Made by a program: the position numbers and the translations under genes
Part shown: positions 1-64,000 of the stretch, piece after piece
How positions within the stretch are numbered: the stretch's first letter is position 1
Layout of the letters: each line of letters opens with the position of its first letter
Source: Bacillota bacterium
GTDB lineage: Bacteria; Bacillota; Clostridia; Christensenellales; DTU072
Length of the DNA: 64,000 nt
Direction: 5' to 3'
Assembly: GCA_023394875.1 (NCBI GenBank)
Contig: JAEXAB010000001.1
Location: 320,588 to 384,587, forward strand
Notes under the pieces: generated by a model
The model's database searches: none
The model's input: only the letters and a program-made list of their open reading frames with translations
Told to the model about the DNA's origin: nothing

Positions 1-231
1 AAACCTGGAACTACTGGGAGCCGTAGTTCCCGTCAAAGGGGCGGTGGTAATGATTATGGGATTATTTGGATCAAACGGTTCTATCTTTTCGGTAACCGTA
101 TCGTACAGAATCTTGGCGGCAAGCACTTTTCCGCCTAGATATAGCTCTCTGTATTCATCGCTGATGGGATAATCACTGACGCTTTTATCGCTTAAATTTA
201 TTTTTGCGAACCTGTTTGCATATCCTTTCAT
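1..231 (-). CDS. aor: aldehyde:ferredoxin oxidoreductase (AOR family), N-terminal 77 codons only; the gene runs off the left edge
   Basis: My own minus-strand translation from the ATG at 231..229 gives MKGYANRFAKINLSDKSVSDYPISDEYRELYLGGKVLAAKILYDTVTEKIEPFDPNNPIIITTAPLTGTTAPSSSRF. This fits the AOR N-terminal domain pattern (..INLS.., GG+-LAAKIL, PLTGT). An AGGTG Shine-Dalgarno lies at 236..240. Confidence 0.6.
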   Translation of the reverse strand, partial: MKGYANRFAKINLSDKSVSDYPISDEYRELYLGGKVLAAKILYDTVTEKIEPFDPNNPIIITTAPLTGTTAPSSSRF

Positions 232-252
232 TTTTCACCTCTACATAATATT

Positions 253-284
253 ATAGTGTATTCTTATAATAGTGTATTCTTATA
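253..284. repeat. perfect tandem direct repeat, 2 x 16 nt (ATAGTGTATTCTTATA), in the region upstream of the AOR start
   Basis: Bases 253..268 and 269..284 are identical. A degenerate third copy follows (TTAGTATATTAC). On the minus strand the unit reads TATAAGAATACACTAT and ends about 20 nt before the AOR Shine-Dalgarno. Confidence 0.8.
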
Positions 285-382
285 TTAGTATATTACAATC
301 CGCTCTTACAGTCAATTAGGCAAAATCCAACAAACTATATAATAATCCTACTTAATATGGCTCAAAAAGGATAAAAATCAAA

Positions 383-1861
383 CTATTTATTCCAAAGTTT
401 GTCTTCAGTAACGCCCGTTGCCGTCTCAACGTCGGAGATTTCTTCTTTAGATAAATTCGTCAAAGTTCCACTTTCGCGCAAGTCACCCAAAGCCTTAATT
501 ACCGATTCAAAACGCCTTTTATTTATTTTGTTAGCGAAGGCAAAAACAAGACAACCTACCAAAAGTACGGCAGGGATAGCTATAAACAGCCATTTTATAC
601 CCAAAACGATTTTCGACTGGGCATAGGCGGCGGGGTCAAATTCTGCAACGGTGCTTTTAAGAATATTGTATTCATTTTGGTCAAAACCAATAGCCTTTAA
701 GCCAAAGCCCAGAATAAATATGGAAACGCCCGAAATAAACTTCCTCATAAAGGTGGTTATGCCCGAATATACCCCTTCTCTCCTTTTGGCGGTCACGCAT
801 TCGTCAATGTCGTATATATCGGACAGCATCGACCAGGTGGCAAGGTTGCCCGCGGCAGCGCCGAAACCGATTAACATAGCAAAAATACAAATTACGATAA
901 TCGGAGTGGAAGGATTAACAAAGATAAACAGTAAGGAAACCAAAATCCATATCGGTATACCGATAAACAGCGGAAAAACTTTGCCTTTTTTCTTGGCTAT
1001 TTCTCCGTTTACTATCATAAAAATCAACTGACTTACCAACAAAACGCCCATAACAAGGGTATAGCTTTGATAGCGTAAAACCACTATGTCTATGTAAAAA
1101 ATAAAGAGGGCAAGCACTAGGTCGATCGTTACTTGGAAGAACAAAAATATCCCCAAAAAGTTCCGATACGACTTTAGCTTAAATACGCTTAGCCAGTCTT
1201 TGAGGGTAATTTTTTCTATGGTGGTCGGCAGTTCTTTTTCCCTTGTTCCTAAAAAAGCAAAGAGCCAGCACAGTCCGAAAATAACGCCGAAAATTATTGC
1301 CATAACTAAGTAGCCGTTCTTTTGTTGCGGACTAATGCTAGCGCCCCCAATGGAGTTAATAATAATACCCGGCACAACGGCTGCAAGTAAACTTGTGGCG
1401 CCGCTAAAGCACATTCTGTAGGTGGTAAAGGACGTTCTTTCGTTATAGTCGTCAGTAATGTCGGAAAGTATGGAGTTATAAGGCACCATAACAATGGTAA
1501 ACGCCGTGCCGAAAAACATATAAGCTATTGCATAATAGGCTATTTTCCAGGCTATACTTTGTATGCCGAAAGAGTAAAAAAGCATAACAAATGACAAAAA
1601 GACAGGCAATATGCCTGCCAAGAAGTAAATTCTTCTTCTACCAAAACGGCTGCGGGTTCTGTCGGACAGCCTACCTACTAGAGGGTCGGTCACCGCGTCC
1701 CAAATTTTGCCTATCAGTATAATAACCGTAGTGGCTAGAATGGGGATTTGCTCTACCAGCACAAGAAAATTCATAAAAAACAGAGAGAATATCAAAAAAG
1801 CGCCACCGCCGTAGATATCTCCCGAAGCGTAAGACAGTTTACTCAAAATTTTGTTTTTCAT
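383..1861 (-). CDS. glycoside-pentoside-hexuronide (GPH/MelB-YicJ type) cation symporter, MFS superfamily
   Basis: The ORF is 492 aa with about 12 hydrophobic segments. The N-terminal motif DAVTDPLVGRLSDRTRSRFGRRR matches the GPH family signature (D-P-x-G-x-x-S-D-R-T-x-S-x-x-G-R-R-R). Its start overlaps the stop of the upstream IclR gene by 4 nt (1858..1861). Confidence 0.8.
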   Translation of the reverse strand: MKNKILSKLSYASGDIYGGGAFLIFSLFFMNFLVLVEQIPILATTVIILIGKIWDAVTDPLVGRLSDRTRSRFGRRRIYFLAGILPVFLSFVMLFYSFGIQSIAWKIAYYAIAYMFFGTAFTIVMVPYNSILSDITDDYNERTSFTTYRMCFSGATSLLAAVVPGIIINSIGGASISPQQKNGYLVMAIIFGVIFGLCWLFAFLGTREKELPTTIEKITLKDWLSVFKLKSYRNFLGIFLFFQVTIDLVLALFIFYIDIVVLRYQSYTLVMGVLLVSQLIFMIVNGEIAKKKGKVFPLFIGIPIWILVSLLFIFVNPSTPIIVICIFAMLIGFGAAAGNLATWSMLSDIYDIDECVTAKRREGVYSGITTFMRKFISGVSIFILGFGLKAIGFDQNEYNILKSTVAEFDPAAYAQSKIVLGIKWLFIAIPAVLLVGCLVFAFANKINKRRFESVIKALGDLRESGTLTNLSKEEISDVETATGVTEDKLWNK

Positions 1862-2595
1862 AATGCCTCCGTAAGCGACTTGACCGCAGCTGTCATTTTT
1901 TTGATGATAAAATCCATTTTTTCCTTAGTCATGTGGCTGTTTGCGCCCGACACGCCCAAAGAATACAGACATTTTTTCCTGCTGTCAATAATCGGCACAG
2001 CTACGCACCGAATATCAAGACTAAGTTCGTTATCGTCGATAGCATATCCATCGTTTCTTATCTTTTCCAGTTCTTTTTTCAAAGCCTCTTCACTGCTTAT
2101 GGTGTTCGGCGTGAACTTTTCATAAGTAATGTTGGTTAGCATATGTTCCCTTTCGGAATCAGTGGCAAAAGCAAGCAGACATTTGCCTACCGATGAGGCG
2201 TGAAGGGGTTCTCTGTTGCCGATTTTGGCATTTACTACCAGTCTGCTGGACGATTCGGCTTGCTCAACAATAACCGCGCCGTCGTTACTTAATGCGCAAA
2301 GGTGTACCGACTCTTCTACTTGACGGCATAAAGCGTCCATAATGCCTTTGATTTGTCCTAAAATGTTTCTACCCTTATAATAATTATTGGACATTTGCAA
2401 AATGGACGGACCTATGCTGTACATTCCGCTGTTGCGGTTGACTTCTACCATATCTTTTTGGATAAAAGTCTTAATAATTCTGGAAACGGTACTTTTGTTT
2501 ATTCCCAGCGCGTTGGCTATTTCGGTAATGGTACACGACCGCTTACCCGAAATAAATTCCAGCACAGCCAGACCGTTTTCCAGAGCTTTGCTCAT
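1858..2595 (-). CDS. IclR-family transcriptional regulator
   Basis: The ORF is 245 aa. It has an N-terminal winged HTH (CTITEIANALGINKSTVSRIIKTF) followed by an IclR-type effector domain of the usual length. ATGA-type overlaps with both neighbours suggest translational coupling. Confidence 0.8.
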   Translation of the reverse strand: MSKALENGLAVLEFISGKRSCTITEIANALGINKSTVSRIIKTFIQKDMVEVNRNSGMYSIGPSILQMSNNYYKGRNILGQIKGIMDALCRQVEESVHLCALSNDGAVIVEQAESSSRLVVNAKIGNREPLHASSVGKCLLAFATDSEREHMLTNITYEKFTPNTISSEEALKKELEKIRNDGYAIDDNELSLDIRCVAVPIIDSRKKCLYSLGVSGANSHMTKEKMDFIIKKMTAAVKSLTEAL

Positions 2596-3233
2596 ATCAT
2601 ACCCCGATAATAATTATTGAGAATATTGTTTTGCAACGCCGTGTTTTTGCAGCTGCCTTTAATAAGTTCCACAAAGGGCGCATGGGCAAAAATGGTGTTT
2701 AGTATGCTCTTATCCATATTGTTTAATATCTCTTCCATAGGCTTGTGAACGGCTGTGGAAATGGTTTTTAAGGTGTTGCGGCTATGTCTTTGACTTTCGC
2801 TACGTTCGGGAGGGTATCCACGCCCGAATTCGTCTTCAAAGAGTTTTTCAAAAATATTATCCAAATTCTTATCCCCTGCCCAGCCGAAGCCTTTATTGAG
2901 AGCCAAAGAAATACAATTACCGCCGTTTATCTGACTGAACAGCCAAGCGTCAAGGGGATTATCGATAAGTCCGCAAAAAACGTCGGGATACTGCATAACG
3001 GAAAGCAAAAAGCCCTGTCCTGTACCGCAACCGCCCACAACGAAGTCAACCGCGCCAAGGTTAAGCAATATCGCCGCCATAAGTCCGGTATGAATATAAG
3101 TAAGTCCGTTTTCTGCCGAATCCTTCGCGCTCATACCCAGGTTAATCGCCTCATAGCCGCTTTTTTTGATTGCCGCAATAATATACTGGTTTTTATCCCT
3201 TGCCGAAACTTCGTTAATAACCGCAATTTTCAT
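2592..3233 (-). CDS. RpiB/LacA/LacB-family sugar-phosphate isomerase-like protein (long form)
   Basis: I moved the start to the ATG at 3233 (MKIAVINEVSARDKNQ...). An AAGGAGA Shine-Dalgarno lies 7 nt upstream, inside the end of the preceding gene. The motif VVGGCGTGQGFLLSV resembles the RpiB/LacAB active-site loop (iCGTGiG). Confidence 0.6.
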   Translation of the reverse strand: MKIAVINEVSARDKNQYIIAAIKKSGYEAINLGMSAKDSAENGLTYIHTGLMAAILLNLGAVDFVVGGCGTGQGFLLSVMQYPDVFCGLIDNPLDAWLFSQINGGNCISLALNKGFGWAGDKNLDNIFEKLFEDEFGRGYPPERSESQRHSRNTLKTISTAVHKPMEEILNNMDKSILNTIFAHAPFVELIKGSCKNTALQNNILNNYYRGMI

Positions 3234-3237
3234 AATT

Positions 3238-4434
3238 TTATCTCCTTTTATTACCAAAAAGAATACTTAAAAAGCTCTTTTTCTTCATTAACGGCTTATC
3301 TTCATAACAATTTATTACTATTTCTTTATTCTGTCTGGAAGAATCCAAAGTTGCCAAAGCAAACTGCAAAACTTCCCGTCCCTTTTCTCCCGATAATATA
3401 GGCTCTCTGTCCTCTTTTATTGCATCGATAAAATCATGGGTGGAATTAATAAAAGCGTCCTGCCAGTCGTGCGGGAAATCCCAAAATTCGGTAACCTTGC
3501 CGTCTTTATAAAGAATAACGGGGGCAACGTCAGAGAGCATTTCTGCGGTACAGCGGGTAAGCCAAACTACCCCTCTGCTACCGGTAATTTCCATTCTTTC
3601 ATCGCAAGTATAGTATTTACCTTTGATATAGAGTGATTCCGAAGAAGTAATATCCCACACGCCGTATACTTTTTTGTCGGCGTACTTCCACATTACTACC
3701 GCGGGGCAGTCCTGACAAACGCCGCCTAAAATTTTGGTTTCGTCAATCCAGGCAACGACCTTTTCCACTCCCCCCAGTAAATCGATAAAAAGAGAAAACT
3801 TATGGTATCCATCGTCAAAAACTACAGGCCCGCCACCCGACAAGGAGTCGTTTAATCTCCAGCTCCAGGATAGCGTATCCACTTTCCAGCCGGTAGGGTC
3901 AAGTTTCTCTTCGCAAACGCCCTTTGCCCTAAGCTTACTTGCAGGGGTGTTGCAAGACATCAAACCGCCGTTGTTCATTTTGTAGCGTATACCCACAACG
4001 TCGCCGATTTCCCCTTTATTTATCAAATCTTTTAGGAATAAATAGGGCGGATAATGTACGAAATTTTCATAAACCTTTAATTTAACGTTGTTTTTCTTGG
4101 CGGCTTCTATCATTTTGTCGCACTCTTCTAAATTTAGCGCCATCGGCTTTTGTACCGAAACGTGCTTTTTGGCTTCGCATGCCTTTATCGTAAGGTCACA
4201 GTGCAGGTGATGAGGCACAAGTATTTCCACCCCCACAATCGTAGGGTCGGCAAGTACCTCTTCATAGCTGTCATAAACTTTGGGAATATTGTGCTCTTCG
4301 GCAAACTTTTCGGCGGCGGCTTTGTTCTTGTCGTATACCCCGTAAAGTTCGGCGTCGGTTCTGTCTTTGTATCCGGCAACGTGCAAAGTGGCTATTCTGC
4401 CGCAGCCTATTAATGCAAATCTCAATTTTTCCAT
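3238..4434 (-). CDS. Gfo/Idh/MocA-family NAD(P)-dependent oxidoreductase (sugar or inositol dehydrogenase-like)
   Basis: The ORF is 398 aa. It has an N-terminal Rossmann motif (RFALIGCGRIATLH), a VSVQKPMA motif (the E-K-P motif of the family) and a C-terminal alpha/beta domain of the usual size. Confidence 0.8.
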   Translation of the reverse strand: MEKLRFALIGCGRIATLHVAGYKDRTDAELYGVYDKNKAAAEKFAEEHNIPKVYDSYEEVLADPTIVGVEILVPHHLHCDLTIKACEAKKHVSVQKPMALNLEECDKMIEAAKKNNVKLKVYENFVHYPPYLFLKDLINKGEIGDVVGIRYKMNNGGLMSCNTPASKLRAKGVCEEKLDPTGWKVDTLSWSWRLNDSLSGGGPVVFDDGYHKFSLFIDLLGGVEKVVAWIDETKILGGVCQDCPAVVMWKYADKKVYGVWDITSSESLYIKGKYYTCDERMEITGSRGVVWLTRCTAEMLSDVAPVILYKDGKVTEFWDFPHDWQDAFINSTHDFIDAIKEDREPILSGEKGREVLQFALATLDSSRQNKEIVINCYEDKPLMKKKSFLSILFGNKRR

Positions 4435-4475
4435 TATCCCACCTCTTTTTTATTATACTATAGTCAGGTCAAAAC

Positions 4476-6266
4476 TTAAACTGTCTCTTTTTTTATGTTC
4501 TCCTCATAAATTCTGCGCTTTTCTTCCATATAGGCAGGTATTGGCACGTCCCACCAGCCGAAAGCCTTGCCGCCGGTGAACGGATATTCTCTGGACACGT
4601 CAATAGTAATCAATGTAGGCTTGTTATTCTTAATAGCTTGCGCAGTATCGTTTTTCAATCCCTCTAAAGAATAAGGCTTGTACGACTCAATGCCAAAACC
4701 TTTTGCAATATTATAAAAATCGGGACTATAGGCTTTGCCGTCGCGCATAAAATCATTGCCGAACGCGCTGTCTTTACCCAGTACGTCGTTTTGCAAATCC
4801 TTAATAGCCATCCAACCGCTGTTGTCAGCCAAAATAATAATTACAGGGATATTATATTGCGCCATAGTGGATAATTCCTGCATTATCATCATAAAGTCGC
4901 CGTCTCCCAACAATGCAACCACAGGTTGATTTGGTTTAGCTAATTTTGCTCCGATAGCCGCAGGCACCGCCCATCCCATTGTAGAAAAACCGCCCGTTGT
5001 CAGATTGCAATAAGGCTTTGGATAGCAATATTCTTGGAACAATTGCGCCTGGGTATTACCCGATGATGTGGCAACTATGGTATCTTCGGGTAAAACTTCG
5101 TTCAACGCGCCGATAATTTGGGAAATCGTCGGCATATCGGTAGGTATACTGCGGATATTAACCAAATAATTCTTCCACTCTGCGCGTAAATCTTTTATTT
5201 CTTTAAGATAGCTGTTGTTAATTTTATAGTCAACCAAAGAATTGTTTAGACGAATAACGGTATCAGTTAAATCAGCAACAATTCCCACGTCGGCAAGATA
5301 GTTTTTGCCGATTTCCGCTGTGTCTAAGTCTACGTGAATTAGCTTGGTATCGGGGAAGTTAAAGCTTACTCCCTTGCGGTAAGAACAAGTGGTTTCATCG
5401 GCAAATCTAGTGCCTAACGCCAAAATAACGTCGGCTTCACGGCAGATTTTCAGCCCAACGGGAGTACCCTTGGAACCTGTATGGAAACAATATTGCGGAT
5501 GAGTTTCCTCCACCGCGCCTTTACCTGCCAAAGTTGTAACAACGCCTGCGCCCCACTTTTCGGCAAGGGCTATTATCTTTTCGGCGCATTTTGCCCGTAA
5601 CGCTCCACCGCCTGCTAGAATAACAGGTCTTTTTGCGGTCTTCATAAGGTTAATAGCCGCTTTGAGGCTCTCTTCGCTTGCGGTAGGCTTGTCGGCAACG
5701 TATTGTTTAGTGATATCCTTTATTTCGATTTCTATAGCGGCGGCTTGCACGTCCATAGGCAAGGTAATAACGCACGGTCCGCTTCTGCCGTTGTTCATCA
5801 AACCGAACGCCCTATTTATAATCCTAGGTATTTGTCCGACCGTCTCTGCCCGCCAACTTCTCTTACAAAGAGGCTCTAAGCTCCTTATTATATTGCTGTC
5901 GGCATATCTTTCCACTTCCTGCAAAACGCCCACGCCCTTCATATTGGTATGCGTGTCCCCGCAAAGCTGCAAAAACGCCGTGGAATCAACGTAAGCCGTC
6001 CCAAGTCCGATAGCGGTATTGAGAGAACCAGGTCCTATGGAAGCAAAAGAAGCAATGGGCTTACCCGAAACTCTATAGTATCCGTCGGCAATAGCCGTTG
6101 CCGCCTGTTCATGCTTAACCTGAATATACTTTATATTCCCCTTTTCCTCTTCCTTTCTTATGGCGTCAAAAAGCCCCAAAACGCCGTGTCCCGGTATACC
6201 CAAAACGTATGGCACACCGTGATTTATTAGTTCTTTAACAATGATTTCCCCGCCTGTCAGTTTCAT
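4476..6266 (-). CDS. thiamine-diphosphate-dependent enzyme of the acetolactate-synthase / sulfoacetaldehyde-acetyltransferase / IolD-like superfamily, substrate unknown
   Basis: The ORF is 596 aa with a three-domain layout. The TPP-binding motif is LLGDGDFMMIMQELSTMAQYNIPVIIILADNSGW (GDG...N). The N-terminal Pyr domain reads GIPGHGVLGLFDA...EQAATAIADGY. A GGAGG Shine-Dalgarno lies upstream of the ATG at 6266. Confidence 0.75.
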   Translation of the reverse strand: MKLTGGEIIVKELINHGVPYVLGIPGHGVLGLFDAIRKEEEKGNIKYIQVKHEQAATAIADGYYRVSGKPIASFASIGPGSLNTAIGLGTAYVDSTAFLQLCGDTHTNMKGVGVLQEVERYADSNIIRSLEPLCKRSWRAETVGQIPRIINRAFGLMNNGRSGPCVITLPMDVQAAAIEIEIKDITKQYVADKPTASEESLKAAINLMKTAKRPVILAGGGALRAKCAEKIIALAEKWGAGVVTTLAGKGAVEETHPQYCFHTGSKGTPVGLKICREADVILALGTRFADETTCSYRKGVSFNFPDTKLIHVDLDTAEIGKNYLADVGIVADLTDTVIRLNNSLVDYKINNSYLKEIKDLRAEWKNYLVNIRSIPTDMPTISQIIGALNEVLPEDTIVATSSGNTQAQLFQEYCYPKPYCNLTTGGFSTMGWAVPAAIGAKLAKPNQPVVALLGDGDFMMIMQELSTMAQYNIPVIIILADNSGWMAIKDLQNDVLGKDSAFGNDFMRDGKAYSPDFYNIAKGFGIESYKPYSLEGLKNDTAQAIKNNKPTLITIDVSREYPFTGGKAFGWWDVPIPAYMEEKRRIYEENIKKETV

Positions 6267-6342
6267 ATAGCCAATATCCTCCGCTAATAAATATAGTTTA
6301 ATTTCTAAAAAAATCTATAAAAAAATACCCCTTTATAACTAA

Positions 6343-6371
6343 ATTATATTCCCGCCAACCCAGCCAGTCAA
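6343..6371 (-). promoter_or_regulatory. sigma-70-type promoter for the minus-strand TPP-enzyme operon
   Basis: On the minus strand it reads TTGACT (6371..6366), a 17-nt spacer, then TATAAT (6348..6343). It lies about 75 nt upstream of the ATG at 6266. Confidence 0.6.
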
Positions 6372-6387
6372 TACGAACGTGAAAAAG

Positions 6388-6408
6388 CCGTTGCACCCTG
6401 TGCAACGG
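6388..6408. promoter_or_regulatory. 21-bp perfect palindrome (CCGTTGCAC-CCT-GTGCAACGG) between the two divergent promoters
   Basis: The 9-bp arms are exact reverse complements, flanked by an A5 run and a T4 run. The palindrome sits 17 nt from the minus-strand -35 box and 24 nt from the plus-strand -35 box, so it is outside both predicted transcripts. Confidence 0.5.
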
Positions 6409-6432
6409 ACTTTTACCGAAAAAAAATGTCTA

Positions 6433-6475
6433 TTGACAAGATTTTTTGCATATGCTACACTTGTGGTAATACCAC
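6433..6475 (+). promoter_or_regulatory. sigma-70-type promoter plus a candidate GntR-type operator for the GntR/GRE operon
   Basis: TTGACA (6433..6438), a 17-nt spacer, then TACACT (6456..6461). A perfect 13-nt palindrome GTGGTAATACCAC (6463..6475) follows directly, with the GT...AC core typical of GntR/FadR operators. Confidence 0.55.
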
Positions 6476-6490
6476 CAGAATAGTGAGATT

Positions 6491-7195
6491 ATGAAAAAAA
6501 ACGATTTAACACAACACTTTATTGATAGCGTAAAAGCGAAAATATTTGACAAAACCTACCGTATTGGCGACAGCCTGCCCCCTCTAAGACAGCTTGCAGA
6601 GGAGTTCGGTTGTTCCCGAAGCGTAGTAAACGTCGGTATCGCCCGACTGGCAGCCGAAGGGTACCTTGTAATACATAAGCGTAAAAAAACCACCATAAAC
6701 AACTTTGTGGACAGGGCAAGTTTGGACGTTCTTAAAGATATGGCGTTTTCTATCAATGCCGAATACCGCATTAAGGCAGTAAAAGATATGCTTCACGCAA
6801 GAAAGCTTATTGAAGTAGCCGCAGTAAGGCTTATGGCGGAGAAAAAAGCCGATACTAGTGAGTTGGACGAAATTATTAGTAAAGAAGAAGCTTTAATAAG
6901 GAAAGAGGAAAAGGACTATATGATAATAGCGCAAGCGGATTTTGCTTTTCACTTTAAGCTGATTGAGTTATCAACTAACGCCGTTTATTATGCGGTAATG
7001 AACTCTTTTAGCGCGCTGGCTAGTCAACTGACAGAGGATTTTTATAAAAACAACGTTGATTTGTTTGGTGGTTACGTAGAAAAGCATAAGCAAATATCTT
7101 CGGCAATAAAAAGTGGCGATGCTAATTTAGCAGCATCTTTGCACGAAGGAATATTAATTCACGGAGAGCAAGCTTACAACAAGTTCAGTATATAA
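6491..7195 (+). CDS. GntR-family (FadR/FCD subfamily) transcriptional regulator
   Basis: The ORF is 234 aa. It has an N-terminal GntR wHTH (LPPLRQLAEEFGCSRSVVNVGIARLAAEGYL) and an all-helical C-terminal FCD-like domain. It is the first gene of the plus-strand operon. Confidence 0.8.
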   Translation: MKKNDLTQHFIDSVKAKIFDKTYRIGDSLPPLRQLAEEFGCSRSVVNVGIARLAAEGYLVIHKRKKTTINNFVDRASLDVLKDMAFSINAEYRIKAVKDMLHARKLIEVAAVRLMAEKKADTSELDEIISKEEALIRKEEKDYMIIAQADFAFHFKLIELSTNAVYYAVMNSFSALASQLTEDFYKNNVDLFGGYVEKHKQISSAIKSGDANLAASLHEGILIHGEQAYNKFSI

Positions 7196-7207
7196 AAGGA
7201 GGCAGCA

Positions 7208-9691
7208 ATGGGAAAAATAAAACAGCCAAAGAACCTAACGCCAAGAATAAAATGGCTACGGGACTATTATTTTGAGGGTGTAAAAAGACCCTGGAACAAC
7301 GAATACAAGGTTTTCACTACCGGAGTGCCCCACGATGAGATGTATAACGAACTAACCTATTACATCGTGCCCGAAACGTACTCTTTCTTCGGCACTTTTC
7401 AAAACGGATTGCCCCAAATTGCTAGGCAAATAGACGTTCCCGACAATTTTTATTCCCAAAGCATTGTGGAAAGGCGGGCATGGTTTGTAAAAGAAGCTAT
7501 GACTAAACACGTTCCGTTGGATATTTTGCCCGGTGACCTTCTTTGCGGAGCAAATTTCAATCTTTTCGTCAGTCATTGTTTGACCAAAAAAGAGAAAAAA
7601 GCTCGCGATGCTATTCTTTACGGCAAAGACGGACTTCGCGCCGAAACGGTGGACTTCCACGACCGCGGCTTTGGCAACTGCGGAGCAACCAGCGGACACC
7701 TTATCCCCGACTACGCCACTATTGTAAATAAGGGATTTAGGTATATTATAGAAAAACTTGATAAAAGATATGAAGAATTAACCGAAAAGCAGAAAAAAGG
7801 TAAGGAAGGCGGGGAAATCAGAGCTATGAAAACAGCTGCGGAAATGCCTTGCGAACTGGCAAAAGCGTACTCTGCCCGCCTAAAAGTTCTTGCCGCCGAA
7901 GAAAAAGACGTTTCCCGCAAAAACGAACTTCTGCAAATGAGTCAAAATCTGGAAGTTGTACCCTACAATCCCGCAAAAGACTTGTGGCAGGCTGTTCAAT
8001 CCTTATGGCTTACTCACATGCTGGTTATGTCCGATGAAAACTATCCCGGACCCGGAGTATCGTTTGGTAGACTTGACCAATATCTATATCCTTATTATAT
8101 AAAATCTTTAGACCAAGGCATGACCGAAAACTTCATGAAAGAAATTTTCGAATGCTTTTGGGTGCATTGCAACACAGCCTACGACGCCCAAATTAAGGTC
8201 GGTATGAATCAAGGTATTACCGCAGGCTTCGGTCAGTTGTTTATGATAAGCGGAGTTGGCGAAAACGGTCAAGATTTAACAAATGATTTATCATATTTAC
8301 TGCTTGACGTAATAGACGATATGAGCCCTATTCTGGAGCCTAAGCCCAACGTGCGTATCCATAAAAATTCCCCTACAAAGCTACTGCTCAAATTAGCCGA
8401 TATGATAGCCGAAAGTCAAGGTGCGCCGTTTTTGCTTAACTTTGACGAAAGATCAATGGCGGGCTTGTTGCGTGAGGCAAGAAAGGGCGGTTTTGAAGAC
8501 AAAATCAATCTAAACAACGTTTATGATTATGCCTCAGTGGGCTGCTTAGAAAACACAATGGTCGGTAACGACCGTTCCAGTACGGTAGACGTAAACCTAA
8601 ACTTACTAAAAGCCGTAGAACTAACCCTTGCAAGAGGTGGAGAGCTCAGACAGTATACCGACGCTATCTGGAACAAACCGCTTGTCCCTAAAACCTTTAT
8701 TGATACCGGCGACCCTGCTAAGTTCGCTACCTTTGAAGAGTTTTACGCGGCGTTTGAAACACAGACCAAATTCATTGTCAAAAAAATATTCGAACTATAT
8801 GATAAGAGCACAAGCGTAAGAGCGTGTTTTCACCCCACGCCGTATTTATCTTTGCTGGTCAAAGGCTGTATAGAAAAAGCCCTTGACGTCACTAAAGGCG
8901 GAGCGGAGATTAGGTTTGTTACCGTTGAGGGCGTAACTTTCGCTTCCACTGTCGATAGTCTGCTTGCCATAAAGTATCTTGTTTTTGACAAAAAAATATG
9001 TACTATGGAAGAACTAATAACCGCCCTTAAAGACAACTGGGTGGGACATGAAAAGCTGCAAGCTATAGCCAAGAACAAAGCGCCTAAATACGGCAGGGAC
9101 GATGACGAAGCCGACGAACTTGCCCGTAAGTTTATGGAGCTTTGGTCGGAGGAATGCTGGAAGTATAAGACAACCGCCACCGATGCACAACTTAGACCGG
9201 GTATGCTCAGTTGGAACTACTGGGTAGGCGACGGCTATATCCTATCCGCAAGTCCAGACGGCAGAGCCAACGGACAATTCCTTTCCAATGCCATTTGCCC
9301 CAGTAACGGCGCCGACACAAAGGGACCTACCGCCAACATTAACTCAGTCGGCAAAGCCCTGGGAGGAAAGAGTAAGGACGGCGATTATTTAGATTACGTT
9401 AATTATCTTCCCAACGGAGCCAGCCATACCATTACCCTTTCTCCCGCCCTTGTAAGGGACGACGGACATAAACAAAAGTTAATAGCCTTACTAAAAGGCT
9501 ACGCCGAAAACGGCGGCACGGCATTGCAATTAAATATTCTTGACGCCGAAACGCTTATCGAAGCCCAAAAGAATCCTACCGAATACAGGCATCTGCTTGT
9601 CAGGGTAACGGGCTACAACGCGTATTTCTCTTCTATCGGTCGGGAACTTCAGAACGAAATCATAGCTAGAGAAATCCACAACAAATATTAG
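7208..9691 (+). CDS. glycyl radical enzyme of the PFL2/glycerol-dehydratase (1,2-eliminase) class, substrate unknown
   Basis: The ORF is 827 aa. The C-terminal glycyl-radical motif is LLVRVTGYNAYF, with the Gly802 codon at 9611..9613. The thiyl loop is SVGCLEN, with the Cys446 codon at 8543..8545 and Glu at Cys+2, as in the GCVE loop of choline, glycerol and propanediol eliminases. An AAAGGAGG Shine-Dalgarno lies upstream. Confidence 0.85.
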   Translation: MGKIKQPKNLTPRIKWLRDYYFEGVKRPWNNEYKVFTTGVPHDEMYNELTYYIVPETYSFFGTFQNGLPQIARQIDVPDNFYSQSIVERRAWFVKEAMTKHVPLDILPGDLLCGANFNLFVSHCLTKKEKKARDAILYGKDGLRAETVDFHDRGFGNCGATSGHLIPDYATIVNKGFRYIIEKLDKRYEELTEKQKKGKEGGEIRAMKTAAEMPCELAKAYSARLKVLAAEEKDVSRKNELLQMSQNLEVVPYNPAKDLWQAVQSLWLTHMLVMSDENYPGPGVSFGRLDQYLYPYYIKSLDQGMTENFMKEIFECFWVHCNTAYDAQIKVGMNQGITAGFGQLFMISGVGENGQDLTNDLSYLLLDVIDDMSPILEPKPNVRIHKNSPTKLLLKLADMIAESQGAPFLLNFDERSMAGLLREARKGGFEDKINLNNVYDYASVGCLENTMVGNDRSSTVDVNLNLLKAVELTLARGGELRQYTDAIWNKPLVPKTFIDTGDPAKFATFEEFYAAFETQTKFIVKKIFELYDKSTSVRACFHPTPYLSLLVKGCIEKALDVTKGGAEIRFVTVEGVTFASTVDSLLAIKYLVFDKKICTMEELITALKDNWVGHEKLQAIAKNKAPKYGRDDDEADELARKFMELWSEECWKYKTTATDAQLRPGMLSWNYWVGDGYILSASPDGRANGQFLSNAICPSNGADTKGPTANINSVGKALGGKSKDGDYLDYVNYLPNGASHTITLSPALVRDDGHKQKLIALLKGYAENGGTALQLNILDAETLIEAQKNPTEYRHLLVRVTGYNAYFSSIGRELQNEIIAREIHNKY

Positions 9692-9700
9692 GATAACGCT

Positions 9701-10627
9701 ATGCAAACCTACATACTAGACGTACAAAAAATGTCCACAGAGGACGGCCCCGGGATAAGGACAACGGTCTTTTTCAAGGGCTGCAACCTCAATTGCAAGT
9801 GGTGCCACAATCCCGAATCTATTTCTTCAAGCCAACATATATTTTGGCTTGAAGATAGGTGTATGGGTTGCAATACCTGCATAGAAGTATGCCCAAATGG
9901 CGCTGTTTCCTTGCAGAGTGACGGAATAAAAACCGACAACAAACTTTGCGACTTTTGTAATAAGTGCATAGAAGAATGCCCCATGAACGCCTTGGAAATT
10001 AAAGGAGAAGTTATTACCGTAGAGGCTTTAGTCAATGAACTGATTAAGGATAAAGCATACTACGACACCAGTCACGGCGGAGTTACTTTATCGGGCGGAG
10101 AGGTTGTACTTAACTGGCAATACGCTTTGGAACTACTAAAGGAACTAAAAACAAGAGGAGTTCATACCGCCATAGACACCGCAGGATGTTATTCTTATTC
10201 TGTATTAGAAAACTTACTGCCTTACGTCGACCTTATTTTATACGACATCAAGCATATTGATAATGATAAGCATAAGCAACTTACCGGAGTGGAAAACACT
10301 TTGATTTTGGAAAACGCCAAAAAACTTGGCAGCTTAGAAAAACCAAAAATATGGATAAGGACGCCGATAATCCCCGACGCTACCGACTCCGAAGAAAATA
10401 TAATCGGAATAGCTAATTTTATAAAGGACAATATGCCGAATATAGAAAAGTGGGAGTTAGTAAGTTTTAACAATCTTGGCAAGCAAAAATACAAACTATT
10501 AGGTAGAGATTGGGTTTACAAGGATTCTCCCCTAATAACAAAAGCAAAAATGCAAAGACTTAACGATTTAGCAAAGCAAATAACCAACAAAGTAACGTGG
10601 TCGGGAGCGACCAGACTGGAGGTATAG
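9701..10627 (+). CDS. glycyl-radical enzyme activating protein (radical SAM, with a two-cluster ferredoxin insert)
   Basis: The ORF is 308 aa. It has DGPGIRTTVFFKGCNLNCKWCHNPE (CX3CX2C at C28/C32/C35), two ferredoxin-type motifs (CMGCNTCIEVCP and CDFCNKCIEECP) and GGVTLSGGE. It lies immediately downstream of the GRE. Confidence 0.9.
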   Translation: MQTYILDVQKMSTEDGPGIRTTVFFKGCNLNCKWCHNPESISSSQHIFWLEDRCMGCNTCIEVCPNGAVSLQSDGIKTDNKLCDFCNKCIEECPMNALEIKGEVITVEALVNELIKDKAYYDTSHGGVTLSGGEVVLNWQYALELLKELKTRGVHTAIDTAGCYSYSVLENLLPYVDLILYDIKHIDNDKHKQLTGVENTLILENAKKLGSLEKPKIWIRTPIIPDATDSEENIIGIANFIKDNMPNIEKWELVSFNNLGKQKYKLLGRDWVYKDSPLITKAKMQRLNDLAKQITNKVTWSGATRLEV

Positions 10628-10629
10628 TT

Positions 10630-11466
10630 ATGACAGCAATAATCAGCAAAGAAGACATGCAAAAATTCGCCGTTACCGGCAAAATCGGTCTGATTTCCAC
10701 TATTAGTCCTTTCGGAGAACCGCATATTACCCTTATTACTTCAATTCAGGCAAAGGATGAAAAAACAATAATGTGGGGGCAGTTTACTCACGGACTTAGC
10801 AAAGAGTACGTCAATAAAAATCCCCTGACAGGCTTTCTTGTGCTAAACTTAGAAAAAAAATGGTGGCGTGGCAAAACCGAATACCGTGATAGTACCGAAA
10901 CTGGCGAAGACTTCGATATGTACAACAATCAGCCCCTCTTCCGCTACAATACATACTTTGGTGTCGGCAGAGTGCATTATATGGATCTTAAAGACTTTTC
11001 CGGTAAGCAGGATTTACCCATGGGTGGCATTATTAAGGGAGCGCTCCTTGGTAAAATGATAAAACCCTTTGTAAAACCCAGTCCTGACGGTATCAAAAAA
11101 ATAAAAGGGATCAGCGTCAAGCTAGCCAAAGACCTAACTTCACTAAAATTCTTGTCCTACATAGACGAAGAAGGCTTTCCTGTTCTGCTCCCCGTCCTTC
11201 AAGCAACCATGAAAGACGAAGGCAGAATATATATTCCACTTACCGCCTACGGTGAGGAAATCAAAAAAATAAAACCCGGTTCCAAAGTAGCCTTATTCTA
11301 TGCCAACCTAGAACTTTCCAGCGTGCTTTTCCAAGGTTACTTTACCGGCATAGAAAAAAAGCTGGGCGTAAGCTACGCTATTTTCGATATTTCCAAGGTC
11401 TACAACTCCATGGTCCCCATTCCCGGCTACATCTACCCAATGGAACCATATTCGGTTGTACATTAA
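10630..11466 (+). CDS. hypothetical protein, possibly a PNPOx-like FMN-binding split-barrel (apparently duplicated domain)
   Basis: I placed the start at the ATG at 10630 (MTAIISKEDMQKF...). GGAGG lies 7 nt upstream and the start is 2 nt after the activase stop. The segments GLISTISPFGEPHITLITS and FLSYIDEEGFPVLLPV resemble the first strands of pyridoxamine-phosphate-oxidase-like split barrels. The assignment is tentative. Confidence 0.35.
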   Translation: MTAIISKEDMQKFAVTGKIGLISTISPFGEPHITLITSIQAKDEKTIMWGQFTHGLSKEYVNKNPLTGFLVLNLEKKWWRGKTEYRDSTETGEDFDMYNNQPLFRYNTYFGVGRVHYMDLKDFSGKQDLPMGGIIKGALLGKMIKPFVKPSPDGIKKIKGISVKLAKDLTSLKFLSYIDEEGFPVLLPVLQATMKDEGRIYIPLTAYGEEIKKIKPGSKVALFYANLELSSVLFQGYFTGIEKKLGVSYAIFDISKVYNSMVPIPGYIYPMEPYSVVH

Positions 11467-11530
11467 TAACAAATAAAACTATAATAACCGAATTATTATA
11501 CAAAGATAATTACCAATTTTGCAACAAAAA

Positions 11531-11559
11531 AGCAACCACATATCGGGTTGCTTTTTTTC
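11531..11559 (+). terminator. rho-independent terminator of the GntR-GRE operon
   Basis: AGCAACC (11531..11537), an 8-nt loop, GGTTGCT (11546..11552), then a T7 run. It lies 65 nt after the stop at 11466. Confidence 0.75.
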
Positions 11560-11638
11560 TATAGTATTCTTGAATTTAAGATTGATATTTTCATATGTCG
11601 TAAATATGTATGTTCTATTGATTTACAAAATTTTGAGT

Positions 11639-11872
11639 GGTAAAATAACAAGAGAACACATTACAGCTTATACCGCAAAAGCCGAAGGAATCCGTAACGA
11701 ACATCCCATTTCCCTAAAAGAAATCAATTTCCATATTTCTATCGAATCCGAAGATATTATTGACTCCGACCTTGCCTTAACCGTCAAACAAGCCGAAACC
11801 ATCTCCCCCGTCTGGCTTGCCATAAAAAATAACGTAACAGTAAACGTTACTTATGAGATAAAATCAAAGTGA
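11639..11872 (+). pseudogene. 3' fragment of an OsmC/YhfA-like gene (about the C-terminal 75 codons); the N-terminal half is absent
   Basis: The tail of the 117-aa ORF reads ...INFHISIESEDIIDSDLALTVKQAETISPVWLAIKNNVTVNVTYEIKSK. This follows the C-terminal pattern of OsmC/YhfA-like proteins, but Ser replaces the usual Cys (..CPV..). The upstream part of the ORF overlaps the operon terminator and looks non-coding. Confidence 0.3.
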
Positions 11873-12187
11873 CACGATCAACTGCATCTTAAAGCGTTCT
11901 TCGCCGTATACTGCGTGAGGTATATCTTTTGGCATAATGAGCGTATCGCCTTCTTTAAGGATAAAGACTTTGTCGCCGACCGTAAACTTTCCTATACCGT
12001 CAAGCACGGTTACCATAGCGTCTCCGCCTGATGCGTGAGTAGATATTTCTTCTCCCTTGTCAAAAGAAAACAAAGTCATGCTGACAAGATTATTCTGCAC
12101 AAGCGTTTTGCTGACAACTTGCCCGTCCTGATAAGCGACCAAATCTTTCAAATTAAGTTTTGCGGTTTTCTCTATATTTTTATACAT
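11864..12187 (-). CDS. cupin-domain protein (cupin_2 type)
   Basis: The ORF is 107 aa. It has G-x5-H-x-H-like and downstream cupin motifs (EEISTHASGGDAMVTVLDG...GDTLIMPKDIPHAV). GGAGGT lies 11 nt upstream of the ATG at 12187. Confidence 0.75.
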   Translation of the reverse strand: MYKNIEKTAKLNLKDLVAYQDGQVVSKTLVQNNLVSMTLFSFDKGEEISTHASGGDAMVTVLDGIGKFTVGDKVFILKEGDTLIMPKDIPHAVYGEERFKMQLIVSL

Positions 12188-12223
12188 AGTTTTATAATAC
12201 CTCCGTCAGTATAGTATGTGTTT

Positions 12224-12251
12224 ATTATATCATAATATATAACTTTGTCTA
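12224..12251 (-). promoter_or_regulatory. candidate promoter of the cupin gene
   Basis: On the minus strand it reads TAGACA (12251..12246), a 16-nt spacer, then TATAAT (12229..12224) preceded by TGA. Confidence 0.4.
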
Positions 12252-12261
12252 TAGTGTAAGC

Positions 12262-12346
12262 TAGCGAACCGTGAACCTTTAGGTTCGATTCCCGCAAAAT
12301 AAGAGAAAAGACCACAGTATTGTGGTCTTTTGGCGTTCCCGGCGGG
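12262..12346. repeat. 85-bp perfect direct repeat, copy 1 (last 16 nt of tRNA-Arg, its terminator and 44 nt beyond), not attached to a tRNA body
   Basis: Bases 12262..12346 are identical base for base to 12435..12519, an offset of 173 nt. Confidence 0.9.
12306..12330 (-). terminator. duplicated copy of the tRNA terminator hairpin (symmetric, potentially bidirectional)
   Basis: AAAAGACCACA-GTAT-TGTGGTCTTTT, identical to the hairpin at 12479..12503. Confidence 0.6.
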
Positions 12347-12434
12347 GGCGACGCGTTAAGCTAAGTTGCCAGTGGCAAGTTAGTAGCCAAAGCCGTGCAG
12401 CAAGCTGTGCTTGCAAGCCGGAGGGGTGAGCGCT

Positions 12435-12519
12435 TAGCGAACCGTGAACCTTTAGGTTCGATTCCCGCAAAATAAGAGAAAAGACCACAGTATTGTGGTC
12501 TTTTGGCGTTCCCGGCGGG
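12435..12519. repeat. 85-bp perfect direct repeat, copy 2 (overlaps the true 3' end of tRNA-Arg)
   Basis: See copy 1. The last 16 nt (12504..12519) are the acceptor 3' strand plus CCA of the tRNA. Confidence 0.9.
12479..12503 (-). terminator. rho-independent terminator directly after tRNA-Arg
   Basis: An 11-bp stem AAAAGACCACA/TGTGGTCTTTT with a 4-nt loop. A-runs and T-runs sit on both sides, so it could act on either strand. Confidence 0.7.
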
Positions 12520-12580
12520 AATCGAACCCACGGCCTAACGCTTAGGAGGCGTTCGCTCTATCCTACTGAGCTACGGAAAC
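12504..12580 (-). tRNA. tRNA-Arg (anticodon CCT), 77 nt with genomically encoded CCA
   Basis: The minus strand reads GTTTCCGTAGCTCAGTAGGATAGAGCGAACGCCTCCTAAGCGTTAGGCCGTGGGTTCGATTCCCGCCGGGAACGCCA. The acceptor stem is GTTTCCG/CGGGAAC (one G-U pair). The D-loop is AGCTCAGTAGGATAGAGC. The anticodon stem is AACGC/GCGTT with loop CTCCTAA, giving anticodon CCT. The T-arm is GTGGG-TTCGATT-CCCGC. Confidence 0.9.
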
Positions 12581-12715
12581 TTATTTTGTATAACTTATTC
12601 TTTGTTATGGTTTTTGCAGTCTTATTATCTTTTGGGAATGCTTTTGTATTATATATCATTTTTGTAGTTTTTGCAATCGTTTGATATATTTAGCTTTTCT
12701 ATTGAATATTTATGG

Positions 12716-12748
12716 CAAAAAAGTAATGGCGGTTATAACTACCGCCAT
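12716..12748 (-). terminator. rho-independent terminator closing the minus-strand operon 19898..12784
   Basis: On the minus strand it reads ATGGCGGT-AGTTATA-ACCGCCAT followed by TACTTTTTTG. It lies about 35 nt after the stop at 12784. Confidence 0.65.
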
Positions 12749-12783
12749 ATATAATTAAGCTATATTTTTATTGTTAATATTTT

Positions 12784-13218
12784 TTAGGTATAGCAAGTAC
12801 GGTTGATTACATTTTGCCAAGGGGCAAAAAGAGTGGTCTCCACCGCTACATTGATTTTTTCTTTATTAAGTTTTTTCAAAAAGGAAATGAGGGCATCGGG
12901 GTTTTGCAGCATTGGCTCGCCGCCGCTAAGCGTTACCCCGCCGCCTGTGGAGAAATAATACTTTTTATCCTTTATTACCGTGTCAAAAATTTCTTGAACG
13001 GTATACTTTTTTTCGCCTATATCCAAAGAGGCGTCAAGCCCCTCGGGATTTTGGCACCAAAGACACCTCAGTCCACAGCCCTTGAAAAAAACCGTAGTTC
13101 TTATCCCGGGACCGTCGTGGACGCAGGTTCTTTGAATCTTAAATACTTTTAACTCGTAATTTTTCCCTAATTCTTGCTTGCTTTTTACCTCTCCGCTAGC
13201 GTCCTTATCATTTAACAT
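12784..13218 (-). CDS. short (144-aa) PflA-type glycyl-radical-enzyme activase-like protein, apparently lacking the C-terminal ~100 residues (possible pseudogene)
   Basis: It has VHDGPGIRTTVFFKGCGLRCLWCQNPE (CX3CX2C) and GGGVTLSGGEP. The ORF ends right after ...VAVETTLFAPWQNV, where full-length activases such as the 308-aa one at 9701 continue for about 100 aa. No GRE partner gene is adjacent. Confidence 0.55.
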   Translation of the reverse strand: MLNDKDASGEVKSKQELGKNYELKVFKIQRTCVHDGPGIRTTVFFKGCGLRCLWCQNPEGLDASLDIGEKKYTVQEIFDTVIKDKKYYFSTGGGVTLSGGEPMLQNPDALISFLKKLNKEKINVAVETTLFAPWQNVINRTCYT

Positions 13219-13278
13219 AATTATCTCCTTGAGCTAGAAAACTCCTCGCGATAATAATATATTATTTACAGCACAAAT

Positions 13279-15051
13279 TTACCATTTTGGACGGATAAAC
13301 CTCTTTTGCTCCTCGGTAAGGTCAAGTCCCAAGGTGCCGCCCGGGTTCATAATGTTGTTGGGGTCGAAATGATTTTTGAGTACCTTGAATATTTCCATCT
13401 GATTAGTGCCGATTTGTCCTTCCAGCCAAGGCGCAAACATTTTGCCTATACCGTGGTGGTGACTGATAGCTGCGCCCGACTTTTGGATATGGTCCAATAT
13501 ACCGCGATGGTATTGTAGATAATCTTCAAGCTCGCTCATCTTTGTGATAAAGATAAAGTATAAATTGGCTCCCTGCGGATAAGCATGCGACATGTGCGTT
13601 GTGCAAATGGTGTTGGGGCGGGATTTGCAATATGCCCTAACCATTTCGTGCACCTTGGGCATATTATCCCAATTAACCGTACATTCCAAAGTATCGGTCA
13701 TTATGCCGAAGTCCTGCATGCTGTCGCGCAAATACGGGTCTCTAAAACGTCCCTTCTCCCAGCCGTTTACCGGGAAAGCTCCAAGGGGCATTGCTTTATA
13801 CTTACGGCAAATTTTTCTTACCCTCTTAGCTTGGTTTTTGCACATACCTTTTTCGCCGTCAGCCCAACCTAAGAATAAGCACTTGCCGTCTACGTTCTCC
13901 CCTTTCATGGCTCTTTCCACGTCAAAGGTAGGATAACCTGCTTTCTCTAAAAACTTGATTACAAAAGGTATATCGTCCAAACCGTAAAGTCTCATCATCA
14001 GCTCGGTTTCTTCGGGGTCAGATAACCTAAATACCGACGGATGGCCGAACTCTCCCTGCATAATTTCTCTTGCAGCTGCTTGCGCGTCTGCCCAGCTTTT
14101 GAACATATAGCTGTATTTTATGCGGTTTTCGGGCATATAGCGGAAAAAGCGTAAAGTAACATGGGTAAGAATACCGTATGCTCCCTCATTGCCCATCATT
14201 ATTTGATTTACGTCGGGTCCTGTAGCTTTGGCGGGATAATCGTCGGTAACGATTTTTCCTCTGGGAGTAATATATTCCTGTCCAAGAACGATGTGTTCTA
14301 TCTTTCCGTAATAAGTGGAGTTTTGTCCTGCGCCGCGTGTAACCGTCCAACCGCCGACAGAACTATATTCAAAGGATTGGGGGAAGTGTCCGCAAGTGTA
14401 AGCCATCTTCGCGTTAAATTCGGCAACTGCGTTATTGAGGTGCTTTTCCAAATCGGGACCGCTCATACCGGCTTGTACCGTAATGGTTTGGTTAAGCTCG
14501 TTAAACTTAATAACCTTATTAAATCTCGGGCGCATATCCAAAGAAATTCCGCCCTTAACACATTCCACACCGCGGGTAACCGAAGAACCGCCGCCGTAAA
14601 CGTAAACGGGAATTAACTGCTCGTCACAGTAAGCAACGATTTTTTCTATTTCTTCGGCGTTATCGGGATAGATTACTATATCGGGAATGTTCTCAACAAC
14701 GTGCTTTCTTAGTCTCATAAGATCGTGCATTGTCTTGCCGTAAGCAACCGACAAGCGGGAATAACAGTCTCTCTTGACGTATTCTTTGCCGACTATTTCT
14801 TCAAACTTTTTTATTTGTTCCTCGGTAAGCTTAATTGGCACGTCAAAATCAACTTTCTCATAGCCTGTTTCTTTAGGAGCCTTAAAATCCTCGTCGGTCA
14901 TAAGGAAGATTTTCTTCATCATTTTATATAAACTCTCTTTGGGAACTTTGAACTCGTCCGGATGCCCCCATTTGAGTATGCTTCTGTAACTGCCTGCCGG
15001 CGCTCTTTTTTCCTGCCAATCAGGTCGGAATCCTTTATAAGGTTTGGACAT
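13279..15051 (-). CDS. FAD-binding oxidase, alkyl-dihydroxyacetone-phosphate-synthase / GlcD-like (FAD_binding_4 plus FAD-oxidase C domain)
   Basis: The ORF is 590 aa. The PCMH-type FAD domain reads PDIVIYPDNAEEIEKIVAYCDEQLIPVYVYGGGSSVTRG. The long N-terminal extension and C-terminal HHHGIG motif match the AGPS-like subgroup. Confidence 0.7.
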   Translation of the reverse strand: MSKPYKGFRPDWQEKRAPAGSYRSILKWGHPDEFKVPKESLYKMMKKIFLMTDEDFKAPKETGYEKVDFDVPIKLTEEQIKKFEEIVGKEYVKRDCYSRLSVAYGKTMHDLMRLRKHVVENIPDIVIYPDNAEEIEKIVAYCDEQLIPVYVYGGGSSVTRGVECVKGGISLDMRPRFNKVIKFNELNQTITVQAGMSGPDLEKHLNNAVAEFNAKMAYTCGHFPQSFEYSSVGGWTVTRGAGQNSTYYGKIEHIVLGQEYITPRGKIVTDDYPAKATGPDVNQIMMGNEGAYGILTHVTLRFFRYMPENRIKYSYMFKSWADAQAAAREIMQGEFGHPSVFRLSDPEETELMMRLYGLDDIPFVIKFLEKAGYPTFDVERAMKGENVDGKCLFLGWADGEKGMCKNQAKRVRKICRKYKAMPLGAFPVNGWEKGRFRDPYLRDSMQDFGIMTDTLECTVNWDNMPKVHEMVRAYCKSRPNTICTTHMSHAYPQGANLYFIFITKMSELEDYLQYHRGILDHIQKSGAAISHHHGIGKMFAPWLEGQIGTNQMEIFKVLKNHFDPNNIMNPGGTLGLDLTEEQKRFIRPKW

Positions 15052-15060
15052 AACTACCTC

Positions 15061-16590
15061 CTACTTGTTTTTTTGTTTTTGCAAGCCTAAAAATATGGGT
15101 CTTAGTCGTTTGTAACTCTTTCTGTATACGTCGTTATATATGTTTTGATAAATTTCGTGATTTACAGGGTTAGGCGTAAAAACTTTGGACTTTGTTACCA
15201 TATTTTCTATGGCTTCCTCATAGCTAGAATACCTATTAAGCCCGATAAAAGTGCATATAGCAGCGCCCAGTCCGCTTGTTTCGTAGGTCTGCGCCCTATA
15301 AACAGGAAGATTAAACATATCGGCGGTAATTTGGCAAACCTCGTCGCTTTGCGCTCCGCCACCCGATACCGCCAACTGCGTTATGGGGGTTTTGCTCCTC
15401 TTTTCCAGACGATTCTTGCCTTCCATCAAAGCAAAATTAATGCCTTCTATTATTGCCTTATACATATGTACAAAACCGTGCCTTTCGGTAAAGCCTATCA
15501 TAGCGCCTCTGGCTTCGGGGCGTTTTAGGCTCGGCGACCAGTAGGGCTCTACGTATAACCCTTCACAACCCGGGGGAATGGCGCTTATCATAGCGTCCAG
15601 TTCTTTTTCATAGCTAATAGCCTCGGTTGCGCCTTTTCGCTTCATAAGTTCGTTTATAAACCAGGTAAGCATCCAATATCCGCGGAAAACCATAATTTCG
15701 GGATTGTATTTATCCGGTATAACCGACGGATAAGCGGGCAAGAAAGTATCCGGTTCTACAAAGTCCGAAGTGGTAATTTGTATAGTTGCCGTAGTTCCGA
15801 AAGATATTGAGGCGGTATGGGGATGAATTGCTCCGGTGCCTACCGTTTCGCAACCCTTGTCGCTACCGGCGGCAATAACCGGCAAGCCTTCTTTAATGCC
15901 TGTCATTTTTGCAGCTTCGGCGGTAATGTTACCTAGTATACTTCCAGGTGGGACCAGGTCAAAGAGCTTGTCGTCTTTCATGGTAAACATCTTTCTTTGG
16001 AGATTATTTTTCTTCATCCAGGTTTTGTTCTTATAGTCAAAGGGCATATGGACTATCATAGAAGCTACGCTGTCCTTAATAACTCCGGTAAGGCGCATAT
16101 TAAGAAAGGTGGAATACTGGATATATTTATAGGTTCTTGCCCAAATTTCCGGCTCGCTTTCTTCAATCCAATTACATTTGGCTTCCTTCCTGTTTTTTTC
16201 CACAGCCTGGCTCATCCCGGCAACGCCGAAAGCCATGCGGGAAAGTAAAGGTAATTTCGTTTCGCACTTTGCCGTTCTTTTGTCAAGCCATAAAATACAC
16301 GGACGAAGAGGTTTGCCGTCTTTGTCAATACAAATACCAACGTCGCGCATTGAGGAAACCGAAACGCCAATTATTGTATCCCAAATATCAGCATTGCGTT
16401 CTTTAAGTTTTTGCGACGCCTCGCACAGTTTTTCCCAGTAAAGCTCGGGGTCCTGCTCGGCATAGCCGTCTTGTGTGGAATAATACGGCTCGAAAGTCAT
16501 CTTGACTTTGTCGATAAGATCGCCCTTATCGTTAAATAACATTGCTCTTGTGCTTTGTGTCCCGCAGTCGAAAGTAAGAATTATCCCCAT
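15061..16590 (-). CDS. FGGY-family carbohydrate kinase
   Basis: The ORF is 509 aa. It has the ASKHA phosphate-1 motif FDCGTQSTRAMLF, the FGGY C-terminal motif LAVSGGGAQSDEVCQITADMF, and the typical length. Confidence 0.8.
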   Translation of the reverse strand: MGIILTFDCGTQSTRAMLFNDKGDLIDKVKMTFEPYYSTQDGYAEQDPELYWEKLCEASQKLKERNADIWDTIIGVSVSSMRDVGICIDKDGKPLRPCILWLDKRTAKCETKLPLLSRMAFGVAGMSQAVEKNRKEAKCNWIEESEPEIWARTYKYIQYSTFLNMRLTGVIKDSVASMIVHMPFDYKNKTWMKKNNLQRKMFTMKDDKLFDLVPPGSILGNITAEAAKMTGIKEGLPVIAAGSDKGCETVGTGAIHPHTASISFGTTATIQITTSDFVEPDTFLPAYPSVIPDKYNPEIMVFRGYWMLTWFINELMKRKGATEAISYEKELDAMISAIPPGCEGLYVEPYWSPSLKRPEARGAMIGFTERHGFVHMYKAIIEGINFALMEGKNRLEKRSKTPITQLAVSGGGAQSDEVCQITADMFNLPVYRAQTYETSGLGAAICTFIGLNRYSSYEEAIENMVTKSKVFTPNPVNHEIYQNIYNDVYRKSYKRLRPIFLGLQKQKNK

Positions 16591-16603
16591 ATCATTTGCT
16601 CCT

Positions 16604-16966
16604 TTATTTAATAACTCTGAACATGTCCGTGGTGATTATAACGTCTATTCCTGTGCCTAAAATGTCCTCTACTACAGTTTCTCCGATTTTTAATATTTTG
16701 TCAAGTTTGATTTTCCTTAAAACGTCCATCGCCTCAAGTATTTTTTCTTTGGGTAGTTCTCCTGCCGTCCTTACCGAAACAACGGGCAGCTTGTCAAAGC
16801 AGGTATTTACCGTGGTTGTCAGGCTACGCTTGGGACAAGTCAGTTCTTCGGTGGCAAACTTAATGCCTCTTGCGCATTTGTTGCCGACAACTGTTATTGT
16901 ACCGTTGTTGTTTTCTGCCTCCAAATGACAGCCGTTGGGGCAGACTATGCAAATTAGCTTGGTCAT
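16604..16966 (-). CDS. DUF1667-type small Cys-rich subunit of the three-gene anaerobic glycerol-3-phosphate dehydrogenase-like complex
   Basis: The ORF is 120 aa, with CIVCPNGCHLE...GNKCARG. It overlaps the upstream flavoprotein gene by 4 nt (16963..16966). Confidence 0.7.
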   Translation of the reverse strand: MTKLICIVCPNGCHLEAENNNGTITVVGNKCARGIKFATEELTCPKRSLTTTVNTCFDKLPVVSVRTAGELPKEKILEAMDVLRKIKLDKILKIGETVVEDILGTGIDVIITTDMFRVIK

Positions 16967-18195
16967 TTCTGTTCCTCCAAAACAAACTCCACACTGTCGC
17001 TTTTGTTTAGCTTTAGGCTCAAACTGATTTTTTCCATTTCGGGCGGTTTAAGATTAGTATATTTCTTTTTGAAAATTTCCTCTCCGTTAACCGTTACGTG
17101 TAAGATAGCCTTTTCCATGTCCTTTTTACTGCGGAAATAAAAAGACACGTTTCCTTCTAAAGCGTTAATATCAAGCAACTGCGGCACAAGATACAGCATA
17201 CCTTTTTGCTTTAGGGAAATAAGTTCCCTTGTCTTTTCTTTACCGACGTTTTTTCCCGCAGTCTCACTCACTTCGGACACGTAGTCTACTAGATCGTGCA
17301 CGTGAAGGGCATTGCCTACGCTATATACGTTATTTATCTTCGTCATCATGTTTTGGTCGACAACAGGTCCTCTGGTGGTACAATCAATGGGTATATCCAA
17401 ACTTTCGGCAAGCTCGTTTTCAGGAATCAGTCCTACAGACACAATTAAGGAATCGCATTCTATATTTTCCTGCGTACCTTCTATTGGGTTCATTCTTTCA
17501 TCGACGCTCATTACTTCCACTTTTTCCACTCTCTTGTCGCCGAATATCCTCGTAACAGTCTTGGATAAGTGCAAGGGTATGTCAAAGTCGTAAAGGCACT
17601 GCTGAATGTTTCTGGAAAGGCCGCTCGGGGTGGATTTCGCTTCATACACACCCAAAACTTTGGCTCCCTCTAAAGTAAGGCGCCTTGCCATAATAAGCCC
17701 TATATCGCCGCTGCCTAAAATAACGCATTTTTTGGTGGGAAGATAACCGCACAAATTTACAAAGTTTTGGGCAACTCCCGCCGTCATAACTCCCGCCGGT
17801 CTTGTGCCGTGTATATTAACCTGTCTGGGCGTCCTTTCCCGACAGCCGTTGGCTAGTATAAGGCTATTTCCGTAATGGCTCTTTATACCTTCTTTGGACG
17901 TAGTGGTAATGACAAATAAATCCTTTTCTTTTTTGATACTGATTACGAAATTGAGGGTTTTTACCTCAATATTATCTCTTTTTTCCACTTCGGAAATAAA
18001 TCTGTCGGCGTATTCGGGACCCGAAAGCTTCTCCCCAAAACGCAACACGCCGAAACCGTCGTGAATACATTGCTTAAGTATTCCGCCAAGCTTGTCTTCG
18101 CGTTCGATTATCAGGACTTTCTTTTCTTTATCTACGCTTAGCGCCGCCGCAAGACCGGCAGGGCCGCCGCCGATAACAATAGCAGAATATATCAT
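16963..18195 (-). CDS. NAD(P)/FAD-dependent pyridine-nucleotide-disulfide-type oxidoreductase (second subunit of the same complex)
   Basis: The ORF is 410 aa. It has AIVIGGGPAGLAAA (FAD) and a second Rossmann motif, CVILGSGDIGLIMA. Confidence 0.75.
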   Translation of the reverse strand: MIYSAIVIGGGPAGLAAALSVDKEKKVLIIEREDKLGGILKQCIHDGFGVLRFGEKLSGPEYADRFISEVEKRDNIEVKTLNFVISIKKEKDLFVITTTSKEGIKSHYGNSLILANGCRERTPRQVNIHGTRPAGVMTAGVAQNFVNLCGYLPTKKCVILGSGDIGLIMARRLTLEGAKVLGVYEAKSTPSGLSRNIQQCLYDFDIPLHLSKTVTRIFGDKRVEKVEVMSVDERMNPIEGTQENIECDSLIVSVGLIPENELAESLDIPIDCTTRGPVVDQNMMTKINNVYSVGNALHVHDLVDYVSEVSETAGKNVGKEKTRELISLKQKGMLYLVPQLLDINALEGNVSFYFRSKKDMEKAILHVTVNGEEIFKKKYTNLKPPEMEKISLSLKLNKSDSVEFVLEEQK

Positions 18196-18197
18196 CT

Positions 18198-19898
18198 TTA
18201 CTCCTTTGACTTACATAAAAGCAGTTCGCTTCCGCTTCCTTTTTTGGTAACTGAACAAACACTATTGCCCGTTTGCTCGGCTATTATTTTAGTAATAAGA
18301 GGAGAACAGAAGCCACCCTGACATCTGCCCATACCTGCGCGCACTCTGCGCTTAATTCCGTCAACTGTAGTGGCGGGTAGACAGGAATTTATTGCGTCTA
18401 TTATTTCCCCTTTGGAAATCTGCTCGCAACGGCAAATAATTACGCCGTAATCGGGATTTTTTTCTATCAAAGCATTTCTTTCTTCTTCCGACATTTCCTT
18501 AACGCAAGGTATACCTTCTCTTATGGGAGAAAATTCTTTGTTTTCTTGAACTGTCATAACTTTTGACAAAATTTCTACCGTCCATTTTGCTATATCCTGA
18601 GCGATAGCCGGAGCGGCGGTAATACCGGGCGATTGTATGCCGGCAGCCTGAATGAAGTTATTGATAACAGGGCTTTTTTCTACAATAAACATTTCTTCGT
18701 AAGTTGCCGCTCTCGTACCTGCAAAATAAGTTATTATGTCGCTTGCCTTGAGGTCAGGCGCTACCTGATGTTGCTTTTCATATACTGCCATCAAGCCTTC
18801 TCTGTCGGTAGAATCGTCTTCTCTTTCGATTACTTCGTACGCGCTGGGGCCTATAAGTAGATTATCGTCAATAGTCTTAATAACTCCCCCGCCTTTGGTG
18901 TGGGAATTTCCTGAGCTTCCTAAAATAAATCTTCCCACAACGGTAGAGGTAAGGTTGGAAACTTTGCTGTCTATTACGCCCTCGATACCCTTTCTGGGAT
19001 GAATGGTAAAGAACCTATCCCCTGCCATTTCCGCAATTACGTCGGAGAATACGCCTGCGGCGTTAATAACCGTCTTCGGGTATATCTTTCCTCTGTTTGT
19101 GGTTACCGAAAGTACCTTTTCCCCGTCGTTTTCTATAGCAGTTACCGCAGTGTTTAAGCAAACTTTTACTCCGTTACTTATTGCGTTTTCTGCCAAAGCA
19201 ACCGTCATAAGATAGGGGCTAACTATACCGGCTCCATAGCACATAAGAGCGCCGTACTTAAAGCCCGGGTGGGGTATCATCTCTGCAATTTCTTTATTAT
19301 TAACATATTTTATGGGTATATTATTTTTTCTCGCCCTCAGCTTTATTATGGGCATAACAAGTTTTTGCCAACGCTCGGTGAACAGTACGCATTGACCGCA
19401 TTTTTTTATGGGCACGTTCAATTCTTTACTCAAGGTATCGTAAAGTTTGTTACCGCGCATATTGTATTTTACTTTGTTGGAATTGGGGTTTAAGTCAATA
19501 CCTGCATGAATCATACCGTCGTTTCTGGAAGATTGGGCTATGGCTACGTCATATTCTTTTTCCAGCACCATAATATCTAGCTTATAGCGTGACAGCTCTC
19601 TAGCAATAGCGCAACCGACTATACCGCCGCCTATTATTACTACGTCGGGAGTAAGTCCGTCATAAAGCTTGTCGGAAAATTTCGGCACGCGCATGGGCTT
19701 CGGAGTGTAATTTTTTAACTTGATATTATTAATTACTCCTCGGGAATTTTTGCTGACGGCAAGCCTTCCCGCCTCTACAATATCGGAATAATTATCCATT
19801 TCCCCTTCCAGCAAAACACCGCCGTTTTTTTCGGAAACTGCAATATTGCTATAACCTGCTTTCGTCAATTTTCGCACTATTTCGTCAATATCTACCAT
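18198..19898 (-). CDS. FAD-dependent glycerol-3-phosphate dehydrogenase/oxidase-like protein with a C-terminal BFD-like [2Fe-2S] domain and an N-terminal BON-like extension
   Basis: The ORF is 566 aa. It has DVVIIGGGIVGCAIARELS (GxGxxG) and a C-terminal CRCEQISKGEIIDAI...GMGRCQGGFC motif. The first ~65 aa (NIAVSEKNGGVLLEGEMDNYSDIVEAGRLAVSKNSRGVINNIKL) follow the BON-domain pattern. Confidence 0.75.
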   Translation of the reverse strand: MVDIDEIVRKLTKAGYSNIAVSEKNGGVLLEGEMDNYSDIVEAGRLAVSKNSRGVINNIKLKNYTPKPMRVPKFSDKLYDGLTPDVVIIGGGIVGCAIARELSRYKLDIMVLEKEYDVAIAQSSRNDGMIHAGIDLNPNSNKVKYNMRGNKLYDTLSKELNVPIKKCGQCVLFTERWQKLVMPIIKLRARKNNIPIKYVNNKEIAEMIPHPGFKYGALMCYGAGIVSPYLMTVALAENAISNGVKVCLNTAVTAIENDGEKVLSVTTNRGKIYPKTVINAAGVFSDVIAEMAGDRFFTIHPRKGIEGVIDSKVSNLTSTVVGRFILGSSGNSHTKGGGVIKTIDDNLLIGPSAYEVIEREDDSTDREGLMAVYEKQHQVAPDLKASDIITYFAGTRAATYEEMFIVEKSPVINNFIQAAGIQSPGITAAPAIAQDIAKWTVEILSKVMTVQENKEFSPIREGIPCVKEMSEEERNALIEKNPDYGVIICRCEQISKGEIIDAINSCLPATTVDGIKRRVRAGMGRCQGGFCSPLITKIIAEQTGNSVCSVTKKGSGSELLLCKSKE

Positions 19899-19907
19899 AA
19901 TATCTTA

Positions 19908-19936
19908 ATTATAACATGGCAAAAAATGACTGTAAA
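19908..19936 (-). promoter_or_regulatory. sigma-70-type promoter abutting the start codon at 19898 (leaderless-type arrangement)
   Basis: On the minus strand it reads TTTACA (19936..19931), a 17-nt spacer, then TATAAT (19913..19908). Only 9 nt (TAAGATATT) separate it from the ATG, and there is no Shine-Dalgarno. Confidence 0.55.
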
Positions 19937-19996
19937 TACACAGTTTTTTGAAAATGTAGATTATCGCCTTTTTATGTGTAAACTAGTCAAAATAGA

Positions 19997-21760
19997 CTAA
20001 AATATGTCAATGTCGGTAAATTTCCTATATTTCCCTATGGGTCTAAATGCCCATTTTGCGTACAAAACAACGTTTTTATCGGGCATATTATTAAGGCTTA
20101 TTAATTTGCTGTTTAAGGTATCCTCAAGGTACCAACCGTCGAATATAAGGGAGCCGAATTTTGCAGATGGAATGTCAATTTCTATACCTGCGCTACCGAT
20201 TATAGGGGCAATTTCATAGCCTATTATGTTGGTTACAAAACTGATTTTATAAGTCTTGCTGCGGTATATTACAATGAAAATAGTAAAGGCAAGGAGAGCT
20301 AATAAACAAACAATCAGTCCGATTATCCAGTACATTTGATAATCGTCGGCGTATATAACAAACATACCAAAGTTTTCGGGGCGGAAAACAATTTCATTTT
20401 GACTGTTTGTGGAAAACTCAATAGGCTTACCCGTTCCGTTTTCGTTATAATATAGGCGCAAATTCCTACCCTCGGGCGGTGTTATTACTATGGTTGTTCC
20501 TTCGGGTATGGAAAGAATTTCTCCTTCATAAATTAACGATACGGTATAGACTTCGGCTATCTTCCTGAAGATGTTTTCGCCTGTCTTTATGGTAGCGGAA
20601 TTGTTTCTTGCTACTACGACATCGGCTCCGTATAAAAACCCTTCCTGGCTAATCAAAGTAACCTTAAAACCTTCGTTTTGCACCGAAACAACGGGGCTTA
20701 GGATATTAATTTTTACGGTTACCACGTCGGCGGGCAGATAGTTTCCTGTGCCTATTGTGGTAATCTTAACGGTATAATTGCCTACGTCGGTAAATTTATT
20801 ACTGCCTAGCTGGTTGTTGATGATAAAAACGGCGTTGCGGTCTTCCTCTCCGTCCACACTATAGGGTATTACTAGGGGAGTACCGTCGTATCTTCTCTTA
20901 TAGGAGTTCTTTTCCACGTTAATAACGCTTTTTGCCTTATAAATAATTAATTCGGCGTAAAGGTTGTTTTTATCCATTTCGTATTCGCCGTTAAAAAGCT
21001 TATAATTATTTTTGTTATAATCAATTATCGCCGTAACTCTGTAACGACCCACGTTCTGGGCAAGATTACTTTGATACCTGATACTTACCGTACTCGGAAT
21101 ATTGCCCGAAACACTAAGGCTTTTTGCCTCGCCGTCATAAATAAACGTCCTGTCCTCAAAAACTATCCCGCTAATATCAATAATAGCCTTTTCAATGAGC
21201 AGCGTTGCATAAAGGGTTCCGCCGTCGATTACGTAATTGCCGCTCGGGCAAGTAAAAACGGCGCTGACTAAGTATTGCCCTGCTTGAGACTGGTTATTTG
21301 ATACGTAGCTTACTTCTATTTCATCGGGAAGATATCCTTCTATCTCCACGCTTTTTACGGTGCCGTCGTAAGTGAAAGTTTTGTTTTCAAAAAACAAATC
21401 CCTCGTGTCAAAAACCGCGGGGACTATGTTATAAGTTCCGCTTATTACCCGAATATCATAAGAAGGCAAATCATCATAAAGAATTGTTATTTCGTATTCT
21501 CCTACGTCGCCGCCCTCTTCTTTTATTAGTCTTATGTTTAGTTCTTCTATTTCGCTTGGACTAAGGCTAACTCCATTTATTGTATAGTCAAGCTCAACTA
21601 AATTATCTCCGTAAACTTGGGTTTTGTCGTTGGCAGTAATGATTACTTCACTTTCATCGGCAAAAGCATCAACGCTATTTTCCATAGAAAAAACTACTCC
21701 GAAAAATGCGCCTAATACTAACGCCAGAGCGAAAAATATGTAAGAAACTTTCTTCGACAC
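19997..21760 (-). CDS. secreted/membrane-anchored surface protein: signal peptide, about 4 MBG (YGX/YDG-type) domains, a beta domain, a TM helix, and a C-terminal Listeria-Bacteroides (Flg_new) repeat
   Basis: GTG start at 21760, with GGGAG 5 nt upstream. The signal peptide is VSYIFFALALVLGAFFGVVFS...VDAFA|DE. MBG-like modules are marked by QVYGDN, FTYDGT, FIYDGE and RRYDGT, each followed by ..G.Y.V.A....NY... The TM helix is YWIIGLIVCLLALLAFTIFIVIY (aa 476-499, nt 20264..20335). The tail YKISF...FDGWYLED...VVLYAKW matches the Flg_new repeat. Confidence 0.7.
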   Translation of the reverse strand: MSKKVSYIFFALALVLGAFFGVVFSMENSVDAFADESEVIITANDKTQVYGDNLVELDYTINGVSLSPSEIEELNIRLIKEEGGDVGEYEITILYDDLPSYDIRVISGTYNIVPAVFDTRDLFFENKTFTYDGTVKSVEIEGYLPDEIEVSYVSNNQSQAGQYLVSAVFTCPSGNYVIDGGTLYATLLIEKAIIDISGIVFEDRTFIYDGEAKSLSVSGNIPSTVSIRYQSNLAQNVGRYRVTAIIDYNKNNYKLFNGEYEMDKNNLYAELIIYKAKSVINVEKNSYKRRYDGTPLVIPYSVDGEEDRNAVFIINNQLGSNKFTDVGNYTVKITTIGTGNYLPADVVTVKINILSPVVSVQNEGFKVTLISQEGFLYGADVVVARNNSATIKTGENIFRKIAEVYTVSLIYEGEILSIPEGTTIVITPPEGRNLRLYYNENGTGKPIEFSTNSQNEIVFRPENFGMFVIYADDYQMYWIIGLIVCLLALLAFTIFIVIYRSKTYKISFVTNIIGYEIAPIIGSAGIEIDIPSAKFGSLIFDGWYLEDTLNSKLISLNNMPDKNVVLYAKWAFRPIGKYRKFTDIDIF

Positions 21761-21781
21761 AATATCTCCCTTATGCTTTTT

Positions 21782-21803
21782 CCCCCCGCCAAAAGGCGAG
21801 GGG
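21782..21803 (-). other. GC-rich 9-bp stem-loop between the giant gene and the MBG gene, without a U-tract
   Basis: On the minus strand it reads CCCCTCGCC-TTTT-GGCGGGGGG (one G-U pair), followed by AAAAAGCATAAGGGAGATATTGTG, which is the Shine-Dalgarno and GTG of the next gene. It is not a canonical intrinsic terminator. Confidence 0.5.
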
Positions 21804-21815
21804 AAAGAGTTGTTG

Positions 21816-24800
21816 TTATTTACTAGCTATATAGATATAGGTGTAAAGTACGAAGGTCTTAGGCGTCATACCTTGCTGCGCATAATTTCCGTTATAGATT
21901 GTTTCGGCATCGGTAGTGGTACCCATAGTTATTGAGAAGGTTGTTTCCACAAGGTATCTTGTACCAATCTGCGCCATGGTGTTGATTGCCGTAAAGTCGC
22001 CTATATTTATTCTGGTTTGACCGTTCATACGATAAACAGTGCTGTTATACCACGGTAGGTACGTTGCCGCAGATGAATTAAACGTTGAATAATCGGTACC
22101 TATCGTCCAGTTAACTCCCGGTATAGTCGTGTCCGTCTTAACAGAGAATACATAATTCATTTGGAACAAAGGTAGGTTCCTCAAGTTGAACATAGCACCT
22201 TGAGATATATAAAGGGTAGGTATGTTCTGTGTACCCTGAGTTCCTGCTTGCCAATAGTAATTGCTGGTTGCCGTCTGCTTAGCGTCGTCGTCATAGCGGT
22301 AGCCTTTTTCCAGCAATACGCCGGAGTTCTTATAGGATACTTCGTTTTCATCCACTGTCTCGTCGGAGTTGGGTACATACAGATAGTGTTTGTTGCTTAC
22401 AGCATCGGAGACGTAGAAGGATCTTGCCCCTGTTTCGTCTTTCTTGAATATGCTTGCCACTAAGCCTCTGCTCAACGGGTCAATATAGTGGACTATTGAA
22501 GAATCATAACCCGAAATAATTATTTCTCCGCCTATTGCAGTTGTGGAAGCAGGATACGCCCTTCTGCCTACCGCTCTCCAAGAGAGTATGCCTATCTGAT
22601 ATTCATTGACTAACTGGTTGTCGTTATCGTCCAGACCGAAGTCAAGGTTCTGTAATGATGCGGGACTAAAGGCGTTGGTATATACTTCTCTTTGTGAAAG
22701 CTCTCCGCTTGCTACGGTATCGAACCTTTCCTCATCGACTGGTTTTACCAGTTTGTAGTACTCAACAGGTATATAGTCGTTGTTGTCGGTAGAGAACAAG
22801 TTGTAAGACGTAGACATACCGAAGTATTGGATTAAGTTTTCGGGTAGCGCATACGTTGTGCCTTTAGGTATACTTAGTAAGCCGGGTACGTTACTGTTAA
22901 TCCAGCTTCTTGTGGAAGTATTGGACAGCTTCCAACGGAAGGTTTGTCCGCCCTTTCCACCCAAAGTAATGGTAGCGTACTGAGCTGCCTTATCGCCGAA
23001 CGCCACCGCGCCGAAGTACCACTTGTTATAGTTATTCCTATAGGTACCGCCGCCGTTTATGTTGGTTATCAAGGTTTCTTTGGCTACGCCGTTTACTTTA
23101 TAATGGACTCTATAGCCATAGCTTGCGTCATAGACAGGATGTCCGTTTTCTTCGTTGTATACCACTTCGATATAGAAGTCAGGGTTGTTAACCTCGGTTA
23201 GACTGCTTATCTTAGGTAACAATATGATATCATCAGGACCATAAGGCGTGGTGCTGATAAAGGCGTCTACAGCTCCTTCGGTGTCGAAGAACAGCCACGG
23301 GTCAACGGCAAACGTCTTGGTGTAGAGTTGGTCGTCAAGGCTCATTGTAAAGGAAGTTTTCCTCTCGGTGTCGTTAAAGTAAACGGTTATTTTGCCTTGA
23401 CTTGCGCCCGACCAAAGAGCTCCTGAATTATACTTGTTGCATGTTGCTAAGAAGGCGTTAATAGCCGCGCTGTTATTAGGCACCTTCATCATAGCGTTGA
23501 ACTGCTCGTAGCCTAGTTTGGTCGTGGTATAAATCATCACGTCATCGGGCATCTTCAAGCCGCCTAACTGAATGAAGTAATAAGGGTCAAGTATTCTCCA
23601 GTTGTTGATGTCGTCGTCATATTCTATCGCGCCGTCAACTATTGCGTTTTTATACCTATCTGCCGACTCGTCGGAAACAAGGTCGTTTAGAATGCTTCTG
23701 AAGTAGGTGTCATAGCTTATTTCATATCCGTCTTCGTTAATCGGATTTGCAAACACAATATATTCCTCGGTAAGATTGAACATAATCTGAGCGTTTTGTT
23801 GTCCTTTTGCGCCCAAACCGTAGCCGGGGATAACCATATTGAATCTAGCTTTGCCGCCCTTGTAGTTTAGTCCTTGAGTGGTGTCTAGAGTAAAGCTCAT
23901 TTGTACTGCGTTGTTATACGCTTTGCCTCTGCTGTCTACTCCGTTGGTTTCTTCGGCGGATAAGATATACTTACCGCTCGATTCGGCTATCTGGTTGAGG
24001 GTGTAGTAAATAGGATCGTTGAAGTCTTCAAAGTACACGCCGAATACTAAGGAAGTTGAACTGCTGAAGTGTTGGGCAATTAGCTTACTTTCTATATTGG
24101 ATTGTCCGATATAGTCGTATACGCTTATTGTGGTACCAAGTCCGATTGTGCCGTCTTTAAGAACGTTGGGAGTAAAGCCGTAGAAGCCTCTTGATACGTC
24201 AACTTTTCTACTTAATATCTTGACGGGGTATAGCAGCATTTGATATGAATTGCCGCTTCCGATACTTACTTCTACTTCGCCGGAACCACCTGAGTATCTC
24301 CAGAACATATCGGCATCGTAGAACTTGACGCCAAGTTTGTATTCTCCCTGTTCGGTTGCTAAGTTGTAGTTGATATAGTACTTGCCGCCTTCGGCATAGC
24401 CGGGCAGAGAACCGAACAACACGTCAAACTCCGTTCTCTCAAACTTTAGGACGGTATCATACTGACCGCCTGCCAAATAACCTTGCTGCGTTAAGGCATT
24501 AAAGCCCGAATCGGAATTGACGTACTTGACAAACGGGTCAAACTCAAAGCCCTTTACTGTGGTAGTTGTGTTGCCCGAACCAACGGTAATGTTCTTGAAG
24601 TTCGGAGCGTTAGTAGCGTTAAAGCCAAAGTCGCTTATGGTACGGTTGACATAAACAATCGGTATACTGAATTTCTGAACGCCCGCGTACAAGGTTTCGT
24701 CTGAGTTACCAAAGGTAGCCACTAGCTTGCCTGCGCCGCCGCCGTAATTAATCTTGCCGCCCGACCTTCTCAGCTCTGCGCTCAAAATTGCGCCGCTTCC

Positions 24801-27800
24801 GCTTACCGAAGTAACTTCGAAGTACTTGTTGTTGATGTTGCTTCCGTCATAGTTAATTTCGCTGAATCTGTAGCTTACAAGTTCTTCTCTCTCCCCGTTA
24901 TTCAAGCGGTAATAGTCTTCCTTGTCCGCGCCGTAGATTGTTACGTTGGTTACCTTGGAGCTGTAAACCACGCTGGTTTCAAACTGGATTGCGCTGCTTC
25001 CCGAACTCTTAATAAGTCCGTATTGGTCGATATAATAAATATCCTTATTCAGACCGCTTCCGGCAACGTACTTCATATTAAGGATTCTTGCCTTAATATT
25101 GGTATCAAATTTGTCTTCCTCGGTGCCGCCCTTCTTTAACGGAGCGATATTGATATCCAACGCCTCTTTAGCGCAACTTAATACAGCTCCAACACTTGCG
25201 TTCATATTCTCGGACACTCTGAGTTTAATAGTGACGCTTCTCCCTGTGTAAAGGTCAGTCGTTTTGGTTGCGTAATTTGTTGAAGTGTCGTAAATAGTGT
25301 AATTCGCTGCCGTAAGGTTATAGGTACGGGTATAGTTGTCGGCGCCGTTTGTTACTATTCTTACGTTTCTGAAGTAACTAAAGTGCGCGCTTGAGAAATC
25401 TTCGCTGTAGACGTTGTCGGGAGCGTTGAACCTCGGGTCTCCGTTTAACGCGTTACGCATCGTGTAAGGATTGAGCAACAGTTCGTTGGTAGCCTTGAGT
25501 TCGTTTACGCTGTCGTTGTACAGTAAGTTGTCAAGGTCGATAAAGTCAACGCCGTTGTAGCTTACCTGATACTTCTGTATACTACGGTCGCGTACCACTA
25601 CGCTTATCGGGATAACTTGGAGTATTCTTCTGCCTATTACGGCTCCCTCTTCGTCATAGTCGGTATCATAAACTTTGGCGTAAACTATTTCGTTGGTATA
25701 GTCTTTGTCAAATACTCCGCCCGCTAAGGTCATGTTGCTAGCAAACGCCGCGTAATCCCATTCTACGGGTATTTCTCTTTCTCTGACGTTGCCTTGATAG
25801 TCTATAGAAATTACCGCATTTAGTGTACTGGGTAGTCCAATAAAGCCTTCAAAAGGTTCCACTATCAAGTTGATTAGTTGCTTGGTGTTAACGTTGTAAT
25901 TAATTCTTTGATAATTAACTCCGCTTTGTCCTTCCACAACCTTAAGCTCTACTACTTGCGCCCTATTAATATAAACGGTTACTTCAAGTTGCTGTCTTAA
26001 TATGCCTTCTCCGATAGAAGCGATAACGGAATAGGTGCCGCCGCCTGTGGTATAGACAATGTTTTCTATGCCTTCCCACTCTATAGTGTTTACTTGAGTA
26101 AGTTCGCTGCCGCTGCCGTAAGCTACCCAATAGGTATAATCGTCAAAGTCAACTCTGTTATAAATATCGCCGCTTAATTCCACAACGTCGTTGCCGTCTT
26201 TAATGAACAAGCCCGAAACCTTTCTCGACCACAAAGTTACGTCAACTATCTTTTCCGAACGAATGTCGAACTGACCGTACATGCCGTTAGGTACGCTTAC
26301 GCCCATATAGAAGGATACTTTGTAGGTTGCCTGGTCAAAGTCGTTAGCTACGTAGGAATATAAATCAATGTCGTTTACGTCAACTTTTACGGTAACTTCC
26401 TTAGTGGTGTATTTCACTGTGCCGTTATTATCGATATAGCGTGTGTAAACTAAGCAACTGGTGTTGTTAGCAACCAACCAATCGATATTCTCAACTCCGT
26501 AAGGATCAAGATAGATATCTTCGCTGATACCGCTTATTACGTTAACTATTGTTTCTTCGCCGATATTTAGCTCTACTTCCCTGTACAGATAACCAAACGT
26601 AGCGTCGCCGATTACCGCGGTAGCTCTGGGCATTTGTCCGTTTTCTTTCTTGCCGGTATAATCGTATGTCTCTATTCCTCTCCAGCTTACGCTCAAGGTT
26701 TCGCTTTCCGAAACGCCGTTTCTTACGCCGGTTACTGTGGCTCTGGTAGGCAGTTTTGTGTTAATATCATCGTAAGCGGTTGCTATCTGATTATTAAAGT
26801 TTACTACTTCCCATTGTCCCGTTCCGCTGTTGAATCTCTCATAAACGATATTGGAAATAGTGCTGAACTTCCTTATAGCGGTATTGCGTAATACTACGGA
26901 TATAATTTGTCTGTTGTTGTGCTTGGTCCCGAAAGTGATACTGCTGTTTACTGTAGCCTTGCTGTAGAACTCGCTGTTATTGGATAAATCAATTAAACCT
27001 TTTATTGTGCCCGTCGTTCCGTCGGCGTATCTAACGGTAAATATTACGTTTTGTTCTTCGCCTAACTTAATAACGGCAGGGTCAATAGCCAGACTAATGC
27101 TTCCGCCAATGTTTTCTATCGGGATATTTACTCCGTCTGTTGTCGCGCTCTCAATAGAGGTAATAACGGTATTCTTTTGGATGTTGGTAACAATGTAAGA
27201 ACCATTATTGTATTTAATAACCTTAGTTAGATCGATTATTATCCATCTGCTCCATCTAGCTCCCACCTGAGTTATGGAATCATAATTCTTGCTGCGTACA
27301 AGCACCTTTATAGAATGTGCTCCGTTAGCAGTATTGTTGTGATAGCTGATACCGTCGTCGGTATAATCGTTGTTGCCGTTGGTGTCGTAAACGTATTCCC
27401 AACGTACTTTTCTAAACTCGGTGCCCTCGTATAATTCGTCAAGGGTATCCAGTTCCCAAATGGCGTTGTCGAAGTTATCTCTGCTTCCAACCTCGTCGCT
27501 TGCTATGCCAAAACGTGTTCCCGCAGTGGTGCCGTCTTCTATTATCAGACCGAAGTTATATTCTCTGGTGTTGACTTTGTCGTCGTTATAGTACAATCTT
27601 AAGAAGTTGTCTATGGTAGCTTCGCTGTAGGTATTGATGGATATCGTAGCATTGTAATTAAGATATATTTCTCTTATGTTAACTTGTTTTACTTGGATTA
27701 CCACACCTCTTATTAGCTGGTCGCCGAACAGACTGTCTTTTAATAATACTTCGGCATAAAGTATGGTTCCGTTGTAACTCAAATTTTCGTTGATATTTTC

Positions 27801-30800
27801 TAAATCAACCTTCCAGATTATTTGAGTCTTCTTCAGGTCAAGTACCGTCTTGTTGGTAACTTCTCCGGTTATAGGATCGACTATGGTTTCTATCTTCTCT
27901 ACTCCGTCAAAACCAACGTTTATAAATCTACCTAAGTCTTCCATAGTAATGGTGCTTAAATCGCTACCGGATACGCTCTTTGATTCCACGCTCTTAGCTA
28001 CTCTTCTTTCCACTGACCTACTGATACTCAAGCTCTTGCGTGAATACTCGTTATACCATTTATCCCAAGTGCGGGCTTGTAAGCTGGTGTTGGATTCTCC
28101 GAAATTAGCTGTTCTTACTTCCTCGAATACTTCTTTCAACGCGTCTACTGAAATCTTATTGTTCTCAACTTTGACGTTGCTGTTATCTGCAATCAGTTTT
28201 TCATAAGCTAAAGACTTAGCCGCGGTGATGCTAATCGTGGTGTAGGTAAGTTTTGCTTCTAGCAGTACGGTATCAAGATACAATACCGTATTGTTGTTGT
28301 AGGTATCCTTAGCGGTATCGCTGTACTTATCGTACCATACGTCCCAAGCTCTGGCTTTGTTGTTGTCTTTATTTTTGAGAATTGCCGCAAGCTCTAATTT
28401 TTCGAACTTAGTTAGATTGTTATAAACAGCGTCATAAGCCTTCTCTTTTGCGTTATTAAGAGAATATCTAATAGACAGATTGTTGAGCATAATTTCTGTC
28501 AACATCAAGTCCATATCCAGCTTGCTATAGCCGTTTTGTCCGATGGATGCATAAATCGTGGTATCCAAACTGCGGTTGTAACTCATATAAGGAATACTGT
28601 AGCTAAAGCCGGTACCATTTATGGCAATAACTCCGTTCGCTTCAAACTTGCCGGTCATCTGGTTGTAAGTTGCGTATGCCTTATTAGCTTGAGTATATTG
28701 TCCAAGAACGGCTTTTTCATAGTATCCGCTGGTGTATACAACGTAGATTTCTTCACTTAGACCCAATCTGTTGATATAAGTATCGTTAATGGTATCGATA
28801 GGACTTAAATCGCTACCGGTGTCATAAGGAGTAATGACCTTGTTGTTTTCGATATAGACCTTGGTAGCTCCGTTATAGAAGTAGCTTGCGCCGCTCTGAA
28901 TGTCGCTGGAAAGTATCTTTATTAGAATCTTGACGGTCTGAACGTAGCCCGTACCATCGGTTATATCGTAGCTTATAGCATAGTCTTCTGCCTTGGTGCT
29001 AAGGGTCTTATAGTCGTTTAAGGTCTTGCCGTTAAGTTTTAGGAACTTTAAGCTACCCTCGATAATCTCCCAATCCTCGACAATGTCGCCGCATTGTACC
29101 GTTACTCTGTCAAAGGAAGTAATACCCTTTACTGTTGCAAGCGGGTTGTTGTTATACAGAGGATTAATTGTCAACATTCCGTGATAGCCTTGCGGCACGT
29201 TAGAATCATAAACTATTCCGCCAACGGTGTTTTCCACTTCGCTTTCCACTTTTACAAGCTCGTAATTCTTAATGGTAAGCGGTATCTTGACGTCGGTGAA
29301 CTCGGTATTGGACGATAGTTCTTTACCCTCGCTGTCATAGCCGAAGGAACGGAAGCTTAAATCAATATAGGGCTGTTCGTCGGCAAACGGACTATTGTAT
29401 TTCATAGAGGTAAAGCGTCTTATGGAATTAACGGTCTGATAATCCAAACTCCACTTCAAATCATTGAATATATAAGTCTTTTGTCTGACGTTGCCTTGAT
29501 TGTCGGTATTTGTATAGTTGTAATTGAATACCAAAGGTAGGGACGCTAAGAACTCTTCGGCGTCAAAGGCTCTGGGATTGATTACGATATTGCTTATTTT
29601 GTCAATAATCTGCGCTTTGGCTTGATTTACGTCAATTTCAAACGGCTCGATTACTACTCTTACAGTAGAGCATACCGCATTGCCGATATATCCTTGCAGA
29701 TAAACGGTTTGTCCGTTCGTGCCTTTCGCGCTGGAACCTAAAGCGTCGATATTCCAGGTTATCTTCATACCTTGAGTACCCTTGGAAGAACCGTCGGTAA
29801 AGGTAGCGAAATATCTGTTCGGCAATACGTCTATTATGGAAACAGTAGAATCTACGTTCCTTCTTACTCCGATAAAGCCATCGGAATATGCCCAGGTTCC
29901 GCCCTCTACGGTAAAGTCGGTAAGGTCAAACGGGTCATGGAATATTATCCTTGTCGGTAAGGTGCGGATTTCTTTGGTCCAAACAGCCATAACGGGCTCT
30001 ATAGAAATATGCCAGAACTCTCCGTTAAAGGTGGTGTCGGATACCTGACGGATATCCATACCGTTAAGGTCGATATCTACTTCCTGATAAATATCCTCTT
30101 TGGGATTCTTATTGTTGTCATAGATAAATATTCTGTCGTAAACAACCTTATCGCCGGTAATAGGATGCAAATAATAGGTATCGCTTATCGCATAGGATTG
30201 GTAATTGGACTTAGCGATAAACTCTTCCATAAACTTCTTAGCGTTAATATCTTCCACACCCGCTGAAACAATTTGTCTGGTTTGGATATCACAGCTCTTT
30301 ATTTCGTAAGTAGCGGTAGGATCTGTCTTGTAGGTATATGATCTCTTAGTGACGACATCTGATTCCACTCTTTCTTCGTAGTACATTCTTTCCATTACTT
30401 CGCCGTTTGAGTTGGTGGTCATCTCGTATTCCTGTCCACTGGTCTTGGACGTTTCGAACTCAGGAAGATTCAACTCTTCACGGTTGGAAGAAACGTTGTG
30501 GTAATAAAGCTGAACGCCTCTGTTCCTGTATTCATTGGGGTCTTCGTCGGACATCAATCCCTTCATGTTTATGGTATATGCGTTTTCTTTTACAACGGAA
30601 TAGAAGGATCCTATTCTGCCGCTCTTCTTCCAATAAGCATAATCCCAATCGCCTTGCTGCATTGCGCTGTAAGACGGCATCTCGTTTTCTTCGCGCAGAG
30701 CAATTTTTTCGCTGTTCTCGCTAAAGCTTGAGCCGTTGATAAACAGGCTTATTCTGTCGATATATCCGCTTTCGGAATCGCTGTTTAAGGTAATCTTCGC

Positions 30801-33800
30801 ATACACGCTCAAGTCATATTTCTTGGCTTCGCGGTATAAAGTACGGCTATAAGTGGTGCCGTCTTCTAACGTTACCGTAGCTGTAGAGGACAAAGTTTGG
30901 TCGGTTAGCAAGTTCTGATAAGGTTTCAGCGGGCTAGACGGTAAATCCATAGTGGAGAAGATGCTATAGCTTACTTGGAAAGGCAATACGTGCGCAATCA
31001 GTAAGGAGGCTTCTTCCAGTACGTTTCCTACCTGCTGTCCTACAGTCTTTAGTATTCCACCCAACAAAGGTATGATTGAGAAGGTTGTCGGGCTGTAAAC
31101 CAATAAAGCGATTAGGTCGTTTACACCTATTCTTTCGCCCAACAGGTTAACCGCTAAATCCTTTAAGTTGGACAGAGCAAATTCCTGCAACAGATAATGT
31201 ACAAGTCCTGCTCCCTCTTTAGCTAGAGCGCTTTGAGCCGCCTGCATAAAGGCTCCCTTTTCTTGATAGATATAGTTATATATCTTTATATCGTCTTCTT
31301 CGTTATATCTGCCGCGGTAGCGGTTGGTAAACTTGCTGAGCAGTTCTCCTTCGCCCTTTTCTTCAATTTCGTTTTCGGGATATTGAGTAAGGTCAAAGTC
31401 ACTTTCTTTGGTGTTTGCGCCAAGACTTATATCGGCAGCAGTCACCGTCTGTCCCATAGTAACGCCGGTAATACCCAGCATTCCGAAGAACAGATTCTGA
31501 ACGTTCAACAACAGATTGGTAATCATATTGGAGTCTATCCAGGCTTCTATATAAGTGTAAGTGTTGTATCTGTCGGCAACACGGCTACCTTCATAGATTA
31601 AGTTGCTGGTATCGTCAAGATAGGAATAGTCGTATTGCTGTTCTCCGTTGTCACCGTCGTTATGCGGTTCGCTGTCGATTATGTCTGCGCCTAGACGAAT
31701 GCGGAGTTTTTGTATCATAGCAGCGCTCTCACTTACCGTTTCCGACCAGTGGGTGGGACGCTTAGTAAGATTAATCTCAACATTATAGCTTGCCGCTCTG
31801 TTATCGGAGGCATTGACCGTTTCTGCTACACCCATTGTGGAAGTGGTATAGCTTGCCGATGACGGGTTGCCGACAACGGTGCCGCCCTGGGTAATGTTAA
31901 AGTTTTGATAAACCTTAGAACGGAACTTGAAGATATAATTGCCACCCACTAAGAATTCGGGCGCGGTAAAGCTGAACTTGCCGGCTTCGTCGACGTGAAT
32001 ACTGTAATTTTCGGGCTCTAAATCGTAGAAATCTTTAACGCCGATTGTGTGTCCGTTCAAGGAAACCCAGAATTCGAAGTCATCAACAGAAGGCACGACG
32101 TACTTATTAAGTTCGGTGTCATAATAGCGGATATAACCCATGAAAGTTACGCTTGTTACGTCGGTCTTAGTAAATATAATATCTACCTGCAGCGTGCTTC
32201 CTGCGCTTGCCGAACTAATATAGGTATCAAGTAAGCCTATATCGATGCTTGTTCTCATACCGGCAAAGGTATACACAAAGCCTTCAAACTTATAGCCGCT
32301 TAGCTTACCTGACAAAGAGTGATAGGTCTTTGATATATTGGTGTAATAATCTCTTAGGTCGGTATATTCGTCTACGTTAATAGAGTAATTACCCTTTGTA
32401 GCGGTAGTTAAGCTACTTACCGTACGGTTCAGGCCGCCGTCGACAACTATACTTGCTCCGCCGAAAGCCAATACGTTAGTAAGTTCTGCCATGCTTAAAG
32501 CAGGATTAACCATAAAGTAGGTCTTACCGGTTAAAGTTACCGTCTTCTTTCTATCCGCGTTTGCTTTTGCCAAAACTTGCGAACAGTTAATAGCGGCGCT
32601 TGTCTCTTTGGGCACTATCAAAACGTCGTTTTCGGAATAGGAAGTATAACCTTCTTTATAGATGGTTACCGTGCTTCTGTCGGTAAGAGCGTAGAATAAC
32701 TCTCCGACCTTTCTGTATCTTACGTTGTTGTAAACAAATCCTGCTTCTGCCGTAGGATTGATAGACGGATTATTTGTCAAATATTTCTTTACGCGTTCTA
32801 TATCCTGCTTGCCGGTTATGTGGTCGGTAATGGGCAGTTCTAAGAAATAATAGTAACCGTCTTTGTCGGTGGTTGCCTTATTGACAATACCGCTTCCCGA
32901 AGTAATCTCAACAACGGCGCCCTCAACAGGTAGTCCGTCGGTGTCCTTGATTATTCCGTAGAATCTTCCCGTTTCTCCCGCCGTATCGGTATCGGGGAAC
33001 ATAGTGTCGGGGAAGATAACAATGGTACCAATAGCAATACCTTTACTGATAAAGCCGTCTATATCGCCCTGCAAGAAGCTCTTGACGTCTAACGTTATAC
33101 CCAAAATGGTAACGGTAATTGACATACCCAAAGTTATTACCAAGGTATGGTTTTCTACGTGGACGGAAATATTGCCTTGCTTGTAAGAAGGCGTCTTTAT
33201 TGCCGCGTCTATGACGTTATCCATAGACTTATTGACTTCCAGTTTTCCACGGGCATATCTGTTTCTGAAGAATTTGGCTTCGTTGGTATCGTCTTCAAAA
33301 ATAGCCGTAGCGCCGCTGCTTATATTGGAAATCAGTTTGTAACCGGTTTGAATGATTTGCCACCAGCCAACGGGGTTGCCCATAGCGGCGGTTGCAATAT
33401 TGGATACAATCTGCGCAATCTTTATTATTTTTACTATCTGAATAATACCTTGGGCTACAGACTCTGCTCCGTCAAAGCCGTCGTCTTCGTCGGCATAGTT
33501 ATTAGGTCCGGTTTTGTGAACTGCGGGATATTTTGTAAATACGTCTTTTCTTGTCCAATAATCGGTACGTTTTTCTACGTAGAGTGTAAGGTCGTCAAGG
33601 AATATGCCGTCTAATACACTGTTAACCAGGTTGGCCATATTCATCGATATACCCTTGGAGCTTAGGATAAGACCGTTTACTCCGCCGTAGTTATTAAGAC
33701 TTTCGGGCAAGGCAATTATGTCGGTTAAGTCTTTATCTCTGCCGCCTGCTGCCTCTCCAACGCCGTCGTTTATTTTTATCTTTAATCCTCTTTCGGGGAT

Positions 33801-36800
33801 AGAAAGACCTAGTCTGTTGCCTTGAGAATCTACCTTAACGCTTAAACTGAGGTTGTTAAGTCCCTCATAAGTGTTCATGCTTAGGCTTATCTTTTCAAAA
33901 GCAGGTATATCCATACCAAGTAAGAGCTTGAATACTCCGGCATTGGGATTAATGGTTATTCCCTTATTGCCTAAAAGTACGTTAATGGTAGCCGCGCTCT
34001 TCTTGCCGCCGGGCGAAGTGGTGTTGCCGCCAGTATTTCCGATACCGACAGCTTTTGCCAAAGCGTTAAGCTCTTTATTATACTCATCGTCGCTCATGGG
34101 GAATGCTTCTCTGATTTCCGACAACCCTTCTTCTATGATTTCGATTACTTCTTCATCGGTCATTTTGCCGAATCTTCCGGCTAAGTTGTCGCTTACTAAG
34201 GAAGCTTTAAGTTCTGCCAAGCTTGATTCTTTGGTTACTTCTTCTTCATAGGAAATCTTTCTATGAGAAACAAGCTGCAAAGTCTTGCCTTCCGCGGTAT
34301 CGAAATTGAGCATATCGGAAAGCAACGCGCTTACGTCAATACCACTTGAGCCGGAGAATTGAGAAATTATATCAATTCCACCAAGTAGTTTACTCAAAAT
34401 ACTGCCAAGGTCAATACCGTTTAATGAGGTCTTGAAGAGCCCTAAGGTGCTTAAATCAACGTACACTATTTTGTTTACGTAGTACACTGCGAGCATAATG
34501 TCGTCGTTATAGTAAATTTCCAACACTAATATAGAATTGTTGTAGTTTACTAAGTCAATGGCTATGTCGAAGTTTAGGGTAAACGTCATCATAGTGTCTT
34601 GCATGTCAAAGTTAACGGAGTTTTCTTCTAATTCAAGAAGTTTTTCTAAGAATTCTTCCAAATCTTCCACGACTTCGCTCTTTGTGCCGTCGGGCTTTAA
34701 GGTTTGCAAGGTTATATCCAGTTGCAGACTTAGGTGCAGGTTCTTAATCTGGTCAATGCTTGTGCATTCTTCGGCGTCATAGTCGTTTACTATGGTCATA
34801 TCAATAACCGAGGATAGATTGTTCGCCTTGACAAGGTGGGAGAAGCTCTTTCTAATGTTGTAGCGGATGGAGAATTGCTTATTTTCGTCCATGACAAGCT
34901 GTATGCCCGATACTTCGGAAATACCGTCGCCGTCACTGTCTACACGACCTATCTTGAGATAGCTGAACATAGGAAGGTTCATAATAGCGGCAGGCAACGT
35001 GCCTTTCTTCAATATCTCTTCTCTTTCTTCATCGGACAGAGGTCCGCCGTTTTCCTCTTCGGCTTTTTCAAGGGCGCTTCTTGTCAAAATCGTGTCTAAG
35101 TTGCCCAGTAGCGCCATTAACAAGCCGCCGGTTATTGCTATGCTTACTTCTTCGTAATCATAGATAAACAGCAGCATATTCTGACCGAATTCCATATCGG
35201 CTATGGTGTTGTAGCGTAAAGCTCTCTCTTCGGCTTCGCTGATGTTGTTGGATATACCCGATGCAGCGTTCTGCGGCTGTATCGTTTCTTCTTCCTCAGG
35301 CTTAAAGCCGCTTGTTAGATCGGCAAGGAGACCTTTTACAAGACCGCCAAGGTCAATCCCCGACAGACTAAGTAAGGAGTATCCCAAGCCTCTTAAATCG
35401 ATATATACCGTTCCTCCGCCCGAACTTCCCACAAATGCGATACTAAGTATTCTCTTTGTAATGTTTCCGTTGCCGTCGCCGTAGCCAACGTCCAGTTCCA
35501 ATCTTAGTCTGCCGACATCGTTAAAGTCGATATAGGTACGCAAAGCGAAAGCTATCTCTATATTGAGACTGTCTTCGCTGCTTAGTATATTGAGTCCTAG
35601 TCCTCTTATTATGCTGTTGGATAATTGCGACATCTCAAGTAAAGTATTGAAGTCGTCATTAATAAGTAGGGAGCTGTTTACTTCTGCCACCCAAACGTAA
35701 TCGGCTATATTTTGATAGTTGGCAAACTTCGTGTTAATGGACTCACCGAAGAAGTTACTCTTTTGTCCGAAGCTGATGTTAACGTTAGCTATGCTAAACG
35801 AATAGTTAATCTTAGAGTCGTTTATTACGTTGCCGTCTTTGTCCTTAATGGACGCATCCACAGGCACGGTTATACTTAAGCTGTTGTTGATAAAGTCAAT
35901 AGCTATCTGAATGTTACCGAATTCGTCAAAGTTGAAATTAAACAACGCCGACATTAATGCTTGAATAATAGACGCCGACAACTTGATACCTAAAGTACCT
36001 TTACCAAAGGTAATACTTTCTACAATCTTACCCCAGTCAAGGTTGGAGAATATACTGTCTCCGCCCTCATTAGGTTGATCTTGTTCTTCTTCGGCGTATA
36101 ATAAGCGGCTATACAGATAAGAGCTGTAGTTAGCCCCGTCTATATCGTAAACGGTATCCGATTTGAAAATATCAAAAAACAGCTGTACAAGGTTAATTCC
36201 TAAGAAGTCGTATCCCACTTTGGGGGTAAGCATAAGTTTATCGTGATCAGAGTCTCCGCTGTCTACATAAATCTTCGGATCAAGAACGCCGTCTCCCTCA
36301 CCGTCATGGTTGAGAAGTCCGCCCACAAAGTAGATATTGGCAATATTGCTTCCGTTTAGATTATACATTCTGATACTAAAGTCAAAGGCAAATTGCTCTA
36401 TGTCAACGTCTAAAGCTATATCGATTCTTATTAATCCTTTTGCGTTGCGCAAGAATCTTAATTGGAAGTAAGTGTCCATTTCTTGCACGTCGAATAATTT
36501 GCTCCAGTCAAGAACGGTTTTTAGAACGTCGCTTTCCATATAAATACTTAGTGAAGCGGTAAAGCGCGCGCCGATAATTTCCGTCAATACGCCTAAAAGG
36601 TCGGCGCCCTCTTCTATATTGGTGCCCAGTTCGTAGAAACCGTCAAAGAAGCCGTTTTCATATTTACCCATAACGTCGTCATATAAGGTATTGAACGTTG
36701 CTTTATTGGTACTAATTAGAGTATCGTTAAGCAAGGTAAGATTGACGTCATAACCTACCGTTCCGGTATCTTCGGGGGTGTTTTTATGCAAATTAAGGTT

Positions 36801-39800
36801 CAAGGAGAAGTCGTCGCCGTATTCAATGCCCACCAAGCCTGATGTAAGAACCAGGTTAAGAAGGTCTTTCATTTCGCCGGTCAGGCTGTCTTTCCCCACG
36901 AATACTTTTACTATTTCAACCAACATATCGATGGTAATAATCAAAGCCGTTTCTTTGCTGCTTATCCTTATCAAAGCTTCGATTGCCTCGCCAAGAGTGC
37001 TGTCGGCGTTCTTAACTACCGAATAAAACTGTTCGATAGGAGTCATGGCGTTTTCCGCTTCTTCATCGGAATAGCCGTTATACGCTTTCATAATAAAGGT
37101 ATTGAGAGCCGCCATTTCCTCATCGGGATTAGCTCCGAACAGACCAAGCAGAACTCCGCTCAAGTCAACGGGTACCGCAACGCTTAATTTACTGTCAAAT
37201 ATCTCGGCTTGTCCGTAAATAACACCGCCGACAATCCAAATATGCAGAATAACTTGTTCAAACCTAATGTTTTCACCGTTGACATCATGCTCTATTATAT
37301 AGTACGTAAGCATCAGTTCGCCCACTATGGAGTTCTTGACGTCATTGGCGTTTTCAGAGAACAGCGCTGCAAAATTGACTCCCACTTGTCCTTGAATTGT
37401 GACGTAAATCATACTGCTTTCCATAAAGCTGATATCAAGGTCCAAATCAATGGGCAGACTGATTAGGTCTAATATATCAGTTATATTCAGATCACCTTGA
37501 TTGTAGCTAAAGGAAAACGATGCGTTGATGTTTATACGTAAAGTCAAATCGGAGTATTCGGTATATTCCGACTTCTCTTCGTCTGTCAAAACGTCTTTGA
37601 TACTGCTTACAGTTTCTCCGTTTTCGTTGACGTAATTGGACTTGATATCAACCAGCAAGCCAGAATCTTTACCGACTATGCCTATACCTAGGGCAAACCT
37701 GGCGCGGTTGTCTTTTCTTGCCATTGCTTCATCATAAAGCATGGTAAAGGCTCTTTGAGCAATAATACCGCTGTTGGTTACGCTAACCAGTTGCTCAATG
37801 GACGCCGCTTCTTCCAAACGTAGATATTCGATTAGGTATTGGCTCTTTTCCACAAAGCTGAGCATTTCCAGTATTTCTTCTGCGCTATAACCTTGTCCTA
37901 AGTTGGCTTTTAAGGTCAATTTTTCGGCTACTTGCGGATACAGAGAAATATAATCGGCAAAGTATTTGTTCCATATTGGCAAAGTCAAAGCGTTTTGGGT
38001 GTTGGCTAGTACATTGACGGCAATTACTATTCCGTCATACAGCTCAACGCTGGCGTTACTTAAAGTAACGTTGTTATTCTTGATATAATCAATCACCAAC
38101 AGTAAAGCTTCGGCTTTTAGTTTGGCTGTTGAGGTATTAAGAGTAGCTATATAGCTAAGCAAAACGGTTTCGTCGCTGTCGTTAAGGTTGATTGATGCCA
38201 CTAACGCGTCAAAGTCTATTGCCAGCGCGTTGGCGTAGGCTGTGGATGCTTGAATGTAATAAATACTACCGCCTAAGCTGTAAGTGTTGAATATAGCGCG
38301 GAAAGCGGAATTTATACCGGTTACCGAATAATTACCGTTGAAATATGTCAATATCATATCGCGCATTCTTTGATAGTCTTCGGTGCGGCCGTTGGTTAGG
38401 GACAATTGTGCGGAGTTGCTGACGATGTCGGCAAGGTCTCTACTCAAAGTCAAGATATTATTGTAAGACAGTTCGGAGAACTGGTCGAATAAACCAAGCT
38501 CGCTGATATATTCCATAAAGTAGATGCTTACCACCTCTTTATAGCTTGTCCAGACGTTGTTTAGTATATTCTTTAGTGCTACGCTTATAAGAATATTCTC
38601 TTTTTCAAAATTGATTGTTGCTACGTTGTAGCTTAATACCACGATTGCGGCAAACAATTCTCTCTTGCTGCTATTGCTAATAACGCCCGAACCGACTTCT
38701 TTTGCTGCGGTAATAAGGTTAGATATACTGCGGCAGTAATTAACGGTATCTTTATACGCGTTGGGTACGGCAAATCCGCCTTGAGCTATCATTAGGTCTA
38801 TTGCGTTTACAACTGTCGTAAGGTCATAACCGCCGCTTAATTCTTCTCCGCCGAATTCTTCGGTATAAATTTCGTATAAGTAATCGCGCAGAGCTAAAGC
38901 AAAGCTGTCATAACCGCTTACTATTGTACTGAGTAAATTAATGACGTCTGACTGACCGTTATAAATAATGTTATCAGCCAAAGCGTCTACTATGGTATCC
39001 ATATTATAAGCAAGTATCTCATAATATCTTAGGTCATAGTTATTGATCCATTCATTAAAGTTACTTATCTTAGGCGTATCGGATCCTACGTAAGCTTGCT
39101 TAAACTGCTCGCGGTAAGCGGCAGCCATCTTGACAATACCGCTTGCGGTAAGGTTGGTTATCAACAGTTCTTTTAGGGCAAGCATCGATGCTTCTTCCAT
39201 TATAGGATTAGCAAGCAACGCTTGTTTAAGGGCATAATATTCGCCGCTGTTGTTATCAACGCCTTCAATGAAGTCCTCAATTAGTCCTATCTTATAGACT
39301 TTGCCGTCTTTGAACAGTTCTTTGGCGGTGTTAAGGAACAACGCTTTTGACTGGGACATATTTAAGGCGTGAGCCGAACTCAAATTGAATTCATAGGTCT
39401 CGCATTTTACTATCAGTTCATACCACAACTGGCGGTAATCTCTTCTGGATACTTCGGCGCTCAACATCAGTATGCTTTCCATACGGCTGTAAATATAGTA
39501 TATAGCCTGATAATAGGTTTTTCCGCCGGCGTTTAACTGATCAAACACGTTAGAGCTGTTTATCGACGTCAAAGCCTCTGTGATGTTCTTTAACTTGGTC
39601 AGTTTGGCAAATATTTGAGTATCCAACAAACTGCGGAAATTGTTGCAGTAATCGGGTATTAATTCTATACCGTAAGTAGCTATCGACAAATTATTAATTC
39701 TGATATTTTCGGCGGTCTTTTCGGGAGACGGATCGCTGTAATTATTTGCAGCCTGATAAACTGCCTTGATATAAGAAAGCAGTTTGGCGGCATAACCGTA

Positions 39801-42800
39801 AGCAATATCAATATCGGTAACCAGACTGATGTCATCGGCAATCGGACAATAGCCAAGGCTTGCCTCTATGGTAGCTAAAGCTTGTCCGTATTCTTCGGAA
39901 TATTGGGGATTGCCGTTTTCATCGTCTTCTATTCTGTATTCTACCTGCTCAATACTGTCAAGAAGGTTCTTAGCGGCAGTAAGGTCGCTTAACATATCGA
40001 AAAGCGCCTGTCTCTCGTTTTCCACAATGACAGGTTCTAAGATATCCGACCATAATACAATAGTGTCGTTAATTAGGGCTATTACGTTGTTATAATAGTT
40101 ATCCGACAGATTGATAGAGCTTAAATTCGTGGGCAGAACGCTGAAGATATTTTCGCTGACCGTGCCGAAATTAGCATTCAAAATGCTTTCCAATCTGTCG
40201 TTATAGCCGTTAGTATTATAGAACCAAGCATGGTATAAATTATAGCTTGCGGCATCGTAATACTCTTCCCAAAGGGTGGAGTTTGCGCTGCGTTTTAGTA
40301 GATTATCCAGTAAGAACGCTTTGTTCTCTGCATTTAACTTCTTCTCCAGTTCTAAAATAACGTTAGCCGAAGCGTAAGTATTGATATCTGTTATTATTTG
40401 ACTTTCGTCAATAATGTCTTCATACAGTGTTTCGGCGGCTTCTCTGAACTCATAGATAAAGTCAAGATAGGTGTCGATATTGCTGATAACGTATTCTTTG
40501 GACTTAGCAACAAGGCTGGTTAAGGTGCTTTCGATAACGCTGTTAGCCGAAGAAATAACGGTGTTGTTTATTATTTCTTGTATGTCGCTGTAGAGTCTTT
40601 CGAACAAGGACGACCTCAAAATATTGTTGAGCTCTTCTATTCTTTCCAAAGTGGAGCTATAACGCATCCATTTATCCCACGCGTACTTCTTGATATACTG
40701 CTCGTTGGAAAGATTATTAAACAGCTTGTTAATTCTGTTGACCGCGGCTGTTACTTCGGCTACGTTGGTATTATCTCCGGTATAACCTGACATAGAAGAC
40801 GTCCAAACTGCTTTTGTCAAATTGCTGTAATTGCCGGATACAAAGTTATTAAACAGTCCGTTTAGTAAGGTATATTCGGCGCCGACAAGGCTCTTTAATA
40901 AGTAACCGAATGCGATAACTTCTTTTATTGTTTCGTCATAACTTCCGTAATAAGCTTCGACATAGTTGTTTGCGTCAACAACGGCGGCTGTCAAGCCCTT
41001 TATTTCCACATACTGATTGTAAGCAAGGTATGCGTTATAGAAGCTGTAACTTCTGATGTCGGCAAGATACCCGTCGATTATACTTTGATTGAGTCCGGTG
41101 ATATTCATATCGACAACTTGCGTTCTTACCAATACTGCCTTGATCGCGGCATCTATGGCTTTTCTGTTTTGATTGTCAAGTTCTTGTTTCGTCTCATCGA
41201 ACGTGTCGATAACGTCGGAAATTATCTTCAAAGCGGTAGATATGGAGATATTGTGTTCCAGACTTACTCCCTTGTAGATTTCTATAAAGGCTTCTATAGC
41301 CGCCATAGGTACGTTGGAGTAGTCGCCGTTCTTTATTCCGTTAATTACGCTAATTTTGCCATAACTTTGTATATCAAAACGTTGCAGCACGTAAGCCAAT
41401 GCTCTGACTGCCTTATAGCTGTCTGCAAGATAACCGTCTGCACCATAATTGTTGCTGTTTGTTATCGGGTTGCCGATATTGTTTACATTGTTGGCATAAG
41501 TACGCGCCGTAGTGATATAACCTTGCAATACCGCATCTGTTGTATCTAGAGCAAGCACAACCCAAACCATTACTAGCTTGAACATATCGTTTGCCGTCCA
41601 GTTAAGTTCTTCCTTGGGATCAGCTTCTTGAGTAGCTCCGTTTAAGATATTAAACTCAGCAGACGGCAAGTTGATTTCTTCATAAATGCTCTCCATTTCT
41701 AAGTTTATTAGCTCATTAAAGCTTATTTCTTTTAGGGAGAAGTCCGAACTATAGCTGTTGATATATGCCGTAGCCTCAGCAAAGTCTTGTAACAAAGTTA
41801 CTATCTTAGAATAATAACTGTTAATAAGGCTGTTATATGCTACGCTTAGGTCATAATCCGAAGAAGCGCGGGTTACGCCTACCAAAATATTGCTGTAATC
41901 TATCTTTGTTTCGTCAAAGAGGCTCTTAACAATCGCAGCTTTTAATGCTCTGACTGTTAACGTTGCGTCGCCGGTATATTTACTAGCCGCCGTCATCAAC
42001 GCCGAAATGTTGTTGAAAATAAGGTCGTAAGTAAATCCGCCTTCCTGATATGCGCTCATCGACACGCCCTTAGAAAGGTTATAGGTCTGCAAGGTTTTAG
42101 AGGTTACGGTAAGGATATTACCCAACGTTACTACGTCGACTCTGTTTAATCCCAACAGTACCAGTTTTTCATCGCTGTAGAACTCCGATTTAGCAAGGTT
42201 GTTCCAAACAACGTATTTTAGAATATTTACGTCGTCTTCAATAAGAGCGTTATTAATTGTGTTGGAACCAAGTAGCAAATCTTGCTTAAACTTGTCGTAG
42301 GCGTAAGCCTTGATTTCCAGTTCGGTTGCTTTGTTATACTTAGCTCTTGCAAAACTTTCTGCCGAAAGCATCAATGCTTTTTGATAATAATCGGTGGTTT
42401 CTAAGTAGTATTTATCAAACGCCAAAGCTTTCTGATAGACGAACAGCTCATCATACTTAGCGGTGTAAACCTTGATAGCTCCCGCCGAATCTGCGGTATA
42501 GTAAATTTGAGCGTACAGATACTTGAACCAGGCGCTCTGTCTTGCGTAGAGGTTGCGGAACAGATTGGTTACCAAATAGGTATAGGATACCGAATCGCTA
42601 CCGCTACCAAACAAACTTCTGATAGAATCAATCTTCTTCTTATAAGCGTTGCCGTTATAGCCCTCAGCCATAATCGCGCCTATGTCTCTTCCTGCAGCTA
42701 CGCACGCGTCAAACGCTAAAGCCTTGTTGCCGTGTAAAGAAATGAGAACGTTTAGTTCATTCTTAACTTCTAAATCGGTTACCGCGGCATATGCTTTATC

Positions 42801-45800
42801 CCATTCCATTTCTTTTAGGTAATCGGAATAGAACTGTTCTAATTTTATATTCTTTTGGTTAATATCGCGCACGCTATCGGCAGAATAATCAAAGCCGTAA
42901 GTAGAAGCTAGCGCATCGTTATAGTAGCATTCTATAGCCACATAATCATATAAGAACAATTTTGCTTGTATTTCGGTAAATTCGGTAAGTCTAGCTCTGA
43001 TTTTACTCAAAATTGCCGGCGCGTCCGTTCCCGTATCGGTTAGCCATGTATTTACTCTTGAGAGTTTTTGCGCGTCCGATAGGTTATAGTTGTCATAAAG
43101 CAAAGTATTTTCTAGCAATACCGCCCATACGTTGTCGTAAATAATGTAGGTAGCCGAAGTATTGTTCTGATACCAATAAACAAACTCATTGTTTAGAAGT
43201 TCGCTCATAAGTTTGCTGTCGGCGTCGTCTATTTCCTTACTTGGTAAATCCAATTGTATTAATATAGTAATACTTGGGTCAATGGACAGGCTTAAAGCAG
43301 GGGTGGTAACCGAATTAATAACTTCTTCCACTACCACGATTGTTTCTGCCATATCTACGCCCATAAAGAATTTAACTAAAGAGAATATAGCCCCTTGAGT
43401 CAATTGAATTGCAATACCTTTAATAACGTCGCCTATAATAGCTAAGGTACCTACGCCCCTTGTGGCTCCTTCGATGTTCTGCGGACGGGCGCCGTTGTAG
43501 AATTGTTCTATACTGTTAATTCTTTCTCTGGTCTCAGCGGCTTGCTCGGAGTCTCCTCCCAAAAGTGTAGAAAGTAATCCCATTACGTTGGTAATCTTAA
43601 CTTTACCTACGTAGAAGTTTTCGTTATTTGACAAGCCCGAAGCGTCGATATAAAGGTCGCCGCGGATATAGGATATACCGGCAATCTGCGTAATTTCTCC
43701 GGTTGTCTTATTCATAACGTTTAGATAAATCTTCGCCTGCAAGTCTTCCAGTATAGATTTAATATTAACGGTTAGGTTAATATCTACGTATATGATGGAA
43801 TCAACGTCGTTAATAAGTTCCAATATAGGAGCTATTTGTCTTGTAAAGCCTTGGGCTGCCAAATCGATATTGGCAATAGATAAGACGTAATAAAGCAGTT
43901 CTTCAAGATTATAGATACCTTTCTCATCGGTAATGTTTATCATTATTTTAGTCTTGAAGTAAACGGTATCCAGACGGTTTAATTCTCTGTATTCTTCTAC
44001 GCCGCTAACCGTTGTGCCCGACGACTCAAAACCTACATATAAGCCGTTTAGTTTTATTGTTATACCTAATATAGGTCTCAAATCAGCGGAGCCTGTATTT
44101 AGCGGATCATCGCTCATTGCTACCTGCAAACCGAAAGCAAAGCTCTTGGAGTTTTCGTTTACCTGCACGCCTTTTAGGTATATTTGCAATGCGGCGTCGT
44201 TAAACAAATCAAAACCGCCGAAACCGAACATTTTTAATAGCGAAGAAATTGCGGCTTTCTTTACAATCAGATAGAAGCCGTCACTGGTTATGTTGGCAGA
44301 CAGACCTAATTTGATATTGTTATTAGCGGCAAAGCGTAAATCTTTGGCTATGCTTTCCCAACTTGCTGCCGACGCGCTATTAGCCGCGCCAAACAAGGAA
44401 TCGGCAATGTTGGCGATATAAATCTTGTCGCTGTTGAGGTTGCTTAGGTTGATATACAGATTCTTATTATAGTAAGTTATTACCGCCCATTCTTTGTTCT
44501 GGTCAAAATACATGCCCTCTGCCGTGCGGTATATCCTAAGTCCTACTCTTAGGGTAGAACCTGACTTTAAGTGGTCAAGGAAGTTGGAATCTTCACCGTT
44601 ACCAAAGTCTAGGTCAGCTAAAATATCCAAAGCAATGGTTATTTTGTGAGTATTGTTTAAGGTAAGCAATACTTCGGCAAGACTGGTAATAAGTCCGGTC
44701 AGACTCTTTTCCAGTAGGGTATAAACAGGGTCTTTCGATAAATCTTTGCCCTCTGTAGCTCCCAAATCGAACTCCAGATAAACAGTAGTTCTAATAGAAA
44801 TCTTGGGTAAAGAGTTTTCTACTACCACGTAGCCGACAGGGTCGCCGTTTTCATCTTTTTCCAGGCTGTTTTCGTCAAAAGTGATATATTTTTCTTGGTC
44901 TAAGTCAAGCTCTATGGTATGGATACTTAGGTTAAGGCTTATGCCTCTGCCTGTGGAAATACCCTTGTTGTTTACGCTCTCAAAGCGTATTCCTACCCTT
45001 ATTAAGTCTCTGTCGGCGTCGGTAAATATGCCGGGAACTTCTCCACCATAGGTAGCTACGCTGAATATATCCAAAGTAATACTAGGTTCGCCCACCTGCG
45101 TAATCATACTCTTGATATTGTCCATGCCGCCTAAATTAAGGAAGCCTAATACTGCGTAAATGGCGTTGGCGGCTATTTGAATAGTTAGACCGCTCTTTAG
45201 TAAGTCAAGGTTAACTTGAGCGTTTTCGCTGTCGGCTGCGTTGGCAATCTTAGCAGCCATTGCCGCGGCTACTATAACTTTGGAAACAGAGCCTTCTTCT
45301 TCTACGTCAATGCCCAAAGGATATGCGCCGTTTGAAGCAAAGACGGTACCAAACAAGCCTCTAATATACTCAACGGCGTTCTTTATATATATTCTTTGGA
45401 TATTAAACCTTTCGGCGTTGAGATAAATATAGTTGGTTTCTGCTCCTGTAACAGGGTCCACTTCGGAACCAAGGACAAATTGCAGAACAATGTCGTTAAC
45501 ACCGTTTCTTTGTTTGATATTGCCGTTGCTATCCAAAGCATAAAGGGTTATGGATAGGTCGGTTGTGCTTAGGTTGCCGTCGAATAAGTCAAATAAATTG
45601 AACCTTGCTTCCATAATTATGCGGTAATAATTGCTTATATCGCTCAGTATGGCAAGTATGGGCGCAAGATCAATTACTTGTCCTTGCAATTCAAGATTAA
45701 AGTTCATACCGCTAAGCAGTGTATTAACTAAAGTTGTGAAATCGTATTCGGTGTTTTCTTCCAAATCCCAACCGAAATCAATTTCCAGTGCGGCGTAAAC

Positions 45801-48800
45801 GTATCCGAAATTCTTGTCGAATATCGCAAACTCACCGTTTGAGTCTTTTTGAACTTCTCTTAGATAATCGGCAATGGTTATTGCCTCTCTCTTCTGAATG
45901 ATATTATGATTTTCGTCCTCATAATCTACCCAAACTTTCTTGGTAAGTTGATTATCTTCAAATTTGATGCCGGCTTCGCTGAATTTCGCGCTTATATATA
46001 GGTTAGCAACTTCGGCGTCTACTGCGATTATGGAATTATCATACAGTAAGCCAAGTCTTATTTGACCTTGCTCATGCACCGCTTCTACTATTAATTGCGG
46101 CAAGTTCGAATATGCGTTGTCATAGTATTCGTTAAGTTCATCTAAGTTAGCATCGTCAACGTCCACTTTGTACCAAATTTGAGCGCCGTCTTCGGTAAGC
46201 ACGTCACTTAGTTGCACCATAATTTTCTTAGATGCGTCTCTTCTGGGGTTGCCTTCGCTGTCTGTTAATATGGTATAGCTTTGCTGCTTGCGTATAATAA
46301 ACTTATTCTCGCCGTTTAGTACAGCGGTCATTTCTTCCTTATAATAGGTCCAAGCGGCAAAATAATACTCGTTGTAAGTCAACTCTTTCTTAGCGTTGGC
46401 TACATAGGTTATTAAGCTGTTGTTTAGATACGCTTCGGCTTTTTCGTTGTTAAAACCGTCCGATGCCACCAGCATATCCCAAGCGTATGCCTTCCAAATA
46501 GTGGTTACCGTTGAGTTATAGCTTCTATAAACGGTGCCTTCAAAGATAAATATATCTTCGCTCATCATAAACTGACCGTTAGAATCTTTAGCTATATTAT
46601 TTATAGCGCTCATCTTGTCGGTTATATTACGGTATTCACCCTCGATATTAGCTTTGATTTCCAACCAGGCTTTGCTCTTTGCATTAAGGTCCAAGCTGCC
46701 GTTTGCTATAAAATGTCTTTGATAAATAGCCTCATATTCGGCTTTGTCGTCTTCCGACCACATATAGTTCTTTGTAAAATACTCAAATGCAGTCTTCTGT
46801 ATATACAATAGACGGTTAGCCGCAGGTATATTTGGCATAGAAGCTACTGCGCTGGTAGCGGCCAGATAAACGTCGTTAAGGGCTGTTATCTTTGTATATA
46901 CGTCTTCCAAATATAATTCTAAAGCCTTGCCTTTGGCATAATAGAGAGAAAATTCAAGCGCCATTGCCGAAGTTTCGGCTCCGATAGCGTCATCGTCTTC
47001 CTGTCTCTCCTTGAGGTCTTTTACTTCGCTTGCAACTAATTCTCCGTAGATGTCCCAAGCTTGAATTTTCTTTTCTTTGGTTGTTCCGGGAGCGGTTTGC
47101 GTTTCCAAAATTATACCGGCACGGGTATATTCCTCATCGGAGAGGTTTTCCAAAAGGGCGTCCCACGCGCGCGATTTATCATTATAATTTTCTTCCAATA
47201 TCTCGCCCATCAGAGTTAGAATAACGTCTTTCTTGTATTGCTCCTCTTTAAGTTCTCCTACCACTATATCTTCCACAAACTGCTGGAAAGCGCGGTTGGT
47301 CAAACTCTTGACGTCATTGAACGCCTCATTAAGCAATTTCACTAGAACGTTGGCTGTAGCGGTAACGGTAAAGCCGTAAGTATTGCCGATAACACCGCTG
47401 ATAAAGTCTTCTAACGGAGTTTCGTTGATCGTTCCGGGTGCGGCAGAACTTAGACCGGGATTTTTATTTAATTCTAAATTCTTATTGACAGCGTACTTTA
47501 AGTACAACGTATATTGCATGTAATCATAATCGGTCGCCATAGAGGTGTTGACTACGGGAGAAGCCGATTCGGGAACTTCCTCTTCGGTGCCGCCGCCGAA
47601 CAGCTTGCCTAAGTTATCCATAACTTCTTTTGCGGTTTTCTGGAAATCAACTATCTTTATTCTTCCCACGTTGAACGCCGACAAATCAATGTAAAGGGTA
47701 AGGAACTCATCTATACCGTCGGTCTCTTTAACAAGATAAATGCCGATAATTAATGCTTCGGAATAGTAGCCGTTTTCAAACGTGGTGTTATACAGCTCTA
47801 AATAAGCCTCAATGCCCGACGCGCTAAGTAGTCCTAAAATGTCTAGTGACAGTTCGGGATTTTCTTCTTTGGCTAAATTGTACGCATTGAGTGTGGCTAC
47901 CAACTGCATAATGTTGGCTTTTGCTTCCAACCTGAAAGTAACGTTGGCATAAACCGATTGGATTACGTTAAGTATAACGTCTAAAGCAAAGCTGTCGTCT
48001 TTTAATAAAGCGCGTAGCAAATCGCCAAAATTGATACTTGTCATATCCATTTCGGTTTCCGCAGAATCTTCGCCTTCGGCGCCAAGATTTAATTGACCTT
48101 CAAAATATAGTTTGAAATCAGACGTCCAGTTTTTGTCAATAACGGTGTAATAATCAACGTACTTGCCGTTTACTAATATCTTCTCTCTGATTGACAAGGA
48201 CAGCGGGTCGGTAAGAGAAAGCTTAGGATATTCTATGCTCAAGCCTAAGTTAAACAAACCGTCAAGCTCCAGGTCTAGTCCAACTAAGTTACTGCCCAGC
48301 GCCTCAATGGTAAGATTGGGGGTATATCTGTTGAAATAACCCTCTATGTCGATACCTAGCGTTGCCATCAAGGAATAAAGAGCGGCGCCGGTAACTTGCA
48401 ATAAAATAACCGAAGTGTTTGCTCCCTCTCTCTGTGTGCTGATACTAAGTATTATTTCCTTAGCAATAGCGCTTGCCGCGGCATTGTTGAGTCTTGCGTT
48501 AGTATCGGGAGCAGCGGGGGAGGGCTGTTGATTATTTCCGCCGCCTGCAATTAAGTCTCCCAAATTAATGCCGAACGCTTCGCTCAAAGCAATAATAATT
48601 GCGCTTACGTTATGAAGCTTTATAGGCTCTACACCTAAGAACTTCAAAGAAATGTATACGTCGGCAACACCGTCGGCGCCTACTACAACGTACAAGGACA
48701 ATACGTTGCCAAGATAATAATCTCCGGCAAGACCGTATATCTCATCCCAGAATTTTGCGTTTCTCTCGGCTTCGGAAAGGTCGGAATAGAAAGTAAAGAA

Positions 48801-51800
48801 CTCTCCTTGCTCAAGTTCTACCATTTTCTGATAGCAGTAGAAACCGTCGTTAATTATAAGTTCATCTATATATTGAGTGGTGCCGGGAGTGGGATTTTCT
48901 TGAAGCAGTCTTGTCTTCATTGCCTTCCAAGCCAGGTCTTTATTGTATTTGAACTCTGCAAGTATATTATTCATATACTCTCTTCTGGGAGCTAAGCCGT
49001 TATATAGTGTTTCTTGATTGTACTTAGAAGTCAGATTGAGGTACAATTCTACATTCTTGAGTTCTTTTAAGGTATTCAAATTGACGTTCGCGCTGATATT
49101 AAAATAAGTTGCCTGAGAGAATACGTCATCTAAAGCAACGTCCAATTGCAAGCCAATTTCGGGGTCGCGGTTATTGAGCCAATAGTTGGCAAACATCTTG
49201 ACTGCGTAGTCAAAGTTCCAGTTACTGGCTACGTTTGACAATTCGAATGTTGCTTTACCTCCCCAGCTTAAACCTACGGTGGAAAATTCTTCCACTTCCG
49301 CCCAGTCAACGTTGTCGATATCCTCAGCGTATTCAATAACGGTATCCCTAAACGATACGTCGATATTATGTAAAGTAAGGCCCATTTCCGTTCTGTGGTC
49401 TTCAAAATTGGTCACTCTACCCATTTCGTCAAGATAAACAACGGCTGATACACCCAAATCTCCGGTAAGATTGAGATTAAGCCTTACTCCGAAGTCAATA
49501 GCGCTCAATTCATCTTCTAAATCAAGTCCGGCTAAGGCAAAAACAGTTATGAAAGAAGACTTAGTTAAAGCCACGCCGATATTGCTTTCAAGGAACAGCA
49601 AGTCAAGATAGGTGCGCATGTCGATGCCTTCTTCGGCGGCATTCGCTGCGGCAGCCCCTAAAGCGCGGTTATAAGAGGTGTTCAACGTAGCGGCAGAAGC
49701 CGGCGCGTTTCCCGGTTCTTCCACGTCGATGCCCACAAACTGACGTAACGCTTTGGTAAGCGATACAAGGAATGTGGAGTCGAAAATTTCGGTTATTCCT
49801 GTTACAACGCTACTTACGTTACGCAATACAACGTTGCCGATATTGAAAATATTGGTAGAGACATAAACTTCTCCGGTTAATTTGGAAGCGTTATCTTCTA
49901 CGCCGCTACCGTCGTAAATAACCGTTAAAACCTTCTTTACTCCATCAGGACCGAGTTTGTTCTGGGTCATTGTGATTTTGAACTTACTCTTGTAGAAATT
50001 GCTGAAAACAAGCCAAGCTTCAACTTTGATATTGAGGCTGTCGTTCATTTCTCCAAAGAACTGCAAAAGAATGCTTGTTCCCATATCGTTAAGGTCGATA
50101 AGAACGGCGCCTTTAACAAGTAAATCCCAGGCAACAGCCGAAAAGATAACATCCCCGGGTTGTGCATTGGCATAGTCATCACGTTCATCTTTCTTGTCTT
50201 TTATTTCTTTTTCTGCGGCTACGAAACGCTCATCCATTTCCCTTCTTTGAGCATCGGTTAAATTATCTTTCTTATAATATTCCGACCACGCTAAGGCTTT
50301 AAGAGCATTTTCGGTCATTGACGTACCTTTGTTTGCATCAACTATCTGTTGATAGTGGGCGTTCAAATCGGCTTGCCTGAATTCGGAATTGCTAAAGAGT
50401 GAGCTGATAGCGTCGGTAAGGTCATAATCGTTACGATTGGTTGTGTTACCCTCTCCCAATCTGTTTCTAATAAACAAAGACGCTTCCACCGCTACATAAA
50501 TTGCATCGGGCACGCCGTCCGTTGCTCCTTCGGGCGGATAGGTGTTGTTACTGGACACTCTGTAATTAGGTCTCTTAGCAGGGTCTACGCTGACGCTTAT
50601 ATTTCCTACGCTAAGGTCTATTTTGTATACGTTATCCAAGCCTAGTGACAAAGTAATGTCAAGACCGTTATTCATATCCAGTTCCAGATCCAGACTGTCT
50701 ATGGTAACAAAGTCGGAAACTTGGGCAAAGTTGAGCATGGTCAGCACAACTCTTATAGCGACTTCCGATAATTTTACCGATACCTTGCTGTAGCCGTAAA
50801 GGACTTCTAAAGAAACTTCGGTATTATTGACAATAGACGGGCTTGCGTGATTTATTGCATAACCGCTATAATTACCTTCTCTTGGATTAAAGGCGTTTGC
50901 CAATTGCTCCAAAGTAGCGGGAGCATTGGAAACTGCAGACGGATTGTTTATTATATTGCCGTTGGCGTCATAATAAGTAAGCGCGGCGGCATTAATAGGA
51001 TTTATCACCGCGAAACTTGCCATTCTTTGTCTTACGCGATAGTAAGTAACGGCATATAATTCCTGTGTAGTAACGTTTCTGGACGTATATTTGGCGTTGA
51101 CTTCTTTCTCCAGATTTTCGTTAAAAACTTGTTCGTAGCGTATCTGATAATCTTCACTCTCACGAATAGCCGCAGAAGTGGCGTTCTTATATTTGCCTGC
51201 GTATAAGTTATCTTTATCGGCTCTTAGTTCGTCAATTACGCTTAACGCCGTACGGTTTTGCAAAGTCGCATAGGCGGTAGATTTAATGTAAACCGCTCTC
51301 AAATAATTTTTGATTTCCTGAACCGTTAATTCCAGCTCACTTTCCATAAAGGCTTTTTGCTCGCCCAAAATACCTGTTTTATTATAGGTTTTATCCCAAA
51401 TAGTTTCGTATTTGGCAACTAAATCTTTATAATAACCGTAAGCAGCCGACTGGAGTTTGTTAAAGAACAATCTTTCGTCAAATTCATAATCATCGTCATC
51501 GGAAACGCCGCTTTCCAATCTGTCTTTTTGCTCAGCCAGATCATAAACGCTGATTTTCAGGACGTTTCCGTTACCTTGCTGCATGGGATTGATAAAAGCC
51601 ACAAGCACGTTATTGTTATAAATATTAATAACACCGGCATCGGTTATGGAGAATACTCTGGAAGTATTCTTTAACGTCATTTCGTTTTCGTAGTCAGTAA
51701 AATTGAAGTTGTTGTTGACGTTGTTGTAGTTGTACAAGTAAATAAATCCATCATTGCCTACCAGATATTTATAGTTGGTAATGGGATAAGATCTGGAATA

Positions 51801-54800
51801 ATCCTTGTAGAAATTATCAAAGAAGTAACTAAGCGTCTGTTGCTTCATTACCGCATCCATTAAATTACGCTTGGAAACATAATAATCGGCAGGGTCAATA
51901 TAGTTGCTTGCCGTCTCATTGTACATCAAATCCCAAAGTAAGCTAACAGCTCCGGTATAAGTACCGGCAAGGTCGGAAATTGTGACAGTGCTTATACCGA
52001 AGTAAGATAAATCGATGTAAGCTTTGTTATCTTGAATATAAATACCGGCTATTACTTTATAGGTATTGCCGTCTTTTGCAGAATACCCTAAGCTGTCTAG
52101 TATGTTGGTATCAAATAAAGCTATGGTAAGATCACTTGCCAAAAGGTCGTTAATATTGATATTGCCCACAACCGCAATACCGATGTTAAGTCCTCTGTCA
52201 TAGTAATAATTGTTGTTCATTCTAAGAGCGATAGAATTTAGTAACTGATATATGAACCCGCCTTTAGCCGCGTCTAATTTCAATAAATCTACCAGCATGC
52301 CCGGGAGATTTTCGTTTAATTTGTCGGGCTCATAAATAAGTTCGTTAGCGCTTAAATTTAAGTGTACTTCCAGATTGGCGGAAATAATAAGCGTCTGCAT
52401 CCAATCGGTTATGGATACATAACTTGTAGAGCTGTGACCGCCCACAAAAGTGATTTCCGATCCTTTCTTTATAGAAAGGGTATCAATGAGGTTTAAGTTT
52501 AGATAAAACGCCTCTTTTTCGGTGCCGCCACTGTCCACAATGCCGATATGAGCGGTTATATATCCGCTGTCTTTTAGATGGGCTACTGCATCGGCAAGCT
52601 CAAAGTCCGCCCAGTTTAAGGGAGCGCCGGTCTGGTCGTAAGCATAGGGTAAGCCCTCTTTAACCACGTACAGCTGCTTGAATTTTTCTCCGTTGGAGTT
52701 GATTATTTCGTTTTCATAGATGAGATTGCCGTCCTTGTCGTATTGCAAAGCGGTGCCTAGATGTAGATATATACTTCCGTTGACTTTGGGGAGCTCTCCC
52801 GATAAATCCAACTTCATAAATTGTAGCAAGACCGAAAGGACTTGGGCGTTCATAATGACGCCTAATCTGCCGTCGGCAATACTCACTCTGTCTAAAGCGC
52901 CGGCAATAAGGTCCAATATGCTATTACCGTCGGTTGTAACTTCAACCTCATCGGAATTTGCCACGGGACTGAACGCCATAGATGCATTGACTACCCCCAA
53001 TAAGCCGAAAATTCCACTAAGATCCAAGCTCATGTTTTCCAGCATGCTCTTAATGCCTACATTCTTAATGCTTATCTTCGGAATGGCGCCGTCAACTATT
53101 TTGGTAATGGGCAGAACTGACCCTAATTGCGTTACCAGGTCATAGCCTTCTTTAACTTGCGTGTTGAGATAGAGGGTATCTTCGTTACCTGAGAAATACA
53201 AGCTCATGAAAGGATAAGGCTCTCTGCTACCCGGTGTTTTTATCAGATACAAATCAATTAATAAGCCAACTTCGGAGAACTTTAAGAGGTTTATACCTGC
53301 CTGAATTTCATACTCTATACTTAATCTGCTGGTATTTTCTATACCCAAAGACAGGAAGACGTTATTAACAAATGCCCCCACAATGGCGGACAAATCCAAT
53401 TCGGTGCCTCCCGAACTACCCAGTTCCACATTACCGGTAATCTTCGCCCCGTATTCCATAGAGCCTGACATTGACTTAAAGTCGGCGCGCAACGCTTCGG
53501 CATTTTCCATTACGTTGCCGTTTTTGTCTATACCTATCGCAGTAAAGTCAAAATTAGGCTTTTTGATTAACGACAAGCCTGTATTATAGGTGCCGTCTTC
53601 GTTGGTGGAGCCTAAGCCGATACTTAGTCTTAGTGACTCTGTAACGCCAAGGTTAATTCTTATGGAATCAAGAGGGTCTTTTAGGTCTATGGACAATCCG
53701 AAATTATTAATACCAATATCAACATTGGGTATGAACAGCCCCAATAAAGAGTTGATACCGTAATTGTCAAAACCAATGGAGAATATGCTTTCCCCTTTAG
53801 GCGGGAAATGCAAATATTTTAGATTGCCGTTGTTGTCCTTTGTAAGTAACAACGTCAATAATCCGTTCAAATCAAAACCGCCCTCTTCATCTTCCTCGGC
53901 ATTGGCGGCGTTATTGGGACGCGTCGCCGTCGTGGTGTTGGGATGATACGGGTCGATATATTTCATATATTCGGACAGTAATCCGGGAATTTCGTTACTG
54001 CCCGCCAGAACTTGAGTTATATTCAAATTCGGCAATCGCAACTGCGGAATAAGGCTCTTGCCTCCGCTGGTTAGGTTATGGGTGTCGATATAAAGGGTAC
54101 TAAATAAAACCGTACTGCCCGTTTGCATAGACAAATCGGGGGCAAGATAAAGGGCAATTACCTCTCGGTTGTTATAGTTGAAGCTAACTTGGGCTTTGTT
54201 GTTGGCGTTATTGAACAAGTCAAGAGAAGCAGCGACTTTTACGTCAAATTCATAATTAGTATCCCCCGCAACCTCAATAGGCATATTACCTAATGCCCCT
54301 AAGTCTCCCAGCATATTGCCAAGCAGACTGTTAATGGTCAATTCTTCGGTGGTATCGTTTTCCACCTGCATTTTGGCGTTTAATTCTATGTTGGTAAAGC
54401 TACCTTGGCTATAAACGGTGCCTTTACCTGCCGAACCGAAGTTATATCCCGCCATTTTTATGTCAACGGAGTTGGTGTTGCTTGTCTGCAGCTTGAAGGG
54501 GCTTACAGTCAACTCAACGTCATATTCGTTTGTGGCGCTGTCGATATCAAGACCAAAACCGTTAAAGATGTAGTCCTGTTTGGAAGTGCCGTCGGCTTGG
54601 GCTACTTTGCCCATCTGCGTTACCGCATAAAGCCTTGCCGTCATGCTAGGCCATTTCTTGTTGATTATGTCTTCCAGACCAAATCCAAGGATAGGTCTTA
54701 ATATATCGTCCATATTGGAAGGAAGTCCAAAACTTTCCCAACTGATTACTAGATTTAGGAAAGTACTGATGCTAATCTTCCCTTTCATAATCATGCCCAT

Positions 54801-55575: not shown

Positions 55576-55605
55576 ATTATACGTCCTAGCGCTCGTATGT
55601 GTCAA
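55576..55605 (-). promoter_or_regulatory. near-consensus sigma-70 promoter dedicated to the giant gene
   Basis: On the minus strand it reads TTGACA (55605..55600), an 18-nt spacer, then TATAAT (55581..55576). An AT-rich (TA)n/UP-like tract lies upstream at 55615..55637. The predicted leader of about 45-55 nt contains GGGAGGAG and the GGAGA Shine-Dalgarno. Confidence 0.65.
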
Positions 55606-55723
55606 TAGCTTTTTTGATATTATATAAATATATATATGCCAAAAAAAGCCGCTTTTGGCATTCTTAAAAGAGTCTTAAAAAAGGGGCTGTTTTGTAAAAA
55701 AATTTTATGCTTGCTTTTTTGCG

Positions 55724-56581
55724 TTATTTTCCAAAAACAGACCATTTTTCGGTGTAACAAAATTCACCGTTTTTTGGCAAAAATTGAAAACCGGAAAGGG
55801 TCTCTATTTCGTGAATATAGTTATTGCAGTAGCACTCAAAATTACAAAAATAATCGGGGTAGTTCAGGTTGTCCGTAGCGGACAGTTCTTTAATAAAGAC
55901 CTGCGTTATGTCGCCTTCTGTCAGCACATACTTTGCCTTAATATTCTTATTATAGGCTCCTATTTTGAAAGGATTAGTTACCTTATCGCTTGATTTAACG
56001 ACAATTTTGTCGTCTTCTAATTTTAGTCTGTCATCAGCAAGAGAAGCATACGGCCAAAGCACGATATTCCTGTTTGCCAAGAATCCGGTATCTTCTTTTG
56101 AGAGTTCAAAAGTCATTTCTCCGCCGCTCTTCATTACCGTAAGAGCCCACAAACAAATGTGCCTTTCTTCCCCAAGATTGGTTATTTTATGGGTAACGGA
56201 AATCTCATCGTTACTCAAAAACTCCACCTCCAGCTCAGGCTGCACCAAAACCTTAGCCCAAGGGCGGGGACGGAAGGTAACGGTATTATTTTTTACAAAA
56301 TATTCCACCTGGTCGTTGTCGGGATAGTACGTAGAAATGTCTTCCGGGCTTAGCCAAAGCCTGTGTCCGCCGTAAATATGCCACCTTGCGCCCTCTCCGT
56401 AATAGGAGGAGCAATCCTTGCTTATAACATCGTTTACGTCCTCAAACATGACGTTAAAACCATCTTTTTTCTTTAGTCCGATTATACGCGGTCCAACGTC
56501 CAAAGTAACAGTTAATTCAATATTATTATTGTCTAGTAAAATTGTCCTGCCCAAGAAGCAGTTGCCGAAATTTACGTTCAA
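55724..56581 (-). CDS. hypothetical cytoplasmic beta-sandwich protein, possibly galactose-mutarotase-like (DUF4380-like)
   Basis: The ORF is 285 aa with a TTG start at 56581 and GGGAGG 7 nt upstream. It has no signal peptide. The motif HIYGGHRLWLSPE and the overall beta-rich pattern recall aldose-epimerase-like folds. The assignment is tentative. Confidence 0.35.
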   Translation of the reverse strand: MNVNFGNCFLGRTILLDNNNIELTVTLDVGPRIIGLKKKDGFNVMFEDVNDVISKDCSSYYGEGARWHIYGGHRLWLSPEDISTYYPDNDQVEYFVKNNTVTFRPRPWAKVLVQPELEVEFLSNDEISVTHKITNLGEERHICLWALTVMKSGGEMTFELSKEDTGFLANRNIVLWPYASLADDRLKLEDDKIVVKSSDKVTNPFKIGAYNKNIKAKYVLTEGDITQVFIKELSATDNLNYPDYFCNFECYCNNYIHEIETLSGFQFLPKNGEFCYTEKWSVFGK

Positions 56582-56594
56582 TTTTTCCTCCCGA

Positions 56595-59500
56595 TTAGCT
56601 TAGAACTATCACTATTCTGCCTTCTCCAAGCATTATATATTCCAAAATTTCCACGCTGCCGCTCAAGTCAACTTCGGCTATTATTTCGCCTATTGTGGTA
56701 CCGATTAGATACTCATCGGCTAATTTTACTTCTATATAAACCTTTTTAATAAGCGCGGTTCCAAAGCTGTTTAACAGGTCGTTAAGGTTAGCTATTGAGC
56801 GGATAACCAAACCGTTATTATTTACTGTAGTAGCGTTATAAAAGTCATAAGAGTAAGGAGTGTCGGGATACTCTCCGAAAAGAACCGCCGATGTATAATA
56901 ACTGCTAACGTTATTTTCGGTCATCATAAAGTATTTGTGGTTGGCATACTGAACGCCGCTTATATCTCTTTTTATGCCGTAAGTGGCGTCTACGTAATAA
57001 TACTCTCCGTCGATTAAAACCTTGTTAAAACTGTGTCCTACGCCGTCAACCGTCAAAGACACTTTACTGCAAACAATGCCTTCGATTGCGCAAAGCAAAG
57101 TCATAGCTTTGGCTATACCGTCGCACACCGCTTTATTGTTGTTGAACACCCCTTCTAAATGGAAACTTTCATAATTATACACGCTGTATGCGTCTTCCTC
57201 TTCGTTTTCCAACAAGGAAAGAATATTAAAGTCGTAAGCCGTCGTAGTAGTGAGATAATCAAAGAACGCCAGTACCTTTTGTCTGTCGGTCATACTACCG
57301 TCGATTATGCTCCTTACCACGTTTTTCGCCTTCCTGTAAACGGTAGCAACCGAATCATTGGTAGGCATGGGAGAATAGCCGCCTTCGGCTGCGCTGTAAA
57401 GTTGGTCAGTGGTACTAACGTTTACATCGTTACGCATATAGATATAAAAATTGTCGTAGGCTTCGCCGTACGGATTTTTGGAATAATATACCGAATCTCC
57501 CTTAATTACAGCTATACTTTCGGTATTTTTCATTGCCTGCGCCTGAACGGTCTTCATTATCGTTACGTTATAAGAATTATCTTCGTTATTATAACTAAGC
57601 AACATCTTGTACTTGCCCGTTTCACAATAGCTTTGTTGGGCGCCCAAAAGCATTTTGTAAAGGTCTAAAAGCTCTGCACCCACAACGCCCTCTTCTATAC
57701 TTACAGGGTATTTTTCGGCTAGATACTCATCATACTCTATCCCTAATACTAACCTTACGGTAAAGGCATTATACAGTATTTCACCTTCGGTCTTGATTTC
57801 ATATTTTACGTTAGGATTGCTTGTGGGATTATTGAGCATTATATAGTCTAAAATCTCTCCAAGCTCCCTTACCGAAAGCACGTAGCTGTTTACGTTGGAC
57901 GTTATCGTCTTGAGATAAGAATAATGCTGTTCACTTATTTTGCCGAAATAATATTGCTTGTCGTCTTCGGAATCGGCAGCTTCTCCATAGAAATACCTCT
58001 CGGAGAATACGCCTCCCTTCCTCTTTACCCTAACAGAGAATTTGTCGTTCAAAGTAACGATACTTTGGGGTACATTGACGTAATCGGCGCCAAAATACTG
58101 CGGATTATCGGCGCTGTCTATCAAATAAATATCCCCGTTTTCTTTTATTATCTCCACAACGTAACCAGAGCTTGGCGATAAAAGATTCCAATGTATATTT
58201 ACGAAAATATCTTCGGCTTTATTAACGCCGTCAATAATAAGATAATTGACTGCGGCTTTATTGTTTACCGTATATTCATAGTTATAGTTAGTAAGATTTA
58301 CTATATCGCTTTCGTATTCTCCGTCGGGAGTGTTGCCGAATACTCTTATTATACCGGTACTTCCCTCATACGGCACACCGTCAACCGCCCCCACTACACC
58401 GTCTAACATTGATAGAGCGATGAGTTCTATATTGCCGTTTTGGGTGAGAGGATAATAAAAGTTCTTGCCGTTAACCGAATCTCCCACAAAAGTGGAGCCG
58501 CCTATTCTTTCGCCGTGTTCGTCTAGTGTATAAACATACCAGTTATAACTTTCGGGTTCCAAGCCGAACTCTCTGACCTGCGGGTTAATAATGAGGGTAT
58601 CCCCTGTCATAAACCGTGTCACCCCGAAATCAAAATTCTCTCCCGCGCTTACCGTGTTGCCTAAAATATCCTTACCTTCGGCAGTCAAAGTAAAGTCGCC
58701 GTCAATATTTAATCGTCTGGTTAAATCCTTGTCCTGCACAAGAGTTTGACCAACGTAAACTCCTTTTCCGATAGTGTTCTTCTTTTTTAAGTACCATTCG
58801 TAGTAAACGACGTTGCCCGAAGCTGTCGTCAAAGCGAACGTTACCTCATCACCGTATTGATAGGCGTCGTTTGAAGAAACGTAATTGAGCATGTTTAAGT
58901 CAAACCCGACAAACCTGTTGTAAATGGTGATTTTATCGCTTATTAATATTTGCTCCTGCTCTTGATACGGCATTACCCTTACGGTAACGTTATAGGAAGT
59001 TCTTGTAGAAACGTTGGGAATATGTTGATATTGGTCTTTATTGTCCATACCAATAACTTTTTCGCTGTCCACGTACCATTGAATACGCGGATTGGGGTCA
59101 CTATGTATGTCAAGTTTTACCAAACTGAAATTAATAGTCTTAGGATCTCCCAACACCTGATTGTATTGCGGATTGGTATCGGTTACCTGCAGACGGTATC
59201 TTCCCTTAGAGTATTTTACGCTGACGGGGAGCATTCCTTGAATTTCTTTACCGGCAGAGGTCTTGCATATAGCCAAAATATGCGTCATTCCCACAGAGAT
59301 AGGAGTTACCACACCCATGCTGGAAACTGTGGCAATTTGTTCGTTAAGGGAAGAATAAGTAACGGCTCTGCCGTCTTGGGCGTGCTGGGGAGAATAAATA
59401 ACATCCAGCTGAACACCGGTACTGTTATAGAGCATCTCTATACTGGATTCGGTAAAACTGACTTCCTTTACGGCAACGTATTCTACCACGATGTTAATTT

Positions 59501-59855
59501 TCAACGTGGCTTTCTTGTTCGTGGAGGAAGTAACGGTGAGCGGGACTTTCATTCCTTCTTCGGTAGTAAGCAAAGCGGTAACAAGCCCGTTTTGGTCTAC
59601 CGACACGTACTTTAGATACTCCGAAGGAATATAATAGTTCAATTTTCTGTTTGTGGCGTTTTGGGGCAAAATCTCCACGTTTAACTGCTTTTTCGCTGTT
59701 TCGCCCGAGGGAGAGAGATAAACATTGGCTGATTCTATGCGCAGAGTCTCTACCTCGACGTATCCGTCGGGCAATTGGGAACAACCGCTTATGGCAAAGA
59801 CCAACATAAATACGGCGATTAAGAATGCTAACCTTAATATAACACTTTTACGCAT
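56595..59855 (-). CDS. 1,086-aa lipoprotein with N-terminal Big_2-type Ig-like domains and a C-terminal transglutaminase-like (Cys-His-Asp) core
   Basis: The signal peptide plus lipobox is MRKSVILRLAFLIAVFMLVFAISG|C. The Big_2-like segment (VTYSSLNEQIATVSSMGVVTPISVGMTHILA) lies in aa ~35-215 (nt 59211..59753). The TGase-like core is AVCDGIAKAMTLLCAIEGI...GHSFNKVLIDGEYYYVDAT, aa 909-958. The Cys911 codon was verified at 57125..57123; His is at 941 and Asp at 956. Confidence 0.7.
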   Translation of the reverse strand: MRKSVILRLAFLIAVFMLVFAISGCSQLPDGYVEVETLRIESANVYLSPSGETAKKQLNVEILPQNATNRKLNYYIPSEYLKYVSVDQNGLVTALLTTEEGMKVPLTVTSSTNKKATLKINIVVEYVAVKEVSFTESSIEMLYNSTGVQLDVIYSPQHAQDGRAVTYSSLNEQIATVSSMGVVTPISVGMTHILAICKTSAGKEIQGMLPVSVKYSKGRYRLQVTDTNPQYNQVLGDPKTINFSLVKLDIHSDPNPRIQWYVDSEKVIGMDNKDQYQHIPNVSTRTSYNVTVRVMPYQEQEQILISDKITIYNRFVGFDLNMLNYVSSNDAYQYGDEVTFALTTASGNVVYYEWYLKKKNTIGKGVYVGQTLVQDKDLTRRLNIDGDFTLTAEGKDILGNTVSAGENFDFGVTRFMTGDTLIINPQVREFGLEPESYNWYVYTLDEHGERIGGSTFVGDSVNGKNFYYPLTQNGNIELIALSMLDGVVGAVDGVPYEGSTGIIRVFGNTPDGEYESDIVNLTNYNYEYTVNNKAAVNYLIIDGVNKAEDIFVNIHWNLLSPSSGYVVEIIKENGDIYLIDSADNPQYFGADYVNVPQSIVTLNDKFSVRVKRKGGVFSERYFYGEAADSEDDKQYYFGKISEQHYSYLKTITSNVNSYVLSVRELGEILDYIMLNNPTSNPNVKYEIKTEGEILYNAFTVRLVLGIEYDEYLAEKYPVSIEEGVVGAELLDLYKMLLGAQQSYCETGKYKMLLSYNNEDNSYNVTIMKTVQAQAMKNTESIAVIKGDSVYYSKNPYGEAYDNFYIYMRNDVNVSTTDQLYSAAEGGYSPMPTNDSVATVYRKAKNVVRSIIDGSMTDRQKVLAFFDYLTTTTAYDFNILSLLENEEEDAYSVYNYESFHLEGVFNNNKAVCDGIAKAMTLLCAIEGIVCSKVSLTVDGVGHSFNKVLIDGEYYYVDATYGIKRDISGVQYANHKYFMMTENNVSSYYTSAVLFGEYPDTPYSYDFYNATTVNNNGLVIRSIANLNDLLNSFGTALIKKVYIEVKLADEYLIGTTIGEIIAEVDLSGSVEILEYIMLGEGRIVIVLS

Positions 59856-59864
59856 AGTAATAAT

Positions 59865-59893
59865 AATATATTACTTTCTATATGTTTTGTCAA
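59865..59893 (-). promoter_or_regulatory. promoter of the transglutaminase-like lipoprotein gene, abutting its start codon
   Basis: On the minus strand it reads TTGACA (59893..59888), a 17-nt spacer, then TATATT (59870..59865). Nine nt (ATTATTACT) separate it from the ATG at 59855, and there is no Shine-Dalgarno. Confidence 0.55.
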
Positions 59894-59924
59894 GATAAAA
59901 GGTTGTTTTTCATTACGCAAACAC

Positions 59925-59953
59925 TTGTAAAAATGCCGGTTTAGTTATATAAT
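59925..59953 (+). promoter_or_regulatory. promoter of mrnC, abutting its start codon (leaderless-type)
   Basis: TTGTAA (59925..59930), a 17-nt spacer, then TATAAT (59948..59953). Six nt (TAGCCT) separate it from the ATG at 59960, and there is no Shine-Dalgarno. Confidence 0.6.
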
Positions 59954-59959
59954 TAGCCT

Positions 59960-60385
59960 ATGAAAACAATCGTTTGCTTACCCTTATCAAAAACCAGCTA
60001 TGAAAAATCCTACCTAAAAGACGTAAATCCTTTGGTCTTGAGTTTTGTGGGTGACGGCGTTCATACCCTGCTTATAAGGGCAAACACTTTGGAAAAATCT
60101 CCGTACAAAAATAACGAACTGCACGCTATGACATCAAAAAACGTATGCGCTACTAAGCAGGCTGCCGATTCCAAAAATTTACTTCCCTTCTTAAACGAAG
60201 AAGAACTGTTTATTTATAAAAAGGCAAAAAACGCAAAAACAAACTCTTTGCCAAAACACGCAACATTGATGGAATATCACTTGGCTACCGCATTGGAAGC
60301 TGTAATCGGGTATCTATATTTATCGGGGCAAAACGAACGTTTGGAAGAATTGCTTCTGAATATCTACCCCGAACTGGGAGAATAA
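59960..60385 (+). CDS. mrnC: mini-ribonuclease 3 (Mini-III, 23S rRNA maturation)
   Basis: The ORF is 141 aa. It has the RNase-III-like signature LSFVGDGVHTLLIR and ...ATALEAVIGYLYLSG. The position directly upstream of rlmB matches many Bacillota. Confidence 0.8.
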   Translation: MKTIVCLPLSKTSYEKSYLKDVNPLVLSFVGDGVHTLLIRANTLEKSPYKNNELHAMTSKNVCATKQAADSKNLLPFLNEEELFIYKKAKNAKTNSLPKHATLMEYHLATALEAVIGYLYLSGQNERLEELLLNIYPELGE

Positions 60386-60448
60386 TAAAGGGTAACCGAA
60401 AATATAATTTCGGTAGCCTAAAATGACACTATTAAGGAGAACGCCAAA

Positions 60449-61162
60449 ATGATTATTGAAGGCAAAAATCCGGTTTACGAAGCAATAAACGGCGGAGTTA
60501 CCATAGAAAAACTGCTTGTACTAAAAGACGCGCCGAATTCTTTCGGAGCCATATTAAAGGCATGCCGCGATAAGAAAATTGTAGTGCAGTTTGTGGACAA
60601 AGCCGCTCTTGATAGATTGAGCCCCACAAAAAAACATCAGGGAATAATCGCCGTGGGCACCGAATTTGTGTATAGCGAATTGGAAGAGATTTTTAAGAAG
60701 AAGGATAAGGACTTACTTATAATTATCCTGGACGGAATTGACGATCCGCACAACGTAGGAGCCATAGTCAGAGTTGCCGACTGTGTGGGCGCCGACGGAA
60801 TAATTATCCCCCGCCACCGTTCATGCGGGGTTACCGATACCGTAGTTAAGGTAAGCTGCGGCGCGACAAGCTATGTAAAAATTGCTAAAGTCGCTAATAT
60901 CAACGACGCTATAAGAAACATGAAAGATTTGGGAATTACTATTTTTGCCGCCGATATGGACGGGGCGGACATTTATAGAACCAATCTTAAAGGTGATATT
61001 GCCATTGTTATAGGCGGAGAAGGAAGCGGCGTTCATACCTTAACAAAGAAATTATGCGACGGTGTAATTTCCTTGCCGCAATTTGGCAAAGTAAATTCCC
61101 TAAACGCCTCCGTAGCTACCGGAGCTATACTTTACGAAGCAATCCGCCAAAGGAAAAGCTAA
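60449..61162 (+). CDS. rlmB: 23S rRNA (guanosine-2'-O-)-methyltransferase RlmB (SpoU/TrmH family)
   Basis: The ORF is 237 aa. SpoU motifs are LDGIDDPHNVGAIVRVADCVGADGII, VIGGEGSGV and LPQFGKVNSLNASVATGAILYE. An AAGGAGA Shine-Dalgarno is present. Confidence 0.85.
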   Translation: MIIEGKNPVYEAINGGVTIEKLLVLKDAPNSFGAILKACRDKKIVVQFVDKAALDRLSPTKKHQGIIAVGTEFVYSELEEIFKKKDKDLLIIILDGIDDPHNVGAIVRVADCVGADGIIIPRHRSCGVTDTVVKVSCGATSYVKIAKVANINDAIRNMKDLGITIFAADMDGADIYRTNLKGDIAIVIGGEGSGVHTLTKKLCDGVISLPQFGKVNSLNASVATGAILYEAIRQRKS

Positions 61163-61176
61163 TTTATAATTCCTAA

Positions 61177-61205
61177 TTGTAATTTTTGTCATAATACGCT
61201 ATAAT
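61177..61205 (+). promoter_or_regulatory. promoter abutting the ATG at 61212 (leaderless-type)
   Basis: TTGTAA (61177..61182), a 17-nt spacer, then TATAAT (61200..61205). Six nt (GCTTTT) separate it from the ATG, and there is no Shine-Dalgarno. Confidence 0.55.
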
Positions 61206-61211
61206 GCTTTT

Positions 61212-62327
61212 ATGAATTCCGTTATTATTAATAATAAAAAATATATCTATGACGATAAGACCACTTTGAAATCGGCTTTGCGCGAAGTGGGCTTTGTTTT
61301 TCCCTGCGGTGGACAAGGCAAATGCGGCAAATGCAAAATTACTTGCAAAGACCTGCATATAACCGACCTTGACAGACGTTTTTTAAGCGAAAATCAAATG
61401 GAAAGCGGAATAAGAATAGCTTGCGATAAAATTATCGACCGCGACATGGAAATTTCCTGTGATATTAAAGAAACAGCGGAAGCGCCCTTACCAAAACTTT
61501 CTTCTTGCCGTATTGCAGTAAGCATAACCCCAAGATTTATTGACGTAGGCATCGTTGACAATGAGCTTGTAGAAACGGTAACTATCCCGAACCCTTTATG
61601 TAAAATCGGCAATACGACACAAATAGCCCAAGCCTATAAGAAAGATAAAAATGCCCTTACCATTGCTTTACGCGCCTCTATAGGCAAAGAAAGCGTGGAA
61701 CTCTTCGAAAAATACTCTACCGCCAAAGCCGAAACAATGGCGATAGCGGCTAACGGCTTTTATCTTAATATTTTACTTGGTATCAATCTTGATTTATCCC
61801 CCGATTACGACGCGCTGACAGAAAATGATAATATAAATTTACCTGCAGAAAGCGTGTATATTCTACCAATTCTTAATAGCTACGTCGGCGGAGATATCTT
61901 TGCCGAAACAATAGAGATTAAGGAAAATTCTTTGCTAATAGATTTCGAAGACATCCTTACTTTTGCCGCTATCGGAAAGGAAGAAACCTTTATAGCTTCT
62001 ATGTGGGATATGGAGATTACTTCGGAATTGTCCTTAAAATGTTTCGCTGCCGCTTTGGATTTTATGATATACAAACAAAATTCCCGCCCCCTTGTTTATC
62101 TTTTCGGCAAATATCCTAACAGTATCGAAGATATAATAATAGATAAGGGCTTGGATTTTATACAAAAAACAAAGAGCCTTGATAACGTGGCAAAGGCGTG
62201 TGTCTTTTACCGTTACAGGACTAAGCTACTAAAAGAAAAAAGACGTTCTCAGGCAGTAAAGCTGCTGCAAGACGACAAATATCAGGATTTTTTATTGCAA
62301 AATAATATTAACGGAGGTTGTGTATGA
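61212..62327 (+). CDS. 2Fe-2S ferredoxin-domain protein with an ASKHA/DUF4445-like body (short relative of corrinoid reductive-activase-type proteins)
   Basis: The ORF is 371 aa. The N-terminal plant-type 2Fe-2S pattern is FPCGGQGKCGKCKITC...GIRIACD. The remainder is of the size and type seen after this domain in RACo-like proteins, but about 200 aa shorter. Confidence 0.4.
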   Translation: MNSVIINNKKYIYDDKTTLKSALREVGFVFPCGGQGKCGKCKITCKDLHITDLDRRFLSENQMESGIRIACDKIIDRDMEISCDIKETAEAPLPKLSSCRIAVSITPRFIDVGIVDNELVETVTIPNPLCKIGNTTQIAQAYKKDKNALTIALRASIGKESVELFEKYSTAKAETMAIAANGFYLNILLGINLDLSPDYDALTENDNINLPAESVYILPILNSYVGGDIFAETIEIKENSLLIDFEDILTFAAIGKEETFIASMWDMEITSELSLKCFAAALDFMIYKQNSRPLVYLFGKYPNSIEDIIIDKGLDFIQKTKSLDNVAKACVFYRYRTKLLKEKRRSQAVKLLQDDKYQDFLLQNNINGGCV

Positions 62328-63646
62328 GAATAGTAATTGCCGGCGGTGGTGTAGGAGGCTTTAGTTTGGCGGGGTTTCTTGCTAACTCCAAACATCAAGT
62401 AACCATCTTTGAAAGTTCGGAGAGTTTGGACAGCATGCGTTATGACTGGCACGACGACGCGTCGCCAAAGGTTTTTAACGAATTAGGTATTGCCATTCCC
62501 GAAGGAAGCCATCCGAAGAACAACTGCCTGTTTGTTTCCCCTTTTAACAAAGGCACTATGTATATAGAACAGCCAAAGGAAGGTTGCGACCTGGCTATGG
62601 AAAGAAGACCGCTTAACAAAATTCTTTATGACAGAATAAATCCCGAAAACGTCATTTTCGGCGCAAAGGTGACCAAAGCAATAGTAACCAAAGGCGCCGT
62701 TACCGGCTGTGAAGTTGTCTATTCCAACGGCAATAAAGAAAAAATATTCTGTGACCTTCTTATAGACAGCGCTGGCGCGCAATCCTCAGTCAGAAAGTCG
62801 CTGCCTCCCGAATTACATATTCAAAACATTATCCCTCCTAGCGAACTGTTCTATGCATACCGCGGCTTTTTCAACAAAGCCGAAGGCGTTACTCTTACCG
62901 ATACCGACAATAAGGTCTATATGAAGCATCTTGGCGAACAGGGCATATCCTGGTGCTTTAACAACCACGATAAGAATTCACTTAACGTTCTTATAGGCAG
63001 AATCGGAGAACTGAAAAAAGACACCATGGACAAAGCTATGGCGGATATAAGAAAGGACAATAAAGGCTTAGGTAACAACCTGCTTCGCGGCGGCGGCGTA
63101 TATTGTATTCCGGTAAGAAGACCGTTGTCAAGGCTGGTAGCAAACGGCTACGCGGCAATAGGCGACTGCGCCTGCATGACTATTCCTATGATAGGTTCGG
63201 GAATAGCAAGCTCCATTACCGCGGCAAAAATATTGGCGAACGTTTTAGCTAACGCAAAAGACGCCAAAATAGAAACTCTCTGGAAATACAATTATGAAGT
63301 GTTCAAAGCCTTCGGCGTGGCGCATTGCGGAGTTGATTATACAAAGAGATGGATGCTAAAGCAGTCTAACGATATGATAAACTGGCTATTTACGTCGGGC
63401 ATACTAGCCCCCGATGACTTGCAGCAGTCAAGTTCGGGTGCCACAAGCGCCATTTCCCCAAAAGCATTAATGAAAAAACTGGCTGTCGGCTTAAAGAGTC
63501 TTTCTAATTTCGGAAAGGTGCTTTCTATGCTGACAAGCTCCAAAAAAGCCGGCAAAATCGGAGACGCCATACCAGAAAAATACGACGAAGCAGCTATAAA
63601 TGCTTGGGAACAAAACCTGGAAAAGCAGTACGCCGTATTCGAATAA
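62324..63646 (+). CDS. FAD-dependent oxidoreductase (geranylgeranyl-reductase-like flavoprotein)
   Basis: I placed the start at the ATG at 62324 (MRIVIAGGGVGGFSLAGFL...FES). GGAGG lies 6 nt upstream, and there is an ATGA overlap with the previous stop. The GxGxxG...E dinucleotide fold is present. A later GDCACMTIPMIGSGI motif resembles the conserved GD motif of this family. Confidence 0.6.
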   Translation: MRIVIAGGGVGGFSLAGFLANSKHQVTIFESSESLDSMRYDWHDDASPKVFNELGIAIPEGSHPKNNCLFVSPFNKGTMYIEQPKEGCDLAMERRPLNKILYDRINPENVIFGAKVTKAIVTKGAVTGCEVVYSNGNKEKIFCDLLIDSAGAQSSVRKSLPPELHIQNIIPPSELFYAYRGFFNKAEGVTLTDTDNKVYMKHLGEQGISWCFNNHDKNSLNVLIGRIGELKKDTMDKAMADIRKDNKGLGNNLLRGGGVYCIPVRRPLSRLVANGYAAIGDCACMTIPMIGSGIASSITAAKILANVLANAKDAKIETLWKYNYEVFKAFGVAHCGVDYTKRWMLKQSNDMINWLFTSGILAPDDLQQSSSGATSAISPKALMKKLAVGLKSLSNFGKVLSMLTSSKKAGKIGDAIPEKYDEAAINAWEQNLEKQYAVFE

Positions 63647-63674
63647 AGTAAACCTTATTAAAAATAAAAATATA

Positions 63675-63716
63675 TTGTCAACCGTTTTTGCAATTGCGGT
63701 TGACAATTGTTTTTTT
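63675..63716 (+). terminator. rho-independent terminator
   Basis: TTGTCAACCG (63675..63684), a 12-nt loop, CGGTTGACAA (63697..63706), then TTGTTTTTTT. Confidence 0.75.
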
Positions 63717-63746
63717 AACGGCTATAATTTTTACGGAAGATTTGCC

Positions 63747-64000
63747 GTGAAAAGAGAAAACCGCACTTACAAAATAGTATTAATAGCCCTTTTTATAACG
63801 CTGATTACCGTTGGGTCTTTTATAAAAATCCCAACGCCATTAGTGCCTATTACCATGCAACTTGCTTTTTGTCTGCTTACAGGTGTAATCTTGGGCGGTA
63901 AAACTGGAGCTATAGCGGTCATTATATATGTTATTATGGGTCTTATCGGCTTACCCGTCTTTGCTTACGGCGGAGGTATTTATTATGTTTTCAAACCCAC
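63747..64000 (+). CDS. bioY: biotin transporter BioY (ECF S-component), N-terminal 84 codons; runs off the right edge
   Basis: My own translation from the GTG at 63747 (GGAAGA 6 nt upstream) gives VKRENRTYKIVLIALFITLITVGSFIKIPTPLVPITMQLAFCLLTGVILGGKTGAIAVIIYVIMGLIGLPVFAYGGGIYYVFKP. It matches the BioY pattern (P-x-V-P-I-T-x-Q...G..LG...G..S...Y...G..GLPVFA.G.GG). Confidence 0.75.
   Translation, partial: MKRENRTYKIVLIALFITLITVGSFIKIPTPLVPITMQLAFCLLTGVILGGKTGAIAVIIYVIMGLIGLPVFAYGGGIYYVFKP

Follow-up and report, generated by a model that had tools for sequence, protein, structure and literature searches.

The DNA at positions 6420-11474 is best explained as a cassette of four genes that is autonomous, regulates itself, is passed between anaerobes as one unit and carries a glycyl-radical enzyme (GRE) of the CxE class, presumably an eliminase; we put the probability of this reading at roughly 60%. 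The window, meaning the whole stretch of 64,000 nt that was analysed, comes from Bacillota bacterium GCA_023394875.1 (contig JAEXAB010000001.1, forward-strand positions 320,588-384,587), and ORF, Pfam and NCBIfam analysis recovered in it, at unchanged coordinates, all of the genes claimed in a preliminary description (Table 1). The cassette consists of the GntR, GRE, activase and P278 genes, with intergenic gaps of 12, 9 and 2 bp. Its composition and spacing, its conservation across phyla, its conserved operator and its independence from the facing TPP operon (module B) are established.

Table 1. Features of the window, in window positions
Feature	Position	Strand	Basis
AOR N-terminal fragment, 77 aa	231..1	-	translation; gene runs past left window edge
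GPH/MFS_2 symporter	383-1861	-	ORF/Pfam
Module B (TPP, Gfo/Idh/MocA, RpiB-like, IclR, GPH)	384..6413	-	collinear DNA homology; gene order
IclR	1858-2595	-	ORF/Pfam
RpiB-like isomerase	2592-3233	-	PRK09273/DhuI-type
Gfo/Idh/MocA	3238-4434	-	ORF/Pfam
TPP enzyme	4476-6266	-	ORF/Pfam
Module B promoter-like site	6371-6343	-	
Module B upstream hairpin	6408-6388		
Cassette promoter-like site	6433..6461	+	-35 TTGACA, 17-nt spacer, TG-extended -10 TACACT; consensus scan, 10/12 matches
FadR-type operator GTGGTA-A-TACCAC	6463..6475	unstranded	perfect 6-1-6 palindrome
GntR/FCD regulator, FadR subfamily, 234 aa	6491..7195	+	Pfam GntR, FCD, FadR_C
GRE, 827 aa	7208..9691	+	Pfam PFL-like + Gly_radical
GRE activase, radical-SAM, 308 aa	9701..10627	+	TIGR02494; Pfam Radical_SAM, Fer4_12, Fer4
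P278, 278-aa tandem split-barrel protein	10630..11466	+	ORF, structure prediction

Distribution and regulation of the cassette

At least 577 species-level genome loci, from about six phyla, contain GRE relatives carrying the family signature peptides DENYPGPGVSFGR (residues 276-288), PILEPKPN and MLSWNYW (666-672). The best 80 of these (GRE 61-89% identical) span Bacillota, Spirochaetota, Chloroflexota, Desulfobacterota, Bacteroidota and Caldisericota, and among them the activase adjoins the GRE in 63 of 67 loci and P278 lies downstream of the GRE in 66 of 67. In 31 of 70 loci tblastn places the GntR gene immediately before the GRE, with three further divergent copies. In de novo clustering of neighbours any other family reached at most 9 of 75 loci, and when 333 neighbours lying within 3 kb were classified by Pfam, none exceeded 5 of about 110 per batch.

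Individual neighbours offer hints about the substrate that are sporadic, restricted in each case to a single lineage or a small number of them, and that point in different directions (glycerol phosphate versus a hydroxy acid). A true GlpK gene is directly upstream of the cassette in L066, L075 and L079; L082 has a fragment of GlpK, and L021 has a copy at a distance of 5 kb. A GDPD gene follows P278 in L009 and L120. An SfMCT-type monocarboxylate MFS transporter gene lies downstream in L066, which ends just past it, and in L082, where it is followed by a D-2-hydroxyacid dehydrogenase gene that also occurs near the cassette in L115 and L039. The gene directly upstream of the cassette in L011 encodes an MMSDH-type aldehyde dehydrogenase (ALDH), and in the window, L118, L115 and L025 the cassette has an aldehyde:ferredoxin oxidoreductase (AOR) gene close by.

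The cassette promoter-like site falls inside the DNA that is homologous to other cassette loci (6420-11474). The operator palindrome directly follows the -10 element and has this single match within the window, on the cassette side only; of 31 related loci, 30 have TGGTNNNACCA ahead of GntR, compared with 9% of random 290-bp windows. Through this operator the GntR repressor probably controls its own expression. The protein combines a winged HTH with an FCD ligand domain, and its best NCBIfam match is LldR, far under cutoff. The repressor would occupy the GTGGTAATACCAC operator just past the -10 element until an anionic small molecule releases it.

The facing operon and the AOR gene

The preliminary description had joined the cassette to the facing TPP-Gfo-RpiB-IclR-GPH operon and AOR as one pathway. 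Such a pathway would break down an imported glycoside, cyclitol or sugar acid, and the GRE would contribute a dehydration by radical chemistry, for instance where an IolE-type dehydratase would otherwise act. Loci related to either half speak against it: among the best 80 GRE loci, orthologue-level matches to the window's TPP, Gfo, IclR, GPH and AOR proteins were found in none and to the RpiB-like protein in one, and, reciprocally, the TPP operon is conserved alone in 27 metagenome loci, none of which has the GRE; for seven of them the sequence covers 10 kb upstream. The two operons thus essentially do not co-occur in related genomes.

The module boundary is sharp, at 6413/6420. Module B has the same gene order in L089, L095, L109, L110 and L113 and is collinear with L089 (72.5% over 6061 bp) and L110, homology ending at 6413 and 6406, and the homology of the cassette DNA to L008 and L009 begins at 6420/6421. 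Promoters and regulators are likewise separate, module B having its own promoter-like site and upstream hairpin, and the FadR-type operator is confined to the cassette side. Close relatives behave accordingly: in L118 (GRE 92% identical) the cassette is intact and the genes for the TPP enzyme, Gfo, the RpiB-like isomerase and IclR are lost, and the 87-89% relatives L008, L009 and L120 have no module B.

Some observations do count against full independence of the modules. The divergent adjacency of cassette and TPP operon is present in two genomes, the window and L119 (GRE 91% identical), the latter being the sole close relative to keep it, and in L011 a single operon joins the cassette with an RpiB-like gene (61% identical to that of the window), the MMSDH-type ALDH, a second ALDH and a Gfo-family gene. 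Module B of the window also lacks the AP_endonuc_2 (IolE-like) dehydratase present in the fuller operons of L111 and L107, and AOR could replace the ALDH of other module-B loci. Weighing both sides, we regard a single pathway as quite improbable.

AOR is a full gene (625 aa, AFOR_N/AFOR_C) in the parent scaffold L001, followed by ThiS, ThiF and MoCF genes. It is kept beside the cassette in L118 and is absent from all 27 module-B loci, and the 80 GRE loci contain only one homologue, at 32% identity. The earlier suggestion that AOR oxidises an aldehyde product is still plausible, and AOR or ALDH genes stand beside the cassette in a few unrelated lineages. The TPP operon and AOR beside the cassette are a juxtaposition specific to one small lineage and not a conserved pathway.

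The GRE, its likely chemistry and P278

The GRE is a member of a widespread family without any characterised member. Its radical motif is R799-V800-T801-G802-Y803-N804-A805-Y806-F807 (RVTGYNAYF), with Gly802 the radical site, and its thiyl loop is V444-G445-C446-L447-E448, with Cys446 the thiyl residue and Glu448 the base of the CxE motif; the preliminary description had given both motifs correctly, and both are invariant or nearly so in an alignment of 36 family members. Family alignments, in which mean column identity is 72-73%, have C446, E448 and H164 invariant. PDB alignments and Foldseek place the GRE about equally far from all characterised GREs (22-29% identity, TM 0.70-0.75), the closest PDB sequence match being HypD at 306 bits and identity to glycerol dehydratase (GD) about 29%. 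Foldseek with the AF2 model (pLDDT 81, active-site loops of low confidence) gives TM 0.70-0.75 and 22-27% identity to all eliminases alike, and the protein falls under every NCBIfam equivalog cutoff. It groups with no characterised enzyme, and the earlier reading of it as an uncharacterised GRE of the CxE type, a type that takes in eliminases and isomerases, and not a PFL, is supported. The adjacent activase scores 338 bits against TIGR02494 (cutoff 174) and carries a ferredoxin-like two-cluster insert.

In PDB alignments, His164 of the GRE aligns with GD His164 and HypD His160, and it is the probable general acid (the roles of His and Glu in GRE dehydratases are taken from PMC13450708, section 5.6.1). 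The residues by which GD contacts its substrate are not kept (Ser282 to Gly283, Tyr339 to Gly342, Tyr640 to Leu667); the pocket therefore yields no positive substrate identification. HypD Asp278 aligns to Pro282. A sulfonate substrate, an idea of the preliminary description, was rejected, as the sulfonate-binding Arg and Gln positions of HpsG/IslA are Ala160 and His164 in the alignment.

The assignment of a reaction type draws on three conserved residues, and the CxE motif occurs in GRE decarboxylases and isomerases as well. The isomerases HplG, YbiW and PflD retain it (2026 review, PMC13450708, section 5.7) and are about as similar to the GRE as eliminases are, Gly283 and Gly342 in place of bulkier GD residues suggest space for a larger substrate, and PfkB and FGGY sugar kinases are occasional neighbours, all of which would suit a decarboxylase, or an isomerase that opens a ring, with a hydroxy acid or sugar phosphate as its substrate. 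That alternative is unlikely: the conserved His164 sits where GD and HypD, both dehydratases, have their general acid, an aldolase or sugar-phosphate gene is nowhere a conserved neighbour, and decarboxylases are less similar (198 bits for 7e7l, annotated hydroxyphenylacetic acid decarboxylase, and 118 for the HPAD large subunit). The most likely function, judged from these residues, is that of a C-O-cleaving eliminase on a small anionic hydroxy compound. As a tentative guess, the substrate may belong to the small C3-type compounds, for instance a hydroxy acid like glycerate or a polyol phosphate like glycerol-3-phosphate.

For such an eliminase, the activase would put the radical on Gly802, from where it would pass to Cys446. 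The Cys446 thiyl radical would take a hydrogen from the carbinol carbon of the substrate, Glu448 deprotonating that hydroxyl, and His164, as in the glycerol and hydroxyproline dehydratases, would protonate the oxygen leaving group on the neighbouring carbon. The outcome would be a 1,2-elimination (dehydration or C-O lysis) to an aldehyde or oxo compound, and P278 might then serve as a flavin-dependent partner that acts on the product or supplies electrons.

P278 is the tenth gene, of which the preliminary description made nothing, though it is the most faithful partner of the GRE.

P278 is an obligate, dedicated partner of the GRE family. Its own family has few members (444 representatives in a set of 1.84 billion), and in a reciprocal check three distant homologues (42-47% identity) all lay beside a GRE and an activase. 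The AF2 model of P278 (pLDDT 91, pTM 0.90) has two halves, each matching HupZ, PNPOx-like, FMN-binding and F420-reductase folds in Foldseek (E down to 3e-7; target-normalised TM up to 0.76 against split-barrel proteins) and in profile searches. The protein has no Cys. It carries an invariant loop of predicted flexibility, PxFRYNTYFG (102-111), and, at the place where PNPOx binds the FMN phosphate, a G-x-S-K motif (55-58). P278 probably binds flavin, a conclusion weakened by the sub-cutoff match to Pfam PNPOx_N (18 bits, cutoff 28) and by its closest fold match, HupZ, being a haem-binding protein.

P278 could instead be an accessory of the radical machinery: it might pass electrons to the activase, protect the system by scavenging oxygen, or serve as a structural subunit that docks via its loop. 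We consider this doubtful: to our knowledge the accessory subunits of GREs are Fe-S or rubredoxin-like proteins, whereas P278 has no cysteine, and we know of no activase that uses a dedicated split-barrel reductant. Its place right after the activase in 66 of 67 loci, with no enzyme of downstream metabolism conserved, does favour an accessory role, as does the invariant loop, whose predicted flexibility is that expected of a docking element. Other GREs (HPAD, BSS and MASS) have accessory subunits (PMC13450708), and a PNPOx-like protein of unknown role, LssP, is encoded in a succinate-synthase operon (PMC12583861).

Comparison with known systems

The closest known systems are the C-O-cleaving GRE 1,2-eliminases GD (B12-independent glycerol dehydratase, 1R8W/1R9D) and HypD (trans-4-hydroxy-L-proline dehydratase, 6VXC), with which the GRE shares the fold (TM 0.74-0.78), the Gly-radical motif, the CxE loop, the putative His general acid and an adjacent cognate activase with a two-cluster insert. 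It differs from them in sequence (25-29% identity; 394 bits against the NCBIfam HypD model, cutoff 1100), in the pocket substitutions given above and in its locus, which has no 1,3-propanediol dehydrogenase or P5C reductase gene near the GRE and has the obligate split-barrel partner and the FadR-type regulator.

The C-S lyases IslA/IseG and HpsG and the DHPS dehydratase HpfG resemble the GRE in the CxE motif, in a comparable overall similarity (256-274 bits) and in the logic of a small anionic C2 or C3 hydroxy substrate. In the GRE, however, Ala160 and His164 replace the sulfonate anchors Arg183 and Gln187 of HpsG, the NCBIfam HpsG and HpfG models give 385 and 358 bits (cutoffs 1000), and no sulfite reductase, TRAP transporter or sulfoglycolysis genes are nearby. 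Choline trimethylamine-lyase CutC and the microcompartment GREs share the eliminase fold and CxE motif, but the CutC model scores 329 bits (cutoff 1050) and BMC shell genes are neither within 10 kb nor recurrent neighbours in the best 80 related loci; a Pfam scan of about 10 kb on either side of the window locus found no microcompartment shell or proline-pathway families, in agreement with the earlier remark that microcompartment genes are missing.

Each half of P278 has the split-barrel fold of the PNPOx family, HupZ, the Desulfovibrio FMN-binding protein and mycobacterial F420 reductases. Unlike these FMN, haem and F420 proteins, P278 is a fused tandem (a pseudo-dimer in one chain), lacks Cys, has the extra PxFRYNTYFG loop and is found only beside the GRE family.

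Module B is comparable to the myo-inositol genes IolG/IolE/IolD/IolB. Its TPP enzyme matches the IolD model (327 bits, cutoff 715), the best NCBIfam match of its Gfo protein is IolG (122 bits, cutoff 355), and the fuller operons add the AP_endonuc_2 gene and an ALDH. It departs from that set in its isomerase, which is of the RpiB/DhuI type (E 1.7e-48 to the streptococcal isomerase DhuI/gbs1892, 4U8E) and not the cupin type of IolB, in the split transketolase that its relatives have instead of the IolC and IolJ steps, and in transport by a GPH symporter.

The glycyl radical enzyme and its locus

The genes that the preliminary description listed were all recovered in this region by ORF calling with Pfam and NCBIfam searches (table). 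The window is part of a metagenome scaffold, in which the aldehyde:ferredoxin oxidoreductase (AOR) gene is complete and is followed by ThiS, ThiF and MoCF genes. Four genes on the forward strand form a cassette with intergenic gaps of 12, 9 and 2 bp, encoding a GntR/FCD regulator, the glycyl radical enzyme (GRE), its activase and a 278-aa protein (P278). As had been proposed, no microcompartment shell genes (PF00936, PF03319) occur among the called genes for 10 kb on either side, and no proline-pathway genes within 10 kb; the Pfam neighbour census of related GRE loci found no shell genes either.

Features of the window and the evidence for them
Feature	Position	Strand	Evidence or remark
AOR, N-terminal fragment, 77 aa	off left end of window	-	ORF/Pfam/NCBIfam
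GPH/MFS_2 symporter	383-1861	-	ORF/Pfam/NCBIfam
IclR	1858-2595	-	ORF/Pfam/NCBIfam
RpiB-like protein	2592-3233	-	ORF/Pfam/NCBIfam
Gfo/Idh/MocA oxidoreductase	3238-4434	-	ORF/Pfam/NCBIfam
TPP enzyme	4476-6266	-	ORF/Pfam/NCBIfam
Terminator-like hairpin	6388-6408	-	9-bp stem, CTTTTTC tail
Promoter-like site	6433-6461	+	TTGACA, 17-nt spacer, TG-extended TACACT
Perfect palindrome	6463-6475		GTGGTA-A-TACCAC
GntR/FCD regulator	6491-7195	+	PF00392, PF07729/PF07840
GRE, 827 aa	7208-9691	+	PF02901 E 4e-120, PF01228 E 2.6e-22
Activase	9701-10627	+	TIGR02494, 338 bits vs cutoff 174
P278, 278 aa	10630-11466	+	ORF; predicted split-barrel fold
OsmC-like ORF (88 aa) and cupin (107 aa)	11606-12187		convergent; OsmC-like ORF under Pfam cutoff
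Radical-SAM/Fer4_12 protein, 144 aa	12784-13218	-
Oxidoreductase and kinase cluster	13279-19898	-
Single ORF, 11,237 aa	21816-55529	-	lipoprotein-type signal peptide (…LISVAAC)

The short OsmC-like ORF and the cupin just past the cassette are conserved in none of the related loci. Farther along, the 11,237-aa protein shows no internal repeats at E 1e-10 when compared with itself by blastp, which is unusual at such a size.

The PFL-like barrel and C-terminal glycyl radical domain (PF02901, PF01228), with a cognate radical-SAM activase gene alongside, place the enzyme in the PFL-like division of the GRE superfamily. Its motifs read as first described: the loop G445-C446-L447-E448, invariant in family alignments except at L447, and R799-V-T-G802-Y-N-A-Y-F, of which R799-V-T-G802-Y is invariant. 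The loop carries the CxE motif that defines the 1,2-eliminase class (PMC13450708, section 5.6), whose enzymes catalyse a net 1,2-elimination that releases water, an amine or sulfite. That the enzyme is no PFL also stood, the loop not having adjacent cysteines and the PFL1 model reaching 110 bits where its cutoff is 994.

Distance from characterised enzymes was likewise borne out. All NCBIfam equivalog cutoffs were missed, among them (bits/cutoff) those for HypD (394/1100), HpsG (385/1000), HpfG (358/1000) and CutC (329/1050). Searched against all PDB sequences, the GRE matched HypD best (306 bits), closely followed by CutC, Archaeoglobus PFL2, the B12-independent glycerol dehydratase (GD), HpsG, IseG, IslA, HpyG, PD, PflD, YbiW and HplG; with GD it shares 29% identity across 622 aligned positions. 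The fold of an AF2 model (pLDDT 81) agrees with that of all GRE structures, and the model lies about equally near all eliminase and isomerase structures (TM 0.70-0.75, 22-27% identity). A 2026 review of the superfamily describes no enzyme of this kind and notes that whole clades remain unvalidated (PMC13450708), and our literature searches on the family and on its pairing with a PNPOx-like protein found no characterisation. The GRE is genuinely uncharacterised.

Homologues at 62% identity or more are abundant. Scanning one genome per species for the signature peptides MLSWNYW and PILEPKPN, we counted at least 577 loci with both. The best 80 of these are 61-89% identical to the window's GRE and fall in Bacillota (Christensenellales, Oscillospiraceae, Lachnospiraceae), Spirochaetota (Treponema, Leptospirales), Chloroflexota (Anaerolineae), Desulfobacterota and Syntrophales, Bacteroidota and Caldisericota. 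Such conservation across phyla, at least 61% identity among these 80 loci, is unusual; mean column identity is 72-73% with the N-terminal 160 residues included, which fall outside Pfam's PFL-like model. Cultivable carriers include Treponema sp. TIM-1 (L012) and the Lachnospiraceae isolate MGYG-HGUT-00127 (L047).

A portable cassette and its facing operon

Co-occurrence was measured by running tblastn with the window's proteins on the best 80 of the GRE loci, 67 of which had enough flank for an adjacency count. The activase adjoins the GRE in 63 of the 67, and in 66 the P278 gene is found downstream and on the same strand, being about 3 kb off in the remaining one; GntR is directly upstream in 31/70 loci. 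De novo ORF clustering of the 80 loci gave these three as the sole partners, the next family reaching 9/75 loci, and no family recurred in Pfam censuses that covered 333 neighbours within 3 kb and 55 genes immediately adjacent on the same strand. Three distant P278 homologues (42-47% identity) are each found beside a GRE and an activase. The real unit is a four-gene cassette that is portable and includes an obligate partner of a new kind. An expanded form occurs in L115 (1-12855), where a single strand encodes GRE and activase, a 327-aa protein that matches no family, an MFS transporter and a PilZ-like protein, the split-barrel protein and AOR, and, as further enzymes, a DHDPS-family aldolase, a D-2-hydroxyacid dehydrogenase and an AMP-binding enzyme.

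The cassette appears from its upstream DNA to be autoregulated. The palindrome follows the promoter-like site and is unique in the window; the putative GntR operator is written as GTGGTAATACCAC. Upstream of GntR, TGGTNNNACCA occurs in 30/31 related loci from several phyla, against a background of 9% of random 290-bp windows. We take TGGTNNNACCA to be the operator type of the FadR subfamily of GntR regulators, in which an operator of this type, the N-terminal GntR winged helix-turn-helix and the C-terminal FCD domain (PF00392, PF07729/PF07840) together place the regulator.

The facing operon is a different matter. Scanning metagenomes with its TPP enzyme, we obtained 27 loci (58-85% identity) in which the TPP enzyme and the RpiB-like protein are the constant pair. 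The order TPP-Gfo-RpiB-like-IclR-GPH is repeated in L089, L095, L109, L110 and L113, and fuller versions carry three additions, an AP_endonuc_2 (IolE-like) TIM-barrel protein, ALDH and a split transketolase (conserved or fuller operons: L089, L095, L109-L111, L113 and L119). The RpiB-like protein is a member of the DhuI family (RpiB fold), matches structure PDB 4U8E (E 1.7e-48) and passes NF006753 (229 vs 137), a model whose sole name is 'hypothetical protein'. The TPP enzyme and the Gfo protein score under the equivalog cutoffs of IolD (327 vs 715) and IolG (122 vs 355). By its gene content the operon looks like a separate route, of inositol or keto-uronate type, and it is itself conserved and uncharacterised.

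The cassette and this operon had been read as one pathway, a proposal that fails on co-occurrence. The preliminary description had itself named a lack of co-occurrence of the two operons in related genomes as grounds for refutation, and such a lack is largely what the loci show. None of the 27 TPP-operon loci has the GRE, seven of them with 10 kb of upstream DNA. Across the 80 GRE loci the window's Gfo and IclR have no tblastn match, TPP, GPH and AOR have one distant match each (25-32% identity) and no orthologues, and the RpiB-like protein has a single match (61% identity, L011). Of the close relatives, L008, L009 and L120 (GRE 87-89%) are without the operon, and L118 (GRE 92%) retains AOR-ThiS-ThiF, 198 aa of a GPH remnant and the whole cassette but has no TPP, Gfo, RpiB-like or IclR; the two operons occur together in L119 (GRE 91%), with TPP-ALDH-Gfo-TK-TK-RpiB-IclR divergent from the cassette. 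That adjacency favours a joint pathway confined to particular lineages, as does L011 (GRE 72%), whose operon runs RpiB-like, MMSDH-type ALDH (directly upstream of GRE), GRE, activase, P278, ALDH and Gfo. We give the lineage-specific version a low probability and, with no general co-occurrence in either set of loci, reject the joint pathway as a general model. The sugar-type operon and AOR adjoin the cassette by lineage-specific juxtaposition, and a plausible but wrong pathway inference from adjacency alone is thereby corrected.

DNA homology to the TPP-operon loci stops at 6413 and 6406, and homology to cassette loci starts at 6420 and 6421, so the junction between the modules is sharp; each side has its own promoter-like site. 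The terminator-like hairpin closely precedes the promoter-like site of the TPP operon, within DNA common to other loci of that operon, and here no co-directional gene lies before it. A 65%-identical homologue of the 144-aa radical-SAM protein adjoins the TPP operon in L095 (405-746). L095 suggested a simple insertion of the cassette between that gene and the operon, which is not supported, the relative orientation there being different.

Chemistry and substrate

Cys446, Glu448 and His164 are invariant in the GRE family, and His164 aligns with His164 of GD and His160 of HypD. In GD the histidine protonates the leaving hydroxyl while the CxE glutamate deprotonates the carbinol (PMC13450708, section 5.6.1), and its conserved equivalent His164 is the one feature that supports C-O cleavage by the GRE. 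Among the glycerol contacts of GD only His164 is kept: in an approximate pairwise HMMER alignment Ser282 becomes Gly283, Tyr339 Gly342, Tyr640 Leu667 and Asp447 Val460, with Asp461 adjacent. On these pocket residues we rejected the reading as a glycerol dehydratase orthologue. The C-S lyases IslA, IseG and HpsG bind sulfonate by a triad of Arg, Gln and Arg; Arg183 and Gln187 of HpsG correspond to Ala160 and His164 here, with IseG in the same register. Since these two of the three anchors are replaced, a sulfonate substrate (isethionate, DHPS, sulfolactate), an idea raised in the preliminary description, is unlikely, and we dropped it. The family has invariant polar stretches of its own: DENYPGPGVSFGR, GNDRS-TVD-N-N past the Cys loop, and SWNYW.

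GRE isomerases share the CxE motif with eliminases, and an isomerase- or decarboxylase-type reaction is a less probable reading. The conserved His164 and CxE, the replaced GD contacts, the missing sulfonate anchors and the family's own polar stretches together favour a C-O-cleaving 1,2-eliminase acting on a substrate other than glycerol, probably a larger one.

Gene context was abandoned as a guide to the substrate, no neighbour family recurring outside single lineages in the clustering or in either census. Regulators of the FadR type usually sense carboxylates, and the best NCBIfam match of this one is LldR, well under cutoff. A true GlpK is encoded directly upstream of the GRE in three Desulfobacterota loci (L066, L075, L079), a GlpK fragment is present in L082, and in L021 a copy lies 5 kb off. 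Downstream of the cassette, L066 and L082 have an SfMCT-type monocarboxylate transporter; L066 ends just after it, and in L082 a D-2-hydroxyacid dehydrogenase lies beyond. Such dehydrogenases are near the cassette also in L115 and L039. GDPD is downstream of P278 in L009 and L120, and AOR is close to the cassette in the window, L118, L115 and L025. These neighbour hints, with the MMSDH of L011, are sporadic and of low confidence, no single candidate being upheld across lineages. Taken with the regulator type they tentatively point to a small C3-type hydroxy acid or polyol phosphate, converted to an aldehyde or oxo-acid.

Elsewhere in the window, the cluster at 13279-19898 encodes an FAD_binding_4/FAD-oxidase_C protein (590 aa), an FGGY kinase (509 aa, xylulokinase-like, under cutoffs), DUF1667, Pyr_redox_2 and DAO with Fer2_BFD, and resembles a polyol or glycerol-phosphate oxidation set.

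The split-barrel partner

P278 is cysteine-free and predicted to fold as two split beta-barrels (pLDDT 91), each barrel of the model resembling HupZ, PNPOx-like proteins, the Desulfovibrio FMN-binding protein and F420 reductases. It scores 18.3 bits against Pfam PNPOx_N, below the gathering cutoff of 28.1, and in the model both halves clearly have the split-barrel fold; an internal duplication was sought by BLASTP of the two halves, which have no detectable similarity. Two features are invariant, the G-x-S-K motif at residues 55-58 and, at 102-111, a flexible loop PxFRYNTYFG. The family is small, with only 444 representatives among 1.84 billion in an exhaustive profile search, essentially all of 270-300 aa. 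P278 may serve as a product-processing flavoenzyme, an electron donor or a docking subunit.

The clade is a good target, being large (at least 577 species-level genomes), unusually conserved across phyla, spread among anaerobes of digester, termite gut, sediment and human gut, and a portable minimal unit of four genes. The cassette brings its own ligand-sensing repressor and operator and is therefore directly testable, and the pair could be used as a biosensor for the inducer, probably identical with the substrate. Among GRE partners the split-barrel protein, strictly inherited together with the enzyme, is of a new kind. Tentatively, at roughly three chances in ten, GRE and P278 would form a new two-component radical system in which a flavin-dependent step is obligatorily tied to the elimination, itself acting on a small and common metabolite; that step would either process the product by redox chemistry or maintain the radical by a new route. 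Such a system would extend over hundreds of anaerobic species in about six phyla. The GRE accessory subunits known to us are all Fe-S or rubredoxin-like, and we know of no precedent for coupling a GRE to a flavin step. The sole related note in the literature concerns LssP, a PNPOx-like protein of unassigned role whose gene lies in the limonenylsuccinate synthase operon (PMC12583861), so that here too a split-barrel protein and a glycyl radical enzyme are neighbours.

Follow-up and report, generated by a model that had tools for sequence, protein, structure and literature searches.

Three neighbouring genes, encoding a transglutaminase-like (TG-like) lipoprotein, a mutarotase-family protein and a giant lipoprotein, are supported by genome comparison as a conserved envelope cluster of Christensenellales, bacteria that are abundant and mostly uncultured in gut, rumen and digester communities. 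The window, the whole stretch of 64,000 nucleotides that was analysed, comes from one such genome. A preliminary description had joined these genes with a fourth, encoding an MBG-domain protein, into a surface locus whose smaller products would be accessory factors of the giant one. The linkage of the TG-like and mutarotase genes to the giant gene stood up to comparison, that of the MBG gene did not, and the cluster predicted from gene order comprises three genes, not four. Its largest member spends 34 kb on a single protein that is opaque to current domain libraries, and ranks among the largest predicted bacterial lipoproteins and the largest domain-less proteins.

Organization of the locus

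The four minus-strand open reading frames described initially were recovered with exactly the same coordinates (Table 1), and sequence inspection and pattern scans bore out the gaps and regulatory signals reported around them. The divergent mrnC gene (Ribonuclease_3) at 59960 was confirmed, as was the glpA promoter, placed initially at 19908..19936 and found at 19936..19908, and the Big_2, Transglut_core and MBG domain calls agree with Pfam. The TG stop codon is separated by 13 nt from the 285-aa mutarotase-family gene, which has a GGGAGG Shine-Dalgarno of its own. The gap between the giant and MBG genes measures 55 nt and contains a hairpin trailed by a run of A instead of U, after which comes the GGGAG Shine-Dalgarno for the MBG gene; the hairpin was not called as a terminator in the terminator scan, and in the window lineage the MBG gene would probably be transcribed by read-through from the giant gene. 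The sole Rfam match in the window is a tRNA outside the locus.

The four genes do not form a single transcription unit by these signals, as a terminator-like hairpin and a promoter matching the consensus at 12/12 positions lie between the 285-aa and giant genes. Promoters of 11-12/12 were also found by pattern scans 5' of the giant gene in the related loci L009, L025 and L027; the scans placed a terminator-like hairpin upstream of it in the window, L025 and L027, but not in L009, where the promoter is a 12/12 match. A hairpin and a dedicated near-consensus promoter ahead of the giant gene speak against a single operon, and in each lineage checked (the window, L009, L025 and L027) the giant gene is predicted to be a separate transcription unit. 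Two units would follow one another: the TG-like and mutarotase genes (with ROK and PIG-L genes in relatives), ending at the hairpin, and then the giant gene.

Table 1. Features of the locus (positions in the window; aa, residues of the encoded protein)
Feature	Position	Strand	Detail
TG-like lipoprotein gene	56595..59855	-	1086 aa
Mutarotase-family gene	55724..56581	-	285 aa, TTG start
Giant lipoprotein gene	21816..55529	-	11,237 codons
MBG gene	19997..21760	-	587 aa, GTG start
Promoter-like site, TG-like/mutarotase unit	59865..59893	-	TTGACA-17-TATATT, 11/12
Terminator-like hairpin closing TG/mutarotase unit	55636..55661	-	10 bp stem, T-rich tail
Giant-gene promoter	55576..55605	-	TTGACA-18-TATAAT, perfect sigma-70 consensus, 12/12
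G+C hairpin in giant-MBG gap	21782..21803	-	CCCCTCGCC-tttt-GGCGGGGGG
Lipobox Cys25 of TG-like protein	59781-59783	-	...FAISGC
Transglut_core	56985-57323	-	aa 845-957
Triad C911	57123-57125	-	motif AVCDG
Triad H941	57033-57035	-	motif GH[SA][FW]N
Triad D956	56988-56990	-	motif D[AVS]T
Signal peptide and lipobox of giant	55443..55514	-	MKSNLLKFIILALCIVMLISVAAC
N-terminal two-thirds of giant, degenerate units of ~310 aa	33750..55277	-	aa 85-7260
β core module 1	54945-55241	-	aa 97-195
β core module 2	54003-54290	-	aa 414-509
β core module 3	53052-53375	-	aa 719-826
β core module 4	51912-52247	-	aa 1095-1206
β core module 5	49752-50090	-	aa 1814-1926
β core module 6	48540-48869	-	aa 2221-2330
β core module 7	47586-47918	-	aa 2538-2648
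β core module 8	45330-45650	-	aa 3294-3400
β core module 9	44340-44684	-	aa 3616-3730
β core module 10	43554-43832	-	aa 3900-3992
β core module 11	35322-35615	-	aa 6639-6736
β core module 12	34347-34664	-	aa 6956-7061
Region unmatched in 7,100-7,900-aa distant relatives	37710..43232	-	about 1,850 aa, aa ~4100-5940
CarboxypepD_reg-like β-sandwich	32829..32957	-	aa 7525-7567; 27.5 bits, below 32.3 cutoff
C-terminal β-rich third of giant	21819..32822	-	aa ~7570-11237

The giant lipoprotein

The giant gene is real, because an open frame of 33.7 kb cannot arise by chance and is intact in independent assemblies; a neighbouring gene is identical in 7 contigs from such assemblies. Over 20 Christensenellales/Clostridia contigs carry intact colinear orthologues. 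Those of 9 species are intact and colinear across 4,500 aa at 35-60% identity with few gaps, and relatives of full length (7,125-7,879 aa) align colinearly with the giant protein from N- to C-terminus. The family is nonetheless small, 1.84 billion protein representatives yielding just 63 clusters. In a database of 5.8 billion proteins the C-terminal 1,200 aa had no match though relatives exist, the word index being without them, and a literature search on the giant family, DUF4380 and TTE1925 returned nothing. Translation probably begins five codons in, at the ATG at 55514, which has a GGAG 9 nt upstream and gives 11,232 aa, the length that the source record also calls. The mature protein is computed at about 1,248 kDa and is strongly acidic (pI 4.5).

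A lipobox of the form [LVI][ASTVI][GAS]C follows a signal peptide in both the giant and the TG-like protein. In the former it reads ...ISVAAC, its Cys29 is invariant in 9 orthologues, and all full-length relatives have a lipobox. The only hydrophobic segment of the giant protein is N-terminal, and internal transmembrane helices were rejected on that account. The protein is thus a predicted lipoprotein, exported and anchored to the outer side of the membrane by its N-terminal acylated cysteine, the remainder being soluble; its surface location presupposes a monoderm envelope.

Beneath an apparently non-repetitive sequence, the N-terminal two-thirds of the giant protein comprises 12 or more degenerate units, each ~310 aa long and with a long-stranded β module at its centre. 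In an all-against-all profile-profile comparison of its segments (hhalign, ortholog profiles), 81 of 1431 pairs outscored every reversed control, and a module HMM, which matched nothing in reversed sequences, detected the module 8 times in every one of three distant relatives. As the first module HMM was built from motif-picked segments and is partly circular, with modest leave-one-out scores, we rest the case for modularity on the hhalign comparison with reversed controls and on the independent proteins. Self-BLAST gave a single weak pair, the protein otherwise looking non-repetitive. Pfam assigned no family above cutoff across the 11,237 aa, the nearest being the sub-cutoff CarboxypepD_reg; PDB sequence searches with all parts came back empty, and profile searches yielded only weak matches in the CarboxypepD_reg stretch. 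By Pfam, self-BLAST and PDB, the giant protein contains no tandem array of recognisable Ig-like or helical repeats.

The CarboxypepD_reg domain is a full match in relatives, while the window copy has weak PDB profile matches. The C-terminal β-rich third (~3,700 aa) is colinear with distant relatives up to the last residues. The stretch at aa ~4100-5940, unmatched in those relatives, is either an insertion particular to this lineage or too diverged to be recognised. AlphaFold2 (AF2) reached pLDDT 38 for aa 1-1200 with 5 sequences, and 57 for one unit with paralogous units in the alignment, whose long antiparallel strands stand at pLDDT 74-88. Foldseek found nothing significant in the PDB for this modelled unit, the top entries being LolB, LolA3, DUF1329 and LolA at E 6e-3 or worse and TM 0.19-0.29, and the AsmA/TamB Pfam families have no match in the giant protein.

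The neighbouring proteins

The TG-like protein carries Big_2 (52.8 bits, about aa 40-201) and belongs to PF01841 by a Transglut_core match that covers the full profile length at 23.3 bits (cutoff 23); its L025 orthologue likewise has an unmarked Transglut_core match. At E<0.01 Pfam reports Big_2, Big-like and Transglut_core only, and no match to the LapG/BTLCP family. C25, C911, H941 and D956 are invariant in an alignment of 7 homologues with 28-74% identity, and the cross-linking or trimming role suggested for this protein at the outset is compatible with the invariant Cys-His-Asp triad. In NCBIfam its best match is the MAG6410 family of TG-related lipoproteins of Mycoplasma (NF045980), which are likewise lipoproteins with a transglutaminase-like core, but the alignment is confined to the ~140-aa core and scores 47.8 bits where the cutoff is 450; neither the Big_2 domains nor the ~600 aa in the middle are related to that family.

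The 285-aa protein, previously taken for a cytoplasmic β-sandwich, indeed lacks a signal peptide, and its identity can be refined to a homologue of the TTE1925-type mutarotase, which it matches over its full length in NCBIfam (NF052227, E 2.9e-52). At 177.6 bits, below the equivalog cutoff of 550, it represents a distinct subfamily and a homologue at the family/superfamily level rather than an equivalog. Pfam has no match for the protein itself; 6 of 8 homologues match DUF4380 weakly, and DUF6786 is weak too. Invariant motifs of the homologues are WHIYGGHR.W.SPE, NRN.V.W.Y and IHE.E.LS. The mutarotase and the ROK and PIG-L proteins of related loci are cytoplasmic proteins of sugar type, and it is not obvious how they would act on an exported protein.

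The MBG protein has a signal peptide, MBG_2 at aa 40-109 (34.5 bits, cutoff 25), a transmembrane segment at aa 477-499 and a repeat at aa 538-569. Of its earlier assignment as MBG/Flg_new, the MBG_2 part holds and Flg_new falls short (19.6 bits against a Pfam cutoff of 27), while TIGR02543 (List_Bact_rpt) is matched at 21.6 bits, above its cutoff of 20.95.

Conservation of the neighbourhood

In 11-12 loci that span the deepest split of the family, the giant gene is preceded by the TG-like and mutarotase genes (the window, L001, L009, L008, L012, L013, L018, L025 and L027/L028, as well as L017 and L026, where the contig cuts off the TG gene), and this arrangement persists to ~25% identity of the giant protein. 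The surroundings of the block differ, with mrnC/SpoU, HipA or YchF/BacA upstream and four different flanks downstream, and in most distant relatives ROK and PIG-L deacetylase genes stand between the mutarotase and giant genes. L003 and L015 were rejected as loci lacking these neighbours: their contigs are cut and a ROK-sized/PIG-L pair is present, L003 having just a cut upstream ORF and PIG-L, such as follow TG/mutarotase in complete loci.

The proposed association with neighbours is therefore upheld by gene order for the TG-like and 285-aa genes and not for the MBG gene, with the qualification that one clade of six loci is without the upstream pair. In this monophyletic clade (L005, L016, L011, L006, L007 and the fragment L002) the giant ORF is intact, FeoB or a PP-loop ATPase lies upstream instead, and no TG or mutarotase gene is found within 6-10 kb. 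Because these loci form a single clade, one event accounts for them; persistence of the giant gene in six species without the pair also means that tight cis-linkage is not required. The mrnC/SpoU adjacency is kept in many loci too, so that slow rearrangement could explain part of the conservation.

Function of the cluster and alternative explanations

What could be the role of such a cluster? The best explanation as a whole, which we hold tentatively and at somewhat less than an even chance, is a lineage-restricted envelope cluster of three genes, in which the giant protein is a surface fibre or coat and the TG-like protein acts on it or on the wall. The giant protein would most likely be an extended structure serving attachment or envelope architecture; Pfam, PDB and AF2/Foldseek found no fold or domain in it that backs the terms 'fibre' or 'adhesin'. 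The TG-like lipoprotein, tethered in the same compartment, would most likely act on the giant protein or the surrounding wall: it could release or process its partner, by analogy with LapG, or alternatively immobilise it via isopeptide bonds. An accessory-factor mechanism of this kind is what we infer. As a TG-like lipoprotein with an intact triad accompanies the giant protein in most loci, the pair presents a testable enzyme-substrate hypothesis, and since the giant protein is built of cryptic modules, fragments of it can be expressed.

The rather unlikely alternative is that gene order reflects history and not function, the TG-like and mutarotase genes (with ROK and PIG-L) being an independent operon for amino-sugar or wall turnover beside an unrelated giant gene. 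The separate promoter in each lineage checked, with the hairpin in all but L009, fits this reading, as do the one clade that retains the giant gene but not these neighbours, the coherence of mutarotase, ROK and PIG-L as a sugar-handling set, and the equally conserved mrnC/SpoU adjacency, which suggests general synteny. Yet the block from TG to giant remains intact while the flanks on both sides change, and does so even where giant proteins share about 25% identity, by which point gene order that is not under selection has normally broken down; moreover, the TG-like protein is a lipoprotein destined for export, as the giant one is, and no cytoplasmic sugar enzyme. It is far less probable that all four genes make one functional unit, with both upstream products as dedicated accessory factors and the MBG protein as the co-adhesin or membrane partner envisaged initially. 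The genes are co-directional, the 55-nt gap without a U-tract terminator makes read-through likely, and four relatives also have MBG behind the giant gene. These relatives are close, however (giant C-terminus 70-87% identical), and glpA, a Pyr_redox gene and glpK are syntenic in them too, which renders the adjacency uninformative. All three complete distant loci lack an MBG homologue downstream of the giant gene and have an RCC1/Big protein, AP_endonuc_2 or an aminotransferase there. MBG orthologues span 53-78% identity, invariably with syntenic glpA flanks; none below 53% was found among 5.8 billion proteins, and in the same pairs MBG is 55% and the giant C-terminus 70% identical, MBG evolving faster. 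As a family-wide feature the four-gene unit is refuted; by gene order, MBG is a lineage-specific neighbour outside the conserved cluster, and its product may be an unrelated or newly recruited surface neighbour.

Nutrient capture would bring the sugar-type genes into play, though we consider it improbable: the giant protein would bind a glycan or glycoprotein polymer on the surface, the TG-fold lipoprotein would free glycopeptides or amino sugars as an amidase or protease, much as PNGase-type members of its fold do, and mutarotase, ROK and PIG-L would process the imports. Three sugar-type genes do co-locate with two exported proteins, the giant protein carries a CarboxypepD_reg-like domain of a kind common in carbohydrate-binding surface proteins, and the sequences come from rumen, gut and digester habitats. 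Against this, no version of the cluster includes a transporter, a glycoside hydrolase or a known carbohydrate-binding module, the window lineage lost ROK and PIG-L and kept the giant gene, and ROK may encode a regulator instead of a kinase. Very doubtful, finally, is an envelope machine in place of an adhesin, namely an anchored megadalton rod of ~12 open-β-sheet units, fixed to the wall by the TG-like protein, with amino-sugar enzymes supplying or recycling the attachment component. If true, it would mean a LolA/LolB- or β-groove-like conduit or scaffold across the wall of Gram-negative-staining Firmicutes.

Comparison with known systems

To our knowledge, the Lap system is the only well-studied precedent for the trimming of a giant protein by a TG-like enzyme. 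In Pseudomonas it comprises the giant adhesin LapA, the transglutaminase-like cysteine protease LapG and the c-di-GMP receptor LapD (PMC3032545, PMC4359373). As in Lap, a very large surface protein is here genetically linked to an enzyme of the Cys-His-Asp transglutaminase/papain-like fold predicted for the same extracytoplasmic compartment, and by analogy the TG-giant pair might be a Gram-positive counterpart of LapG-LapA control. The host, however, is a Firmicute, the TG-like protein matches Transglut_core and not LapG/BTLCP, and the giant protein is a predicted lipoprotein rather than an RTX adhesin secreted by a type I system (T1SS) and equipped with a retention module. Neither the window nor the related loci contain T1SS genes, Pfam finds no RTX in the giant protein, and no locus has a GGDEF, EAL or HAMP protein among the neighbours that could be a LapD-like receptor.

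Ebh of S. aureus is a repeat-built giant surface protein of Gram-positive bacteria. Clostridia have giants built of RCC1, Listeria-Bacteroides-repeat and dockerin units (bioRxiv 10.1101/2023.11.21.568195). The present protein resembles these in its megadalton size, in a surface location predicted from the signal peptide and in its occurrence in gut and anaerobic Clostridia. Those proteins, however, are recognisable Pfam repeat arrays anchored by LPXTG, SLH or a transmembrane segment, whereas the modules found here are seen by profiles only and the anchor is a lipobox. The long antiparallel strands of the modelled giant unit offer a lead, and no more, towards the open β-sheet lipid carriers of LolA/LolB type and repeating β-groove (AsmA/TamB-like) proteins, the fold matches being non-significant. 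The MBG gene illustrates that a short co-directional gap by itself predicts partnership poorly.

Conserved neighbours of the giant gene

The conserved cluster around the giant lipoprotein gene comprises three genes, and five in the majority of distant relatives. The genes for the transglutaminase-like (TG-like) lipoprotein and the 285-aa mutarotase homologue lie directly 5' of it in the window and in the related loci L001 (85% identity), L009 (67%), L012 (50%) and L008 (40%). In the deepest clade, at about 25% giant identity, the order TG, mutarotase, ROK, PIG-L, giant is found in L018, L013, L025 and L027/L028, and in L017, where TG is cut by the contig end; L026 has a cut TG gene followed by mutarotase, PIG-L and giant, and two cut contigs carry ROK-sized (440-aa) and PIG-L-sized (268-aa) ORFs and the giant gene (L015) or a truncated ORF, PIG-L and the giant gene (L003). 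The upstream flank of this block is mrnC/SpoU in the window, L008, L012, L018 and L025, HipA in L013 and YchF/BacA/Amidase_3 in L027, and four different genes flank it downstream. A block that stays intact while its flanks change is better evidence of selected co-location than the short gaps cited in the preliminary description. That description, which took all three neighbours as accessory factors of the giant, is borne out in part: linkage of the TG-like and 285-aa genes holds down to about 25% giant identity, and the part concerning the MBG-domain protein finds no support.

Six loci speak against such co-location. FeoB or a PP-loop ATPase lies upstream of the giant gene in L005, L016, L011, L006, L007 and the fragment L002, and TG and mutarotase genes were not found within 6-10 kb of it in these loci. 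The distance matrix of giant proteins groups the six in a single clade that is the sister group of the window lineage and excludes the TG-bearing L008, so that one relocation or loss is enough to explain them all. The ATPase (~280 aa; ATP_bind_3, TilS/TtcA-like) is co-directional and just 5' of the giant gene in four of the six, with FeoB divergent beyond it. It may be a replacement neighbour, or the locus may simply be a new insertion site.

Orthologues of the MBG-domain protein were found at 53-78% identity only, the next matches being unrelated MBG-domain proteins. All four contexts retrieved read giant C-terminus, MBG, glpA, Pyr_redox, glpK, and because lineage and housekeeping flanks are the same in each, the adjacency is uninformative on function. 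The three complete distant loci (L025, L026, L027) contain no MBG homologue: the genes next after the giant encode AP_endonuc_2 and, beyond it, a Big_2 protein in L026, and an aminotransferase in L027. A partnership with the giant thus loses its footing, adjacency being confined to close relatives with syntenic flanks. In L025 a second large surface protein, unrelated to MBG, follows the giant gene as well.

Gene products and predicted transcription units

The positions of the four minus-strand ORFs were confirmed exactly, and the gaps and signals described for them (Shine-Dalgarno, hairpins, promoters) are all present. The GGGAGG Shine-Dalgarno of the 285-aa gene lies 13 nt past the TG stop codon, the 55-nt giant-MBG gap contains a G+C hairpin without a U-tract, and a separate promoter serves the glpA-like operon. 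Both flanks are ordinary genes: mrnC, a SpoU methyltransferase and Fer2/RACo-like and FAD proteins on one side, and the glpA-like, Pyr_redox, glycerol kinase and more metabolic genes on the other.

Coordinates of features in the window and in loci carrying giant-gene homologues
Feature	Sequence	Position	Strand	Remarks
TG-like lipoprotein gene	window	59855..56595	minus	1086 aa
Mutarotase homologue gene	window	56581..55724	minus	285 aa
Terminator-like hairpin	window	55661..55636	minus	between 285-aa and giant genes; pattern scan
Perfect TTGACA-18-TATAAT promoter	window	55605..55576	minus	ahead of giant gene, 3' of hairpin; pattern scan
Giant lipoprotein gene	window	55529..21816	minus	11,237 codons; start probably ATG 55514 instead
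Internally similar pair	window	34317-34664 vs 54909-55161		giant aa 6993-7071 vs 123-207
Segment without LYxDLS module	window	37710-43232		giant aa ~4100-5940, ~1,850 aa
MBG-domain protein gene	window	21760..19997	minus	587 aa
glpA-like gene	window	18198-19898		DAO/Fer2_BFD protein
Radical-SAM/Fer4_12 gene	window	12784-13218		small; second of its kind
tRNA	window	12507-12580	minus	
Glycyl-radical enzyme and activase genes	window	7208-10627		PFL-like, 827 aa
PP-loop ATPase	L005	8798-9649		
PP-loop ATPase	L011	5065-5931		
PP-loop ATPase	L016	5935-6768		
PP-loop ATPase	L002	183-1034		
Short giant homologue	L002	1392-6482		1,696 aa
Split giant gene	L017	3797-9763 / 9806-17500		1,988 and >2,565 aa
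Genes after giant	L025	32004-38799		2,046-aa protein (Peptidase_M6, RCC1 repeats, Big_2, Big_3), then 224-aa Big_3 protein

Signal and lipobox predict that the TG-like protein and the giant are two exported lipoproteins. The former begins with a lipoprotein signal (…FAISGC) and has Big_2 domains and a Transglut_core match barely above the Pfam cutoff; its Cys-His-Asp triad is intact in 7/7 homologues. The giant ORF opens with MKSNLLKFIILALCIVMLISVAAC; its probable ATG follows a GGAG at a distance of 9 nt, and the protein in the source record is 11,232 aa long. No signal peptide or Pfam match was found in the 285-aa product, which is homologous over its full length to the TTE1925 family mutarotase of NCBIfam (E 2.9e-52, short of the equivalog cutoff); weak DUF4380 similarity appears in six of eight orthologues. 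The 587-aa product combines a signal peptide and an MBG_2 domain with a Listeria-Bacteroides repeat and a C-terminal TM segment.

The intergenic region 5' of the giant gene measures 200-450 nt in every lineage. Pattern scans found terminator-like hairpins and then an 11-12/12 consensus promoter there in the window, L025 and L027, and a 12/12 promoter with no upstream hairpin in L009. These signals point to two predicted transcription units in the conserved cluster, not one operon, and the near-consensus promoter suggests strong expression of the giant gene.

The giant protein and its family

The giant gene is genuine, a member of a very small family yet to be characterised. Its N-terminal 1,200 aa matched only four proteins among 5.8 billion as a query, and 63 clusters among 1.84 billion representatives as a profile. 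Scanning GTDB, one genome per species, gave 14 loci. Each belongs to a MAG carrying the label Christensenella, Christensenellaceae, Christensenellales or Clostridia, and the sources are rumen, sheep gut, digesters and comparable environments. An identical downstream MBG gene occurs on seven contigs of separate assemblies, the longest measuring 517 kb; the intact ORF is colinear across 4,550 aa in nine species (35-60% identity, few gaps), and six full-length relatives (7,125-7,879 aa), all with a lipobox, are colinear with it from first to last residues at ~25% identity. At one divergence level identity is 73% for SpoU, 72% for glpA, 67-71% for the giant, 65% for mutarotase, 58% for TG and 55% for MBG; constraint on the giant protein thus resembles that on housekeeping proteins, and it is no fast-evolving antigen. 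The homologue in L002 stops within its contig, its close relative in L005 continuing past 4,548 aa, and that in L017 is split; assembly errors, natural splits, or copies that were truncated or became pseudogenes could each be the cause.

The product is a protein of megadalton size, modular, acidic and with a single anchor: its one hydrophobic segment is the signal peptide, and the mature chain has about 1,248 kDa and a pI of 4.5. A Pfam scan of all 11,237 aa gave no family at cutoff, the sole match being a sub-threshold CarboxypepD_reg-like stretch (aa 7525-7567) that scores properly in relatives, and PDB sequence and profile searches with every part found no match. Self-BLAST returned one weak pair, the only internal similarity visible to BLAST or phmmer (32-36% identity, E about 3e-6), formed by the first module and the module immediately before the CarboxypepD_reg-like domain.

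At least 12 copies of a β-rich element of about 75-110 aa, with the end motif …[VI][LI]x[ILV]YY…LY[IVL]DLSxxG…, lie between aa 97 and 7061 at a basic spacing of about 305-320 aa. As the first copies had been chosen by motif, non-circular tests on ortholog profiles and distant proteins were added. In all-against-all hhalign of ortholog profiles, 81 out of 1,431 window pairs outscored even the highest of the 1,431 reversed controls. The module HMM found eight copies (iE<1e-3) per protein in three distant relatives and none in reversed sequences. Two shorter paralogous lipoproteins, P0076 (3,340 aa) and P0078 (2,664 aa), are built from the module too, with four to five significant copies and as many as 10 matched stretches, so the module family reaches beyond giant orthologues. 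Neither has a Pfam domain; Cys-rich inserts such as CGCECTDCLNAAFCDGTKCKSGCTCDCH are a further feature of P0076. An AF2 model of one unit, from an alignment of orthologous and paralogous units, has long antiparallel strands at pLDDT 74-88 (overall 57, modest). Foldseek of this model against the PDB gave nothing significant, and the best matches, LolB and LolA-like (TM <0.3), are a lead only.

The segment at aa ~4100-5940 is absent from or undetectable in the 7,125-7,879-aa relatives and looks like a lineage-specific expansion. It is richer in helix-type 'AW' elements, which recur at aa 2186-2267/2774-2831 and 2704-2800/4065-4283.

Possible function of the cluster

What could the TG-like protein and the giant do together? 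The giant would form a surface fibre or coat, and the target of the TG-like lipoprotein would be the giant itself or the wall around it. The nearest precedent is the Lap system, in which the transglutaminase-like cysteine protease LapG releases the giant adhesin LapA (PMC3032545, PMC4359373). Of its defining features, those open to testing here, the BTLCP family, a T1SS/RTX adhesin and LapD, are all absent; by analogy, then, the pair may work like LapG/LapA without being a member of Lap.

Such a model leaves the cytoplasmic mutarotase, ROK and PIG-L genes unexplained, which keeps two rivals alive. These genes could belong to an independent amino-sugar or wall-turnover operon merely adjacent to the giant gene, a reading that we consider possible, if rather unlikely. 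They could also be part of a polymer-capture system, with the exported pair feeding the cytoplasmic enzymes, which we regard as distinctly improbable.

Giant surface proteins that have a TG-fold enzyme as neighbour are already known as a kind. Clostridia giants in published surveys are arrays of RCC1, Listeria-Bacteroides-repeat, dockerin and similar domains (bioRxiv 10.1101/2023.11.21.568195), and huge bacterial proteins generally are mostly NRPS/PKS or repeat adhesins (PMC11573180). Our literature search found no paper on the giant-protein family, DUF4380 or TTE1925; new are the family itself, the predicted anchoring by a lipid, the modular yet domain-less construction and the set of conserved partners.

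Other genes of the window

Unrelated to the giant cluster, a glycyl-radical enzyme gene adjoins that of its radical-SAM activase, behind a GntR/FCD regulator, and another small radical-SAM/Fer4_12 gene is located close to a tRNA. The glpA-like protein has a weak N-terminal BON-domain match (23.7 bits, below cutoff), unusual among GlpA-type dehydrogenases.

Follow-up and report, generated by a model that had tools for sequence, protein, structure and literature searches.

A long, most likely all-helical region with a conserved aromatic motif in the beta-rich repeat array of a giant Clostridia protein

The 64,000-nucleotide stretch analysed here (the window), from an uncultured Clostridia bacterium, encodes a protein of 11,237 aa in which one unit of a beta-rich repeat array is interrupted by a long Gly/Pro-poor, Tyr-rich region. 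We read this region as a folded, essentially all-alpha part of a giant secreted, lipid-anchored protein that would act chiefly as a structural spacer or rod, a reading to which we give a probability of about one half. The original prediction had placed an insertion in the array at this point, and its limits are exactly residues 4100-5945 of a single intact ORF (Table 1).

Table 1 Features of the giant ORF discussed in the text. Nucleotide positions are those of the window; for residue a of the ORF 21816-55529 (-) the first base is 55529-3(a-1)
Feature	Residues	Nucleotides	Strand	Remarks
Giant ORF carrying the helical region		21816..55529	-	11,237 aa, intact, single frame
Predicted signal peptide and lipobox, M6-KSNLLKFIILALCIVMLISVAA-C		55443..55529	-	Read from sequence
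First small insertion	1205-1590	50760..51917	-	Tyr/Asn-rich
Second Gly/Pro-poor insertion	2660-3150	46080..47552	-	Four motif copies: aa 2785, 2821, 2951, 3013
Terminal motif preceding region	3926-4008	43506..43754	-	HMM E 3.9e-16
Interrupted array unit, N-terminal part	4009-4099	43233..43505	-	Aligns with first third of uninterrupted units
Gly/Pro-poor, Tyr-rich region, 1,846 aa	4100-5945	37695..43232	-	Predicted all-alpha
Motif copy KEMEWDKAY	4239-4247	42789..42815	-	Orthologues KEVEWDKVY, KTVAFDSFY, KELAWDRYY
Motif copy KALAFDACV	4269-4277	42699..42725	-	
Weaker motif copy RQSAWFKYL	4330-4338	42516..42542	-	Without Asp
Motif copy KALAFDKYY	4367-4375	42405..42431	-	Orthologues RAYAWDAFM, KAYAWDAYY
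Motif copy KAYAYDKFK	4407-4415	42285..42311	-	K-A-Y-A-[YF]-D-K in 4/4 relatives
Motif copy KKYAWDKWM	4947-4955	40665..40691	-	Orthologues KRSAWGAWY, KRIAWDNAY
Interrupted unit, beta-rich C-terminal part	5946-6065	37335..37694	-	aa 5946-7068 beta periodicity z 6.5
Terminal motif following region	6066-6144	37098..37334	-	HMM E 1.4e-12
Fourth Gly/Pro-poor region	8950-9170	28020..28682	-	Three motif copies; absent from original prediction

The giant gene is real and under purifying selection. An independent reassembly, a 517-kb ENA metagenome scaffold, has the same gene called at 11,232 aa; the look-up was made with the adjoining 587-aa gene, which is present on 7 contigs. Homologous frames are open over 24-27 kb in the loci L001 and L002, and the comparison with L001 gave pN values of 0.07-0.17 for a pS of ~0.7. 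The ENA call is 5 residues shorter than the ORF, and the true start of the protein is probably Met6 (nt 55514). The signal peptide that follows has a hydrophobic core (KD 2.81) that is the sole strong hydrophobic segment of the protein, and no other segment reaches transmembrane-level hydrophobicity. Its end, as read from the sequence (MKSNLLKFIILALCIVMLISVAAC-S and V-A-A-C at aa 26-29), matches the lipobox pattern [LVI][ASTVI][GAS]C, while the C-terminus (...MTPKTFVLYTYIYIASK) has neither an LPXTG sortase anchor nor a transmembrane segment. The predicted lipobox signal suggests a lipid anchor at the N-terminus and, together with the neighbouring genes, which encode Big_2/transglutaminase-like and MBG_2/Listeria-Bacteroides-repeat domains, indicates that the protein is probably surface-exposed. 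No domain or relative scored above threshold in Pfam, NCBIfam or PDB, and one sub-threshold CarboxypepD_reg match is the sole recognisable domain trace.

Most of the protein would be a chain of ~16 beta-rich units of ~310 aa, each with a conserved motif at its end, and after the last one would come a different C-terminal part of ~4,000 aa. Iterative HMM searching that started from this terminal motif found 13 copies, usually 270-340 aa apart. The copies at aa 3926 and aa 6066 are separated by 2,140 aa, in agreement with the gap of 2,144 aa instead of about 310 first noticed between end-motifs 10 and 11, and the unit between them would hold its ~1,850 aa of helices at a site in its first third.

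The region has less Gly (3.9% vs 8.1%) and Pro (0.9% vs 2.0%) than the array and more Tyr (7.9% vs 4.3%), Trp (1.0% vs 0.5%) and Ala (9.9% vs 6.9%). This part of the composition stands as predicted, but the richness in E, K, L and N that had also been claimed does not (6.5/5.0/10.9/8.8% vs 6.6/4.6/12.1/8.0%). Relative to shuffled sequences, the region had excess hydrophobicity power at 90-110 degrees (z 5.8-7.3), peaking at 100 degrees (z 7.3), whereas four array segments had it at 160-180 degrees (z 3-6.5), with the array maximum at 170-180 degrees (z 4-6.5). The same contrast between alpha and beta periodicity was found in the homologues L002 (z 7.6) and P0001 (z 9.1), at only 28-31% identity, and bears out the idea of a helical region lodged in a beta array. 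The strong amphipathic signal spans ~1,200 aa; the first third (aa 4100-4700), which contains most of the motif copies described below, has a weak helical periodicity (z 2.5). In an AlphaFold model of aa 4100-5299 (1,200 aa), DSSP assigned helix to 65% of the residues and strand to 0.7%; the 51 helices are 4-43 residues long, with frequent breaks and short loops, although helix content from a model of such low confidence (pLDDT 32.7, pTM 0.21) is weak evidence when taken alone. The pLDDT of only 33, which is due to the single-sequence input, gives no usable fold. Furthermore, the gaps in the alignments with distant homologues are over-represented outside the predicted helices (48% vs 35%, p 0.007). 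Composition, periodicity, gap placement and this low-confidence model indicate that the region is most likely all-helical.

Such a strong 100-degree periodicity, in helices modelled without confident tertiary packing, could also belong to lipid- or membrane-associated amphipathic helices of the apolipoprotein or toxin-translocation kind, which would cover a membrane or a hydrophobic surface, or insert into it, instead of forming a soluble domain. We consider this improbable, since transmembrane hydrophobicity is reached by the signal peptide alone, the net charge is -4.9 per 100 aa, searches showed no resemblance to families of this kind and the low pLDDT is accounted for by the single-sequence input.

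The region contains a recurring aromatic motif, best written K-x-x-A-[WYF]-D-x-[WYF]-[Y/L/M]. When every 3-residue pattern, contiguous or gapped, was counted in the Gly/Pro-poor regions (~64,000 tests), K...WD ranked first (6 vs 0.11 expected, p 2e-9), followed by K..AW, AWD, WDK and WD..Y. A[WYF]DK was also enriched (3 occurrences vs 0.07 expected), and a regular expression for the fuller motif matched 11 times in the giant protein vs 0.95 in block shuffles, with 10 of the 11 matches in Gly/Pro-poor regions. All seven motif strings quoted at first were located at the residues given, but the looser form [AE][WYF][DFL] is at chance level (10 vs 7.5 expected), and the distant homologues do not conserve one of the seven, HAWFYNT (aa 5100). 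The key positions of the motif are 62% identical in L002 (background 31%, p 2e-8) and 70% in P0001 (background 25%, p 2e-13), and even the weaker copy RQSAWFKYL keeps its central W in all four relatives (as A-W in three and T-W in P0001). Enrichment and conservation together show, at the level of sequence, a genuine motif that is kept by selection.

These data leave little room for a meaningless linker, compositionally drifting, disordered or beta-rich, in which the motif would recur by chance. The loose motif at chance level and the marginal internal similarity would be expected of it, but alpha periodicity is present in three lineages, the motif survives correction and is 62-70% conserved, the length is kept and pN is far under pS. 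In addition, with its scarce Gly and Pro and its many Tyr, Leu, Ile and Ala residues, the region has a composition opposite to that of disordered sequence; it is not disordered, and we regard this explanation as highly improbable.

The conserved Ala, Trp and two aromatics of the motif, at i, i+1, i+4 and i+5, would lie on one face of a helix, like a buried packing stripe. We envisage the motif element as a helix with Ala and aromatics forming its packing face, and the ~1,850 aa as probably short amphipathic helices (10-40 residues) packed in helical bundles or in an irregular alpha-solenoid. The same aromatics, if exposed, could instead make the region a platform for ligands or glycans, an idea of the original prediction, with Tyr/Trp helices on which each motif copy is a site that binds carbohydrate or a polymer of a host or partner. 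Tyr is doubled in the region, the aromatics of the motif are conserved, the protein is probably surface-exposed and the region evolves fastest, as an interaction surface would. But the buried-face pattern speaks against it, the searches detected no binding family, for carbohydrate or otherwise, and there are just ~6 good copies of the motif in 1,846 aa, five of them within 180 aa; on balance a binding platform seems unlikely.

Within aa 4242-4410 the motif copies are spaced 30, 61, 37 and 40 aa apart, and this array (aa 4239-4415) may be read as helix-turn-helix hairpins. Such spacing, the short helices and loops of the low-confidence model, an A-x-A-W-like helix start with conserved small and aromatic residues and local word matches (DYYQKALMLS vs EYYQKALELD of consensus TPR) resemble the TPR/Sel1-like repeats of Pfam clan CL0020, whose tandem helix pairs recur with a period of 34-44 aa, and the region might be a degenerate alpha-solenoid of this type, with the motif as TPR helix A, scaffolding protein-protein contacts. 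However, it lacks the continuous array and the Gly/Pro turn signature of these repeats, and beyond aa 4240-4415 there is no regular period. When six tiles of ~320 aa were scanned against Pfam with hmmscan at E values up to 1, only unrelated sub-threshold matches came up, none of them to TPR, Sel1 or HEAT, and whole-region scans were empty. A 4-sequence profile (aa 4200-4460) compared by hhalign with four copies of a consensus TPR aligned over only 14 columns, less than one 34-aa repeat, with a probability of 14%. A degenerate TPR-like scaffold seems to us somewhat less likely still than the binding platform.

The window protein belongs to an orphan family with the proteins of L001, L002/L003 and HKL74311.1, collinear by BLAST at 83%, 39-43% and 30-43% identity. 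A HMMER scan with 1,200 aa of the region against 1.84 billion cluster representatives found only two relatives. The terminal-motif HMM matches all four family proteins, and the boundaries of the region correspond, at the same array unit. All four carry the helical region at this one position, with lengths of 1,846, 1,847, 1,882 and 2,250 aa. The region is ancient, and a recent or strain-variable insertion is not supported. Compared with the L001 protein (83% identical), its 1,846 aa differ by no more than 3 indel residues, and it has a pN of 0.14 for a pS of ~0.75, the pN of the array being 0.07-0.09. Against L002 it is 28% identical vs 46-48% for the array, which makes it the fastest-evolving part of the protein, a difference that fits a spacer and a diversifying binding surface equally. 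The longest version, in P0001 (2,250 aa), contains three pairs of diverged internal duplicates (E 5e-15 to 9e-11), indicating enlargement by internal duplication in this one lineage; self-BLAST of the regions of the window protein and L002 gave nothing at E <=0.05. In the spacer reading, such segmental duplication would tune the length of the rod, which would add reach and mechanical properties to a cell-surface fibre.

The spacer role is suggested by analogy with known giant surface proteins. Ebh has a C-terminal membrane segment, unlike the window protein with its predicted N-terminal lipobox. Staphylococcal Embp/Ebh are reported to be Gram-positive surface proteins (PMC7587433, PMC9302970) of ~1 MDa whose F and FG (FIVAR-GA) repeats are alpha-helical bundles. 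The resemblance is in a Firmicutes surface-associated protein of ~10,000 aa with a very long all-alpha part of short helices, for which a long-reach fibre is a plausible role, and does not extend to a sequence relationship: no FIVAR (PF07554) or GA (PF01468) Pfam match was found. The Embp/Ebh type has many near-identical tandem repeats of ~126-170 aa that form its main body, whereas the helical part of the window protein is one of several interruptions of an array and has no regular tandem repeat. Known rod proteins in general have a regular internal repeat that is missing here, and no similarity to known families of helical rods or repeats was found. A coiled-coil rod like M protein would have long unbroken heptads and few aromatics; the low-confidence model shows helices of 4-43 residues with frequent breaks, the region has 7.9% Tyr, and its periodicity peak at 100 degrees fits 3.5 as well as 3.6 residues per turn. 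Giant Clostridia proteins of 10,000-30,000 aa are known from metagenomes (bioRxiv 10.1101/2023.11.21.568195) and share with ours the size class, the class Clostridia, the metagenomic origin and a presumed role at the cell surface, but they are built of RCC1, Listeria-Bacteroides repeat, YG repeat, dockerin and LRR domains, unlike a protein in which the sub-threshold CarboxypepD_reg match is all that can be recognised.

Metagenomes commonly encode giant bacterial surface proteins, most of them without annotation. The window protein is extreme in its 11,237 aa without one above-threshold domain and in the scarcity of relatives of its helical region. For structural work on such "dark" sequence it offers two handles, a helical domain that is conserved and under selection, with its motif defined, and beta-rich units whose terminal motif is defined too. 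It also provides an example of a repeat scaffold that tolerates a very large domain expansion at a single site, although by itself it neither opens nor settles a major question. A bolder and doubtful possibility is that the four proteins are an undescribed family of lipid-anchored Clostridia surface fibres of >11,000 aa with two novel elements, the ~310-aa beta-rich unit and the aromatic-stripe helical element (K-x-x-A-W-D-x-W-Y). The latter would have grown, where the unit is permissive, into domains as long as 2,250 aa, and these would be the functional part, for example as repeated polymer-binding sites or a length ruler, and not passive spacers.

The motif had also been reported in two smaller insertions, from which it appeared that one helical module was inserted repeatedly. 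In aa 2660-3150 this is correct for the motif (RAWDALL, QAWDIYG, KAWLEIK and YAWDMLV at aa 2787, 2823, 2953 and 3015), and there is helical periodicity (z 3.4 at 90 degrees). In aa 1205-1590 there is no A[WYF]D match, only a single degenerate site (TIWDKTY), and no significant helical periodicity. The first ~130 aa of this insertion look strand-like by eye. Self-BLAST, Smith-Waterman and all-against-all hhalign of 120-aa tiles gave only marginal motif-centred matches of 16-57 aa among the insertions (best P 5e-5 over 1,084 pairs), and the single-module idea is supported neither by these nor by the insertion that lacks both the motif and a significant helical signal. The motif is present as well in a fourth Gly/Pro-poor region, aa 8950-9170, as KEKAYDAVY, KARAWDVWY and ARTWDKWY; this region is similar by BLAST to aa 2742-3113, and the copy KKYAWDKWM of the long helical region aligns by hhalign to its aa 9051-9066.

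The minus strand of the window carries between nt 21816 and 55529 a single intact ORF of 11,237 aa, in which nt 37695-43232 correspond exactly to aa 4100-5945, the Gly/Pro-poor stretch of 1,846 aa studied here (the region). The same gene was found on a 517-kb metagenome scaffold in ENA, where it is called as 11,232 aa, and the adjoining 587-aa gene, used for the look-up, is present on seven contigs, indicating that the giant gene is not an assembly artefact. The first ATG (window 55514-55529, minus strand) reads METTLMKSN... and the publicly called gene has 5 residues fewer. Met6 (MKSNLLK...), with an n-region more typical of a signal peptide, is probably the true start. The N-terminus has a lipoprotein-type signal, MKSNLLKFIILALCIVMLISVAA-C, the sole segment with transmembrane hydrophobicity in the protein; a membrane-spanning role for the region was rejected for this reason. 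No LPXTG end was found, and the protein is acidic (net charge of -5 per 100 aa). Within aa 1-6200 there was no match to Pfam or NCBIfam, and over the whole protein these databases gave only CarboxypepD_reg, below threshold, at aa 7525-7567 (nt 32829-32957). Neither Pfam (whole tiles and 320-aa tiles) nor NCBIfam nor PDB gave anything above noise, and PDB, searched by sequence and by profile, holds no sequence relative of the giant protein. It is a giant, probably surface-exposed protein of Gram-positive type with a long helical portion, belonging to a family without described relatives.

The region interrupts one unit of an array of beta-rich units of ~310 aa, each closed by a terminal motif (...h-Y-h-D-L-S-x-L-G...L-x-x-L-L-G-G). 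An HMM made from this motif and iterated over the giant protein and its relatives detected 13 copies in the former, ordinarily separated by 270-340 aa from start to start. Larger spacings were 698, 716, 750 and 2,140 aa, the first of them corresponding to two units with one terminal motif missed. The last one, between the copies at aa 3926 and aa 6066, agrees with the gap of 2,144 aa in the original prediction. When the unit at aa 6145-6467 was modelled with 13 internal paralogues as alignment, pLDDT reached only 49. The sole confident portion was the part with the terminal motif, a beta meander (pLDDT 70-85), and the first ~85 residues were predicted as helical with pLDDT 50-60; Foldseek found no match to this model in PDB (best E 0.27, TM 0.12). 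Each of the three large interruptions starts within a unit's first third, behind a conserved h-T-h-x-h...L-L-x-x-h-G-h-D element, so that they may be expansions at a permissive site that was already partly helical, a tentative reading since the alignment is poor there. The C-terminal ~4,000 aa (aa ~7300-11237, window 21816-33630, minus strand) have more Thr, Gly, Val and Tyr than the array, lack the terminal motif and show a weaker beta periodicity; this part is possibly the protein's functional "head".

Compared with the array, the region has less Gly (3.9 vs 8.1%) and Pro (0.9 vs 2.0%) and more Tyr (7.9 vs 4.3%), Trp (1.0 vs 0.5%) and Ala (9.9 vs 6.9%), as had been described, but the supposed richness in E, K, L and N disappeared in this comparison, their content being no different from that of the array. 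Helicity was judged by three partly independent lines: periodicity, AlphaFold DSSP and gap placement. The hydrophobicity power of the region (16-residue windows, z against 100 shuffles) had its maximum at 90-110 degrees (z 5.8, 7.3 and 5.8) and a deficit at 160-170 degrees. In four array segments the maximum lay at 160-180 degrees (z 3-6.5), with no signal at 100 degrees. The equivalent regions of two 28-31%-identical homologues gave z of 7.6 and 9.1 at 100 degrees, and the array parts of the same homologues 5.5-6.1 at 170-180 degrees. Within the region the helical signal was strongest at aa 4701-5300 (z 6.3), moderate at aa 5301-5945 (z 3.3) and weak at aa 4100-4700 (z 2.5). Single-sequence AlphaFold of aa 4100-5299 predicted 65% helix and 0.7% strand by DSSP, with 51 helices of 4-43 residues, in a model that is meaningless as a tertiary fold (pLDDT 32.7, pTM 0.21). 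Alignment gaps against distant homologues, whose alignments were not input to AlphaFold, tended to avoid the predicted helices: 48% of them lay outside, vs an expected 35% (p 0.007). Power spectrum, helix content and gap placement together support an all-alpha region within the beta-rich array, in line with the helical character originally proposed from composition. Disorder and beta structure were rejected as readings on the grounds of composition and alpha periodicity, and the three lines taken together also speak against them. Amphipathic helices associating with lipid would give the same periodicity, a reading that we regard as very unlikely.

When 1.84 billion cluster representatives were scanned in full by HMMER with aa 4100-5299 as query, two proteins were recovered, a 604-aa fragment and HKL74311.1, a 5,267-aa partial "hypothetical protein" from a Clostridia MAG that is 43% identical to the giant protein over query aa 5946-6916. 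Among GTDB genomes there was one locus (L001), in the MAG Clostridia bacterium INTA.CYC.159, of a series from dairy stabilisation ponds (PMC8929167); it has 83% identity and is collinear across aa 1220-9276. JGI metagenomes contributed one further sequence, seen twice (L002 and L003), with an open frame of 9,019 aa that is 39-43% identical. The region is found at the same place in all four relatives, with 1,846, 1,847, 1,882 and 2,250 aa. It thus belongs to the old parts of the family and is not an insertion of strain-variable size, the comparison that the original prediction had proposed; no family member without it is known. HKL74311.1 owes its extra ~400 aa to internal segmental duplications: its helical region (aa 3010-4146) contains three pairs of diverged duplicates (E 5e-15 to 9e-11), which are absent from the region in the giant protein and in L002. 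The region is the fastest-evolving part: it shares 28% identity with L002, the array 46-48%, and relative to L001 its pN is 0.14 vs 0.07-0.09. Despite this it is clearly constrained, as shown by that pN against a pS of about 0.75 (saturated) and by only three indel residues in the comparison with L001. That the region is not a real feature is hardly credible.

The short motif originally described in the region was not enriched in its loose form, [AE][WYF][DFL] (10 found vs 7.5 expected), but tighter forms were, A[WYF]DK appearing 3 times vs 0.07 expected. Avoiding post-hoc pattern choice, every contiguous or gapped 3-residue pattern (about 64,000) was counted in the Gly/Pro-poor regions. The top five over-represented patterns belong to one motif: K...WD (6 found vs 0.11 expected, p 2e-9), K..AW (p 3e-8), AWD, WDK and WD..Y. 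The full form [KR]-x-x-[AST]-[WFY]-[DNE]-x-h-h has 11 matches in the giant protein vs 0.95 in block shuffles, ten of them inside Gly/Pro-poor regions, and thirteen copies aligned on the Ala gave the consensus K-x-x-A-[WYF]-D-x-[WYF/L]-[Y/L/M]. At the six key positions identity was 62% to L002 and 70% to HKL74311.1, against a background of 31 and 25% in the same regions (p 2e-8 and 2e-13 for the excess). A group of copies at intervals of 30, 61, 37 and 40 aa occupies aa 4239-4415, and one more is found at aa 4947; HAWFYNT (aa 5100), previously counted as a copy, lacks conservation. The conserved Ala, aromatic and aromatic/hydrophobic residues at i, i+1, i+4 and i+5 are on one helix face, which we infer to be a packing stripe. 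Were the aromatic residues exposed instead, the region could be a binding platform, which seems unlikely; the idea of ligand or carbohydrate binding in the original prediction is not established.

Of the two smaller insertions said to be marked by the motif, the one at aa 2660-3150 carries four copies, all conserved, and gives a helical signal (z 3.4); in the one at aa 1205-1590 neither a proper copy nor significant helical periodicity was seen. Further along, in the C-terminal ~4,000 aa, there is a fourth Gly/Pro-poor region, with 3 Gly and no Pro between aa 9001 and 9200; no other part resembles another insertion (here aa 2742-3113) at the level detected by BLAST. The motif-like sites in two array units (see table) suggest expansions of the same sort on a small scale; the unit at aa 1933-2335 has 403 aa vs the usual ~310. 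All-against-all hhalign of 120-aa profile tiles gave only motif-centred matches of 16-57 columns, the best being marginal (P 5e-5 over 1,084 comparisons). BLAST and Smith-Waterman between insertions also gave only short motif-centred matches, and self-BLAST of the region no internal match. The insertions thus share a module type only to a limited extent. The repeated insertion of one module is not established, and the recurring element is a short motif-bearing helix or helix pair, with no demonstrable domain-sized module. Such helices might recall a degenerate TPR-like interaction scaffold, but TPR membership was tested and rejected, and we think this quite doubtful.

Most likely, with a probability of roughly one half, the region folds as a series of short amphipathic helices, which would give a lipid-anchored surface fibre additional length and mechanical character. 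These helices would form bundles or an irregular solenoid, with the K-x-x-A-W-D-x-W-Y helix as recurrent packing element, and the length would alter through segmental duplication. The closest precedent in function is Embp/Ebh, a surface protein of staphylococci with a mass of about 1 MDa and repeats of alpha-helical bundles (PMC7587433). It has no relationship in sequence or repeat architecture to the giant protein. The main value of the finding is that it directs structural work to a very large unannotated sequence block.

Features in the window and internal duplicates of the relative HKL74311.1
Feature	aa	Window (nt)	Strand	Remarks
Fourth Gly/Pro-poor region	8950-9170	28020-28682	-	Three conserved motif copies; absent from the original prediction
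Motif-like site KALAWSEYY	1744-1752	50274-50300	-	Short helical stretch, otherwise ordinary array unit
Motif-like site KDLAWKAMK	2197-2205	48915-48941	-	Short helical stretch, otherwise ordinary array unit
1,086-aa protein		56595-59855	-	Upstream of giant gene; Big_2 domains and transglutaminase-like core
285-aa ORF		55724-56581	-	Directly upstream of giant gene; TTE1925-family mutarotase model, E 3e-52
587-aa protein		19997-21760	-	Downstream of giant gene; MBG_2 and Listeria-Bacteroides repeat
tRNA-Arg(CCT)		12504-12580	-	Sole RNA gene in the window (tRNA and Rfam scans)
HKL74311.1 duplicate pair	3010-3101 and 3549-3640
HKL74311.1 duplicate pair	3206-3454 and 3904-4146
HKL74311.1 duplicate pair	3669-3827 and 3838-3989

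The 1,086-aa protein, weakly similar to a MAG6410-family lipoprotein, and the 587-aa protein are probably further surface proteins, and the giant gene with its flanking genes may be a surface-protein gene cluster. The mutarotase match of the 285-aa ORF scored 178 bits, far under the curated cut-off of 550 bits. The tRNA gene sits in a ~1.8-kb stretch (11467-13278) without any ORF of at least 150 aa. An antisense ORF in the region (41085-41549, plus strand, 154 aa) is probably spurious, L001 having no ORF of at least 80 aa at the matching place. A second antisense ORF of about 154 aa is found within the giant gene at window 33147-33614 (plus strand). Beyond the flanking surface-type genes there are genes of glycerol metabolism.
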